Both the position numbers and the translations under genes were made by a program. DNA of 63,623 bases, filler included, from Reclinomonas americana ATCC 50394 (lineage: Eukaryota), in assembly GCA_048213135.1 (NCBI GenBank). It is 5 parts of 2 records of this genome, joined end to end, with 100 filler letters (N's around TTAATTAATTAA, not from the genome) between each part and the next. Parts side by side here need not be neighbours in the genome. Positions count along the whole stretch, not along the records: positions 1 to 16,307 come from PS015181.1; 4 more parts are not named here. The stretch is one strand, 5' to 3'. Shown one piece after another: positions 1 through 63,623 of this stretch (position 1 is its first letter; the number at the start of each line of letters is the position of its first letter). The notes under the pieces are model-generated. The model had not been told where the DNA came from. It saw nothing but the letters and a program-made list of their open reading frames with translations, and made no database searches.

Positions 1-1
1 C

Positions 2-83
<82 letters not shown>

Positions 84-150
84 ACTCACTCACTCACTCA
101 CTCACTCACTCACTCACTCACTCACTCACTCACTCACTCACTCACTCCCC
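1..150. repeat. Compound microsatellite (CT)n(CA)n(CACT)n, intronic
   Basis: Directly visible. Confidence 0.95.
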
Positions 151-190
151 CTGTCCCTCTCACTCCCTCCCTCCCCCCTCCCTCACTCAC

Positions 191-678
191 CTCCCAGGCG
201 ACCCCACACCACCACCACCACCAACAACATGCCCTCTCATCGCCTGCTGCTGCTGCAAAGGCGGCAAATGCACTGGCGTGGAGATCATCGGCCCATGAAT
301 GGAATGATGATGCGGATGATGATGATGATGATGATGCCGCTGCGGCGGTGGATGTTGCTGTTGGTAGTGAATCGGGTGTAAAGGGTGATATAAAGGCAAG
401 GGAAAGCTGGGTGGCGCGCGACTAGGTTGTTGTTGTTGCTGAGGAGGAGGTGAGGCGACTAGTGGTGGAGGTGGAGGCGCAGGTTGTTTGTCGAGAGAGA
501 CGCGCGCGGGGTGGTTGAGGATGGTGCCGGTGGAGGAGAGTGGTGAGGCGATGACTGGTGGAGGTGGAAGTGGTGGTGGAGCGGCTTGCACTGGTTGTGG
601 TGGTGAAGGAGGTGGTGGTTGTTCTGGTGGTGGTGGTTGTTGTTGTTCTGGTGGTGGCTTGCGGCAGCAAGCGCCCAT
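191..678 (-). CDS. First exon of a Pro/Gln/His-rich protein starting MGACC (possible myristoylation plus palmitoylation); gene continues beyond the window start
   Basis: ATG at 678 gives MGACCRKPPPEQQQ; open frame to an AG|GTGAGT donor at 191/190, followed by a microsatellite-filled intron. Confidence 0.7.
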
Positions 679-973
679 TGTGGTGAGAGGAAAGCTCCAC
701 ACTCGCCGAGAATGTGATTACAACGTTTGTCCGTTGATTTTTTATCGACGTCATGATTTGTTCGAGATGTGGGTGTGTGGTGGTGGGGATTGGAGCTGGT
801 GGCGGTGGGTAGGTGGTGTGTGTGGGGAAGTGGTGTGGTGTAGTAACGCGGTGGGTGTTGCTTTGTGCAGGCTGGTGGGGATACCGCGACGTTACCGTAA
901 ATATATTATACGACGTCGCTAAAGTTTACATACGCAACTGCCCCTTCCCATTCCATTCGATTGCTAACGGCTA

Positions 974-3900
974 CTAGAAGCGCATAGCAGCGTCAGTGAT
1001 AGCCTGGCATCCCTCCGGCGTGAGATCTGTGCAACGCATGTCACCGATCTGTGTGTTGTGCTCACGTACGTACATGCACTGCGAATACTCACTTGTCTTG
1101 GCGTTTTTCTCAGCCACAGGAACAAAATAGACCCCCTCAACTGTCGGCACCACTGCAGGCACCAGCAACTCGCGCGCCGCCTGGCCTGCAAAGTCCTTGT
1201 CGGTCGCAGCCACCAAGACCACCAACACCGAGCGACGTCGTTCATCCTTGAAGTCCACTGCATCGTGTCGCATGAGAACCATGGACACGCGCTCTCTTGA
1301 CCCCACAATCTGCACTACTCACCTTTGCGTGCTTCGGCAATTGCGCGTATCGTCTCCGCGTCGATCGTGTCAACCACCAGCATGACTCCGTCACTCGTGT
1401 CAATAGGGTTCACAACCTCGCTCCAGTCCGGCGCCCAGCCCTTTCCAGACAGCATTGTGAGGTACACTTGCACAGCCGAGAACAGTTCCAGCTTTCGACC
1501 ACTGGCGCCGACCACGGTGCCGTTGATTACGCGCACGGTTTTGGAAACCTGCAGCGGCAAAGCGCTGCTCGCTGCCGCTGAAAAAGAACGTGAACGCGTC
1601 GATCTGTCGTCGCGGTCGGCCATGGTGGCACTGTTGGCGAGAGAGAGCTGCCCACTAAGCCTCTTGCAGGTGTCGCTGAGAGCAGCATATTCTTGTGCAG
1701 CTCGCTCGAGTTGTTGGCGAAGGGCGGTACAGTCTGCAGTCAAATGCTTGCATTTCGCCACCGAGTCCGCCAACCTCGCATTGACTTGCTCGAGTTCTCC
1801 AGTCAAGTTGTCGATGCGGATGTTGGCGTTCTCGAATTGCTGTTGGAGGCGGTCTCGGTCGGCAGTGGTAGAAGTCAAATTGTTGGTGAGTTGATCGCGG
1901 TCCGCCGTGGCAACGTCAAGCTGCTGTTTAAGCTGGCCACAGGTTGCTTCGGCGGCGCCAAGCTCGACAGCTGACAAGGCCAGCAACGACTCTCTCTCGT
2001 CAAGACGGGAGATATTGACTCTCAGCTGTTCAGTTGCACTGTCGAGCTCCAGCTTGGTGTCGTGGTGCGCAGCCGCCTCCTCCTCCAGCTGCCTCTTCGT
2101 AATGTTGTGGTGTTCCTCTTCGGCCAAGGAGGCTGCGCGGCTGGCATCCAACTCACCCTGGAGCTCATCGCGATGCTGAGTTGCTGTAGTCAATGCCACT
2201 CGAAGCTGCATCATCTGCTTGCGAGCCTCCACAATTTCGGCCTTCAGTGAGTCGATTTCGAATTCGACACGTTCAAGCGCCTTCCATCGACGCTCCACTC
2301 GCGCGACAATGTCCGAGAGGCTGAGTGCTTGCTGGCGATCCTGCTCCGGCAACAGTGCCGTCAGTGCGGCAGTTATCAGTTCGTGCTGCTCCTTGAGGCC
2401 TTCCCGCGACTCCTCCAGTCGCTGCAGCGCATCCATGTCGCGACGCTCTGCCGACGGCAAACCAAGCAGCTGCTCCTGCAGGTGGACGGTAGGCTCAATA
2501 ACCTGACGATGGATATGTTGCAGCAATCGTTGAAGTCGCACTGAGGCGTCTGCATCCGGTGCTGGTGTCGTCGTCGTTGCACAAGCATAAGCAGTTTCGT
2601 ACGCAGCAATTGTTGCGACAATCCGCGTCAAACACTCAAGATGGGCGTCCGCAAGGCTCTCGGTAAGCTTGCTGTCCAGTTGCTGGCGTGCTGTGTCGAG
2701 TGCCACACGCAGTCGCGACTCCAGTTCGCATTGATCGTCAGTTGATGCATCGGAGACTGTGTGCGAAGCCGCCGCTTGCCAGCGCTCCAGATCCACCTCC
2801 GAACTGAAGTCGAGTCGCGCCAGTCGATCCAAGGCGCACAAGAGCAGCGCGCCGCGTTCCTCCATCATCGACTTGTTGGTGAGCGCAGCGCGCTCCCAGT
2901 CGCGGGCGGCGGTCTGGAAGGCGTCCCCCGTATTGGCGTTGCCGATACGTGCAGTTTGCGGACGATCGTCGTCTTGCAACGCCGTGCGCTGATGCTGAAG
3001 CTGATCCGCTCGTGCCTTTTCCTTTGCCGCGCGCCTCTCGGCAGTCGACAGTTGATCCATTAGCATGGCAACCTGAGCTGTAAGTGTGGAGTTGAACTTG
3101 TCCAGAGTAGCGGCGTGACTGGCCTCTCCACGAAGGACGTCAACGTGTCGCAGAAGTTGGGTTGCCCTTGCTTCGAGTTCGCGGTTGCTCGTGTTTGCGT
3201 CCTCGAAACGCCGTACCACTTGTTGCACCTCGACCTCCTTGGCCGCCAGCGTTGCTGTCAGCAGCCCAATCTGCTGTCTTGCGGCGGCAAGTTGTTGCAT
3301 GGCACCATGGTGCTGCCGAAGCAGCTCGCTGTTCTCTGACGTCGCTGAGCCGCAGGCAGCGGGTTCGCGACGCATGCTGTCGCGCTCTTCGGAAAGCTCG
3401 GCAATCTTGCTCCTCAACTGGACCACCACCTCCTGCTGCTGGTCGATGTCGGAGACGAGTCGCTCCAGAGTTTGGCACAATGGTGCTTCTGCGTAGATGC
3501 CGAAACTGTTGCGGCACTTCAGAAGCAGCTCACGTACTCGTGACTGCATGTCGCGTGGCGTGCCGTTTGCGGCGACGGGCTCAGAACCTGCAGCGGTACT
3601 CGACCGAGAAGATGTTGGTTGTGCAGCTGCCGCAAGACGGGCACACTCGGCGTCCACTCGATCGCGATCCGCTTGACCGAGGATTCGTTGCTGAGCCGCC
3701 CGCAGGATACTAAGCTGGTTGTCCCGCTCCGTCACCATCCGGCACGCCTCTTCCGCCGTCTGCTGCCACTCGGCGGCCTGCTTCTCCAGAACTCGCACTT
3801 GATTGGCACGCTCGGCCAGCATCCGGTCCTTCTCGTCTCGCCCTCGCTTGTGATGGCCAGTTTGCATGGCCAACACATCCTTCTCGCAATCGCTCTCGCC

Positions 3901-4465
3901 CTCTGATGCCAACAAGGGGGGTGATCGCGGTGGAACAACCAGCCGATTGACTTGCCATCCGAGGTGCGCATCCGTTACAATGTCATGTTGCGAGCTCAGT
4001 CGTACCTCTTCCTTGCCAGTCTGGTCGACAATTATGAACTGCGCGCGTTGTGTGATGGGCGAAGATGAGCAAACAAATGTAACACAGCACTCTCCGCCCA
4101 GTGAAGCACGCGGGCACATCTGCAAGCATATTTGTATGCACCATCACCACACAACCAATCGAACACTCACCATGAAACGCCGATCTCCGCAGTCAAGGTT
4201 TACGTCAACTGCCCATCGCTTCTCGATCTCGTCGTATGAAACCGACTTGATGCCTGTGGGGAGCTCCTGGCCCAAGGTGAACTGCGGCCACTTGCCAGTC
4301 TTCACATCCTTGACAACAAGGAACACTGGAAGATGGAGGCACGGGCGTAAGATGTGAGGGTGAAAGTCAATTCTCGGTAACTAAAAAGCGTGGGCAAGTA
4401 CCTTTGCTGATTGGTGTCCGTTGATCCTCGCACCTGCGCTTGTACACTAGTAACACACGCACCAT
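974..4465 (-). CDS. Family gene A: CBM48-like N-domain + coiled coil + alpha/beta C-terminal domain type 1 (about 1050 aa)
   Basis: Exons 4465-4402, 4325-4171, 4038-1323, 1257-1093, 1026-974; all GT-AG with consistent phase; exons 1 and 2 (64 and 155 nt) match genes B and C in length; ends NLTPEGCQAITDAAMRF*. Confidence 0.85.
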
Positions 4466-4782
4466 TCTCGTCTCCTCGCCGGCCAACAAAAAGAAAGATT
4501 TCTCTGACACTAACCTGTCGTCTTGTCCGAATTCGCGATTTCCGGCAGGAGCAACCGACGGCAGTTCTAAGGTGTTGTCAGGCGCTGTTTCGGGTGCAAT
4601 GAGTCGCTGACCACGTACTGTGGGGTGTAAAAGTGCATCCCTCCCAAAGAAGCTAACAAGAGAAACACAATTCTGCAGAAAAATGCGTGATTAGCTACAT
4701 GACAACATTGCCAATGCTGGCGCCAGGAAAGACAAAATGCACCATTCACAACAACTCCACCAACAGTCCCTTCTCCGCATCC

Positions 4783-7700
4783 TCAGAACCACATTGCAGC
4801 CTCCGAGAGAGCAGCTCGTCCATCGTCAGTCAGCTTGTCTGCAACGCACGCAGCAAGTTAAGACTCCACCTCGCCCACACACCCATTCCCCATCGCCACT
4901 CACTTGTCTTGCCATTGTTCTCCACCTGCACAAAGAACACTTGCTGCACTCGCGACGCCAGTGACTCGCGTGCCGCCGCAATATCGAAATCCCTCGGCAC
5001 CATGACCACCAGCACGGACCGACGACGTGCATCCATCAAGTCCACTGCACAGCAATTCAGCACCTTTGCTTCTCTATCCCTTCCTCTTCTCCTGTCACCA
5101 CTCACCTGCAAACTCGGCCATCATGTTCTCCACATCCACCACCAGCATGATGCCGACGGTGGAGTCGGCTGGAATCGCACTGTCGCTCCAGTCCGCCGCC
5201 CAGCTCTTGCCAGGCAGCATGGTGAGGTACACCTGCACGGCTGACAGCGACTCGGAGTTGCGATTGGAGGTGCCGTTGATCACTCGGACCGTGGTGACGG
5301 AGGAAAGTCGTCGAGTGTAGTGAGTCGGGGTCGAGCGTGAAGGCAGAGCGTCGCTGCCGGCAGCCGCTGAGACAATGGAAGGTGGTGGAGTCGGCCTGTC
5401 GGCATCGTCGCCGTTCCTGAGGCCATCGAGCTCGGCAGTGGCATTGGCGAGCTGTTGTCGAAGGCGCTCACAGTTGGCGCGGAGCTCATCGCACTGCGCA
5501 GTCAGCAAGACAGAGGAGGTCACCTGGTTTCTGAGTTGCTCGTATTCCGCAGTGAGTCTGCCGCTGTTGAAGATGGCATTGGCGAGTTGCTGTCGAAGAG
5601 TGTCCCGGTCCAGGCTGAGATGATTGCGCTCCACAGTGAGGGTGTTGATGGTGTCCTTGGCAGTGGCGAGTTCTTGATTGAGCTGGTCGCGAGACTGGGA
5701 GAGGATGCCGTTGGCGCTGGTGGCCTTGGTCAGCTCGACATTGAGTCTCTCGAGTTCCACCTTGTCGAGGTTGCGCGCCGCCGTTTCGTCGTCCACCTGG
5801 TGCTTGGTGATGTTGTGACTTTCGACTTCCGCGTCGAATTTCCGCTCCGCGACAAGTGTGGCGGCGCGCTCGGCGTCCAGTTCGTGTTGCAAAGCATCCA
5901 GGTGCTGAGTGGCCGATGTGCAGGCTTGCTGAAGCTGATCGACCTGCTTCTTGAGTTGTTGAGCTTCCTCGTTCGACTCATGCAACGCCTCCAGCAGTCT
6001 CTCGCATTCGTCCAGCCGCTCCTGTACCGCTCCCATCAAGGTGCCACACTGAGCCTTCCAGTAGTCGATGCAAGCGCGCGCGGCTTGTTCCAGGTCTGCA
6101 ACAGTGCGGTCCACTCGTTGTTGCTGCTGTTGTTGATCTGGCGTGTTCTCCGCAAAGTACTGGCACAGCTTGTCAGCAGTCTCGACAAGTCGATCCACGT
6201 CAGCAAGCGCCTTGTCGCGCTGCTGAACGACGCTGGCGATGGCCTCCTGCACATTCACCTCGCCGTCACTGGCACCGAGTTGGAGAGTGGAAACAATCTG
6301 CGCGAGATCCGGCAGCTTGCTCTCCATATGCTGACGTGCAGAGCCCAGTGCCTCTTGGAGTCGCGACTTGAAGTCGAAGTGGTCGTCAGTCGAGGCAGCG
6401 TCCTCCGCTGCAGTGGATCGCCAGTGCTGCAGGTCCACCTCCGGGTTGAAGTCAAGGTTCCTCAGTCGTTCCAGGGCGCACATGAGCAGAGCGCCGCGTT
6501 CCTCCATCATCGACTTGTTGGAGATGGCAGCGCGTTCCCAGTCACGGGCCGCGGTCTGGAAGGCCTGATTTGCCGCTCTGAGCTCATCCACGGCATTGCG
6601 GAGCTCGATGAGATTCGATTCCGCTTGGTTGTGGTCATCCTGCAACAACTTGAATCGATGTTGCAAATCGTCCGCTCGCGCCTTCTCCGCTGCCGCCCTG
6701 TTGGAGGCGTCTGCAAGCTGGTCCGCAAGCGTGTCAACTTGAACCAACAGAGTGGCGTTGAACTCTTCCAGAGTTACGGCGCGACTCGTCTCGCCGCGAA
6801 GCTCGTCAACCTGGCGCTGAAGTTGATGGACTTGCTGCTGTAGTTCGCTGCATCGAGCTTCCGAGGAGGTGAACCGTCGCGTCACCTGCTCGACAGCTGC
6901 CTCTTTTGCCAGAATGGCTTGACTTGTGGCCTCCAGAGTTGCAGTGAGCGATCCGATCTGCTTGTTGGCTACGACCAGCTGTTGCGAAGCCTCACCGTAC
7001 CGGCGAAGCAGCTCGCCGCTTTCCGACGGTGCCGACGTTCGGCTCGCCAGCTCACCGCGCAGGCTGTCGCGCTCTTTCGAGATGCTGACCAGAGTCGTGT
7101 TGAGGTCCTCGCAACGGCGCTGCTGGTGTTGAATCTCCGCAAGCTGCCGGTCGTGGGCCTCGACAAGGCCCTCGACTACACGGCGCAAGGCAAATTCGTT
7201 CAATGAGCTGCCAGTGCGGCATTGACGAATGAGCTCGCCAACACGTGTGTGCAAGTCGCGCGGAACGCCTTCTGCATCGACAACCTCGAAGCCGGCGGGA
7301 GCTTGCAGCTGTCCAAGTGGCTCCGATACCGGTTCTGGCTGTGACGGGTTCGGCGTCGACGTCTGCGTCGGCGCCGCGGTACGCAGGCGCTCAAGTTCAA
7401 TTGCCAGGATGTCTCTGTCGGAACGCAGTTGATCACGCTCCTCCTTCAGACTGCGGTTGTCAGCCTCCAAGAAAGCCACCTTGTTGCCGGATTCGGCAAG
7501 TCTGCGGTTCTCGGCCCTCAGATGGACCAACTCGTCTTCGCGATTTCTCGTCATCAGGTAGGCTTCGTCTGCTACGGCGCGCAGCTCGGCGACTTGGTCC
7601 TCCAAACCCCGCACCTGGTCGTCTCGCTCAGCCACCATGCGGCCGTACTCCTCCACTGAAGCAGCTAGTCTTAGACGTTCAGCCTGAACAGAATCCAATT

Positions 7701-8127
7701 GGCTCAGCAGCTCGTCTACGTGCACGGCGTATTCGTCTCGGTCGTACTCAGCCGCGACTCGATGCTTGTACTCGTCATCCCAGGTTTTCTTGCGCGGGGC
7801 TGCAACCAACAGTCGGTTGACCTTGTAGCCGAGATGTTCATCCATGACAGAGTCGTACTGCTTGCTCACACGCCACTCTTCCTTGTTGGTGTCGTTGATG
7901 ACAAGGAACTGCATCGTGCAAAACCAGAAACAAATGTCAGCAAAAAGCCTCGAGCTTCACTGCAAAGGAGCTGCACGCACCAAATGGAGATGCAACAACA
8001 AACAAGTACAGAGTGACATGCACAAATCATCTCATGAACTCTCTCTCTCTCTCTCAGTCTTTCACACACACTCACTCACTCTTTCCCTTTTCTTCTCTTA
8101 CTCACTCACTTACACGCACACGCACAC

Positions 8128-8187
<60 letters not shown>

Positions 8188-8474
8188 ACTCACCAGGAAC
8201 CGTCGATCGCCGATGTCGAGATTCACATCAACAGTCCACTTCTTCGACGCCTCGTCAAAGAAAACTTCTTTGACACCAAGGGGTAGTAGCTGACCAAAGG
8301 GAAACTGCGGCCACTTCCCTGTCGCGAGATCCTTGATGTAGACAAACACTGCAAGCCATGATTGAGCTGCAAGCAGCACACTTATTGTTCTGGGGAGCGA
8401 GCTCACAAACCGCGCTTGTTGGACGTTTCTGGGTCATTGCGCATGCGCTTGTACTCCAGAGTCACACGCACCAT
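4783..8474 (-). CDS. Family gene B: CBM48-like N-domain + coiled coil + C-terminal domain type 1 (about 1072 aa)
   Basis: Exons 8474-8411, 8348-8194, 7908-5106, 5044-4904, 4838-4783; shares AFQTAARDWERAA..NKSMMEERGALL.CAL.RL with A and a similar segment with C; ends NKLTDDGRAALSEAAMWF*. Confidence 0.85.
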
Positions 8475-8640
8475 CGCGCTCTCCTCACCGATCACCAGAA
8501 AATGTCAGACGGACGAATGAATGCCGTCCGCGACCATTCCCGGCAAAACGCGACACGTGACTGTCGCCCGCCGCTGCTTGCAATTGTTGGCTGGACTTTG
8601 CTTCATCTCCACCCTCCAAACCAACAAAACTCATGATCAT

Positions 8641-10468
8641 TCACTGCGACGACGCCATCCTCCCTGCCTCCAAATCCCGATCCTCACCTCTCTCCCCTTC
8701 TCCCCCTCCACTCGCCACCACCACCACCTCCTCCTCCACCCTCTCCGCCACCCCCTGCAACGCCTGCTTGCACACCGGCACCAAACACTGCCCACAGAAC
8801 TCGCCCAGCTCCTTCTTCCCCGTGTTCCCAATCGCCTGCCACCACCACCACCGCTTGTCAGCACCTTTCCTCCTCCCCCTCCTTTTCTCCTCCGCCCCCC
8901 TTCCCCAACGCAACTCTCTCGCCCGTCCGCTGATTCTTCTCCACATGCACAAACCCAAATCGATCGTCAAACCGCACCGCCTGCCGCTCCAACTCCACCG
9001 GATCCTCCGTGCTCGTCTTGGTCACCCCGTAGCGCATGCTCGACGCCATGCTCACCAGATCCTCCGTGCCGTTGCTCGGCAGCACCAGCAAGACGACAAC
9101 GCGAGGGTCGTCGGTGTTGACTGCGACGAGGAGGAGTCAAACTCAGCTGTCGAAAACGCCTTCATCCTGGAAGAAGTGCTCACCTCCCCGCCGTTGCGCA
9201 GCCTCCCGAATGTCGGCCGGATGTACGCGCGTCTCCATCGGGTGGCACACCACAATGCAGTGATGGCGCTCGTCGTGGGCGTCAACGACTTGCGAGGCGT
9301 CGGAGACACAGGTAATGTTGACGCGCAACATTGGCCGTTCGCGCTGTCCGTACGCGCCGACCACGGGCGTCAGCGCGTGGTGCACCATGGTGACGAGCGA
9401 CTCGTCTTGCCGGCGCTGCTGTGGTTGCGACGGCGGGGCCGCGGCGGTGGACAGCAGCAGCACCGACACGTTGGTTATCGGCACCGGAGGCCGAAGTGGT
9501 CGCAGTGGACTCGGATCCGAGAAACAACACAGTCGTACGTCGACGTTGTCGGGCGCAGCTGGCGTGCCGACGGATTCGGAAGACGACGGTCCGTCCACAG
9601 CTGGTGTGGATGCGGGGCTACCAATGGCTGGTGGTGATGCAACGCTGTCGACGACCGGTGTCACGAACCTATCGCTCTCCAGTACCGCCGTGGCACAGTG
9701 GTCCTTCATCGACCCCACCTCCTTGCGCAAGTCGCCAATGCCACCCAGGACTCGCTGAATAAGTTGGGCGTTCAGCTGTTCCAGTACATGTATCCGTGCC
9801 TCCTGAGTCTGCAGTTTTTCTAGGAGATTCTGGTTCGCCTTCTCACGCTCGTCGGCCGCCAGCACGAGTTGCTCACTGAGTTGCCGACGGAGCTCGGCGT
9901 AGCGCAGCTCCAGCACGTGAATCCTAGAGTCGTTTTCCTCCTTCTGAGCCTGCAATTCGGCTTGACCAGCATGGTACGCCTGCTCAAGGTCGCTGATTGA
10001 CTGTGCGGCAGAGGCGGCCTCCAGCGTGTGTCGACTCTCCTCTCCCTGCAGCTCGCGAATCCGCTCCACGGCAACTTTACAGGCAAGGTCAAATAGACGT
10101 GGAAAATCTCGAACCAAGAATACCGTCGTTTCGACAACGTCCTCTGCGTCTCCCGACGGCGGCACTCCTACAGCAGAGTCGAATTCGTATCGATGGCTAT
10201 CAACACCAAGAATGTCTGCCGTGTTTGCCAGTATGTTGTCGATCTTGCGGCTTGCATCGTCGATTTCCCAGGCAATGCGTGCCACTGGGTCAGCGGCAGC
10301 AGCGGATCCGGATGAGCTTCCTCCGCTTTGTGTGACGATGCGGCTGCCACCCTTCATAGGCTGCGCATTCGGCATCAACACTGTAGCAATGGTGTCGACT
10401 GCGTCGTCATTGCAAGCACCCGCACGTGATCGATTTCGTTTCGAATTCCGGCTGAACAATGCTCCCAT
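8641..10468 (-). CDS. Family gene E: short coiled coil + alpha/beta C-terminal domain type 2 (up to about 561 aa; start uncertain: 10468, 10375 or 10357)
   Basis: Exons (10468)-9184, 9120-8915, 8835-8641; HHCIVVCHPMETRVHPADIREAA matches gene C HQCVVYCHRAETRVTPVEIRDSA; same intron positions as C. Confidence 0.75.
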
Positions 10469-13400
10469 CCAACACTCGCCGAAGTCTGTGCCGAGCAACA
10501 GAGATCGGCGCGAACATCTCGGAATCGAACTCTCTTCTGCGCGCTAACTGCACTCCTTCCTGTCCTGCCTTGCGCTTGCCTATCCCTCTTCCTTCCTTCG
10601 TTTCTCTCTCTCTCTCTCCACATCCCACATTGAATCGATAACGCTCCACCTCTCCCATTCTCTCTCCCTCTTTCATCTTTCACTTCCTCTGCGCCCATAT
10701 TCTCCATCTCATTCTCTCCCCCTCCACCTTCTCCTCTCCCTTCCCGCATCCCTCACCTCTTGTTCAACCAAATAACTCCGCGGCACCTCTGCGTAATAAG
10801 GTGCTTCACACTCCTCGTCAACCTCCTCTCCGTAAGAACCCTCCACAACAGCAGCCCACAAAAAAACGCTCTTCAGCACAGTGACGCACGCAATCACGCA
10901 CGCACTGCTCACTCAAGATATTCTTGTTTGGTGTGNNNNNNNNNNNNNNNNNNNNNNNNNNNNNNNNNNNNNNNNNNNNNNNNNNNNNNNNNNNNNNNNN
11001 NNNNNNNNNNNNNNNNNNNNNNNNNNNNNNNNNNNNNNNNNNNNNNNNNNNNNNNNNNNNNNNNNNNNNNNNNNNNNNNNNNNNNNNNNNNNNNNNNNNN
11101 NNNNNNNNNNNNNNNNNNNNNNNNNNNNNNNNNNNNNNNNNNNNNNNNNNNNNNNNNNNNNNNNNNNNNNNNNNNNNNNNNNNNNNNNNNNNNNNNNNNN
11201 NNNNNNNNNNNNNNNNNNNNNNNNNNNNNNNNNNNNNNNNNNNNNNNNNNNNNNNNNNNNNNNNNNNNNNNNNNNNNNNNNNNNNNNNNNNNNNNNNNNN
11301 NNNNNNNNNNNNNNNNNNNNNNNNNNNNNNNNNNNNNNNNNNNNNNNNNNNNNNNNNNNNNNNNNNNNNNNNNNNNNNNNNNNNNNNNNNNNNNNNNNNN
11401 NNNNNNNNNNNNNNNNNNNNNNNNNNNNNNNNNNNNNNNNNNNNNNNNNNNNNNNNNNNNNNNNNNNNNNNNNNNNNNNNNNNNNNNNNNNNNNNNNNNN
11501 NNNNNNNNNNNNNNNNNNNNNNNNNNNNNNNNNNNNNNNNNNNNNNNNNNNNNNNNNNNNNNNNNNNNNNNNNNNNNNNNNNNNNNNNNNNNNNNNNNNN
11601 NNNNNNNNNNNNNNNNNNNNNNNNNNNNNNNNNNNNNNNNNNNNNNNNNNNNNNNNNNNNNNNNNNNNNNNNNNNNNNNNNNNNNNNNNNNNNNNNNNNN
11701 CGTTGATGTCCTTCTGACAATGACAGACTTGATGTTGTCCGCGCTAAAATCGGTGTCTTTCTCGCAGCGTTCTGCCCTCGTTCCTCTTCTCCAACCGCAG
11801 GGTGCACTGACAGAGAAGAGAGAACTGCTTCAAGACGTCTTTGCCGGATTTCCAATCGAATCCTGTCAAAACAAGACACGACAAGCTCCTTTCCCTCTTC
11901 TCCCTCTTTCTCCGCTTACATTAAAAAAACCCTGTTCACAAATCCCTCTATCCCGGTCCATCCGACGCATCCCCACCCGTCAGCATCAGTGGCGTGCTAT
12001 CAGTGGCCGACAGCGAGTCCGACTCGGGCGTCGGTAATGAGGCCGCCGGATCTCGCCTCGCCGGCGCCAAGTGCCGCTGCGATGACGCCGACGCCGCCGC
12101 CGAAGAGGCCGGAGCTGCAGCACCGAGAATGGCAGCAGCAGCCGCATCGCCAAAGTCGTCTTCCTCGTCGTAGCCGCACACTGTGTGAGGGGGGAAGGAT
12201 GAGCGGGCGGGCAAATCAATCATCGGAAATAAAAAACATACCATCGGAGAAAGGCACGTGCTGCTGAGGCGAGGGCGTCAGAAGGGTCTCGGACTCGGTG
12301 GAGCGTGCGCGAGGCTTGAGCGTTATCTGCACGAGAAGAATGGGAGCAGCGAGATAAGCGAAAGAACTCAACATCGAAAACACACTCCTAACAGATATAG
12401 TTGTGGAAGGAAAGCACATTTCCCTTCCCCCTCACCACCCTTTCCCCTCACCACCCTTCCCTTACGCAACTCTCATCGACCGCACCCCCGAATCACTCCT
12501 CGACCCACCCGCCAATCCCACCTTATGCCCATCCTCATCGCCATCCTCCTCCTCCTCCTCCTCGCCACCACCCTCCCCATCCCCGCGCACCACCGTCCCC
12601 GCCCCCGGTAATGTGTGCACGGTACTCGCGGCCGACGACGCCGATGACGTCGGCGACAATGGCGACACCCCGACCTCGGCCGGCGGCACCTGCAACCCAC
12701 TGCCACTACCACCACTCCCACTACCACTGCCGGCGGCCACCGTGGCAGCCGCGGCGGCCGACGGACTGNNNNNNNNNNNNNNNNNNNNNNNNNNNNNNNN
12801 NNNNNNNNNNNNNNNNNNNNNNNNNNNNNNNNNNNNNNNNNNNNNNNNNNNNNNNNNNNNNNNNNNNNCCGGGCGCCACCTCGGCCAGGTACGACACCAC
12901 GGCGTTGAGGTCCACCTGCGGCAGCAGGAACGGGAGCGGGATGTTGAGGTCCTTGAACCAGAGGATGAGGTTCCAGAAGGTGGTCGGGTGGTCGCGGAAC
13001 AGGTTTTCGTCGCAGGACACGTCCTGTGAAGCGGGCAAAGGAGAGGTCAGCGCAATAAACGGGGAGGGAGGGGGAGGGAAGGGAGAGGGAGAAGGGGGAG
13101 GGGAAAGGGAGAGGCAGAAGGAGAGAAGGTGAGGAAGGTGGGAAAGGAGCGTGTGCGTGAGAGAGAGAGAGAGAACAAGCAAAAGAGAGAGAGACGATCT
13201 GCAAGTGAATCCTCCTGACATGGACACAAACTAAGACAATCTATCACGTATTATCTCTCACTCTCCCTTTCACTCGCACTCTCGCACATACATGCAACAC
13301 ATCGAGAAAGAGAAAGAGAGAACGAACAAAAGAGAGAGCCTCTTTATCGACACAACAATCTCACTCTCGTTCTCCATCTCCCTCGCACAACTGCAGCACA

Positions 13401-16400
13401 CGGCGATAGAGAAAGTGAGAACGAGCAAGAGAGAGAGAGAGAGAGAGAAAGAAGAGAGACGATTCGAGCAAGTGAATCCTCTTTATCAACACGAACGAAG
13501 ACAATCTCACAGATCTGATCTCTTTCCTTCTCCCTCTCCCTCGCACAAGTGCAGCACACTGAGATAGAGAAAGAGAGAACAAGAAAAAGAGAGAGAAAGA
13601 GAATGAAGACTCTTTATCGACACAACACAGACAATCTAACAGGTCTCATCTCTCTAATTCTCCCTCTCACTCTCGCACACACACATGCAGCACACGGAGA
13701 AAGAGAGAACGAGAGAAAGAGAGACAGAAAGAGACGATTCGACAAGTGAAGCCTCTTCTATCGATACAAAGACAATCAAACAGGTCGCATATCTCTCTCA
13801 TTCTCCTTCTCACTCGCACACACAGAGAGAGAGAGAAGCAGAGAGAGAAGATTTGGCAAGTGAAGCCTCACAACAAGGACACAATCTCACAGGTCTCATC
13901 TCCATCATTCTCCCTCTCCCTCGCACAAGCACATGCAGCACACGGAGAAAGAGAAAGAGAGAACGAGCAAAAGAGAGAGAAATAGAATGAAGCCTCTTTA
14001 TCGACACAAACAAAACAACCTATTAGGTCCCATCTCTCATTCTCCCTCTCTTGAACAACGGAGAAAGAGAAAGAGAGAGTTCTCATCTCTTTTATCCTGT
14101 CCCTCCATTTCACACATACACACCTACAAAGAGATGAAGAGAGACACGATTCATCAAGTGGATCCTCCTCTCTATCGACACAAACAAAGACAATCATTCC
14201 CCCTCCGTCTTTCACACACACGCGAGTACACGAGGTGAGAGAATGAGAGAATGAGAGACAACTGGATCCTCCTCCCAATCGACAAATGCAAAGACAATCT
14301 AACACGCCTCATCTCTTGCATTCTGTCCCTCCATAAAACACACATGCGCACAGAGAGAGAGACATGATCCAGCAACAGGATCCTCCTGTCTATTGACAAA
14401 CACACAGACAACCTGATACTTTTGAATTCTGTCCCCAAACACACACATACAGACACACACATGCACACACAGAGAGACTCCTCCCTCTATTAACAAAGTC
14501 AATCTCACTCTCAGTCTCTCCCTTCTCTTTCGCCCCCTCCCCCTCCCCCTCCCTTCCCCCTCACCCCCCTCATCCATACCTTTCGCAACAAATTCTCCAC
14601 CTCCTTCTTCAACAGAATCGGGTTGAGGTACTCGCACGTGATACCCGGCGACGTCCTTCGCACCCTCTCCGCCGGCGACCGCAAGTTGCCCGAGTGCCGT
14701 CTCCTGTGCACAAAATTCATCAACATAGGTTCTCAGAGGAAGAGAGGAGGGCGACAGGACGCAACGAATCCGTCGAATGTCGCTCACTCGACGATCGCGT
14801 CTCTTGTGAGGCGCGTCCTGCCGCTGCCGTGGCTGCTGGAGAGTGAGACAAACAGAGGAAAAGAGCGGAACGAGAAGAATGACGTGCTACCTGAGCGAGA
14901 TCCTGGTCGACCACCAAGATACACCTGCGGGACAAGACATGAGCACAGGACAAACAAAGCACTCTCCCACCGCCACACGCACCAAGAATCGCGAGACAAA
15001 GCGCTGCTTGCACTTCGGACACGTCGTGCAATAGTCGTGCGCCGTCCACGTCCAGCCCTCACGAACTTGCTCGTCCGTGAGCGGGTGATTGCACTTCGGG
15101 CAAATGTTCTCCAAGTGGAAGTAGATGCGGTGGGATTGAGAGCCTAGAGGAGGGAGAAGGGATAGAGAGGGTGAGAAATGAAACGAGGATGCACTTGTCT
15201 GTTTCTCACTCGATCAGATACACATTAAGAGAGTGCGAGGGAGAGAGAGGATCACAAAACTGCGTGTGAAGAATGGAAACGGAGTCTGGGAGTGACGGAA
15301 GAGAAGGGAAAGGAATAGAGAGGGTAAGAAATGAAACCAGAAAACTGGCTCGCATTCTGTTCCCTGGTTCTCTCTCGGAAACACATTAAGAGAGAGGGAG
15401 GGAGAGTGAGACGATTTAGCAAGTGGATCCTCCTCTCTATCGACACAAACAAGGACAATCATTCTCCCTCCCTGTCTCTCTCNNNNNNNNNNNNNNNNNN
15501 NNAGAGGGAAGGAAGAGGAGGAGAGAGAGAGAGAGGGTAAGGGGTGAGTGACTGCGGGAGATAAAGAATGTCAATCGTCAAGAGCCTCTTTCTCCTTTGC
15601 ACACATAATGTGTACGTTTCTCTCTCGCTCTCTCTCTCTCTCTCTCTCCGCGTACTGTATCTCACCGCGTGTGGGTGTATGCGTGTCCCTCTCTTCGCGT
15701 GTTTTTGCGCAAGAGCACATCGTACAAACCTGGAGGCAGCCCCGACGGATCTGGTGACGGCGACACGACAGTCTTGCTGATTCGAAAACTGCTCACCCCA
15801 CGGCACGTCAATAAATGAGCAAGGACAAAGGGTGTGGCGTAAATACGAACCTGGGGTCGTGCAGAAACGGTGTATCTCGTTTGGATAGTCTCAGCAGGCT
15901 GCGGTTCTCCTTGGCCGCAATGCTCTCGTCAAAGTAAATTATCTCGTAATCCTGCGCCGGGCGCGTTAGCAGCGGGGACGAAAGATAGTTGTGCAAATTG
16001 CGCAACTTCTGGCGTCAATGCCGCCGCAAACGACGTGTGTGGTTCGCTGTCGCCGTCGGGTGATGATCTGCGATGGGGGGAAGCGATGGTGAGCGGGAGG
16101 GTAAGGGAGGAAAGGAAGATGAGGGAAAGGGAGAAAAACAAAGATGCCAGCGCTCCATACAGGTAGAAGAACAAGCACAGAACGAGTAAAGAGAAGAGTG
16201 AAGCAATGCTAGACAGTCAGACACACACAGAGAGAAAGAGAGACACACACGCACAGGGAGACCAGACAGACAGACAGAGAAAGAGAGAGACAGACAGACA
16301 GACAGACNNNNNNNNNNNNNNNNNNNNNNNNNNNNNNNNNNNNNNNNNNNNTTAATTAATTAANNNNNNNNNNNNNNNNNNNNNNNNNNNNNNNNNNNNN

Positions 16401-19215
16401 NNNNNNNATCCCCCTTTCCCTTTTTTCACCTCGCCGACACATCATACATCGCCTGATTCAAATGCGACTGATGTATCCGCACCGCCCGATCGATGCGATC
16501 CTGCAGGAACCGCATCCACAACTGCGTCTCCACAAAGCGCGACAGGAATTTCTGCACCCCCACACAAAACAATCAGCACGCCACCCTCTCTCATCCTTCT
16601 CCTTTTCCCGCACACTCACCCTTCCTGCCGGATCCGTCGCATCCCGAATAAACGGCTGCGTCCGAAACACCTGATCCGGCTCCATTGGCGTCTTAATGTC
16701 CTCCTCGCGCATCATGTGATTGCGGTAGCGCTGGAAGATGCCGACGTAGAAGCGCAGGAACGCCTCGCGTGTCTCCTGCTGATCAAACTCGCGCGGGCGA
16801 CGCGGAGCGCTCTTGCCGTGCGAGCCGCCGCCGCCGGAGCCTTGCACGGGCGGCGAGTCGATCATGTCCATGGGCGGGAGGGGCACGTAGAACGCCGAGT
16901 CGGCCAGCATCAAGTCGGGGTGGTCGGGCTCGAACGCCGGCACCACCTCGCGGAGGCGCTTGAGGAGTTTCGAGCGGGGTTTTTCGGGGAAGCCGCCGTA
17001 GTCGAACTGCGAAAGAGGGAAAAGAGAGGGAAAGGGAGAGGGTGAGTGGAGGGAAAGGGGAAGGCGAAAGCAAAGGCAAAGGGGTAGGAGAGGGAGGGAA
17101 AGGAGAGAACGGGAAGGACGGGGAAGAGGAATGGGAGAGAGGGAAAGAGAAAAGAGAGAAAACTGAAGAAAACTTGCGCGAAATAGAGCGAGAGAGCATT
17201 GAATAGAGAGAAGTGAAATAGCGATTTCAGCGAGAAGGAGAGGTTGCAGTTGAAATGAGTGCAAGAATGGAAGAAAATGGGAGAGATGTGGGAGAGATGT
17301 GAGGGACTGAGAAAGAGTGAGCACCTGGAGACAAAGTGACTGAGACAGAAGGTGAGGGAGCATCCCCTTTCTCTCTTTCCCCTTTTCCTTCTCCCCTCCC
17401 TTCCCCCCACCCACCTCCGGCGGAAAATGCACAATATTCCGATCCAAATCCACCCACACCACCTCCGCCGGCATCATGTCCATCGAAAAGTTGTCCACCG
17501 GCAACCCCATCAAGTACGGCACAGGTGCCGTGAGAAAGTCGACGTGCAACGGCGGCAGCACGGGAATGTACACGTGTTCCCAGTGGAAGGGGAAGATCAG
17601 GGCCAGAGCGGCTGCGGAGTGGGGAAAGAGGGATGAGAGGGTGGGAGAGAGGGAGGGCGGAGGGAATTGACCAAAGAGAGAGCGCACCCTCGGCACAGTA
17701 CGTCAGCAGCGACAGGCGCGACGACAGCAGCACCACTTTCTGCTCCAGCAGAATCGCATACAGCAGCATCAGCACGTTGTCAATCTCCAGCGCCTGGAAG
17801 AGGTACTTCATCGGCACCTGCGTGACAAATAAAGAGTGAGTGACGCAAATTCGTCTCCCAAGCTGCTTGCAGTGCACCCATTAGCTCGCTCACACACGTC
17901 ATGCTCGAACACTCTAGTCTTCTCCCTCTTCCCCTCACCGCTTATATCGCTCCATTGCCTTGCTCTCCTTGTGCAACTCTCCTAACGTCGCCCATCTTGT
18001 CTGTGCTTGCTGCATAGCCATCTCACAACTGTTTGTGTTGCATCTATTGCCTCGCTCGCTCTCCTACTTGTGACAATTNNNNNNNNNNNNNNNNNNNNNN
18101 NNNNNNNNNNNNNNNNNNNNNNNNNNNNNNNNNNNNNNNNNNNNNNNNNNNNNNNNNNNNNNNNNNNNNNNNNNNNNNNNNNNNNNNNNNNNNNNNNNNN
18201 NNNNNNNNNNNNNNNNNNNNNNNNNNNNNNNNNNNNNNNNNNNNNNNNNNNNNNNNNNNNNNNNNNNNNNNNNNNNNNNNNNNNNNNNNNNNNNNNNNNN
18301 NNNNNNNNNNNNNNNNNNNNNNNNNNNNNNNNNNNNNNNNNNNNNNNNNNNNNNNNNNNNNNNNNNNNNNNNNNNNNNNNNNNNNNNNNNNNNNNNNNNN
18401 NNNNNNNNNNNNNNNNNNNNNNNNNNNNNNNNNNNNNNNNNNNNNNNNNNNNNNNNNNNNNNNNNNNNNNNNNNNNNNNNNNNNNNNNNNNNNNNNNNNN
18501 NNNNNNNNNNNNNNNNNNNNNNNNNNNNNNNNNNNNNNNNNNNNNNNNNNNNNNNNNNNNNNNNNNNNNNNNNNNNNNNNNNNNNNNNNNNNNNNNNNNN
18601 NNNNNNNNNNNNNNNNNNNNNNNNNNNNNNNNNNNNNNNNNNNNNNNNNNNNNNNNNNNNNNNNNNNNNNNNNNNNNNNNNNNNNNNNNNNNNNNNNNNN
18701 NNNNNNNNNNNNGGAAGGGAGAGGGTGAGAAGGGAGAAAGGGAGAAGGGAGAAAGGGAGAAAGGGAGAAAGGGAGGACGGAGAAAGGGGGTTAGGGAGAG
18801 AGGGAAACAGGGGAACGGGCGAATGGGGTATGGGCGAAAGGGGAGAGCAAATGAGAGATAGAGAGATAGAGAGAGAGAACGTGAGTGGGGGAAAATGGAT
18901 GAGGAGATTGGGGGATTCACGCAACTGCAGCGGCGGGTGGATCCACGCCATTGGCAGTCGCAGGTGGCGGTTCTTGCAACTCGGATTCTGTGCGCATTGG
19001 CAGGACATTGTCAGCGCAAGTGTTGACGCAAAACGAGACAGATCGAGAAGGCAATAAAGAGAAGCCATTGATGATTGTTGCATGTCACAGAAGAGAGAGA
19101 GAGAGAGATTCCTCTGTTCTAATGCAAGCGCCTGTCACACACCCTGCTCGTTCGCTCACTCTCCCGTTCTCTTTCGTATTGCAGGCATGCAAGGTGGAAT
19201 GGACAAATCAAGCAG

Positions 19216-19248
<33 letters not shown>

Positions 19249-22200
19249 AGAGAGCGGGAGACGGAGAGAGAGACGATGAGGAACAAATTCTCAATTTGTA
19301 ATGCCTACGGGCAAATAGGGTGCGAGATTTGAAAGTCACGCCTTCTGTCATCTGCCACCTGGAGCGTGAGTGAGACAGAAACAGAGAGAGAGAGAGAGAT
19401 AAAGAGTCAGCAAGAAGATGAGGAACACATTCTCTTTCTGCAATGCACACGGGCAAACACGTGCGACAGGTGCGAGATGTGCTCGTCATGCATTCGGTCA
19501 GAGAGAGAGAGAGAGAGAGACAGAGAGAGAGAGAAGAGAGACGATAAGGATACAAATTCTCTTACCCGTAACGCTACAAGTGGACAANNNNNNNNNNNNN
19601 NNNNNNNNNNNNNNNNNNNNNNNNNNNNNNNNNNNNNNNNNNNNNNNNNNNNNNNNNNNNNNNNNNNNNNNNNNNNNNNNNNNNNNNNNNNNNNNNNNNN
19701 NNNNNNNNNNNNNNNNNNNNNNNNNNNNNNNNNNNNNNNNNNNNNNNNNNNNNNNNNNNNNNNNNNNNNNNNNNNNNNNNNNNNNNNNNNNNNNNNNNNN
19801 NNNNNNNNNNNNNNNNNNNNNNNNNNNNNNNNNNNNNNNNNNNNNNNNNNNNNNNNNNNNNNNNNNNNNNNNNNNNNNNNNNNNNNNNNNNNCGAGAGAG
19901 AGAGAGAGAGAGAGACAGAGAGAGAGAGAAAGAGAGACGATAAGGATCAAATTCTCTTCCCGTAACGCTCAAGTGGCAAAGAGGTGCGTAATGTGCGCGA
20001 GCGTGAGTGAGCCAAAAACAGAGAGACGGGTAGAGAGCATTGTGTGTACTTTTCTCTCAAAGTTAGTTGTGCGGTGCTCATGGCTAAACCTACTTCTGTA
20101 ACTTCCTCTGATGCGAAAACGAAAAGAGAGGAGAGAGAGAGAGAGAGAGAGGGCAACAGGTTTCTCACTTCTTGGATCATGAGGCATGATGCGCAGATTA
20201 TGCCTCGATTCCGTCTCTCATTCAGGGAGGAAATGATCACACACCCTGCTACACCGCGCTCTCTAGCATCTCACCAATGCAAGGGGAATGGACAAATCAG
20301 TAAGCAGGAGAGAGAGAGAGAGAGAGAGGGAGGATGAGGCAGCAAGTCTTCCGCACGTTTTGTCAACATGTAACGAGCACCGTAATGTGCAGTCTTCCCT
20401 CTACCTCCGTCCGCAGAAAACATAGGAGGCAAAGAGACTGGGAAGGAAAGCAGGAATCTCTTCTCTGCGTTTGTGTGCAAAATAATGCACCATAGTGTCC
20501 TCTAATTCTGCTCGTGCAGAGAGGCAAATTAGAAAGAGAGAGAGAGAGATTCTCTTCTAATGCAACCGCATGTCACACATCCTGCTCCCACATAGCAGAC
20601 GTGTAAGGGGAACGGACAAAGCAAGCAGGAGAGAGAGGGGGGAGGGAGAGAGGGAGAGAAAGATGACGTGCTGCCTGACCTGATCATGCATGCATCTCTC
20701 TCTCTCTCTGTGTGTGTCTGTCTGTTTGTCTGTTTGTCTGTCACACGCGCATCTCAAAACTGACATACAAAGAAAATGCACAAACCAATCAACAGAGAGA
20801 AGTGATGACGTGTCTCCCAACCTGCTCGTGCATTCCCCNNNNNNNNNNNNNNNNNNNNNNNNNNNNNNNNNNNNNNNNNNNNNNNNNNNNNNNNNNNNNN
20901 NNNNNNNNNNNNNNNNNNNNNNNNNNNNNNNNNNNNNNNNNNNNNNNNNNNNNNNNNNNNNNNNNNNNNNNNNNNNNNNNNNNNNNNNNNNNNNNNNNNN
21001 NNNNNNNNNNNNNNNNNNNNNNNNNNNNNNNNNNNNNNNNNNNNNNNNNNNNNNNNNNNNNNNNNNNNNNNNNNNNNNNNNNNNNNNNNNNNNNNNNNNN
21101 NNNNNNNNNNNNNNNNNNNNNNNNNNNNNNNNNNNNNNNNNNNNNNNNNNNNNNNNNNNNNNNNNNNNNNNNNNNNNNNNNNNNNNNNNNNNNNNNNNNN
21201 NNNNNNNNNNNNNNNNNNNNNNNNNNNNNNNNNNNNNNNNNNNNNNNNNNNNNNNNNNNNNNNNNNNNNNNNNNNNNNNNNNNNNNNNNNNNNNNNNNNN
21301 NNNNNNNNNNNNNNNNNNNNNNNNNNNNNNNNNNNNNNNNNNNNNNNNNNNNNNNNNNNNNNNNNNNNNNNNNNNNNNNNNNNNNNNNNNNNNNNNNNNN
21401 NNNNNNNNNNNNNNNNNNNNNNNNNNNNNNNNNNNNNNNNNNNNNNNNNNNNNNNNNNNNNNNNNNNNNNNNNNNNNNNNNNNNNNNNNNNNNNNNNNNN
21501 NNNNNNNNNNNNNNNNNNNNNNNNNNNNNNNNNNNNNNNNNNNNNNNNNNNNNNNNNNNNNNNNNNNNNNNNNNNNNNNNNNNTTAAGGGAGAAGGAAGG
21601 TGGGGGAAGCCGGGGGTGAAGGGGTGGGCGCAACGGTGGCCAGCGGGGGCGGGATGGGCGTGTCGTCGACTTGCTCAAAGGGGTAGTGGTCGACAATGGA
21701 GTAGCGGAAGCGGGCGATGAGGGGGTTTACCGCTGTGGGCGAGGGTCAGGGAAAGGGGGTGGAGAGGTGTGGGGGGAAGGGAGGGAGAGAGGGAAGGGAG
21801 GGAGGGAGAGAGGGAGAGAGGGAGAGGCAAGAGAGCGATTTGCCTTAACACAGCAAGGGCGGAAGGGAGACGAATGTAACGAGGAGAACGCCACACACAA
21901 GCGCTTTGAGAGAGAAAGGGGAATACGGAGAGCACAAGTAGCTTGAGCACCGACTAATGCGCAAGTCAGCCAATCACAACAGCAGAGAAGCGGAAAGCAG
22001 AGGGAGAACGAGAGAGGCAGAATGACTGGGAAATCTACGAAAGAGGAGATACGTGGAGCAACAGGAGCCCATGCAACACAACAAGAGGAACGCGATGATG
22101 ATAGCGCCGCACAGCGCATGAGCGTCAAAGACAGACAAACCAAGTGTGACGCAAACACAGATGCCCAAACAACGCGGAATGAGAAAAGGGAGAGCGTCAG

Positions 22201-23117
22201 AGTGCAAGCGAGCAGTGAGGCACAATGAAGAGCGAGGGAGAGAGAGATTGCAAGGAAGCAAGAGAGCCAGCGTGCAAGCAGCCAGAGGGGGGAGGTGGAC
22301 GGGGGAAGGAACGATTGAAAGAGAAGCACAATGCGAGGGAGACGGGAGAAGGTGAGTGGGGAGAGTGAGAGGAAGGTAGTTTGAGAGAGAGAGAGAGAAT
22401 GCAAGAAAGTGATTCGCCTTTGCATGGGCGTGAGAGGGGAGGAACACAGCAAGAGCGGAGGTGCGACGAACGCAAGCAAGGAGAGCAAACCCACAATCAG
22501 TTTGCGAGCGCGCGCAAGAGAGACAGAATGCAGAGGGCACAGAAGCAGCTTGAGCACCGACTCGTGCGCCAGTCAGTCAATCACAACAGCAGAGAAGCGG
22601 AAAGCAGAGGGAGCGTAAGAGAGAGGGAGAGAGGGAGAGAGGGGAGAGAGAGAAAGAGAGAGCGTGAAAGAAAATGCTAGTGCGATATGCCTTTGCATGG
22701 ACGCGGGAGGGGAACACAGCAAGCGCGGGACGTGCGACAAATGCACAGAGAAGAACAAAACACACACACACAATCAGTTTGCGAGCGCGCGCAAGAGAGA
22801 CAGAATGCAGAGAACACACAAGCAGTTTGAGCACACAAACTCCGACGCACTCACACACACACACACAACGCACACACACACAAACGCACGCAACACAAAC
22901 AACAAAGAAAAGAGAATGACAGAAAGAGGAAATGGACACACTTTAACAAATGCACAAGCATCTTTCCCTCTCGCTCTCTCTCACATACACTCTCTCTCTC
23001 TTCCCCTTCTCTCAGACACTCACCTCGCGCACTCTGCTCCAACGTCTCCAACACACCTCCCTCATACCCAAACACACAAAAGTAATCAATCAACCTCGAC
23101 ACAGTTCGCCCGCGCAT
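10407..23117 (-). CDS. DENND4-like: DENN-domain Rab GEF, DENND4/CRAG-like; multi-exon, interrupted by gaps
   Basis: uDENN start MRGRTVSRLIDYFCVFG (23117); YSIVDHYP (21732-21635); cDENN ILLEQKVVLLS..LIFPFHWEHVYIPVLP..APVPYLMG (17.4-17.8 kb); dDENN REAFLRFY..F; YFDESIAAKENR; DENND4-type C-terminal motifs CPKC..EQVREGW..TTCPKC, YLNPILLKKEVENLL and HPTTFWNLILWF; probable last exon 10547-10407. Confidence 0.85.
13200..14450. repeat. Degenerate intronic minisatellite in the DENN gene, core motif caagtgaatcctctttatcgacacaaacaaagacaatctcacaggtctcatctc
   Basis: Motif recurs many times; related copy near 15420. Confidence 0.8.
16352..16363. other. Artificial scaffolding linker TTAATTAATTAA within N runs (also 26825-26836, 43375-43386, 61010-61021)
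   Basis: Identical six-frame-stop 12-mer flanked by N44 each time. Confidence 0.95.
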
Positions 23118-23329
23118 TCCTCTCTCACACACAAAACACACACTAAAACACACACTAAAACACACTCAATCTCTCACACTAGAGAGAAAAAGCGCGAATA
23201 TGAACTTTTCCTGCGCACAACTCTGTGCACGCAATGCACTAGTGGACAGTAACGCGCTCTCTCTGCGTGTGTGTGCGCCTGGTAAAGAGAAAGACACGCG
23301 CGTGTTTGTGTGTGTGTGAGAGTGTGTGA

Positions 23330-23815
23330 GTGACAATTGCACTCGCGCGGGGACAGTCGAATATTGTCACACACTTTGCTTTTTTCCTCACGTGCGATAT
23401 TTTCTTGTGTGCGTGTGCGAGTATGCGCGAGTGTGCGAGAAGAAGAGAGCGCAAGGGAGAGAAACCCGTGTGTGTGAGACAGTGCTCGCGCGGGGACAGT
23501 CGAATATTGTCACAGTCTTGCTTTTCTCACGTGCTGTATTTTCTTGTGTGTGCGTGTGTGCGTGTATGCGCGAGTGTGTGAGGAGAAGAGAGCGCAAGGG
23601 AGAAACGCGTGTGTTTGCGATTGTGAGACAGTGCTCGCGTCGGGACAGTCGCCTTTGTCACAGTCTTGCTTTTCTCACGTGCGATATTTTCTTGTGTGTG
23701 CATGTGCATGTGTGTATGCGCGAGTGTGTGAGAAGAAGAGAGCGCATGGGAGAAAAGCACTTGCGTGTTTCCGATTGTGACAGTGCTCGCGATGGGACTA
23801 TCTGCAATTGTCATG
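23330..23815. repeat. Tandem repeat of about 125-140 bp, roughly 4 copies
   Basis: Recurring ctcgcgcggggacagtcgaatattgtcacagtcttgcttttctcacgtgcgatattttcttg. Confidence 0.85.
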
Positions 23816-23841
23816 CGTTTTCTCTCTCCCTCTCTCTCCCC

Positions 23842-23903
<62 letters not shown>

Positions 23904-24254
23904 AACACACACACACNNNNNNNNNNNNNNNNNNNNNNNNNNNNNNNNNNNNNNNNNNNNNNNNNNNNNNNNNNNNNNNNNNNNNNNNNNNNNNNNNNNN
24001 NNNNNNNNNNNNNNNNNNNNNNNNNNNNNNNNNNNNNNNNNNNNNNNNNNNNNNNNNNNNNNNNNNNNNNNNNNNNNNNNNNNNNNNNNNNNNNNNNNNN
24101 NNNNNNNNNNNNNNNNNNNNNNNNNNNNNNNNNNNNNNNNNNNNNNNNNNNNNNNNNNNNNNNNNNNNNNNNNNNNNNNNNNNNNNNNNNNNGAGAGAGA
24201 GAGAGAGAAGGAGAGAAGCTCAGCGGGCAGCTGTGCAGCAGATTGCCTCTCTCA

Positions 24255-24311
<57 letters not shown>

Positions 24312-24635
24312 AGATAGAGAGAGCAAAGAGGAAGAGAAGAAGGGAAGCTCAGCGTGCACGCCACATCGATGCTGATTATTCCTATCTCACTTTGCCGCTC
24401 ACACACTGAGAGAGAGAGAGAGAGGAGGAGGAGGAGACTCTTCGAGTGTGTCTTCCCATTACTCTTTGACCCTATCACACAGATTGAGCACGTTTTTGCA
24501 CTCTCTTCTCTCACACTCACGAGATAAGCAACACATCGACGACTGAGTTGATCCTATCTCTCGTTGACACTCTCACAGGAGACGCGCAACTCTGCAATGA
24601 CTTCCATCCCTCTCACTCTTTCCTCCCTCCTTCAG

Positions 24636-26000
24636 ACAATCAACGCCGCCTGTTCATTGCGGAGGAGAAGGAACGTGCGGAGCGCAAGCGCGAGGAGGAT
24701 GCGCGCAAGGAGTACGAGGATGAACGGGAAAAGTTCATGCAGGAGTTGCGTCGCTCTCTTTGAGTTGCCACCGCTCGCTTGTCTACTCTCTTGTTGAGCT
24801 GGATTGCACGATCCTCTGTCTCGCCTTCCTCTGTCATCAGTGTTTTCTTGCCTCCCTGTCAACCTGTTCTCGCTTGCACGATCCTTATTCTCTTTATCAA
24901 CCTCGTTGCGAGTCAGGAGGAAGACACCGACAGAGAGACTGATTAACGGAGAAACACACGATGAGCTCAGATGGAGAAAAAAAGACCAGAAGAGAGTTGT
25001 ACGTATCCAATCTCCTCGTGCACTTCCTCGTTTCTACCATCCTTGTTACCACCCTTGATAACAGAATGAGAGAGAGAGAAACACAAGCATACAACCTCAG
25101 GAGGGCGAGTCTCTCAGCAAACGACTCGCAAGAAAGAACAGCAGAAGAGAGTTGCACTTATCCACTCTTCCTCGTAAACCACCCTTCTCGACGGAGAGTG
25201 GGCGAAGTAGAGAGAGAGACACAAGCATACAACCTCAGGAGGGCGAGTCTCAACACATGGCACTCTATTGTTGAGGACGATAGTGTTGTCCTTATCTACT
25301 TTACTCTTGTTCGGAGCTTTGAGAGCGAACACACACACACACAAAGAACCTGCTGCTGCCTCAAGGTGTCTGTGTTGATGTTTTGGATACGGTTGAACTT
25401 GGTCATCAAGACAGCTGTTGCTTGTTTGTTGGTGAATGAATTTGTTGTTGTCACTCTTCACCATCCTTCCCCTTTCCCTTTCCCTTTCCCTGTCCCTTTC
25501 TCTTTCCCTCTCCATCTCCTTCCCCTCACCACCCCCTTCTCCTTTTCCTTCNNNNNNNNNNNNNNNNNNNNCCCCCTCCCACAGGCAGCTCCTGGAGCAC
25601 GGCCGCGAAGGCGACCACGGTGCCGAAATGGTGACGATGAAAAACAGCCTCTCCTTCATGTACATGGCGCCGCCGGGCCTGGAGCGCGCCGAGGCGGAGC
25701 GCAAGCGGCGCGAACTGGAGCAGGCGAATAAGGAGTCGGGCGAGGCAGGAGCAGCGGCAGAGGAGGAAGGAGGACGGGACGGTCGACCGCGCGGCGGCCT
25801 CAACAAGGCCACGGATCTGCGCGAGAAGTTCGACTTTCTCAAGAACGCCCCCCTGGAGGGCAAGTACGCCGAGGGCGTGGAGGTGCGCTTCCGGCCGGTC
25901 GGCTTCGAGGTGCGCAACGTGCGCTGCATGAAGTGCGGCAAGTGGGGTCACGTGTCCACCGATCGCGAGTGCTCGATGCGCGATGTGAGGAGCAAGAATG
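24636..26000 (+). CDS. CIR1: CIR1 (CBF1/RBPJ-interacting corepressor, splicing-associated), partial
   Basis: Exon 24636-24744 NQRRLFIAEEKE (Cir_N-like); exon 25585-26000 with LSFMYMAPPG, FLKNAP and PVGFEVRNVRCMKCGKWGHVSTDREC zinc knuckle; phase-2 junction consistent. Confidence 0.85.
25305..25452 (+). mobile_element. Short interspersed repeat of about 150 bp, copy 1 (in a CIR1 intron)
   Basis: Near-identical to the reverse complement of 51517-51680; ends AATGAA followed by a TTG-rich tail. Confidence 0.6.
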
Positions 26001-26971
26001 GTGAGTTACAGGAGAANNNNNNNNNNNNNNNNNNNNNNNNNNNNNNNNNNNNNNNNNNNNNNNNNNNNNNNNNNNNNNNNNNNNNNNNNNNNNNNNNNNN
26101 NNNNNNNNNNNNNNNNNNNNNNNNNNNNNNNNNNNNNNNNNNNNNNNNNNNNNNNNNNNNNNNNNNNNNNNNNNNNNNNNGGGGAAGCGGGAGGAGAGGA
26201 AGAGAGTTGGGCGATGCGTGTAGCATGGGTGAGATCTCAATCATTCTCCGTCACACACAACAAATATCCATCTCTTTATCTCCTGTTGTTCAGCCGCCTT
26301 TCTCCCTTCTCTCCTTCAAGGCGGAGTGTGAGAGGCGTGTCAGGAGGAAGATCCCTCCGCGTAGCATGACTGGAGATCTCTTTGATGATTCTCCACGCCT
26401 CCACGTTGCCGTCATGCACTCTTGTGTACTTTCTGATCCTTCTCTCGTCAGCTTCTTTTCTCACTTTTTCCCATCGTCCCTTTACTTCAAGGCGAAGTGT
26501 GAGTGGCGCGTTAGCATGAATGAGATCTCTTCATCATTCTGTACGCCGTTGCTGTCAGTTTCCATTTCTTGTGTCTTTTGTTGTAGTTTCTGATCCTCAA
26601 CCATTGGGCCACCACTCCTTCTGTCGCCGGCTTCTCTTTTCCAGGCGATGTGTGAGTGGCCTGTTAGCATGACTGAGATTTCTTCATCATTCTCCACGCC
26701 TAAACGTTACTGGCATTCACAACAAGTTTCCATCTCTTTTGTCTCTTGATGTGAGCCACCGCTCCGTCTCTCGTCAGCCTNNNNNNNNNNNNNNNNNNNN
26801 NNNNNNNNNNNNNNNNNNNNNNNNTTAATTAATTAANNNNNNNNNNNNNNNNNNNNNNNNNNNNNNNNNNNNNNNNNNNNCACCTCTCTCTCACTCTCTC
26901 CTTCCCCTACCTCGCTCACTCTCGTGTGGCGAACGACCGTCGACTTGTCACCTCCTTCGTCTCTCTCGCAC

Positions 26972-27024
<53 letters not shown>

Positions 27025-27680
27025 ATTCCTATCTCCTTCACGCCTATAGTCTCCCATATTGCACGCGACTGCCACACGTCCTCACTCTCTCCTTTCCACT
27101 CAATCAATCATCGTGTCTTGCAGCCTCTTTCCGCTCTCGCTCTCGCTCTGTTGCTCTTCCTTTCGTGTTTCTTCCGCACTTCGTGCCTCACACCTTTCCT
27201 CTCAGGCTCACTCTCTCATTCGCGTTTCATCGCTTCGTGTGCAAGTGAGTACACTCGCGACATCCTGCTGTCATACACGCGCTCTGGCTCTCGTTCGCTG
27301 TCCTCTCACACCCTGCGCGTTGCTTCCCTCCTTCGCTCCTTTCGACATAATACTTGCACTGCTCGCTCGCGTACGGCTGCATGCGCAGAAGCGCTTGTCA
27401 TTGTTCACTTTCTCTCGTAGCTGCTGACAGTCGCTCTGCCCTCTCCATTTCCTTCTCTCTCTCTTCCTCTCTGTCTCTCTCTCCCTTCCTCTCTGTCTCT
27501 CTCTCTCCATTTCCTTCTCTTCCCTCTGTCTCTCTCTCCATTCACTCTCTCTTTCTCTCCCTTCCCCCCTTTCCCCTTTCCCCTTCCCCCTTTCCCCCTT
27601 TCCCCTTCCCCCCTTGACCCCTTCCCCTCTTTACCCCCTTCCTCCTCCAACAGGCCACCCACCACGACGGCTCCGAGGCC

Positions 27681-30600
27681 ATGCCCCTCTCACTGGCCTT
27701 TGACGCCTCCACCATCGGCATCGGCATGATGACCCCTTCTCATCACCACCACCACAACGGCGACGACGACGATGACGGCGACAACGCAGCCGCCGGCGCC
27801 AGCACCGCAGACATTAACAATCAGCAGCTGTCGCCGACCGCCATGGACGACGATCGTCTGCTGATGCTGGAGGGGCAGGAGGGTGGTAGCGGCGTGAGGA
27901 AGTCCATGATGATTGAGGGCGGCAGCAGTGCGGCGGAGTGGGGCGGCAGTGTGGCGCCGGCGACGCCGGTGCATGGCGTGTGGCACACGATTGGCGCGGG
28001 GTTGAATTTGGCGAATGTGATTCTGGGGGTGGGCACGCTGGGTGAGTTGATGATGAGGGAAGGGGGAAGGGGGGATATGAGATAGACGTGGGCTTTGCTA
28101 CTGTCTTCTGTCTCACTCTCTTGGTTCCCTGTCCTTGAAGTCTTCTCTCTCACTCTCTTGTTTCCCTGTCCTTGCAGTCTTCTGTCTCACTCTCTTGCTT
28201 CCCTGTCCTTGAAGTCTTCTGTCTCGCTCTCTTGTTTCCCTGTCCTTGCAGTCTGCTGTTGCACTCTCTTGTTTCCCTGTCCTTGCAGTCTTCTGTCTCT
28301 CTCTCTTGATTCCCTGTCCTTGAAGTCTTCTGTCTCACTCTCTTGTTTCCCTGTCCNNNNNNNNNNNNNNNNNNNNNNNNNNNNNNNNNNNNNNNNNNNN
28401 NNNNNNNNNNNNNNNNNNNNNNNNNNNNNNNNNNNNNNNNNNNNNNNNNNNNNNNNNNNNNNNNNNNNNNNNNNNNNNNNNNNNNNNNNNNNNNNNNNNN
28501 NNNNNNNNNNNNNNNNNNNNNNNNNNNNNNNNNNNNNNNNNNNNNNNNNNNNNNNNNNNNNNNNNNNNNNNNNNNNNNNNNNNNNNNNNNNNNNNNNNNN
28601 NNNNNNNNNNNNNNNNNNNNNNNNNNNNNNNNNNNNNNNNNNNNNNNNNNNNNNNNNNNNNNNNNNNNNNNNNNNNNNNNNNNNNNNNNNNNNNNNNNNN
28701 NNNNNNNNNNNNNNNNNNNNNNNNNNNNNNNNNNNNNNNNNNNNNNNNNNNNNNNNNNNNNNNNNNNNNNNNNNNNNNNNNNNNNNNNNNNNNNNNNNNN
28801 NNNNNNNNNNNNNNNNNNNNNNNNNNNNNNNNNNNNNNNNNNNNNNNNNNNNNNNNNNNNNNNNNNNNNNNNNNNNNNNNNNNNNNNNNNNNNNNNNNNN
28901 NNNNNNNNNNNNNNNNNNNNNNNNNNNNNNNNNNNNNNNNNNNNNNNNNNNNNNNNNNNNNNNNNNNNNNNNNNNNNNNNNNNNNNNNNNNNNNNNNNNN
29001 NNNNNNNNNNNNNNNNNNNNNNNNNNNNNNNNNNNNNNNNNNNNNNNNNNNNNNNNNNNNNNNNNNNNNNNNNNNNNNNNNNNNNNNNNNNNNNNNNNNN
29101 NNNNNNNNNNNNNNNNNNNNNNNNNNNNNNNNNNNNNNNNNNNNNNNNNNNNNNNNNNNNNNNNNNNNNNNNNNNNNNNNNNNNNNNNNNNNNNNNNNNN
29201 NNNNNNNNNNNNNNNNNNNNNNNNNNNNNNNNNNNNNNNNNNNNNNNNNNNNNNNNNNNNNNNNNNNNNNNNNNNNTGTTCTAGAAGTCTCTGTGTCGAT
29301 CTCTTGCTTTCCTGTCCTTCAAGTCTTCTGTCTCACTCTCTTGCTTTCCTGTCCTTCAAGTCTTCTCTCTCACTCTCTTGTTTCCCTGTTCTTGAAGCCT
29401 TCTCTCTCACTCTCTTGGTTCCCTGTCCTTGCAGCCTTCTGTCTCACTCACTCGTTTCACGTTCTCACCCTGGACTCTTGCAGTTTGCTGTCGCGTCGCC
29501 ATTCCATCATTTGTGTCTTCGTTACTCTTCTCTTTCCCTCACGCGCTGACATTTCCGTTCTTTCCAGGACTTCCGTTCGCCATTCGGAGTGCGGGATTCG
29601 CGCTGGGCGTGTCGCTGGTGCTGCTGATTGCCGCGGTGTCGATGTTGACATTGTACATGCTGCAAAAGGCCGGCGAGTATGCGCGGTTGCCGGTGTTTAC
29701 GTATGAGCGGTTGAGCGAGGTGAGGAGAGGGGAGAAGGGGAGAGGGGAGAAATGGAGAAGGGGGAAGGGAGACAAAGAGTGAAAGAGAATGCACGTGAGA
29801 ATGGAAGAAAGAGAGTGCAATCGTGAGTGTATTTGCAGCGGGAGTGGAGTGGCCATCAGTATAATTACTGGGTGAGAAAGATAGGGAGGGGAAGAGACTG
29901 GGAGAGGGGCCGAGAAAGAAAGATTATCCAAAAGAGAGAGGCGTTAGCAACTCTGTTCGCACTTCCGTTCCTTGTTGCTTGATCTCCATTGAGATTAAGG
30001 CAGAGAGAGGCCCCTTTCCCTGCACCTCCCTACGGATGAAGAGTGAGAGAGAGCAAATGCACGGGCGAGGAATGAAGACGAGTGAGGAAATGGTGATCGT
30101 AGATGGAGTAGGAGACAGGGTCCTCAAGAGAGAGAAAAAGATGGACCGGGAGAAACTGGAAAAGAGAGTGATTCACTCCACTCATTTCCATTAGCTTTCC
30201 TTCTCAATCCTCCCATTTTCCCTGCATCTTCTCAGAGATAAAGAGCGAGAGAAAGAGCGAATGCAAGGAGCAGAGTAGGGCAGGAAACATGAAGAGAGGA
30301 GCGGGAAAGTAGAAGAGGGCGTGGATCTCTCCACTCCTTTCCTTTAATCTCTCTCCTCACTTCACCTTCTCTGCCTTCTCTTTCCCCTTCATCTCCCTTC
30401 CCCTTACCTCACTCTTCCCCATTCTCCGCAGTACTACCTGGGCCGCCGCGGACGCCAGTTTGTCGACGTCTTCTCCATCATGTTCAATTTCGGCGCACTG
30501 GTGGCCTACGCCAACGTGTGCGGCGAGCTCGCCTCCAGTCTCTCCAGCGAGTGGTTTGGGGCAGGTGCGTGTCTCTCTCGCCCTCTTGCTCTTTCTCTCT

Positions 30601-33600
30601 CACTCTCTTGCTCTTTCTCTCTCACTCTATTGCTCTTTCTCTCTCACTCCCTGTCGTTCTCTGTCTATGTCTCAGTTTTGCCGCCACTCTGTGTCTGCCT
30701 CGCTGGCTGGCTGTGTCAGTCTCTGTCTTTCTGTCACTGTCTGTCTCTCAGATTGTCTCTGCGCCATTTTCTCACTCTCTGTTGGTCTCTCTCTGCGTGT
30801 GTCTGGCTGTCCGTCTCTGACTTTCCTTCTCTGTCTTTCTGTCTCTCCATTTCTCACCGGCTGCCACCTCTGTCTGCATCTGTCTCTCTGTCTGTGTCTG
30901 TGTCTTGGCTATCTCTGTCACACTTGCTGTGCTTGTCTCTCCCTCTCACCCTCTTTGTCTCTCTGTCATTTGCAATCTCGCTGTCTGTCTCTGTCGCTCT
31001 GTTTTCTCTCTGTTCGTCTCTCACTGTCTCTGTCTGTGTCTCTCTGTGTATCCATGTCTTTCTTTTCTCTCCCGTCTGTTCCTGTCTGTTTGTCTCTCGA
31101 TGTTTCATTGTTTTTCTGTCGTTCTCTGTCTCTGAGTGTCTCTGTCCCCCTTTTTTACTCACTCTTTCCGTCTCTTTCAGTCATTCTCTGTCTCTGCTTC
31201 TTTTTCTGTCTCTGTGTCATTCTCTGTGTCATTCTCTGTGTCATTCTCTGTCTCTGCGTCTTTCTCCGTCTCTCTGTCATTCTCTGTCTCTGTGTCTTTC
31301 TCTGCCTCCCTCACTGTCTCTCTTTCTGTATCTATCTCCTCGCTCGCATTCTCTGTATCGGTCTCTGCCGCACTGTTATTTCTTTCTCTCTGTCTCTCCG
31401 CCTTTCTCTGTTCCCCTGTGCTGCTCCATCTTCCCTCTTCCCTCCCTCTCTCTTCTCGACCTCCCTCTCTCTTCTCGACCTCCCTTTCTCTCTGTCTCTC
31501 TGTCTCTCTCTCCCTCTCCCCCTCTCTGCCTTTCTCTGTCCCTCTGTGCTTCTCTATATCCCTCTTCCTCTCCCTCCCCCCTTCCTCTCCCTCCCCTATT
31601 CCCCTCCCTCCCCTTTCCCTCTCCCTTTCCCTGTCCCACCCCTTCCCCCCATTTCGCAGACTCCTTCCTCTCCGACCGCCGGGTGGCCACCGGCATCGTG
31701 TGCGCCATCTTCATCTGGCCCCTGTGCCTGCCGCGCGAGATTCACGCCCTGCGCTACACCAGCGCACTGGCCGTCGTGTGCATTCTGTGGGTGGTGGGAG
31801 TGGTGGTGGTGCGCTGCTTTGACATTGATCGGACGGCGGCGGGCCCGTTGCCGCCGGCGGTGCAGGGACCGTGGACGACGCATGTGCAGTTGGTGACGGA
31901 GGCGCCGTGGGCGTTGTTCTTGTCGTTGCCGATTTACTCGTTTGCGTTTAGTTGTCACACGCAGTTTCCGCATGGTGAGGGTGAAGGGGGTGGATGGGGA
32001 AAGGGGTAAAGGGGAAGGGAGGGAGGGAGAAGGTGGGGAAGCGAAAGACGGTGGGAGGGAATATCTGAATTGAATGTGCAAGAGGGTGGCGGAATAGATG
32101 ATGTTACATCATGCAGAGAAGATTAGAGCTGCTCAATATTTGTGTGTGCTGGAGTGAGAGACGATCAGTCATGGTGCATGTTGGAGAAAGATGAGAAGAA
32201 ATGCATAGAGAGAGACAAGAGTCAATTGCTCAGTGACTGGAGAGAGACAAGGGGAGAGAAGAGCTTCTCAGTGAGGTACAGGGACAAGGATGGGGAGGAG
32301 ACATTTGGATATTGTTTCTATTAGAAGGAGAGACAGGGGGAGAAGGGCTGTTGAGCGAGGTGTTCATTGGCGAGAGACGAGGAACAGGAAGAAGAGCTCA
32401 GTGAGGTGTTTGTGGAGAGATATGGAAAGATAAGATGCTCGATGACTGTGTGTTGTAGGGAGACAAGGGAAGAAACGAGATGCACAGAGAGAGAGAAGAG
32501 ACGCTCAGCAAAGGTGCGTGTTGGAGAAAGGCAAGGATCGAGAAGAGATGCTCGGTGACTGTGTTTGTTGGAGAGAGCCGAGGGAAGAGAGATGGGAGGT
32601 GATAGAGTGATATAGAAGGTGAAGTGATGCTCTGTTACGGTGATTGTCGCGAGAGAGAAGAAAAGGTGAAGAGATGCTCAGCTATGCAGCTGGTGGAGAG
32701 AGACAAGAGAAGTAACTATGTGTGTGTTGGAGAGAGACAAGGGAAGAGAGGAGGCATATTACTATGGTTGTTAGAGATAGAGAGAGAGAAGGAAGGAGAA
32801 GAAGCGCAATGATGGAGTTTGTCGGCGAGAGATAGAGAAAGGAGAGGCACCGAGTGAGGTGCTTGGTAGAGAGAGGCAAGTAAGGTGTGATGGGCAGTGA
32901 TAGAGAGAGAGAGAGAGACGTGGACGGCGAAATGATCTCTGTTACGGTGTTCGTTGGAGAGAGGGATGGATCGCGAATAGCTGTTCGATGACTTCGTTTG
33001 TTGGAGAGAGACGAGGTAGGAGAAGAAATGCTCAGCAACGGTGCTTGTGGGAGAAAGAGTGGAAATGCCCAGTGATACTGCTTCTGGAGAACGACAAGAG
33101 AAGGGAGCTGCACAGTGACAAAGGAGAAGATATGCTCATTATTGATACTGCTTGTGGAGAGAGGGAAGAGAAATGATGCCGGTGATAGTGCGTGTTTGAG
33201 AGACAGGAGGAGAGATTTGTAGTGATTGTGGTTGTTGGAGAGAGACAAGGAAAGAGAAGATACTCAGTGGTGGTGCTTGTTGGAGAGATATTGACAAGGA
33301 GAGGCAGTGTTCAGTGCTGGTGCTTCTTCGAAAGAGACAGGGAAAGAAGATATGCTCAGGTGCTGCATCGCTGTTTGCTCGACTGCTGACTCTCCGCCCT
33401 TCCCCACTATTCGCAGTGGTGCGCGGGATGAGCAAATCCTCCACCCGTGCAGTGATTCTGTTTGCCATTGGCACGTGCTTGCTGGTGTACCTCACCGTTG
33501 GCGTGTTTGGGTACTTGACGTTTTTCAGCTACGGTGCGTCTCTTCCTCGCATGAATACGGTTCTGGACCGCTCACTTTTCCTGTCGCAGCGAGCGGCAAC

Positions 33601-34417
33601 ATTCTCGAGTCGTACCCGGTGGACGACGGTGCGGTGAATGCGGCGCGGGTGGGCCTGATGGTGGTGGTCATTTTTTCGTTTCCGCTGATTCACTACGGCG
33701 CGCGCTATCATGTGAGTGGGCAGTGCGAGAGAAGAGAGAGTTCTGCGACGAAAGGGCGAGCGAGAGAAAGCACAGCGCAAGAGGAGAAAAAAAGGCGAGA
33801 GAGAAAGGGGAGGGGAGAATGCAATGTGCAGATTTCCGCTCTCTCACTCTTTTTTTTTCGCCAGCTGGAGACCCTGTGGCTGCACCGCTACATGCCGTCG
33901 GTGTGGGTCAATATCGTCACCACGACGTCGATTGTGGTGCTGGCGACGGCGCTGGCGGTGCTGGTGCCGAATGTGGAGGATATTTTTGGGATAACGGGGG
34001 CGACGGCGGCGGGTGGGTGGTGGGGAGGAAAGAGAGGGGGAAGGGGGAGGGAGGGAAAGGGGGAGAGGGTAAAGGGGAAAGGAGGAAGAGAGGGGGATAC
34101 GCGCACAGTGATTCACAGCGGGAGAGGAAGTCAGAAGGCGCAGTCATATCTGCGATGTTGCACGAGTGAATCCAGAGTGGAAAAGAAGAGTGAGGAAGGA
34201 GACGGCAGTGTGGAGGGAACAGAGAGAGAGAGAGGGAGAGAGAGAGACACACACACACACACACACAACAAAAGAACAAAAGAAAAGAGTAGAAATGAGA
34301 AGAGAGCAAGCGCAAATGACGCTACTGAGTACGAATAGAACAGTGGGGAAAGAGCAACGGTGCAGAGTGAGCTGGTCTACTCTCTCTCTCTCTCACATAC
34401 GTATTGAAAGAGTGTGC

Positions 34418-34451
<34 letters not shown>

Positions 34452-35226
34452 CAAAGAGAAAGAGAGAAAGAGAAAAATAGCAAGCACATGTCAGTATGGC
34501 ACTATTGAGTACAGAGAGTGGAAGAACAGAGAGGATCGAACAACGGTGCAGATTGAGCTGGTCTGCTCTCTCACACATACGTACTGAGAGAGAGAGAGAG
34601 ACAAAGAGAAAGAGTGAAGAGAGGGAGAAGGAGAGAGAGCAAGCGCAAATGACGCTACTGAGTACAGAGAGTGGAATAGAACTGTGGGGAAAGAGCAACG
34701 GCGCAGAGTGAGCTGGTCTACTCCCTCTCTCTCTCACACACACATACGTATTGAAAGAGTGGAGAGAGGAGAGAGAGAGAGCAAATACATGTCACATGTC
34801 ACTACGGAGTCCAGAGAGTGGAAGAGAACAGTAAGGGAAGAAATATCAGTGCAGGGAGAGAGTGAGTGAGCGGGAGTGAAAGAGAAAGACACTGATAGCA
34901 ACGACAAGTGCGAAGCGACAAATGCACGCGCCGGGAGAAGAGAACTTTTGTGGTGGCCGACAGCGCTTGTACAGAAAGGGAAGATAGTCCAGCACACAGA
35001 GTTAGAGCCAGTTTTGGTTCTGTGCTGCTTTCGTTTCCACGGAGAGGCGGCAGAGAAACAGAACAGAAGAGTAGATGCTTTGTGACTAATCAAACAAAAA
35101 TACACACACGCGCATGCACCGGAACACACTCAAGTGAGAGGCAAGAAGAGAGGCAAATAGAGAGAGATAAGACGAATAAGATGGAAATGAGTGGGCAAAG
35201 AGTGAGAGAGTCAATGAAAGACAACA

Positions 35227-35264
<38 letters not shown>

Positions 35265-35966
35265 GTGAGCGACAGCAAGTTCAACAGCGATCCTGGCTGT
35301 CACCCTGCCACTCTCGCAGCATTGTCTTCCATTCCCTTCTCTCTCCCGTCTCTTGCCGCCTCGTGTCCTTCTCCTCATTCCTCATCTCTCTTGCGGTCTT
35401 TCCTTCCGCCTCGTCTCCCATTCCCCACCGCCTTCTGTCTCTCACTGCATTGTCTCCCTTTCTCTTCCCTCCCTCCCCCCTCCCCCTTTCCCCTCCCTTC
35501 GCAGTGGTTCTCAACTACATGCTCCCGGCGATCATGTTCTATCGCGGCCGCTCGATGAACCGCGACCTGGTGAAGGCGCGCAGCACCCGCTACTACGACG
35601 GTTCGATCATACGCGACATGGGCAAGCGGCAGTGCTGCGGTGTGCACTGCGGTCGGCCGTGCAAGTTGCGATCATTATTTCTTTCTGTCTCCTCCTCATC
35701 GTCACTGTGTCTCACGTGGGTGCAGTGCATGTCCGGTTGCGCTGTGCCTGTGCTGCGATGCGCCTTGCTGTGGTGGGCCGTCGCGGTGTTGGAGCTTTGT
35801 GCGGAGGTGGTGGTCGGTGTGGTTTGTGGCGTTTGTCGGTGAGTCGGTGAAGTTGGGCATGGATGGGTGTGTGGAAGAGGGACTGATGGGTTTGGCAGGT
35901 GGCGCGGTTTGCTTGGGGGCGGTGCCGGCGGTAATTTTGAATATTGTGAGTCCCGAGGCCTCGTAG
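27681..35966 (+). CDS. Amino-acid transporter, Aa_trans (SLC38/AVT-like) family, 10 exons
   Basis: Exons 27681-28041, 29568-29719, 30432-30564, 31660-31974, 33417-33533, 33590-33711, 33865-34012, 35505-35664, 35726-35838, 35899-35966; motifs NLANVILGVGTLGLPFA, LPIYSFAFSCH, GVFGYLTF, GNILESYP, FGITGAT; an upstream exon is possible (acceptor at 27653). Confidence 0.9.
28105..29450. repeat. 35-bp minisatellite (tccctgtccttgaagtcttctgtctcactctcttg) spanning a gap
   Basis: Directly visible on both sides of the gap. Confidence 0.9.
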
Positions 35967-36039
35967 AATGTAAGTAGAATGTGATATATCTCTATGCAAG
36001 GGAGATGGCATGGAAGAGAAAGAGAGAGGAGGGAGAATG

Positions 36040-37030
36040 TGGGCGGGCGGAAGGCAAAGGTGCGTCTATGATATTCAAGTCGTCACTGCGCTTCTTCAGC
36101 AGGTTGCTTACTTGTTCTCTCTCTGGCAGCACCGGCACCACCGCAAAAGGCATGCTGCACCCTGATAGATTCGTGTGATACAGATGTGTGTGAGGGGAGA
36201 GTGTGGACGGGAGAACGTCAACGGTAAGGTGTTCAACTCTTCACTACACGTCTGTAAATAAGTTCCCCACTGCTCTGTTGTTATTCTCTCTCCAGCAGCA
36301 TAAAGTGCATCAGTTCATCTCGCGCAATTGTCTTTTTCTCACGGATGGGATAGACACGGATGAGGCAGACTGCTGACGAGTGGGCGGCAAAGGTGAGTGA
36401 GTGAGTGAGTGAGTGAGTGAGTGAGTGTGTGAGTGTGTGTGTGTGTGTGGAGCGTTCAAATCGTCGCTGCGCTTCTTCAAACAAGTTTCTTACTTATTCT
36501 CTCTCCGGCAGCACCGACACCACTGCGAAAGACAAACTGCACTATCTTGGAGCAGGGTTTGCATTTTCGTGCTCTAATTCTCTGCTGTGCACAAGCTGCA
36601 CCTGTTCATCTCGCACAGTTGTTGTCTTCGGTATCACGGATGGGGTAGGCCGTGGACGAGTGGGCGGCAAAGGTTTGCAATGTATTCAGATCTTCACTGA
36701 ACTTCTCTCTCTCTCTGGTAGCAGCACCGGCACTACCGCGAAAGGCAAACTGCACTTTGTTGCACTGTGTTGTGCTCTTTCAACAATAACTTCGCTGTCA
36801 TTCTCAAGCACGTGCACCTCCGTGCTGTGCACAAACTGCACCTGTTCATCGTCTGTGCAGCGCTGGTGTGTGTGACAAAGGGGGTGTGGGGAATGTGATC
36901 GGCAAAGGTTTGCATCGTGTTCAGTTCTTCACTGCACGTATTTAAACAAGTTTCTCACTATTCTCTCTCCGGCAGAACCGGCACCACGGCAGTACGCACA
37001 AACTGCACCAGTTCATCTCGGGCAATTGTC
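36040..37030 (-). repeat. Degenerate tandem array (about 5 units) of gene C's last exon plus 3' flank
   Basis: Recurring ttctctctccggcagcaccggcac and ggcaaaggt motifs; copies translate to TIARDELMHFMLLERE* and AVVPVLPEREQ. Confidence 0.8.
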
Positions 37031-40000
37031 TGTGGTGCACAGTGTGAGAAAGGCAGTGGCTGGTAAACAGAGGGGGCACATCAACGCAACTCGAGTCTCC
37101 CGCTCCTCGACGAGCACTGAGGCGCGAGAGTCGAACCGCACGAAGTCTGGCGTGCCGCGGTCCTTCTCGAGGCCGTATTTCAAGCATCGCGCCATGTCGG
37201 GGAGGTCGATGGTGCCGCTCTTGGGCGTCACCACCAGCACGAGGACGCGGTCTTGCTCCACGTCGACTGCGCACGGAGATCGTGATGAGCGACTGTTCAG
37301 CAAACCCCCTCCTTTCCCTTTGCCGCTCACCTCCAACAGACATGGCCGAGTCGCGAATCTCCACTGGCGTCACACGAGTTTCGGCGCGGTGGCAGTACAC
37401 GACGCACTGGTGGCGCTTGAGGTCGGCGGGCGTGCATCGCTCCGTCGGCATGAATACGAAGCGGCGACCCTGCACGAGGCCGCCGGCCATTTGCAGAGAC
37501 TGCGATAGGGTGCGTTGGAGTGGCCGCTGGGCCTCGCAGGCGACAACGAGGATGTTGGTGTTGCTCTGGGGGTCGTCGCTGTACTGCGTCATCCAGCTGG
37601 CGTTGCCTTGCTGCGGGCGCGAGGGGAGCTCGCGGTCGTCGGGGCGGGTGGGACGCGGTGATACCGGCGGCTGAGGGGCGACGACAATGTCGGTGGGCAC
37701 GGTTGCTGCTGGCGCGGCTGCTGTGGCGATTGGTGGCACAGGGCTGCTGCCAGAGGACGAGGCGCCACCGGTCTCCTGAGTGCCGTTGGCATCGAGTTTG
37801 ACTGAGGTGAGGGCGTCGTCGATCTCCTGCTGCATCGCGGATACGTCGCGCCGCGCCTGCGCGATGAAGTCCGCTACCGTCTTCTTGGCGGCATCGCGTT
37901 GGGCGGTGATGGTCGTCAGTTGCTCGGCGAGGCGATTGAATACTTCGGTTGCGGCGGTAAGCTGGCTGCTGAGATCGGCGAATTTGCGGTTGGCTTCAGC
38001 GAGTTGTTGTTGGAGGTTCTTGCAGTCGGCGGTCGAGGCCGCCAGATCGATCTTGAGCTGATCGCGCTCCGAGGTGAGGGTGTAGATCGTGTCCCTGGCA
38101 TCTGCAAGTTCCTGGCGGAGGCGCTCACACTGCGCAACCGAGGCAGCCAGTTGAATCGTGAGTTGATCTCGCACGGTGTTCAGTTCGCTAATGGCGTCCG
38201 CGAGTTGTTGTCGGAGATTTTCACGGTCCGCTCTGAGTTGATCGCATTCCGATCTGAGGGCGCTGATCGTGTCCTTTGCAGTGGCCAGTTCCTGACTGAG
38301 CTGGTCGCGGAATCCAGTGATGGTGCCGATCGTGCTGGTGGACTTGGTAAGCTCCAACTCCTTCTCGTCAAGGCGGGTGAGATTGGCACGAAGCTGCTCG
38401 CCGACCTCCTCCAGTCTCCGCTTGGTGTCGTTGTGAGCAGCCATCTCGGCGGCCAGTTCGCGCTTGGTGATGTAGTGGCTTTCGACTTCCGCGTCGAACT
38501 TCCTCTCCGCCGCAAATGTGGCAGCACGCTCGACCTCCAGCTCGCGCTGTAGAGCCGCCTGCGCGTCCTTCAGAGCGTTGCAGTTGTGAGTGACCGCGTC
38601 GAAGGCCTGTTGCAGCTGCTTGATCTGCTTGCCGGCCTCGACTTGCTCCGCAGCAGCCTGTTTGGCCGCCACCAACATATCCTCTCGCAGGTCTCGAACT
38701 TGGTTGTTGGCCGTGTCTCGCTCTGCCTGCAAGTGCCTGACTTGCTCATGCAGCTCCCGAATTTGCGTGTTGCTGCGCTCCCGCTCCACTTGCTGCTGCC
38801 GCGCCTGCCCGTTTGCAACCCGCAACTCTTCTTGCAGCCGCTCGCATTCGACAACCCGCTCTTGCACCGCTGCCTTCAATGTGGCACACTCCGCCTTCCA
38901 GCAGTCGACACAGTCGTGCACGGCTTGCTCCAGGGCTGCTTCTGCTTCGTGTGCTCCCCGAGGTTGCTGTTGCACCTGGCCACGGTACGGCTTTTGCTGT
39001 TGTTGACTCGGTTTGTTGTCTGCCAAGTACAGGCGCAGCTTGTCAGCAGCCTTGACGAGGCAATCCAGGTTAGCAAGCGCCAAGTCTCGCTCCTGGATAA
39101 CACTGTGGACAGCCACAGTTACATCAACAGCGACGTCACCGGAGCTGCGTTGAAGTGCCTTCGCGAGCGCGGCACAAATGTCGCGCATTGTTGTTGTCGT
39201 GTCGTCAACGATCTCGGCAAGTGTGGCTTGTTCGTGCCGTAGGCGACGTGGCAGTACCGCTGACAGGCGGTGTATGGCATCGATGCCCATGTCAATCATG
39301 TCGCGTACGGCTGCCTCGAGACTGCTCGCTGGCTTGGTCGGCATGGCCAGTCGCAACTGATTGAGAAGTCGCAGATGGTGATCCACGACGCGGGCTGCAG
39401 CGAACTCGAAGTTGCAGACGCCCTCGTCAGGTACATCGTCCATTAGCAGCGACGTCAGTTGAGTGGCTGACCGGGTGATCACTGTCTCTCGTGCCTGCCA
39501 AGAAGCTTCAACACGAGCGACGACGTCGGTGAGGCTGAGCGGTTGCTGGCGATCCTGCGCAGGTACCAAGGCCGCCAACGCACCAATGACCTGTTGCTGC
39601 TGTTGAGTCAGGCCGTACTTGGATTCTGCTACGCGCCGCGTCACGTCCATGTCGCGCCGCTCAGCCGACGGCCAACCGAGCAGCTGTTCTTGGAACTCGA
39701 TGGTGGGCTCGACAACTTGCCGATGCATGTGTTGCAACAGTCGCTGAAGTCGGGCTGGTGTGTCTGCATCTGGTGTTGGTGTGTCTGCATCTTGTGTTGG
39801 TGTAGTTGCGCAGCCGTATGCCGTTTCGAATCCTTTGATAGTTGCGTCCACCTGAGTCAGCCACTGGGATTGCGCCTCACTGAGGATGCAAGCAAGCCTG
39901 CTTTGCAATTGCTGTCGCGCAGCGTCCAGTGACTCGCGAAGCTGTTGCTCACAGTTGTCGTCACTCGATGCAGTTGAGGTACCCTCAGAAGTGCTGCGCC

Positions 40001-41668
40001 AGTGATCCAGGTCCACCTCAGGGTTGAAGTCAAGTCGCGCCAATCGATCCAAGGCGCACATGAAGAGCGCGCCGCGCTCCTCCATTGTCGACATGATGGC
40101 AAGGGTAGCGCACTCCGAATCGCGGACCCTGGTGTGCAAGGACTCATTGGCCCCTCTGAGATCGAACACAGCGTTGCGGAGTTCCGCGACATTCCGCTCA
40201 GTCTCGGCACGATCATCTTGCAGCGCCTTGAACTGAGTTTGCAAGTGATCCGCTCGAGTCTTCTCGTCGGCAGCCCTCTTCTCGGCAGACGCAAGATGGT
40301 CCGTGAGTGCCTTCAGGGAGGCGTTGACGTCCTCAAGAATTGGGGCGCGGCCGGCGGCACCTCGAAGATCCTCAAGATCGCGTTGTTGTTGTGCGACCGT
40401 TGCTTCGAGATCGCCGTTGCTCGTGATGGCGTCCTCGAATCGCCTCTTCACTTGTTGCAATTCCAGCTCCTTGACCGCCAGAGTTGCAGTCAAGTGGCCA
40501 ATTTCCTTGCTGGCATTAGCCAGCTGCCGAAGAACCTCGCCATTTTCCGACAACGGGGTGTGGGCAGCTGCGTCGTGGCTCAGGCGGTCGCGCTCATCCG
40601 ACACTTCGGCAAGGCTTCGTTTGAGCTTGTCCAACTCCTCTTGCTGCTGGTCCAGTTCCTTGACGAGTCCCTCGAGAGTCTGGCGCACTTGCATCTCAGC
40701 ATAGGCGCCATGGCCATTGCCGCTGCGACACTGCCGCAGCAGCTCGCGCACTCGCGTTTGTATGTCGTGCCGTGAACTCTCCCCGTCGACAAGGACAAAG
40801 TCTGCAGCGGCACTGGCAGGAGGCAATCTCTGCTGCGGCGTCGTTGGCATCGACGCCGCTGAGCAAGACGCCCGAAGTGCTGCGGCACGACGCGCATACT
40901 CGGCATTCAGCCGTTCGCGCTCGATCGGACTCAGGATGCTGAGCTTGTTGTCACGTTCAGTCACCATCCTGTAGGCCTCTTCGGCTGTCCGCTGCCACTC
41001 GATTGCTTGCGTCTGAAGAGTGCGCACTTGATTGTCACGCTCCGCAAGCTTCGTGATCTGCTCTTCTCGCTCCGCCGCGAGCTCTTCAAGTTGAAGTACC
41101 AGTTCGTCCCGTGCGTGCTCCGCCTCCACCCGAAGGCGGTACTCGTCGTCCCACGACCTCTTGGGTGGCCTCGCAACCACAAGGCGATTTACATGCCATC
41201 CGAGGTGTTCGTCCTTGACGCAGTCGTGCAAAGAACTCAGACGCCATTCCTCCTTGTTTGACTGGTCGATCACGTAGAACTGCGACCGTGAACGTAAGCA
41301 GACAAGTTATACACACAGAGAGTGTGTGTGGTGTGTGTGTGTGTGGAGAGAGAGAAAGTAGGGAGGGGGAAGAGACACACACAGCTCACCATAAAGCGTC
41401 GATCACCGCCTTCCAGATGCATGCAAACTCTCCAGTTCTGCTCAGCGTTATCGTACGTCGCCTTCTTGACGCCAGGAGGAGGTTCCTGGTCGGAGGTAAA
41501 CCGAGGCCATTGCGACGTCTTCAAGTCCTTGACGCCCACGTACACTGACAGCAACGATCATGTTAGCTGCACAACAAGATTGTTGGCGTTGCAAATGAAT
41601 CTACCTTGCTTTATCGGCGTCTGTGGATCTTCGCGCATTCGCTTGTATCGCAGCACTACGCGCCCCAT
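36958..41668 (-). CDS. Family gene C: CBM48-like N-domain + extended coiled coil + C-terminal domain type 2 (about 1471 aa)
   Basis: Exons 41668-41605, 41544-41390, 41279-37331, 37266-37091, 37029-36958; N-terminus homologous to A/B, C-terminus homologous to E; ends TIARDELVQFVRTAVVPVLPERE*. Confidence 0.85.
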
Positions 41669-42069
41669 ATTCTCCTCTGTCACACGCACTTCACTCGATG
41701 CACCGTGTCTCTCTTCGCTCGCTTGCAACACGAAAAAGAATAGGCTGTCAATCGTCAGTCGGTCTTGACCTGTCATTTCTGCCGTGTTTCTCGCTGTTGT
41801 CCGGCCCGGCAATCATGCACTGCTTCGCCGAGCTCTGTTCTCTTGCGTTGCCTCCTCTCCAACCTTCCAACCACGGTGCAAAAAGAGTCTGACAACATTT
41901 CTGAAATGCTCGTCGCCCACAGCATGCCGCTTCGCGCCTGACAAGTGCGCCATCACATCTCCTCACAAAAACCAACAAGAACGGACGGAGCTCTTATGTC
42001 AGCTGCTGCGTGCATGTCCCTTGCAAGATAAACATGCATGGAAAGCGCGCGCGCATGTCGGAGAATTTT

Positions 42070-42121
<52 letters not shown>

Positions 42122-42330
42122 TCGTGTCGACCGCTTAGTTCCTCACGCAGTAGCCAGTGACCTTGCGCTATGTTCATCAACGACCGGCGTGGTGTCGACC
42201 ACTCGCCTCTATCATTCTCCCTTCCGCCCATTTCACCTTACCGTTCCCGCTCCAGCTCTCTTAAGCCGTCAATGAACTCTGTTTTCTTTCATTGCATCGC
42301 CATCACCATCACCAACTCTCCTCCCTCGAC

Positions 42331-42806
42331 TCAATCAAACCACGCTGCCGCCCCCCGCATCGCCGCAGTTCCTTCCCGCGTAAGTGCCAGCTTGTCTGCA
42401 CAGAAACGCCACTCAATCAGCACACCACTCCCTACCACCCACACCCCTCCATGGCCACCCCCACACTCACTTGTCTTTACTTCCTGGGTGACCACCAAGA
42501 AGAACAGCTCCTCCTGCGACGACACCACGTCCGGCACCAGTCGCTCGCGAACCAGCGGCACCACCGTGGCGGCACTGGCCTCCGCCACCATGATCACCAG
42601 CACCGATCGGCCGTCCTTGAGGTCCACTGCGAAGACAAGAGAGTGAGCCACACCAGAAGAAAGGAGAGGGGGGAAGAACACCGCAACAACTGCAAGGAAG
42701 AGGAACAGGAGAAAGAGAAGAAGAAGAGCAACAACAACAACAACAACAACAACAACACCACCACCACCACCACAACAACAACAACAACAACAACAACAAC
42801 CACAAG

Positions 42807-42837
<31 letters not shown>

Positions 42838-44905
42838 GCAATAACAATAACAACAACAATGTCAACAACAGCAACAATAACAACAACGTGAGGGAGAACA
42901 CGAAACAGAATGAGGAGAAGGAGAAGTAGAAGAAGGAAACGACGATATAATTAAGGAGGAGGAGAAGAACAACACCAACAACAACAACATGTACAACAAC
43001 ATGAAGGGGAAGAAGAAGGAGGAGGAGGAGGAGGATGAGGAGGAGGAGCTCGAGGAGAAAAACAAGAACAAGAAAAGGAGAAGAGGAAAACTTCAGGAAG
43101 ACAACATGAAGGAGGATATTAGGAAGGAAGTACAGTAGCAGAGACAAGGACAGCAAACAGCAACAACAACAAGAAAGACCAGGAAGAGGAACACGAGGAG
43201 GAGAAGGAGAAGAAGAACAAGAAAAAGAAGAAGGAAGAGAGTCAGGAGGAAGAGAACAGAAGAAGAACATCAACAACCCAACAACAACAACAAGCAAAAG
43301 AAGAAAAGACCAAGACCAACTTTCTCCTCCNNNNNNNNNNNNNNNNNNNNNNNNNNNNNNNNNNNNNNNNNNNNTTAATTAATTAANNNNNNNNNNNNNN
43401 NNNNNNNNNNNNNNNNNNNNNNNNNNNNNNTCCACCCCTTCCCCTTCCTTACCTCCACCCCCTCCCTCCTCCCCCCGCCCGCCCTCCTCACCACCTCCAC
43501 ATCACCCACCACCCCCACCCCACCCCCCCTCCTCCGCCACCACCACATCCATCACCAACATCACCCCCACCTCCGGCCCCGCCCCCGCCGCATTCTCACT
43601 CCAATCCCACCCATTGCCACCGCCACGATTGTGCATCGACAGCTGCCAGCGGAGGCTCCCAAACGCCTCCGCGCGGCAGCCGACGGTGCCGTTGATCACC
43701 TTGACCTTCGGGAAGGTGCGTCGCTCGCCACTCCGTCGCGGCACCATGAGCAGCAGCGGTGTCGGTGGCGGTGGCGAAAGGGCACTGCTCCCCGCAGCGG
43801 CGGAGACAGAGATCTCTGCTGGCGCAGGCGCAGGAGAAGCAGCAGCAGCAGCAGTGACGATAGCCACCGGCGTGACCGGCGCAGGCGAAGTAGGTGCCGT
43901 GGACTCGGCGACGCACTCCTCGAGCAGTTCAATGTCCTCCTCATCCACATCAGGTTGTGAAAGGTCGTCGTCGTCATCATAGACATCGTCGTCGCGGTCG
44001 ACCACAGGCTCGGCGACCATCGTGCTTTCGACCGACAGCAACAGCGGCTGCAACACGTCCAGGTGCTTGCCCACCATTTGCAGCAACCTTTCCAGCTTGG
44101 CATCCATGCGCTCCAACTGCAGCGGCTTGGCCGCCACCTCCTCGGCCTCCAGCAAGCGGCCTCGCAGATGCGCCACTTCTGCCGTGGCCTCGTCAAGAAG
44201 GACGCGCAGCCTGTCCATGTCGGCTTGGGCAGCCTCCTTCTCGGCGCGCACCCTGCCGATCTCGTCATCCTTCTCGGCGCGCAGTTGGCTAATCGCTGCA
44301 TCCGCGGCCTCCTTCTCGAGTCGCACCCTGCCGATCTCCTCGTCCTTCTCGGCGCGCAGTTGGCAAATCGCTGCATCCTTCTCGGCACGCACCCTGCCGA
44401 TCTCCTCATCCTTCTCGGCGCGCACCCTGCTGATCTCGGCATCCTTCTCGGCACGAACCCTGCTGATCTCGGCATCCTTCTCGGCACGCACCCTGCCAAT
44501 CTCCTGATCCTTCTCCGCCCGCACCCTGCCAATCTCCTCATCCTTCTCAGCTCGCACCCTGCTGCTCTCGGCATCGGCGGCCTCCTTCTCGGCCTGCAGC
44601 CTGCCAATCTCGGCTCGCAGTCGACCAACTTCCTCATCGCGAGCCTCCCGATCGGCACGCAGCGACTCGACCTCTGCCCGCAAGGCCTCCTTCTCAGCCT
44701 CCCACGCCTCCTGGGCGATACGCCTCTCCTCAACGAGAGCTTGGAGCGACGCCACAGTCTCCTGTGTCTTTGCGTCGGCCACCGCAAGCTCCTCGGCCTT
44801 GGTGGCCAGCAAGCGATGGAGATCCTGCAACTCTTTCTCAAAATCACGCGGCTCCTCCTTGGGCGCTGCGGCCTCGGCCGGCGCGCGATCGTCCACGTCA
44901 GACAT
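42331..44905 (-). CDS. Family gene D: 11-residue-repeat coiled coil + C-terminal domain type 1 (about 535 aa)
   Basis: Exons 44905-about 43519, 42626-42471, 42395-42331; KVKVINGT..DWSE..VGVMLVMD / VDLKDGRSVLVIMV / NKLALTREGTAAMRGAAAWFD* align with A and B; crosses a scaffolding linker. Confidence 0.8.
42730..42890. repeat. (AAC)n/(ACC)n microsatellite in a gene D intron
   Basis: Directly visible. Confidence 0.9.
44230..44610 (-). repeat. Coding 33-bp tandem repeat encoding (AEKD[E/A]EI[G/S]RVR)n
   Basis: Visible in both DNA and translation. Confidence 0.9.
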
Positions 44906-45672
44906 GTGTGTGTGTGCGTGTGCGCAGCAGAGTGCAGAGAGAGAAACGATGCGGGCGGACAACAATCCTGTCAAACCCGGCAGCGGTCTGTCTGTTCCAG
45001 CCAGATTTCTGTATCTGCTTTCACACACACACACACACTCTCTCTCTCTCCGCCAAGTCCTCTCCCTCTGCCTTCCATCCACGAATACACATGCCATGAA
45101 GACGCAAACAAAATCTACCTGACAAGACGTATCTGACAGCAACTCAAACTCCGGCATCACTTTCATTACAGAAACAACAATCACCCACTGACACACACGC
45201 CTATGGTCCGTCGACAACAGACAAAATAAAGTACGCTCGCACACGCACGTAAAGGAAAAAACGGGACAGCAGACTATGCTGTGAGGCCGTATTTGGCCAT
45301 CGTGTCCAGGATCTCGCGTTCATGCAACCTGTTTTTGGAGGTGAGAACGAATGCAATCAGCGAGTGGCAACCAGGCCTCTCTCAGCCACTTTAGCCTTTT
45401 TGTTTCTCTCTCTCTCTCGCTTCCCTCTCAGCCTCTTTCGCCTTTGTCTCTCTCTCTCTCTCTCACACCCTCTTTCGCCATTTTGTGTCTCTCACTTCTC
45501 TCTCTCACACAGCACTCTCTCTCTCTCGAATCACTCTGCTGCTGCCTTTAGCCGCCAGTCGCAGCTGGTGAANNNNNNNNNNNNNNNNNNNNNNNNNNNN
45601 NNNNNNNNNNNNNNNNNNNNNNNNNNNNNNNNNNNNNNNNNNNNNNNNNNNNNNNNNNNNNNNNNNNNNNNN

Positions 45673-45764
<92 letters not shown>

Positions 45765-45772
45765 CTACTCTA

Positions 45773-45834
<62 letters not shown>

Positions 45835-45845
45835 TCGCACGCAAC

Positions 45846-48800
45846 TCCACAACGCGCATAATATTCTCATTGGCCTTGGCCCGCTCAATGCCAAAGATCT
45901 TTTCCAGGCGCTCCATTTCCGTCGTATCGGTGACCTACAGCTCACATAGTAAGCCTCAATTACATGCACACACGCAGCTGCTGCGGCGAGACGCACATTG
46001 GCCTTGATCTGCTCCCTCTGATTCTCTTTTTCTTGCTCCTCCTCCAGCAGTGCGAGGAGATCCTGGTTCTGTCGCTTCTTCAGCAACTCAATGCGCTCCC
46101 ACCCGGCGTTGGTGCCACTCTTGCGCGCCGCCTTGTTGGCCTTGGGCTTTGGCTGCAACACGAGAGGGAAGGTAAGCAGGTGTGCGAGAGGGTGGGGATG
46201 TGCGTGACAAGCAAGGAACCTTGGCCGGTTGTCTCGGGGCGTAGGCCGCAGCGGCTTGGTGCGTGGCCGACGAGGGTGAGCTGTGGGTTGGGCTGATGGG
46301 TGGTTGCTGGCGGCGGGGTCTGTGGGGGAGGGGAGAGGGAGAGGGGGTGAGAGGGGAAAGGGAAAGGGAGAGGGGAAACTGAAATAGAGAAGGAATCGTT
46401 CAGTGGGAATTAGAAAGTGAGAGAATGAATGATACCGAGGGTGAGCGAGAGGAGGCGAAAGAAGAGTAGAAAGAGCAGAGCAACAGCGACGCAGGAGAAT
46501 GAGTGAACGTGACGGCGGAGCTGTGGAAAAGAGGTGGAATGAAAAGCGACAATGAAAGTTGGGAAAGATAGAGGGGAAGAAAGGAGAACGAAGAGAGGAT
46601 AAGAAGTGCAAGTAAACAGTGGGAACAAACCGGTAAGCTTGTGAAAAACGACAGTGGGGAAGACGGTACAGGGAAAGGAGAAGGAAAAGGGAAATTGTAA
46701 TGAGTGGGTCGACAATGCAATGTAGGATTATCCATAAGCGATGTCATTCTGGCACGCTATCTGCACAGTCCTGGAGAACGACAGACAGCGAGAGAGAGAG
46801 AGAGAGATCTGCGTAAACAGTGTGCTCCTTTGCTCTCTGCGTATGATGTCCTCGTGCATGTCTGCCTGTTTGTGAGGAAAGAGAGAGAGAGGAAGAGCGA
46901 GAGAGAGAGAGAGAGAGAGAGACAGAGGAGAGAAGAACAAGGAGAGACAGGAAAAGAGACAGGAAATGTGAGATTGGCACCTCATTCCGTCCTCTGCAAT
47001 CTCTCGTCCCTCTCCTACCACATTCCTGCTGCCAGCAACAGTCCAAGAGCACAGAGACGATGGGTGTTGGATCAGAAAGGGATGAGGAACGTGCAGAGTG
47101 TGTGTGTGAGAGAGAGAGAGAAGAAAAAAGAGAAAGAAGAGAGAGATGACGGAATAAACAAGACTGCGATGCCAGTCTCTCAACACAATAACAAAGAGAC
47201 AGAGAAGACACAATACAAAGACAGAGAGAGATGCGTGACAACCAAGAATGCAATACCAGCCTCTCAACACAATGACGAGACAGAGAAAACACAACACAAA
47301 AAGAGAGAGATGCGAGACGAACGAGAATGCAATGCCAGCCTCTCAACACAATGACAGAGACAGAGGAGACACAGTGCAAAGACAGAGAGAGATGCGTGAC
47401 AAGCAAGAATGCAATGCCAGCCTCTCAACGCAATGACAAAGAGGCAGAGAAAACACAACACAAAGACAGAGAGAGATGCGAGACAAGCAAGAATGAAATG
47501 CCAGCCTCTCAACACAACAACAAAGATACAGAGAAAGCACAACACAAAAACAGAGAGATGCGTGACAAGCAAGAGTAAAGCCAGCCTCTCAACATAACAA
47601 CAAAGAGACAGAGAAAGCACAATACAAAGACCGAGAGATGCGTGACAAGCAAGAGTAAAGCCAGCCTCTCAACACAACAACAAAGATACAGAGAAAGCAC
47701 AACACAAAAACAGAGAGATGCGTGAAAAGCAAGAGTGATGCTAGCCTCTCAACACAATGACAGAGACAGTGAAACTACATACAAAGACGAGAGATGCGTG
47801 ACACGCAAGAATGCAATGCCAGTCTCTCAACACAATAACAAAGAGACAGAGAAAACACAATACAAAGACAGAGAGATGCGTGACAAGCAAGAGTGCAATA
47901 CCAGCCTCTCAACACAATGACAGAAAGACAGAGAAAACACAATACAAAGGCAGAGAGAGATGCGAGATAAACAAGAATGCAATGCCAGCCTCTCAACACA
48001 ACAACAAAGAGACAGAGAAAACACAACGCAAAAACAGAGAAAGAGATGCGAGACAAGCAAGAATGGAATGCCAGCCTCTCAACGCAAAGACGCTCCACTC
48101 TCTCTGTCTCTCTCTCCCTCACTCCTCTTTCTCCCCCCTCTCTCTCTCGCCCCCCTCTCTCCCTCTCTCGCCCCCCCTCTCTCTCTCGCTGAGATGTTTG
48201 CAATCTCAGAGAACAGAATACAATAAATGAAAGGAGGATCTGAGCGAAACGGAGAGGTGCGTTACACGACGAGCAGAAAGGACAGAGACGACGAGTAAAA
48301 CGAGATAACCCATGCAGATTCGACAATGTAGCGCCACGTGAAGACACCCAGCTCTTTCGAGGCAGAAGATATTCAAAAATACTGCCCTTTCTTCCTCTTT
48401 CGCATCCTTCCCCTTCTCTCCTTCTCCCTCCCTCCCTCCTTCCCCCTCTCCCTCCCCCTTTCCCCTCTTCGCCCTTTCGACTCACTTGATCGGCTTGGTC
48501 GGCACCCCCAAATCCGACGACATGCCATGCCCACTCATCGCTCCCGACTCGGAAGCCGCACTTCCCACGGGCGGCGGTGGTCCCGGCACAGTGGTGGTCA
48601 CAATAGTCGGCGCTGCGAGTGACATGAGCGCCTATCAATAGACATCTCCTCTCTCTCATCACACAAACCTTGCACCACTTGCTTGCGCGGCGGCGGAGGC
48701 CGACGCGGCGCACTGCCAATTGATCGACCAATTGGCGCGGATTGCGGTCGTGACTCGCTCTCCGGAGGTGCAGCCGATGTCGGTGCGCCGTGGCCGTGAC

Positions 48801-48856
48801 CATCTACGAGTAATGGGGAGGAGTGAGCAATGATCCGGGGAAAGGAGAGAGAGAGG

Positions 48857-48888
<32 letters not shown>

Positions 48889-48970
48889 GAGAGAGAGAAA
48901 CATCGCCAAAAAGAACGCAACTCATCGGCGTCCGCGCACTGAGCCTGCCATCCGAGGGCGTTGGCGACAT
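45846..48970 (-). CDS. Hypothetical protein: Pro-rich N-terminus and helical C-terminal domain (LLALLEEEQEKENQREQIKANVTDTTEMERLEKIFGIERAKANENIMR); 3' end probably near 45.5 kb
   Basis: Phase-consistent GT-AG exons at about 48970-48922, 48803-48669, 48612-48487, 46319-46220, 46152-45997 and 45934-45846. Confidence 0.65.
47160..48090. repeat. Intronic minisatellite of about 80 bp, roughly 11 copies
   Basis: Unit gagatgcgtgacaagcaagaatgcaatgccagcctctcaacacaa... Confidence 0.9.
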
Positions 48971-49167
48971 GATCGATCCACCTCTGTGCATTGTCGAAAG
49001 GTAGTCAGCAATAATGACACATGCGCAACACGATAGCAATGCGCTTCTTCTCTTTCCACCAAACAACACTCCCTCCCCTTTCTTCCCCCTCTCCTTTCCC
49101 TCCTCCCTCTCCCTCCCTCCCTTCCCCTTTCTTCCCCCTTTACCCCCTTGCCCTTCTCCCTTCCCTT

Positions 49168-50813
49168 TCATCGCAACTGCATCTTCCCCTGCTTCTTCGC
49201 CTGCTCCAGCTGCCTCATAATCAACGCCTTTTGCTCCGCCGCCTCCCGCTGCATGGCCTTCCGCTGTGCACACACACACTCATTCAGCACCCTTCCCCTT
49301 CAATCCCCCCATCCCTTCCCCTCCCGCACCTTCTCCACCAACTCCTCCTTCTTGCGCTTCACCTGCTGCGCCCGCGCATCCTCCTCATGAATGCGCTCGA
49401 GATGCTGCTGCCGCCGGTAATCTTCCACCCGCTTCAACCGCTCGATATTCTCCTGCTTCTCCAACTTGTTCAACCGCTCCATTTCCAGCTTGAGCAGCCG
49501 ATCGCGCTCCTGCTTCTCCTTGGCCTGCTGCACCAACATCTCCTCCTCCTGCTGCCGGTGCAGCAGCTCCTGCTTGCGGCTCTCCATCATCTCGTTCATC
49601 TTGCGCAACTTGGCCTTGCGCTCCTCCTCCTTGCGCTCCTCGTACGCCTTGCGCTCCGTCTCCCACTGCTTCATCTCCTCCTCGCGCCTTCTCAGCCGCT
49701 CTTCCATGGCCCCCTGCTGCTCCTCAATCGTCCGCTTCCTCTCCGACTCCACCTGGTGCATGCGCTCCTGCGTCTCCTGAATCTCGCGCGCCTTTTGCTC
49801 GGCACGCTGCTGATTCTGCCGCTTGCGCTCCTCGCGCTCGTGCTCAAACTGCCGACGACGCTCCTCGGTCTGCCGCTGCCGTTCCCGAAACTCCTCGCGC
49901 GCCCGCTCCAGCTGCTCCTTGTCGCGCGACAGCGCCATCTCCACGCGCATCTTGGTGCGCGCCTGCTGCTCGGCCACGGCGCGCGCTCGCTGCTCCTTTT
50001 GCGCGCGAATGTAGTCCTGCCGCTCGCGCTCTCGCTGCTCCATCTCCACCCGCCGCCGCTCCGCCTCCTCCGCCTGCACCTGCTGCTGTCGCNNNNNNNN
50101 NNNNNNNNNNNNNNNNNNNNNNNNNNNNNNNNNNNNNNNNNNNNNNNNNNNNNNNNNNNNNNNNNNNNNNNNNNNNNNNNNNNNNNNNNNNNNNNNNNNN
50201 NNNNNNNNNNNNNNNNNNNNNNNNNNNNNNNNNNNNNNNNNNNNNNNNNNNNNNNNNNNNNNNNNNNNNNNNNNNNNNNNNNNNNNNNNNNNNNNNNNNN
50301 NNNNNNNNNNNNNNNNNNNNNNNNNNNNNNNNNNNNNNNNNNNNNNNNNNNNNNNNNNNNNNNNNNNNNNNNNNNNNNNNNNNNNNNNNNNNNNNNNNNN
50401 NNNNNNNNNNNNNNNNNNNNNNNNNNNNNNNNNNNNNNNNNNNNNNNNNNNNNNNNNNNNNNNNNNNNNNNNNNNNNNNNNNNNNNNNNNNNNNNNNNNN
50501 NNNNNNNNNNNNNNNNNNNNNNNNNNNNNNNNNNNNNNNNNNNNNNNNNNNNNNNNNNNNNNNNNNNNNNNNNNNNNNNNNNNNNNNNNNNNNNNNNNNN
50601 NNNNNNNNNNNNNNNNNNNNNNNNNNNNNNNNNNNNNNNNNNNNNNNNNNNNNNNNNNNNNNNNNNNNNNNNNNNNNNNNNNNNNNNNNNNNNNNNNNNN
50701 NCAGCTGCGCATGCAGAGAGAGAGAGGCAGAGAGTGCGTGTGAGAGAGAGTCATGAGGGGGTCATACACGCCATATGAAGAGCGTAACTGGGAGGAGACG
50801 ACTGGTCACTCAT
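49168..50813 (-). CDS. E/R/K/Q-rich coiled-coil protein (trichohyalin-like composition)
   Basis: Probable start MSDQSSPP (50813); GC-rich coding exon 50092-49330; last exon 49263-49168 ending KMQLR*. Confidence 0.7.
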
Positions 50814-51516
50814 TGGTGGCAAAAAGAAAGTTTCTTTCTTCTCACACTCCCTCTTTTGTGTGTGTGCGTGTGTGCGTGAGGAGGAGGGAGGAGATGCGTG
50901 TGCGCAAGAGAGAGGGAGTGCTGCACAAACACCTCCGCGTGTGTGTGTGTGCGCGCGCGTGTGAGTGTGAGATGTGATGTGCACGATGTCCTGAGAGATA
51001 TCAACGGTTGCATCATCGGAGCTCGACGAATATTGCATGGCGATTGTGTTCGAGAAGGGCGACGAATAGATTGTGGGAGATGCATGGCGCGTCTCCGTTG
51101 TTGGCGTGCAAGGGAGAACGCGCAAAAGGACAAGGGGGAAAGGGCAACAAGGAAAACCAATATCCAGTTTGGCGCGTGAATCCGAATTTGAGGTGCGATT
51201 TTAGTCATGGGTGCCGAGTGGGTTCGGGAATGTGGCGTGTGTTGGAGAGGGTGGTGCTGTTGCTGTGGGGTGGAGTTAGGGGGAAGGTGGTTTCTCCAAG
51301 AATCGAATACGGGCGGAGATCGAACAAAGAGTGCTTCCAATCGTGATCGGTATTCTGAAATGTAACTGGGCGAGGAGGAGGGGGGAAGTGGGGAAAGAGG
51401 AGGAGGGGGTAAAGGGGGAAGGGGTGTAAGCAAGAGTTGAAGGCTTTCTGTGCTGCAGTTCGAATTATGTTGTTTCTGCGGTACAGCAACAACAACAACT
51501 TTCCTAATCCAAACAG

Positions 51517-51680
51517 CGACAACAACAACAATTCATTCACCAACAAACAAGCAACAGCTGTCTTGATGACCAAGTTCAACCGTATCCAAAACATCAACAC
51601 AGACACCAATCTTGAGGCAGCAGCAGGTTCCTTGTGTGCATGTGTTCGCTCTCGGAGCTCAGCGGAGCTCCGAACAAGTC
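51517..51680 (-). mobile_element. Short interspersed repeat, copy 2
   Basis: Reverse-complement match to 25305-25452. Confidence 0.6.
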
Positions 51681-51894
51681 GAGAACTGCGATCTTCACCG
51701 CATAAGCGTGGTTGACCAGTGGATTTGACGCACTTGCATAGACGCATAGCGTTTTCTGCGATTGAAAGCAAACAGCTGCATGCTGATCACCATCTTGAGT
51801 GCGCATCACAAACTGAAACATCACGAAAAAGAGAGAGAAAAAGTCGAGATGGCTACATGCTGGCCACTGCGTTTTTGCAAGAGAAACCACGGCG

Positions 51895-52250
51895 CTGCAG
51901 CAGCAACGACTGTGCTGATTCGCATAGCATTATCAGTGTGTGTCCACTAGCGCCCACTTTATCCGAGACGCCAGCGTAGAAGCGTCGGTCTCTGCAGCTG
52001 GAGCTCGGGGTTTCCTCGTGTTCGAAGTTGCGATTTCGCTGGATCAAACAGCGGCGGCAAAGACTCTGCCGATTCACATAGCATTTTCAGCGTGTGTTCC
52101 ACTGTTGCCTATCGTATCCGCGAAGCCAGCGTAGATCGTCCGTCTCGATAGCTGGAGCCCGGCTGGTTTTTGCATCGTGTTCGAATTCGCGACGTCGCTT
52201 GGAGCAGCAGCAGCGGCAACAAGGGCTCTGCTACTTCCCACAGTATGCAC
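51895..52250. repeat. Degenerate tandem duplication of about 155 bp
   Basis: atccg..gccagcgtaga..gctggagc..cgtgttcgaa occurs twice, with a partial third copy near 52430-52500. Confidence 0.7.
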
Positions 52251-52922
52251 CACAGCATGATACATCATCTTCGTGAATCAGAACCAGAGCTGAGACAATT
52301 CAACAGCCGAACTCGAGCGAGAGAAACTGAGATTTTCAGTTTATGCGTTATCTGCACGAGAAACGCGACAAGCACGGACTCGCAACGAAAGTAACAGCTG
52401 CCTCAAAGTCCCCACTATGACCCGCTGTATCCGTAACACATGCACAGCTCGTTAGAAGCCGGTTTTTCATCGCGTTCGAATTTGAGACACCTGCGACGTC
52501 GCAGCGACTATCCGATTCCGCAGCTGACTCGCCAACTCATCGTGAGTGTGCGCCACATATACGCAGTCGGACCAGGCAGTCAGCTACAGCGAGGCATGGC
52601 ACAAGGCTGCCCACGGAGCAGTTTGAAGTTGACTTCGCGATTCGCGATCGACGTTTGCTTGCATATTTTCAACTCACGAGCCCCGGCCTGCCACAGCCAC
52701 ACGCCCAGTTAACCAGCTCCACCCACGCACACCAAAGCCACGTGGGCTACTGCTGACGTCACATCGTTGCACAGGACACGTGGAATTCGTTTTTTTGTGC
52801 GCGCGAGACAAGATATGGTCGTCATCGATGGTGTGTAACGTGCGAGTGAGTGAGTGAGTGTTCTCTCTGTCTCTCACGCTTGCGCTTCTCGCATCTTTTT
52901 TCTGTCACTTGTCTCTTTGTGC

Positions 52923-53032
<110 letters not shown>

Positions 53033-53627
53033 NNNNNNNNNNNNNNNNNNNNNNNNNNNNNNNNNNNNNNNNNNNNNNNNNNNNNNNNNNNNNNNNNNNN
53101 NNNNNNNNNNNNNNNNNNNNNNNNNNNNNNNNNNNNNNNNNNNNNNNNNNNNNNNNNNNNNNNNNNNNNNNNNNNNNNNNNNNNNNNNNNNNNNNNNNNN
53201 NNNNNNNNNNNNNNNNNNNNNNNNNNNNNNNNNNNNNNNNNNNNNNNNNNNNNNNNNNNNNNNNNNNNNNNNNNNNNNNNNNNNNNNNNNNNNNNNNNNN
53301 NNNNNNNNNNNNNNNNNNNNNNNNNNNNNNNNNNNNNNNNNNNNNNNNNNNNNNNNNNNNNNNNNNNNNNNNNNNNNNNNNNNNNNNNNNNNNNNNNNNN
53401 NNNNNNNNNNNNNNNNNNNNNNNNNNNNNNNNNNNNNNNNNNNNNNNNNNNNNNNNNNNNNNNNNNNNNNNNNNNNNNNNNNNNNNNNNNNNNNNNNNNN
53501 NNNNNNNNNNNNNNNNNNNNNNNNNNNNNNNNNNNNNNNNNNNNNNNNNNNNNNNNNNNNNNNNNNNNNNNNNNNNNNNNNNNNNNNNNNNNNNNNNNNN
53601 NNNNNNNNNNNNNNNNNNNNNNNNNNN

Positions 53628-54510
53628 CCAGCGCCGGCGTGCTCAGCGATCGCATGATGTCGGCATCCTCACGCGCCTGACGAGCCAGGAGCTCTTGCGC
53701 CAGCGTACGCTGCATGCCAAGCAACTCCAGCTGCTGCGCACGGAAGCGCGCCAGCATGCGCGCCTCCTCCTCCATGGAGGCCGGAGCAGCCACCGCGGGC
53801 GCCTGCTGCCGCTGCTGCTCCTGGTGCTGCTGATCCGCATGCATTCGCCGCTGAATGAGCTGCTGCATGTGACCCGAGGGACTCGCCGGTGACAGCATCT
53901 GCTGCTGCTGAGGCTGTTGAGGCGGCGATTGCTGCTGCTGCTGCTGCTGCTGCGCCGTCACCAACACGGCCGCTGCACTGCCGCCAGTGGTGGTCAGCTG
54001 TCGCTGACTGAGCATGCGCACACGCTCCTGCTGCTGTCGCAGTGCCTCGTTGGCCGCCGACGGCGACTGCGCTTGCGCAGGCGCCATCGCTGCGGGTGAC
54101 GCTGCGGGTGGTCGTGGCGAGGGCGACACCATTGTTGGCGGCGCCACTGTTGTCGTGCCATTCGGTCGCAACGCCGGCACACTGCCACCGTTGCTGCTGG
54201 CATTGTCGTTGGAGTTGGGCGTGCCACTGTTGGTGGTGGTGGCGGCGGTGGGCGTGGTCGACGGCGTCGCTGCGCAGTGCATCACTGAGACGAATGTTCC
54301 GGTGGCGCGAATCTCGAATGCACACACACACACACTCACCTGTTGTCGCCTTGAGCTCCATCATCGCCTCTGCATCGTCCGGGTTCAACAGCACACCCGG
54401 CGAGCTCGATTTCTGCGCGGGCGCACGTGAGGAGGGAAGGCGACAGGCATGGAGATGGACAGAGAGTGTGAGTGTGAGTGCAGATTGCTCACCGACGCAC
54501 AGCAACCCAT
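53628..54510 (-). CDS. Gln/Ala-rich protein starting MGCCAS (dual-acylation motif); partial, continues into a gap
   Basis: Exons 54510-54493, 54412-54340 and 54269-gap; phases consistent. Confidence 0.7.
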
Positions 54511-54785
54511 TTCCTGCTTTGCTCTCTCTCGTGCGGGGGCGTGCAAACAAACAACAAGGAATGGCGACGGGAGAAATGAAGAGGAGCAACACGGAACGTC
54601 CCGCGGTGGCAGTGGAACAAATGTAGCTGCCGCCATCGCGAGCAGTTTCCAGACGTTTCAATTCTCTCTTTCACTACAGCGTGTCTCTCTGTGTGTGTGG
54701 GGGTAAATAGGAGTGAGCGTTGTGACGTTGAGAGTTTGCGTGTGAGTGTGTGTGTGTGTGTGTGTGGTCCACTGTGTACCAGCCG

Positions 54786-57700
54786 ATGAACGCGGCGGTG
54801 GCCAACTGGGTGAGTTTCACTGCACAGTTCGTTTTATTTTTCTCTTTATGTTGGCTGATCAGTGTCCATCGCCACATCAGGGAGATCGCAATCTCCTCGA
54901 GGCACTTCGCGTGCAAGAGGAGGAGTTGGCAGGCACTGACGACAGTTGCATTCACTCACACACGCGCGCACATAGAAGCAAGAAACACTCACTCACACGT
55001 ACACACACTCTCATGACACAGCTCGCCACTTGGCGCTGGTTCGTCGCTTCCTGGCAGACTGGCGCAGCAGTCCGTCGTGCTCACCGCACACGCGTGAGCT
55101 TCTGGTGGCGTTTGATCGCGACGCTCGGCTGCTGGCGTCTCGAGTTACTTGATGACGACTGATGGATTGCTGTTTGTATGCATCAGTCCTGATTTTGTGT
55201 TGGCGTGCAGAGGCACCAAATTCTGCCCTTTTTCCGCAAGCTGCGACAGGACATTCAGGTGGCGGTGGAGTTCTTCAGGCGAGCGGTGACCGTGTCGGCG
55301 TGTTTGCGACCGCTGCGCTCCGACGATTATCCACATCGCGACGGCGTGATGCAGTCGACCATCAGTCTGTTGCCCGACGGCCGGACGGTGCGCGCACGAT
55401 GCACCGCCGGCGACGGCAGCAGCTCTCCCTCGTCCGGGAATGGATGGTCGGAGACCTACAGCTTTGACATGGCGTTCACCGCCGAGACGACGACGAGCAC
55501 GGTGTTCGAAGAGTGTGTGCAACCGAATATCGACAACCTGCTGACGGGATCGCCGCTCACTGTCATCGCCATCGGCCCGCCACACGTGGGCAAGACCTCG
55601 CTACTCAAGGGTCGGCCCGGACAGGGGCCTGGACTCGTCTCGCTGCTGGCCAATAATCTGTTTCAGCAGCTGGAGCCACCGCGCGTGCGGGTATTCTCGT
55701 TGCGCGCTGCCTTTTTACGCGTGTATGCCAACCAAGTCACGGATCTGCTGGCCGGCGACGAGCGGGTCGGCATCAACTCTCCGCAGATTGGCGTGCCGCA
55801 GTCGTGCACCTGGGCTCGTGTGGAGAAGGCCGACGACATCACATCGGTGTATGGCCTCGGTCGTCGCTGCCTGAAAGCCTTTTCGCGATCGACGCTGCCG
55901 GCCGGCGTTCCCGATCGCAGTCAGCTCTTGTTCGTGATCGACGGCAGTGTGGAGACGATATCCGACGACGGCACGTACGTGCGTGAGGTGCCGCTGACTG
56001 TGAACGTGGTCGATGTGGCCACCATTGCCGTTGTTTCGTACCCGATATACTGTGTGTTGCCTGAGGTATCGTACACGCATCTGATGTGGTTGCGCAGAAG
56101 GCACAGCGGACATCTCCGAAACGTGGCGCAGACGACGGTGCGGTGATAGATGACGACCCCGTCGAAGTTGCCGCGGTTGACACCACAGTTCGTGGTCTCT
56201 TGTCCATGCTTCGTCGAGTTGGTCGCGCAGTTCCGTACAGACAGACCGCATTTCCGTTTTCGCCGTTATCGAAAAACTCTTTTCGCTCACACTGCGAGTT
56301 TACCATTGCCCCCTTTCCACACACACACACACACACATACACGCGCGCACTCTCGCATTAGTCTTCGTTTGACGAGGCCGCAGCCAAGATCGACGCGAGA
56401 CCGACGCCGCAAGAGTCGTCGTCGCTGCTGTGCCAGTTGCTGCGACCGGCGCTCTCGAGTGCCTCCGCCACTTCGTGCTCGGTGATTGTGTGTGCCGACA
56501 CAACGGAACCGAGTGTGCAGACGACGCTGGCCACGCTACGCTTTGGAGACTCGTTACGTGTTCGAGACTTCCCATTTCTTTTTCTTTTTATACGTACCGT
56601 TACGCGCACGCAACTTTTCTCTCATTTTTAATCTTTCGGCGAGCAACAACACCCGTTGCATCACATTCGCCTGCGCACCTTTTTTTCTCGCCACCGTGGT
56701 GACTGCATCGCCGCACTCGTCTCTCCTCGTGGGTGTGTGGTGTGTCAGAGTGTGTGTGTGAGAGAGAGAGAGGGAGAGTCTTCGGCGTCGCTGCCGTTGA
56801 ACAGGCGTTGATATTGACGCTTGTGTACGCAGATTGAGATCGTCGTCGTCGTCATCGTCGACCGCTGCAGCGCGCTCGCAGGAGCTGCTACTTGCATCAA
56901 GCGGCACGATGGAGTCACTCGGTGCTGACGATGTGCGTCGTGGCATGCGACACATGGCGGCCACTGGAGGCGAGGCCGCGTTTCACGAACGGTTGAGCGA
57001 GGTGTTGTCGCAGTATGCGACCATGCTGGGCAGTGCACCACCCCATCGACCCGAGTACGAGGTGGCGCCAGTGACTGTGCTGCCGCCTCGGAGATCTTCG
57101 GGTGGGTTGTCATCGTCGCTGCCACCGATTGCCGGTGCTGCGACTGACGACGTCAGACCTCCGCTGTTGCCGACAGTCTCGTTCCTTGATCGTGGTGCGT
57201 GCGTGCGTGTCAGCCAGGTGTGCCAGCGCAGTGCGAGGTGCTGATTCGCGTGTTGTCTTGCAGGAGACGGTCGCCTCTTCAGGGACACCTCTGTGGGGCA
57301 GTTGTTGAAGGCGAATGGTGGTGGCGGCTATGAGGAAGAAGACATGTCGGCGCTGCCGCCAGTGCATCAACAGCAGCCGGCGGGCGGAGGAAACTTGAAC
57401 AGCACGTGGAATTCAACACGCTCCGAGCCACACCTCTCGCGGTCCCCCTCACCCGTGGCCACCGCGTCGCCGTACGGGACGCCGCAGACGCTGCCCGGTC
57501 GACCTGCACGTCGTGGCAAGGGCGCTCGGCAGAACAGCAGTGAGGGTGTGCAGTTCCTCGACCGTGTACGCGAACGCATCGTTCGCGGTGTACAAGGAGA
57601 CCACACCCCGCTGCTGCACGACTCGGCCTCGCCAATCCCCGTTTCACGTGGTTCGGCCTCGCCGTCGCCCATTCGCGGCTCGATGCTCCTCGATGGATTT

Positions 57701-60700
57701 GCCAGCAACGGCAGTGGAGATCGCCGCGGATTACCAGCGTCGCCACAACTGTCACCGATCCAACCATCACGGTCGTCAAGGAGAGCTGACAGCGACATTG
57801 TGTTGCAGCATCAGAATCATCACCACCATCACCATCACCATCACCACCACCATCATGTCAACGGAGGCTCGCGTGCGACGAGCCGTTCACACCACCTGCC
57901 CAAGGTGGATGTGAGCGGCAGGTTACCGCGCTCGTCGAGACATGTGGCGGAGTCGTTTAGCCTGCTCGTGCAGCGGCTTCCCATCTCAGCCTTTGACTTG
58001 CTGCAGTTTGTGCGTGGTGAGCGCGACATGGTGCCACTCTTTCTGGCGGCACCCGATCCGCTCGCTCGTGTGGCTGCCATTATCTCCACACCACTCTCGG
58101 CGTTCCGTTCGCCCTCACTGCTGCTCCTGGCCAGTCTCATGGACAGCGATGATGGTTTGCAATCGAGTGTCCTCTCGTCTTGCGTACGAGCGATATGCCT
58201 CACCAGGGTTCCTGCAGGCTTCCGCGTGGCCGAGGTCATTGCCGACTTTCATGCTGCCGTCCTGCAGACTGCGGGTGACATGCTGACCAACACCGACGAT
58301 GTGGAGCTCCAGCGCGACGCGGCCTTCATGCTGGAGAAGTTTGTGCAGTGCACTCGTCGCCGTTGCGTGCAGCCTACTGCGTTCTGCTCGTTGAGGCGGT
58401 GATTTCTAACCTGCGTGAGTTGCCACCACTACAGTACCGAGTAGGGCCAACGAGGCGATGCAACAGAGTGTGCTTTCGGCATTACCGGTGTGTCTGGCCA
58501 CGCACTCGGATGCACAACTGCGATCTTCTTGTCTGAGCATTCTGGCGACTCTGCTGGATAATGGTAAGCACTCACCAGCGCACTTGTGTAGCCCCTGTTC
58601 TCTTTTACTGACTTGTTCCACAAATGCAGTTCCATCCGTGTTCACGGAGCCGGTGGTAAAACCGATAGCGAACGCGTTGTTGAAGCACTTGCCGACGGCA
58701 GTTGGTTCCACCAAGGCGCTCATGGTGGCCAACATTCTGCACTTTTGGATTCGTGGATTCGAAGATGCGTTCGCTGGTGGCAAGGGAAAGAACCGCGTGT
58801 TGGTTGCCGTCGCGGAGGCTGTTGCCGAGTTGCACCGCAATGCCGAAAATGCCGCCGCCCTCTCGCCAGCCGAGTGTGCCAAGGCAGCCGAAGCCAGGCG
58901 CACGCTCACCGCGGCTATCACTCATTTGCTGGAACTAAGTTTCGTCGCTACTTGCTCGCGATCGCCCGCCCGCCCACCGCACATCCGAGTCACTCAGCTG
59001 GCTCACCACTGCACATGTCACGTGATCTCACAGAACCGGTGGTGGCTGGCGTGTTGGAGAGTGCCAGCATGCATGACTCNNNNNNNNNNNNNNNNNNNNN
59101 NNNNNNNNNNNNNNNNNNNNNNNNNNNNNNNNNNNNNNNNNNNNNNNNNNNNNNNNNNNNNNNNNNNNNNNNNNNNNNNNNNNNNNNNNNNNNNNNNNNN
59201 NNNNNNNNNNNNNNNNNNNNNNNNNNNNNNNNNNNNNNNNNNNNNNNNNNNNNNNNNNNNNNNNNNNNNNNNNNNNNNNNNNNNNNNNNNNNNNNNNNNN
59301 NNNNNNNNNNNNNNNNNNNNNNNNNNNNNNNNNNNNNNNNNNNNNNNNNNNNNNNNNNNNNNNNNNNNNNNNNNNNNNNNNNNNNNNNNNNNNNNNNNNN
59401 NNNNNNNNNNNNNNNNNNNNNNNNNNNNNNNNNNNNNNNNNNNNNNNNNNNNNNNNNNNNNNNNNNNNNNNNNNNNNNNNNNNNNNNNNNNNNNNNNNNN
59501 NNNNNNNNNNNNNNNNNNNNNNNNNNNNNNNNNNNNNNNNNNNNNNNNNNNNNNNNNNNNNNNNNNNNNNNNNNNNNNNNNNNNNNNNNNNNNNNNNNNN
59601 NNNNNNNNNNNNNNNNNNNNNNNNNNNNNNNNNNNNNNNNNNNNNNNNNNNNNNNNNNNNNNNNNNNNNNNNNNNNNNNNNNNNNNNNNNNNNNNNNNNN
59701 NACCTTGCGGCTTTCTACACAGTTCTGCCGACTTCATCGAGCTCATCGATGTTTTTTTGTGCAGACTACACCTCAGCCAGACACCATCATCGCGTATAAG
59801 TTTGTGCTGTTGTCTGACGCACCATTACGAGTGCGTGTGGACGACATTTCTCGACAGCAAGCCACATCGCAATGGTACAGACGCAAGTACGAGGGCGAGT
59901 GGCCTCTGCGAGCAGCAGTTGGCGACTTGGATATTGCCACGCAGATCCGCTGCAATGCGCAACTGATTCTGCCGGCGGCCGACAACCCTGCAGTGGAGAG
60001 CACGCCTGTGTTTGTGTCGCTGCGATCCACTGTGCCAATCAGTGTGCCGTATCGTCTTGGTATCGTGCAGCATCACTTGTATGGTGAGGAGGATGAGAGA
60101 TGCGAGCCTCGTTAACGAGGGCAGACATGCTTACTCGAGAATGCAGGTGGGATGCGCTTCCTTGGAGAGGCCACTATGGATGACATTGTGGGCAAGGAGC
60201 CACACGAGTCGGAGAGTTGTGTGATCGACTGGTGGCATTTGAGTATGCCCATCAAGAAACAAACTCACCGTCTTCCGCAGTTGCCTTGAGTCTGAATGTG
60301 GATCGCTCGCTCGACACGTACTTTGTCCCCGTACTACCTCCCGACGGCGAGGGACTGGCGGCATCGACATTGCCACCGTGGGAACTGGAGGTCTTCAGCA
60401 CAGCCAATCTGCCGCTGCGGACATCTGGTGTGCCGGCCACGGAGTGGACAGTCACCATCAAGGAGGTGCGACTGGTTGCCGACAGAGTGGAGTGTCATTA
60501 GCAACACGTGCTCATGCTTGCATTCCACCACGCCACAGTTTACGCTCTCGACGATGCCGCTGACAATTTCAGGTCACCGCGACGGCAACGGAGTCGTGTT
60601 CCAGCCACTGGGTGTACACATCAAGGCGGTGGAGTTGGTCGGCAGAGACGGTTCGTGTAGGGAGTGTTTGTTGCGGTAGTGTACCAACAGTGTCTCACTG

Positions 60701-61693
60701 GCCAGTTGCACGCTTTGCAGCCGACTCGACGTGGACACTGCCGCTAACGGCCGCTGGCCTTGGAGGTGTGTGCAAGGAGGACAAAAAATCCTCAATGGTC
60801 ACCAACGCTGATTTGTGTGCCGCCGCTGCAGTACCTGAACTGGTGCAACTCTCTCTTTCGGGAGCCACATACCACGTGCAGCTAACTGATCCGTCGCTGT
60901 CTGCCACCAACGACGCGACGCCGCGGTACATGGTGCTCCTCTCCAACGTGCCCCTCACTGTGATTNNNNNNNNNNNNNNNNNNNNNNNNNNNNNNNNNNN
61001 NNNNNNNNNTTAATTAATTAANNNNNNNNNNNNNNNNNNNNNNNNNNNNNNNNNNNNNNNNNNNNCCCTGTTGGCCGATTTGAACATTGCCAAGCGCCGC
61101 GTCCACGTGAGTAGTAATGGATTGTGCGCGCACACACACACCAACAGCGCTCTGCTCACCCACCCACCCCACGAACCACGCAGCGTGAGCGCGATGACAC
61201 ACTCGAGTCGGTGACGGAGTTGTTGGACGACGTGCTGCAGGAAAGAAAACGAGTTGCGTTCATCGCTTATGTGGACGCTCGTCCTGGTGTCTCACGACAT
61301 GTGCAGGTGGAGGCGCAACTGGCGGCAGATCTGGAGCGCTCGACGCGAATCAAGGTGGATGTGGAGCGACGCGACGACTTTGGATCGGGCGACAAGGCGC
61401 TCGGTCTGCTGCCGTACGTGCAGAACCTGGAGCGCACGCTCAGCATGAGCGACGATCGCCTCCAGTGGCAAGTGGACGAACTGATGGAGCGCACAGTGGG
61501 CGTCTTCTCAGAGCTGCACAAGAACTTGGCCGAGTTGCAGACGCTGGAGAGCCAGCGCATCGCCCTCAACCTACGCTCTCGGTATGTCGTGGATCACGCA
61601 CACACTAACGAGCACGACAGCCTGCTCACTGCATGCATCATCCTCCTCCCCACTCGCAGCGAACCGAGCCCTGTACACCACGGTGACGATTGA
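54786..61693 (+). CDS. Degenerate kinesin motor fused to a disordered/poly-His region, helical repeats, calpain-III-like domains and a C-terminal coiled coil
   Basis: Kinesin hallmarks VTVSACLRP, YSFDMAF, GPPHVGKT, FLRVYANQVTDLL, LLCQLLRPAL, TLATLRFG; phase-2 join 56552/56833 links the motor to the tail; continuity across the gap and linker is inferred. Confidence 0.7.
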
Positions 61694-61795
61694 AACCCCC
61701 CACGCCACTTTCTTTCGTTGTCTACACGCTTCAATAGCTGAACGAGGCAGCGGCCGCCGATCCTGCCGGTCTTCTTGACTCCTCTACCTCGTGTT

Positions 61796-62376
61796 TCACT
61801 GCGACTCGCACTGGGTAAGCCGAAACGGAAGGAGGCGCACTCTGTGCACATAGACGCAACACCAAAACGCGGGATCCTGATGCACGCCGAGTGCCACTCG
61901 CAGCGCTCGGAACTTGGTAATGAGCTGCTCATACAGCTCCACCAGCTGCTCATGCTGCGACTCCTCCAGTGGGAACGCCGCCAGCAGCTCAGTCAGCTTG
62001 TTCAGTTGCCTCCGTGTGCTGTGTAATGGCAGAGAGGTGAGCAGACTCGGCGAGAACAAGAACAGCAAGAGAGACCGACCGCTCAGGAAAGGCGTCGGGT
62101 GATTGCCGAATGCGCGCCTGCAACACCTCGACAATGCCCTGCACAAAGCCGACATCTTCACCGAGTGACAGGCCTGCTCCACACATGCACACACGCGCGT
62201 GAATGAGTGGAGCAGAGGACACGCACAGAGAGAGCGAAGAGTGAGTGGTCACCTTTGGAGAGACCCAATCGATGCCCGTCCACGCGTCCCTCAAGCCGAC
62301 CATGTTCCACGCCATCCGCGTACCCGCCAGCACGCCACTCGTCTTCTGCATCGCCTTGACCACTGAAGGGATCCAT
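61796..62376 (-). CDS. LTO1: LTO1/ORAOV1 (Yae1_N domain) Fe-S targeting adaptor
   Basis: Exon 62376-62253 GYADGVEHGRLEGRVDGHRLGLSK (GX3 repeats); 62173-62080 GLSLGEDVGFVQG; 62018 onward LLAAFP..LITKFRAL..LG; exact stop uncertain. Confidence 0.8.
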
Positions 62377-62627
62377 GGCACACACACAGTCAGAGATAAG
62401 AGGAGAGAGAGAAGAGTGATGCTCGCTTTGTCTCTCACTGTCTCTGTTGCAAGTGTGGTGAGCAACGGCTCGGCTTCTTGTCTCTCTTGTCTCGCTATCC
62501 CTTGCTACTTGCCCCACTGTCTATCTATCAACGCGTGCGCGTGTGTATGCGTCTCTCTCTGTCTCTCTCCACTGAGAAAGATCTCAAGTTCGTTACGTTT
62601 TTGGCGCGCAGATTGTGAACACGTGTG

Positions 62628-63623
62628 ATGGGCAAGTCCAAGAAGCCTGCCAAGGCAGCTGCTGCTGCTGCTCCTGTTGCTGCACCAGAGGCAGTGTCAG
62701 AGAAAGTGGAGCAGTTTGATGATGCGCCTGGTGAAGACGAGGTGGCGACTGCTGCGTCCACTGCGACAACAACAACAACGACGACGACCACTGTCACTGA
62801 GAGCCCAGTGCGTGTCACTGGAGAGGCAGTGGAGGAGCAACAGGAGGAGGAGGAGGTGCCGCTGGAATCGCATGATCACGAGGAGGAGGAGGAGGAGCAG
62901 CAAGAGGAAGAAGAAGAAGAGGAGGAGGAGGAGAGTGGAGGGTATGTGAGCATGAGGAGGCGAGAGAGGGGAGTTGTGATGTGGCGTTGCTGAGGCGTGT
63001 TGGTGTGTAGGTGGGGCTTTGGGTTCTTCAAGAAGATCGCCAACAAGGTGTCGGCCAAGGTCAGCGATGTGGGGCGATCGGTGCAGACGCTGATGGGCGC
63101 CACTGGTGAGAGCTGTTCGCGCTGCGTTTGTGTGTGTATGTGCATGCCTGGGTGCTGAGTGCATGGCAGGTGGTGAGTCTGACGAGGAGGACGCGGAGGA
63201 GCCGCGAGAGGGAGACGCTGGGCACGGCCACGATGATCATCATGATGACGACGACGAGGAGGCAGAGGGCGAGGAGGGAGCAGAGCAGCACGGTCACGGT
63301 GGGCACGGTGCTGGCGACGATGAAGAGGAGGTGGATGTCGGTGAGGGCGAGGAGGATGACGAGGGAAGTGGGTTCTTCAGCGGCCTGCGCTCCAAGTTCA
63401 CCAAGTTGACGGAGAAGATCAAGGACGGCGTGCAGGAGATCACCAAGGCTGAGGAGTTCCAGTTCTTCGCCGGTCAGTTCAAGGGTCTGGCGGCCAACAC
63501 CAAGAAAGTTGCGGGATTGTTGCTGCCACCCACGTTCGCACCACACTCGGCTCACCTCGCTCCCAGATTGTCAAGTCTGGCGTGGAGAAGATTGCGCACA
63601 CCCAGTTGGCGCAGCATGCCAGA
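62628..63623 (+). CDS. Acidic low-complexity protein, N-terminal part; runs off the window end
   Basis: MGKSKKPAK start; GT-AG exons with repeated GFF-basic segments (GFGFFKKIANKVS; SGFFSGLRSKFTKL). Confidence 0.65.

Follow-up and report, generated by a model that had tools for sequence, protein, structure and literature searches.

The window analysed here, a stretch of 63,623 nucleotides from Reclinomonas americana ATCC 50394 (GCA_048213135.1), carries a set of related minus-strand genes and raises the question of what kind of proteins these genes encode, how their parts came to be shared and whether they belong to any described family. Between positions 974 (the final base of the stop codon of gene A) and 44905 (the ATG of gene D), five genes could be modelled as spliced frames free of internal stops, with GT-AG introns of 60-285 nt, the one exception being the first intron of D (892 nt). 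The models, and the one assembly feature that touches them, are as follows.

974..4465, minus strand: gene A, head, stalk 1 and tail type 1, 1050 aa; exons 4465-4402, 4325-4171, 4038-1323, 1257-1093 and 1026-974; GT-AG introns of 76, 132, 65 and 66 nt in phases 1, 0, 1 and 1
4783..8474, minus strand: gene B, head, stalk 1 and tail type 1, 1072 aa; exons 8474-8411, 8348-8194, 7908-5106, 5044-4904 and 4838-4783; introns of 62, 285, 61 and 65 nt in phases 1, 0, 1 and 1
8641..10468, minus strand: gene E, headless, with its own N-terminal region, a short coil and tail type 2, 561 aa; exons 10468-9184, 9120-8915 and 8835-8641; introns of 63 nt (phase 1) and 79 nt (phase 0, GTTGCG donor)
36958..41668, minus strand: gene C, head, the longest stalk 1 and tail type 2, 1471 aa; exons 41668-41605, 41544-41390, 41279-37331, 37266-37091 and 37029-36958; introns of 60, 110, 64 and 61 nt in phases 1, 0, 1 and 0
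42331..44905, minus strand: gene D, headless, repeat stalk and tail type 1, 535 aa; exons 44905-43519 (donor ambiguous), 42626-42471 and 42395-42331
43331..43430, no strand: contig-join linker N44-TTAATTAATTAA-N44, inside the first intron of D

The genes form two clusters with intergenic gaps of 166-662 nt, E (type 2), B and A (both type 1) in the first and D (type 1) and C (type 2) in the second, so that each holds both tail types as well as headed and headless members, and in each the headless gene upstream differs in tail type from the headed gene or genes downstream. The sequence is a draft scaffold with 22 N-runs plus contig-join linkers, further copies of which lie at 16308-16407, 26781-26880 and 60966-61065. 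Because a linker falls within the low-complexity first intron of D, the continuity of the two parts of this gene and the distance between the clusters depend on the scaffolding; the first donor of D may be any of three phase-1 GT sites (43519, 43513 and 43510). The other four genes lie on uninterrupted sequence. A paralog count by tblastn, which had been suggested at genome scale, was made for the window, where the five proteins retrieved no sixth copy.

Pairwise comparison of the spliced models by blastp (E-values from 0 at best to 1e-16 for the weakest pair) shows how the modules are distributed. A and B share 37% identity over 1158 aligned positions, A and C 51% over 691, and B and C 43% over 609 and 41% over 349. 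The similarities of D to A (40% over 148 positions) and B (40% over 140), and of E to C (39% over 120), are confined to the tail, and the stalks of D and E have no significant blastp match to any other member. The head of ~110 aa and the first stalk are thus common to A, B and C. Tail type 1 is carried by A, B and D and tail type 2 by C and E, and each of the four possible pairings of head and tail is represented within 45 kb. In the tail tree, (A,B,D) is separated from (C,E) with a support of 100/100. This split conflicts with the grouping of A, B and C by head and stalk, so modules must have been recombined or replaced at least once. The predicted proteins show that modules recombined among the paralogs, and the locus is a clean, small case of such recombination. 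The five-gene, two-cluster arrangement and module composition that the preliminary description read from the raw sequence are borne out by the spliced frames, by blastp and by the tail tree.

The same description had pointed to two recurrent introns, both of which are present in all five genes: one, in phase 1, interrupts the Val codon of V[D/N] ahead of a ..VLV.. strand, and the other precedes the last helix. The latter is a phase-1 intron in the type 1 genes (A, B and D); in the type 2 genes (C and E) it has a GTTGCG donor and is in phase 0. The heads of A, B and C have two more introns in common, in phase 1 after codon 21 and in phase 0 after RRF[M/L]. These conserved introns lie inside the modules and not at their borders, so exon shuffling of the classical, intron-mediated kind does not apply here; of the domain shuffling that had been proposed, modular recombination among paralogs is what stands.

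The tail, a C-terminal region of ~140-200 aa that follows a Pro-poor, heptad-rich stalk and a Pro/Ser/Ala-rich linker, is the sole module found in all five genes.

974..1545, minus strand: tail type 1 of A, about 150 aa, three exons
4783-5313, minus strand: tail type 1 of B
42331-43732, minus strand: tail type 1 of D, broken by the long intron
36958..37526, minus strand: tail type 2 of C
8641-9409, minus strand: tail type 2 of E, with an acidic/Gly-rich C-terminal extension

Type 1 tails are 56% (A-B), 43% (A-D) and 42% (B-D) identical and the two type 2 tails 38%, as compared with 16-26% between types. Both, however, have the same phase-1 intron site followed by the same strand, and hhalign aligns type 1 with type 2 at E 0.019 over 62 columns that include this site. 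On these two grounds, the swappable C-terminal domains of the earlier description are probably not unrelated but diverged subtypes of a single alpha/beta domain. We found no match for it in the libraries searched or among the four families tested by profile, and no polar residue is invariant across the five tails. A Ras-like small GTPase was rejected: neither of its motifs (P-loop GxxxxGK[S/T], NKxD) is conserved across the five tails, Pfam is blank, and hhalign scores against 14 cyanobacterial Ras domains were 16.4 for type 1 (reached by 2 of 60 shuffles), 10.7 for type 2 (45 of 60) and 16.1 for all five (1 of 60). A TIR domain was rejected as well, with scores of 11.9-15.4 against nine TIR_2 domains (9-19 columns, E 0.12-0.39, near the shuffle maxima) and no TIR match in Pfam or PADLOC, as were CheY-like receiver and Roadblock/LC7 domains (11.0-14.2, within the shuffle ranges, the Roadblock template consisting of two sequences).

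The N-terminal head is found in three members, whose heads are 50-60% identical in pairs.

3931..4465, minus strand: head module of A, ~110 aa, three exons
about 7801-8474, minus strand: head of B
about 41172-41668, minus strand: head of C

We compared the spliced heads with bacterial AMPK1_CBM domains (PF16561, CBM48 clan) in a home-made profile-profile test with hhalign. Against 14 such domains the score was 22.5 (E 0.0023, 55 columns), reached by none of 300 column shuffles (maximum 20.0), and against 16 domains it was 25.5 (E 5.2e-4, 53 columns), reached by none of 150 (maximum 19.9); a repeat alignment of 91 columns spanned the whole domain at E 0.011. The reversed head scored 11.5, templates of Ras, TIR and receiver domains scored 11.8-14.1 with the head and, as a positive control, the PF16561 set scored 68.5 with the PF02922 set. 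An HMM of the bacterial domains picks, among the five proteins, only residues ~51-116 of B and C and, more weakly, A. Head residues ~52-113 align with the second half of AMPK1_CBM, including a G-x-x-x-aromatic-x-F-x-V-D strand, a Trp (in B and C) and a late Asn, and the predicted all-beta fold and length (about 85-110 aa) are also those of the AMPK-beta-type module. On the other hand, classical CBM_48 (PF02922 set) gave a score of 12.5, reached by 14 of 100 shuffles and not significant; the Pfam models (PF16561, PF02922) were silent up to E 10 both on the head exons of the three genes and on an A head translated across its in-frame intron; raw ORFs did not match the AMPK1_CBM and CBM48 Pfam models at E up to 1; and a PDB sequence search was blank. 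Two AlphaFold models, with pLDDT of 39 and 43, were unusable for fold assignment, the AlphaFold2 model of the A head without exon 1 and with 44 aa of intron read-through showing eight strands and no helix at a mean pLDDT of 42.7. We conclude, with moderate support, that the head, predicted to be all-beta, is remotely related to the glycogen-binding module of AMPK-beta type; the earlier label CBM48-like is supported in this sense and fails for classical CBM_48 and for Pfam. Residues aligned with glucan contacts are partly kept. In the hhalign and hmmsearch alignments, the glucan-contacting Asn is conserved in all three heads, and the position of the glucan-contacting Lys is occupied by Met or Leu in all three. 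Opposite AMPK-beta W133, B and C have Trp and A has Val; the equivalent of W100 is uncertain, and the first Trp is offset by three positions. PMC4339375 names two glucan-binding Trp, W133 among them.

Ahead of the tail, the rods comprise 160-750 coil residues, and a heptad heuristic places 45-58% of A, B and C in Pro-free heptad-like segments. Of the stalk segments of C, one is missing from A and another from B.

2779..2904, minus strand: most conserved stretch of stalk 1, A residues about 452-493, mid-rod, without clear heptads
44235..44575, minus strand: ten tandem copies of a 33-nt (11-residue) unit, most of the D stalk

The conserved stretch, which corresponds to invariant columns 379-420 of the three-way alignment, is a possible hinge or binding site. 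Tandem Repeats Finder describes the D repeat with a period of 33, 10.1 copies and 75% matches. Stalk matches in Pfam, NCBIfam and PADLOC were limited to coiled-coil families or the arms of SMC, Rad50, LmuB and JetC, far below cut-off.

Taken together, these are five real paralogous genes predicted to encode long rod proteins and restricted to one lineage as far as our searches reached: no relatives were found in 1.84 billion proteins or two metagenome scans, and domain libraries, protein databases and literature searches yielded no described family for them, as the first reading of the locus had supposed. As to function, we tentatively propose, at something short of an even chance, that they are lineage-restricted coiled-coil scaffolds or tethers whose head is perhaps glucan-associated. 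The proteins would pair as coiled-coil dimers, the tail serving as a family-wide docking or pairing domain and the head binding an alpha-glucan particle (cytosolic glycogen or a starch-like granule) or a similar ligand. A cytosolic site of action is proposed because A, B and C start directly with the first strand of the head, without a presequence. The headless D and E would dock by way of the same tail and differ in their front ends, with an 11-residue-repeat helix in D and possibly a membrane anchor in E: the N-terminus of the latter reads MGALFS followed by basic residues, MGxxxS/T is the N-myristoylation consensus, and myristoylation together with the basic patch could attach the protein to membranes. 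It is the profile-profile support for the head that keeps the glucan-scaffold reading alive. An unlikely elaboration is that the two tail subtypes match each other as docking partners and would heterodimerize into a two-component tether placing storage-glucan particles or other cargo by joining a membrane-anchored or repeat-helix headless rod to a glucan-binding headed one; the gene order has the corresponding layout, since E with its type 2 tail precedes the type 1 genes B and A, and D with its type 1 tail precedes the type 2 gene C. If so, the cell would have a novel machinery for positioning granules, based on an alpha/beta docking domain that is itself new.

Relative to AMPK1_CBM itself, the head is below Pfam detection, does not keep the Lys contact or, in A, the Trp, and stands at the N-terminus of a long rod, not in a kinase subunit or an enzyme. 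Non-enzymatic proteins combining a starch-binding module with a coiled coil serve as storage-glucan scaffolds or targeting factors in plants and Chlamydomonas (PMC4339375, PMC6374437). Plant PTST (PROTEIN TARGETING TO STARCH) is chloroplastic, with a C-terminal CBM48 behind a short coiled coil (PMC4339375); in Chlamydomonas BSG1, a CBM20 is combined with a chloroplast transit peptide and some 80 aa of coiled coil (PMC6374437). Here, by contrast, the module is N-terminal, no presequence precedes it, the coil is far longer and a conserved tail domain is added. Membership in the PTST-type scaffolds was rejected on the position of the module, the lack of a plastid presequence and the failure of sequence searches to retrieve a homolog. 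Should the head bind glucan, no earlier example would be known of very long cytosolic rods with an N-terminal CBM and a dedicated tail, and scaffolds of this kind, so far known from plastids, would gain a compartment and a lineage. The tail, for its part, would add a new small domain of the alpha/beta class, and its two subtypes may pair. The practical weight of such proposals is limited, since the family was found nowhere else and its functions are proposed from sequence.

It is also quite possible, though less than evenly so, that proteins of this architecture have nothing to do with glucan, a diverged beta-sandwich head binding protein and the rods being structural cytoskeletal or organelle-tethering ones. 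Golgins, EEA1 and the large Rab GTPases (EF-hand, coiled coil, Rab domain) combine a ligand-binding head, a rod and an anchoring end; the logic is similar, with paralogs varying one end, but there is no homology, and as compared with the large Rab GTPases the tail has no conserved P-loop and no match to the Ras template beyond shuffles. The incomplete sugar-contact set (Lys to Met/Leu, Trp to Val in A), the silence of Pfam on the head, the two headless members of five, the apparent membrane anchor of E and the repeat helix of D would all suit golgin or motor-adaptor logic. Against it, the AMPK1_CBM profile similarity (0 of 450 shuffles) indicates at least descent from a glucan-binding module, and Pfam and NCBIfam scans detected no cytoskeleton- or membrane-binding domain.

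We consider it distinctly improbable that the rods fold back like SMC or Rad50, with an antiparallel coil, the conserved mid-stalk stretch as apex and head and tail at one composite end. A residues ~452-493 do lie between near-equal coil blocks (~141-432 and ~602-877), and the best NCBIfam and PADLOC matches of the stalks are SMC, Rad50, LmuB and JetC arms, in arm regions only and at 13-53 bits. Such matches (31-53 bits, where NCBIfam sets cut-offs of 300-1000 bits for SMC-type arms and PADLOC lists none) reflect coiled-coil composition, however; the arms of B are unequal in length, the segments of C absent from A and B would unbalance paired arms, the headless members are short-stalked, and there is no ATPase head or hinge.

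The innate-immune-like sensor-rod-effector family first suggested, diversifying by shuffling, now appears very improbable. It would fit the clustered paralogs with all four head/tail combinations, the decayed duplicate end exons behind C and the occurrence, as far as searched, in one lineage. Yet Pfam, NCBIfam and PADLOC revealed no NTPase switch, TIR, death-fold, nuclease or repeat sensor, PADLOC had no match outside the coiled coil, the tail scores against the TIR template close to the shuffle maxima and has no conserved catalytic-looking residue, the paralogs are old (about 40-60% identity) and not recently diversified, and the neighbouring genes are of housekeeping type (DENN, CIR-N, amino-acid transporter, kinesin). 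A STAND/NLR-type receptor in particular was rejected, no NACHT/NB-ARC P-loop NTPase or repeat sensor being found in the five long exons with these three libraries. That the genes are an assembly artefact or a decaying pseudogene cluster is scarcely credible: the scaffold is a draft and a linker lies within D, but frames of 535-1471 codons are open, canonical junctions are kept between paralogs about 40-55% identical, and four of the five genes are unbroken. Decay is seen just 3' of the C stop.

36302..36957, minus strand: three decayed tandem copies of the last exon of C and its flank

These copies belong to repeat families D2-D7, with spacings of 167-465 nt, and in the single copy examined a 10-nt deletion puts the exon out of frame with the phase-0 donor.

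Five long minus-strand frames (1315-4143, 5095-7956, 9143-10543, 36942-41306, and 43502-45319) become complete genes on removal of short introns. Junctions were first read from three-frame displays and then fixed by coordinate lists of GT/AG sites. Three of the resulting genes (A, B, and C) encode an N-terminal module of ~110 amino acids, the head, followed by a common coiled-coil rod, stalk 1; D and E are headless and have other stalks, and all five end in an alpha/beta domain, the tail, of type 1 (A, B, D) or type 2 (C, E).

974-4465, minus strand: gene A, 1050 aa, five exons
4783-8474, minus strand: gene B, 1072 aa, five exons
8641-10468, minus strand: gene E, 561 aa, three exons
36958-41668, minus strand: gene C, 1471 aa, five exons
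42331-44905, minus strand: gene D, 535 aa, three exons

None of the five spliced models contains an internal stop, which bears out the five-gene minus-strand family of the preliminary description. Every intron starts with GT and ends with AG, and sizes range from 60 to 285 nt, the exception being the first intron of D (892 nt); this intron holds a contig-join linker, so that the model of D depends on scaffolding, and its donor is ambiguous, with three candidate phase-1 sites. Two introns are common to all three heads: one of phase 1 behind codon 21 and one of phase 0 following RRF[M/L]. In all five tails, as had been described, a phase-1 intron splits the Val codon of V[D/N] and an additional intron lies ahead of the last helix; this last intron differs by tail type, with phase 1 and donor GTGAGT in type 1 (A, B, D) but phase 0 and donor GTTGCG in type 2 (C, E).

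Comparison of the spliced models by blastp gave 37% identity over 1158 positions for A-B, 51% over 691 for A-C, and 43% over 609 plus 41% over 349 for B-C, while similarity was confined to the last ~140 residues for A-D and B-D (40% each) and to the last ~120 for C-E (39%). In the columns they share, A, B, and C stand at similar distances from one another (50-60% identity in the head, mostly 40-60% in the stalk), and their differences are largely segmental in the stalk: one segment common to A and C is absent from B, another common to B and C is absent from A, and the stalk of C has both and more. All four combinations of headed or headless with tail type 1 or 2 are present; tblastn found no further family copies within the window. 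The tail split (A,B,D)/(C,E) disagrees with the grouping of A, B, and C by head and stalk 1, which implies at least one recombination or N-terminal replacement, so that the module shuffling first proposed is upheld by the per-module comparison and recombination among these paralogs appears clear. Because the conserved introns sit within the head and within the tail, not at module borders, and because the B-D similarity begins in the Pro/Ser/Ala-rich linker preceding the tail, these swaps were not classical exon shuffling.

Tail identities are 56% (A-B), 43% (A-D), 42% (B-D), and 38% (C-E), against 16-26% for cross-type pairs, and a maximum-likelihood tree sets (A,B,D) apart from (C,E) with a support of 100/100. 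The split between two tail types is thus real, but they are not the unrelated domains they had seemed: given an hhalign match between them (E 0.019 over 62 columns) and the identical intron phase at V[D/N], they are probably diverged versions of one domain. The matching columns include the shared intron site, the R-x-V-L-V-V strand after it, and, ahead of the last intron, the turn E-[KR]-N-x-[KR]-T. Strands and helices alternate, both on inspection of the sequence and in a low-confidence AlphaFold2 model. No polar residue is invariant over all five tails, which argues against an enzyme. PDB sequence searches with both tail halves returned nothing below E 0.5. Templates for Ras (14 of 30 loci usable), TIR_2 (9/9), receiver (25/25), and Roadblock (2/2) domains were rejected, as their hhalign matches were short and within or barely at shuffle ranges; Toprim, a weak Pfam match on A (E 0.086), was rejected too, the matching D-x-D-like motif not being kept in B or D. 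AlphaFold2 models of the E tail (intron read through, X at two stops, last helix missing, three-row alignment; pLDDT 39.1) and of the A head (in-frame intron read through; pLDDT 42.7) were too poor for a fold search. As far as searched, the tail appears to be a new domain in two subtypes.

The head had been called CBM48-like. Pfam matched neither the head exons nor the A head read through its in-frame 132-nt intron (X at the stop), and a PDB sequence search of the head gave nothing below E 0.5. We compared the three spliced heads by hhalign with a home-made alignment of bacterial AMPK1_CBM domains (PF16561, matched in 138/301 genomes of one phylum), taking open frames from 14 of 33 loci and then from 16 of 34. 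The first set scored 22.5 (E 0.0023, 55 columns) and the second 25.5 (E 5.2e-4, 53 columns), above all column shuffles of the head: 0/300 with the 14-domain set (mean 11.5, sd 2.5, max 20.0) and 0/150 with the 16-domain set (mean 11.3, sd 2.4, max 19.9). The reversed head scored 11.5 and Ras, TIR, and receiver templates 11.8-14.1. A GlgB/GlgX-type CBM_48 template scored 12.5, equalled by 14/100 shuffles, so the likeness holds for AMPK1_CBM and not for the classical CBM_48; between the two CBM templates the score was 68.5, indicating that the method works. The alignment covers the second half of the module; when the comparison was repeated, hhalign aligned 91 columns that run through the entire domain (E 0.011). 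In our reading, the head would descend from an AMPK-beta-type glycogen-binding module, its present glucan binding being putative.

The role that we tentatively consider most likely is that A-E would serve in the cytosol as scaffolds or tethers, perhaps of storage-glucan particles. We give equal weight to the possibility that the head no longer binds sugar. A late Asn is present in all three heads, but only part of the sugar contacts is kept: W133 of AMPK-beta is named as a contact in a passage of PMC4339375, and the equivalent Trp is found in B and C and replaced by Val in A, while the Lys position is Met or Leu. Against such a loss stands the profile similarity to AMPK1_CBM beyond all shuffles. 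An immune-like role, raised in the preliminary description, seems very unlikely.

Heptad-like segments, defined as Pro-free by a simple heuristic, cover 518 residues in A, 618 in B, 748 in C, 161 in D, and 157 in E, and the best-conserved part of the rod is a run of invariant residues close to the midpoint of stalk 1 (about residues 452-493 of A). Library matches of the stalks were to coiled-coil families or to SMC, Rad50, LmuB, and JetC arms only. The latter matches might suggest a rod folding back with SMC-like geometry, but this is improbable, as they reach 13-53 bits versus NCBIfam cut-offs of 300-1000. D has a repetitive stalk:

44235-44575, minus strand: ten copies of an 11-residue unit, most of the stalk of D

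Right-handed coiled coils and amphipathic helices on lipid surfaces typically show such hendecad repeats. E begins with MGALFS followed by basic residues; this start fits the textbook N-myristoylation consensus, making E a candidate for this modification.

An exhaustive hmmsearch of 1.84 billion representative proteins covered only the long exon (exon 3) of A, B, and C, combined into one profile. At E <= 1e-3 it gave 48 matches, none of which reached 1e-10; all fell in the coiled coil (best stretches beginning at profile positions 582-837). Metagenome scans yielded 154 pattern matches to the stalk/head profile and 119 to the tail-type-1 profile, none confirmed, and the best ESM Atlas score for the first exon of E was at noise level (0.83). 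Word-index searches with E and the long exon of A found nothing, blanks that are weak since the same search, in its 'longer' mode, also missed relatives of a neighbouring, Pfam-recognised kinesin exon. In the literature on CBM48 or AMPK1_CBM with coiled coils, we did not find this head-rod-tail architecture described; the papers retrieved dealt with scaffolds for plastid starch in plants and algae, PTST and BSG1 among them, and one preprint with prokaryotic immunity. The family would be lineage-restricted in the sense of not being found in these collections, whose inclusion of close relatives is uncontrolled. The earlier suspicion that no described family matches thus stands as far as searched: A-E appear to be a real, previously undescribed family of modular coiled-coil rod proteins, each ending in one of two subtypes of a new tail domain and, in A, B, and C, starting with a putative, diverged CBM head of AMPK-beta type.

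Along the minus strand, cluster 1 reads E, B, A, with gaps of 166 nt (8475-8640) and 317 nt (4466-4782), and cluster 2 reads D, C, with a gap of 662 nt (41669-42330). These gaps are very tight by the standard of the whole window and suggest joint transcription or common regulation. Each cluster opens with a headless gene, and the headed gene or genes behind it carry the other tail type, the basis for a bolder and rather doubtful reading in which the two tail types would pair. Behind the stop of C lie repeats of its end:

36302-36957, minus strand: three decayed tandem copies of the last exon of C plus flank, at spacings of 167-465 nt

One copy examined has a 10-nt deletion and is out of frame with the phase-0 donor; the copies resemble leftovers of a local duplication more than functional alternative last exons.

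The window, a draft scaffold of eukaryotic DNA, is rich in GC (~50-60% in genes) and contains 22 N-runs, 4 of them linkers and 18 others of 20-920 nt, amounting to 6227 N. The linkers are identical copies of a six-frame stop spacer, N44-TTAATTAATTAA-N44:

16308-16407: linker
26781-26880: linker
43331-43430: linker
60966-61065: linker

Their identity at four sites indicates that the window is a pseudomolecule of ordered contigs; that the family itself is an assembly artefact is the least likely reading of all. Pfam identified the following neighbours, the first three between the two clusters:

16461-17880, minus strand: DENN-domain exons
24488-24760, plus strand: CIR N-terminal domain exon
33295-34335, plus strand: amino-acid transporter exon
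55193-56700, plus strand: divergent, intron-split kinesin motor (Kinesin E 6.7e-18 on one exon)

Later motor motifs of the kinesin were seen in other reading frames. The surroundings of both clusters are of ordinary housekeeping type, with no mobile-element signatures among their Pfam matches, and Rfam and tRNA scans of the whole window gave no match. Microsatellites of (TC)n, (CA)n, and (GTGA)n are plentiful in its introns and intergenic DNA, for example in the 285-nt head intron of B (about 8090-8190) and at 36393-36447. Downstream of gene A, a small minus-strand frame without a Pfam match (190-717) opens with MGACC, which resembles a dual-acylation start, and thereafter encodes low-complexity protein rich in Pro, Gln, and His.

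Follow-up and report, generated by a model that had tools for sequence, protein, structure and literature searches.

A conserved C-terminal domain of probable alpha/beta fold on predicted coiled-coil proteins of Reclinomonas americana, possibly a reduced pseudo-GTPase

Three genes of Reclinomonas americana ATCC 50394, here named A, B and D, share a C-terminal domain that is real and under purifying selection. They lie in a stretch of 63,623 nucleotides, filler included, joined from parts of assembly GCA_048213135.1 and referred to below as the window. The domain is predicted to adopt a five-stranded, doubly wound alpha/beta fold, and its fold class is very probably known already. With somewhat less than even confidence we read it as a nucleotide-free, CENP-M-like pseudo-GTPase that lacks strand beta2 and forms an exchangeable binding tip on a protein with a CBM48-like head and a coiled-coil tether.

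Gene models and copies of the domain

All motif blocks listed for gene A in the initial annotation were recovered on the minus strand between 974 and 1548. They fall into a single reading frame only once two introns are spliced out, which gives a predicted domain of 147 residues. The 3' end of a large exon (1323..1548; minus strand, as for all coordinates of genes A to E) encodes strand 1 (1536-1522) followed by a short loop or helix, strand 2 (1476-1453), a helix with the sequence DWSE (1437-1408), strand 3 with the motif GVMLVVD (1389-1369) and the helix after it (1362-1324). Intron 1 (1258..1322; 65 nt, GTGAGT...CAG, GT-AG, phase 1), whose position and phase are common to genes A, B, C and E, is followed by a middle exon (1093..1257) with strand 4 (1231-1211), a helix (1198-1160), strand 5 (1132-1115) and an invariant Lys-Thr (1099-1094). 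Beyond intron 2 (1027..1092; 66 nt, GTGAGT...CAG, GT-AG, phase 1) the last exon (974..1026) encodes the final helix and a TAG stop at 976-974.

Searches with tblastn using both domain halves as queries identified two more copies in the window, in gene B (E values 1e-18 and 3e-9) and in gene D (1.5e-6 and 9.5e-6), and no third, the next matches having E values of 1.5 or worse. The copy in gene B (4783..5301; exons 5301-5106, 5044-4904 and 4838-4783; 130 residues) has both introns (61 and 65 nt) at the positions and phases found in A and its stop at the homologous place; the whole gene B model comprises 1072 residues. Gene D was recovered as a first half with strands 1-3 (43538..43717) and a second half (42331..42626; exons 42626-42471 and 42395-42331) containing a phase-1 intron of 75 nt. 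The helix after strand 3 was not recovered in gene D, where G-rich sequence and an N-gap (43331-43430) occupy that place. The blocks previously described as common to A, B and D were thus borne out, with gene D lacking this one helix.

BLAST identity of the domain was 50% between A and B and 37% between A and D. Across the three copies 41 columns were invariant, among them W38, D41, W42, S43, D60, R104, E105, K129, T130 and N131, and local alignment scores exceeded those of all 500 shuffles in each of the three comparisons (z 44, 14 and 14). By the Nei-Gojobori method dN was 0.35 and dS 1.01 for A and B (129 codons); the two halves compared between A and D gave dN/dS pairs of 0.62/2.01 and 0.52/1.26.

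The intron models of the domain are predictions, and an error is conceivable in the gene model or in the class of fold: A and D might retain intron 2, or the fold might be other than a sandwich with a parallel sheet. In both A and D intron 2, of 66 and 75 nt respectively, is indeed in frame and free of stops, and the two partial structure models described below are of low confidence. Nevertheless we regard such an error as very improbable, since intron 2 of gene B is 65 nt long and the frame arrives at the conserved last helix only after its removal, the translations of intron 2 in A and D are unlike each other (that of A is conserved neither in B nor in D), and all three copies have canonical splice sites that stand in register.

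The window is eukaryotic scaffold sequence with many introns, which are filled with microsatellites, and with N-gaps. Besides genes A to E it contains a DENN-domain gene at about 12000-17900 (minus strand), maybe longer, with many exons and long microsatellite-rich introns (Pfam DENN, E values 5e-17 and 1e-11), a diverged kinesin motor-like gene from 55193-56143 (plus strand) onward (Pfam Kinesin, E value 7e-18), and, upstream of gene D, exons of a small charged helical protein at 45850-46170 (minus strand). Four twelve-base islands (16352-16363, 26825-26836, 43375-43386 and 61010-61021) are flanked by 44 Ns on each side; the three that were inspected have the sequence TTAATTAATTAA, which is an assembly gap linker and not biology.

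Strand and helix layout

Five strands alternating with helices had been proposed for the domain, and this alternation was recovered, except that the element first taken for a helix is mostly an amphipathic strand. Residues 25-32 are edge-strand-like in all three copies (hydrophobic moment 2.1 at 170 degrees versus 0.6-0.8 at 100 degrees), and residues 38-47, which hold DWS[E/D], are helix-like (1.1-1.3 versus 0.3-0.4). The order of elements is strand 1, a link of 11-15 residues, strand 2, Gly, helix, strand 3, helix, strand 4, helix, strand 5, a Lys-Thr loop and a last helix. Low-confidence structure models of the two halves matched this periodicity-derived layout wherever they were ordered: the first (pLDDT 53) has strands at 4-13 and 54-62 and a helix at 64-73, with 23-50 unordered, and the second (pLDDT 58) shows strand-helix-strand and the last helix. 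The proposed five-stranded alpha/beta sandwich agrees with both periodicity and half models, and the sandwich arrangement itself is a prediction. Without its beta2, a small GTPase shares the five-stranded layout of CheY-like domains, and topology alone therefore cannot separate these two readings.

Head, stalk and type 2 tips

The gene A model comprises 1050 residues, with the domain starting at residue 904. The rest of the gene (1549..4465) encodes a putative head (exons 4465-4402, 4325-4171 and the start of the exon at 4038) and a stalk of about 770 residues, rich in A, L, R, E and Q, which is predicted from its composition to be a coiled coil and had only weak coiled-coil Pfam matches. The head is weakly assigned as CBM48/AMPK1_CBM-like. 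Spliced heads of 110 residues scored weakly against a profile of 22 bacterial AMPK1_CBM sequences in each of A, B and C (P 1e-4, 2e-4 and 3e-3, as single-profile values); the HHalign probability was 6%, and no Pfam match was obtained for six exon pieces.

The heads of A, B and C (4402-4465, 4171-4325, 8194-8474 and 41390-41668) contain two introns at identical positions and phases, and the donors of their first introns vary (GTACTT, GTTTGT and GTAGAT). Gene D starts near 44905 (43502-44905) without a visible CBM-like head, and its stalk holds about ten 11-residue repeats, eight of them with RAEKD.

Genes C and E end in another tip, here called type 2 (type 1 being that of A, B and D). In gene C (36958..37571) its first intron has the position and phase of type 1, and so has the first intron in gene E (8836..9496, first two exons and second intron). 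The two type 2 tips are 39% identical. Types 1 and 2 align over a short stretch around the first intron, with an hhalign score above all 83 shuffles, and the shared intron position and phase together with this weak alignment suggest that the two types may be remote sisters. The nearest ESM Atlas neighbours of the first tip exon of gene E were of the CheY clan, at scores of 0.85-0.87 that lie below 0.9 and serve as a lead only.

Intron 2 of both type 2 tips (37090-37030 and 8914-8836) was modelled best with a GTTGCG donor, and splicing there yields similar last helices in C and E. In gene E (9143-10543) the type 2 tip is preceded by a short coiled coil and by an N-terminal part that is unrelated. 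Downstream of gene C (36000-37030) we observed several degenerate tandem copies of its last exon and 3' end, with 60-89% identity and a spacing of about 160-460 nt.

In head and stalk, gene A is as close to gene C as to gene B, or closer (58/48/59/42% identity for A-C versus 57/43/46/42% for A-B), whereas its tip is 57% identical to that of B and 18% to that of C. This mismatch points to an exchange of tips or to very uneven divergence.

Comparison with known families

With exon halves as queries, no significant relative of the domain was found in Pfam, NCBIfam, PADLOC, PDB sequences, a set of 1.84 billion representatives or a word-indexed protein set, nor in scans of GTDB, metagenomes and viruses. 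The type 1 domain had no usable match in the ESM Atlas either. These searches were insensitive, since they were run with exon halves, 46-96 residues long, and with three-sequence profiles. A limited literature search found no published description of the domain family and its architecture.

We compared the domain with profiles built from prokaryotic loci only. We left out loci that were incomplete, contained stops or were cut off by a contig end, which retained 21 of 30 for TIR_2, 29 of 30 for receivers, 17 of 17 for flavodoxins, 4 of 6 each for CAP12-TIR and NDT, 21 of 30 for archaeal Ras-like proteins, 19 of 22 for B12-binding domains, 15 of 18 for ThsB-TIR, and 28 of 30 for a mixed TRAFAC GTPase profile whose loci the Roc model had identified. 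Because eleven profiles were run against five sequences, the P values have to be corrected. For A and D the receiver, flavodoxin, CAP12-TIR, NDT, ThsB and B12 profiles gave background scores.

The best-scoring of seven profiles was the mixed TRAFAC GTPase. Its score for A, 8.1 bits, was reached by none of 1000 shuffles and by none of 75 real non-GTPase alpha/beta domains; the score for B, 4.1 bits, was marginal (reached by 7 of 1000 shuffles and 1 of 75 decoys), and D gave no signal, with 100 of 1000 shuffles as high. The archaeal Ras-like profile scored 5.7 for A (2 of 1000 shuffles and 2 of 75 decoys as high) and gave no signal for B (344 of 1000), nor did a merged profile (190 of 500). All GTPase alignments follow one register, from beta3 to the last helix, which aligns strand 2 and the Gly of B with beta3-DxxG, strand 3 with beta4, strand 4 with beta5 and an Asp of A with the NKxD Asp. 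The initial annotation had considered the C-terminal half of a degenerate small GTPase; the best score and a register that in B reaches beyond this half to beta3 and its glycine speak for a degenerate GTPase, though the signal is weak.

Three sequence motifs of active Ras-superfamily GTPases, G1, G3 and G4, are absent. In agreement with the earlier statement that no P-loop is visible, G1 (GxxxxGK[ST]) is absent from all three copies. At G3 (DxxG) the Gly is invariant (G35) and the Asp substituted in each copy, the sole D..G match in A sitting elsewhere than after beta3, and G4 ([NT]KxD) occurs in none of the three. End-to-end alignment places the invariant Lys-Thr near SAKT, though judged by eye it lies several residues farther from strand 5 than in G5, which counts against a GTPase. 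Strand 2, long, amphipathic and followed by the invariant Gly, was counted in favour. Periodicity leaves room for five strand-like segments and none for beta2, and a profile with beta2 deleted scored 10.3 bits for A compared with 9.5 for the intact one.

The signal depends on strand 3. When its motif was kept and the rest shuffled, the score of A was matched by 1 of 500 shuffles, that of B by 22 and that of D by 183, so that only A was significant. With the seven-residue motif masked, no profile was supported in any copy, and the GTPase profile scores were reached by 34 (A), 184 (B) and 47 (D) of 500 shuffles. In profile-profile comparisons none of 83 column shuffles reached the GTPase score of the domain; triplets of non-GTPase sequences (real TIR, ThsB, receiver and others) did so in 5 of 222 local trials and were as high end-to-end in 20 of 222. 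HHalign probabilities were at most 20%. The type 2 tip, the probable sister domain, gave no GTPase signal, and exon-half queries gave no match to CENP-M in Pfam or PDB sequences. The similarity to small GTPases is thus a weak preference drawn from sequence rather than a fold assignment.

Alternative ancestries

A lineage-specific alpha/beta domain with neither GTPase, receiver nor TIR ancestry, derived from another Rossmann-like or an untraceable family, has perhaps a one-in-several chance of being the correct explanation. It might be a binding module or an enzyme that uses the conserved Asp, Trp and Lys, as the ten invariant residues from W38 to N131 could mark a pocket. That no database searched held a relative and that a single strand carries the GTPase signal fit this explanation; the insensitivity of those searches and the survival of the GTPase register of A when the strand-3 motif was kept argue against it. 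Rather unlikely, in our view, is a pseudo-receiver of the same topology and separate, CheY-like ancestry, which at the stalk tip would serve in binding or dimerisation independently of phosphorylation. The receiver-like sandwich proposed earlier finds its counterpart in an invariant Asp that ends strand 3 and an invariant Lys past strand 5 (D60 and K129, which we take to occupy the receiver phospho-acceptor and Lys positions), in the five strands shared with receivers and pseudo-receivers (Pfam Response_reg, OKR_DC_1_N and GlnR_1st), in a length of about 130-145 residues and in the CheY-clan neighbours of type 2, to which type 1 is linked. But K129 lies about six residues beyond strand 5, and the Lys of receivers is nearer to it; N-G-T follows strand 1 in place of the acidic pair, and a conserved Thr/Ser switch after strand 4 is missing. 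The receiver profile (29 sequences) remained at background for A and D (509 and 243 of 1000 shuffles as high) and gave 47 of 1000 for B, the profile-profile match spans five columns, type 1 itself had no usable Atlas match, and its link to type 2 is weak (17 to 63 aligned columns, with no end-to-end alignment).

We consider it improbable that the tip is a very diverged TIR/SEFIR-like domain that oligomerises via the coiled coil and acts as an NAD+-cleaving enzyme or a signalling scaffold, the head sensing glucan. Its topology and its C-terminal position on a coiled-coil protein are compatible with TIR, SEFIR, ThsB and CAP12 TIR domains, and the TIR_2 profile gave a 61-column alignment whose register is sensible (P 0.06). 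The catalytic Glu of TIR domains lies 12 residues after strand 3; A has a Glu at this distance and B one in the same helix, though 7 residues after the strand and one column off, while in D the helix was not recovered. No acidic column is common to the copies between D60 and D77. TIR domains further carry an aromatic-I-S-Y/H box in the first strand and a WCxxE helix motif. Strand 1 reads V[RK]VINGT in all three copies, A and B have no W...E, and the W...E match in D is not at the TIR position. Against TIR_2, 42 of 1000 shuffles scored at least as high as A, as did 17 of 95 non-TIR decoys; for B and D the numbers of such shuffles were 229 and 86 of 1000. For A, B and D the corresponding counts were 316, 547 and 142 with ThsB-TIR, and 338, 329 and 268 with CAP12-TIR, a profile of only four sequences. 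Scores were thus at background for the TIR_2, ThsB, CAP12-TIR and NDT profiles alike (7 of 83 column shuffles as high). Exon halves gave no TIR match in PADLOC or Pfam and no SEFIR match in Pfam, and SEFIR loci numbered only two in 61 genomes. With neither motif and with background profile scores, the TIR/SEFIR-like assignment proposed initially is poorly supported. The flavodoxin-like alternative fared no better: its profile was at background (439, 303 and 503 of 1000 shuffles as high for A, B and D), and the FMN phosphate loop of flavodoxins, S/T-x-T-G-x-T, is absent from the domain.

Proposed function and known counterparts

If the domain is a pseudo-GTPase, it would descend from a small GTPase by a reduction like that of CENP-M, in which the P-loop, NKxD, the Asp of DxxG, and strand beta2 along with switch I disappeared, leaving a compact, five-stranded, doubly wound alpha/beta module. 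Such a domain would presumably bind no nucleotide and have no enzyme activity, and might serve as a rigid cap for protein binding, placed on a long coiled coil at the end opposite to a CBM48-like head that would bind glucan. Since the head would bind glucan and the cap a protein, the partner would be tethered to glycogen-like particles, and exchange of a type 1 for a type 2 tip would switch the partner. Glucan binding and tethering are proposed for the whole protein by analogy.

A CBM48 and a coiled coil are also combined in PTST, where they bring a partner enzyme to the glucan particle. PTST is short, has its CBM48 at the C-terminal end and is not known to carry an alpha/beta tip. In the present protein, by comparison, the weakly assigned head is N-terminal and followed by the stalk of about 770 residues. 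PTST stands for PROTEIN TARGETING TO STARCH (PMC4339375).

The closest precedent for the tip is CENP-M. According to Basilico et al. 2014 (PMC4080450), its sheet consists of five parallel strands, beta2 and switch I having been deleted; the P-loop is degenerate, DxxG has diverged, and GTP is not bound. Its five parallel strands, deletions and lack of GTP binding are the pattern that we infer for the domain. In that paper CENP-M is a stand-alone kinetochore subunit reported only from metazoans, whereas our domain forms the end of a fusion with a head and a coiled coil; its segment between strands 1 and 2 (11-15 residues) is also much shorter. CENP-M is at most a parallel case, likened to the domain by description, and probably not an orthologue. 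Class i pseudoGTPases (p190RhoGAP pG1/pG2, dynein LIC, AAGAB) are described in extracts of PMC5593906 and PMC12490416 as scaffolds or adaptors whose G motifs have decayed and which do not bind nucleotide, often in multidomain proteins. They were assigned there by high-probability profile searches and crystal structures, in contrast to a best HHalign probability of 20% for our domain, and the same extracts mention no CBM48-like head with a coiled coil. Together, CENP-M and these scaffolds are the reason for reading the domain as a nucleotide-free binding cap. A bolder proposal, which we think is probably wrong, is that a CENP-M-like reduction occurred independently outside animals and produced interchangeable tips on glycogen-gripping, CBM48-headed tethers that were swapped between paralogues, types 1 and 2 being the extremes of one ancestral module.

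Whether the tip is a pseudo-GTPase, a pseudo-receiver or a member of an untraceable family, the prediction is nearly identical, namely a non-catalytic interaction module. The practical gain at present is negative but useful, in that an NADase assay would not be the first choice. A pseudo-receiver or other common alpha/beta fold would add one more lineage-specific orphan domain. Should the pseudo-GTPase reading be true, the domain would represent a new pseudo-GTPase family and indicate that a reduction of the CENP-M type happened more than once, and the whole protein would be a protist equivalent of the starch-targeting proteins of plants, reaching much farther and bearing a tip that can be exchanged.
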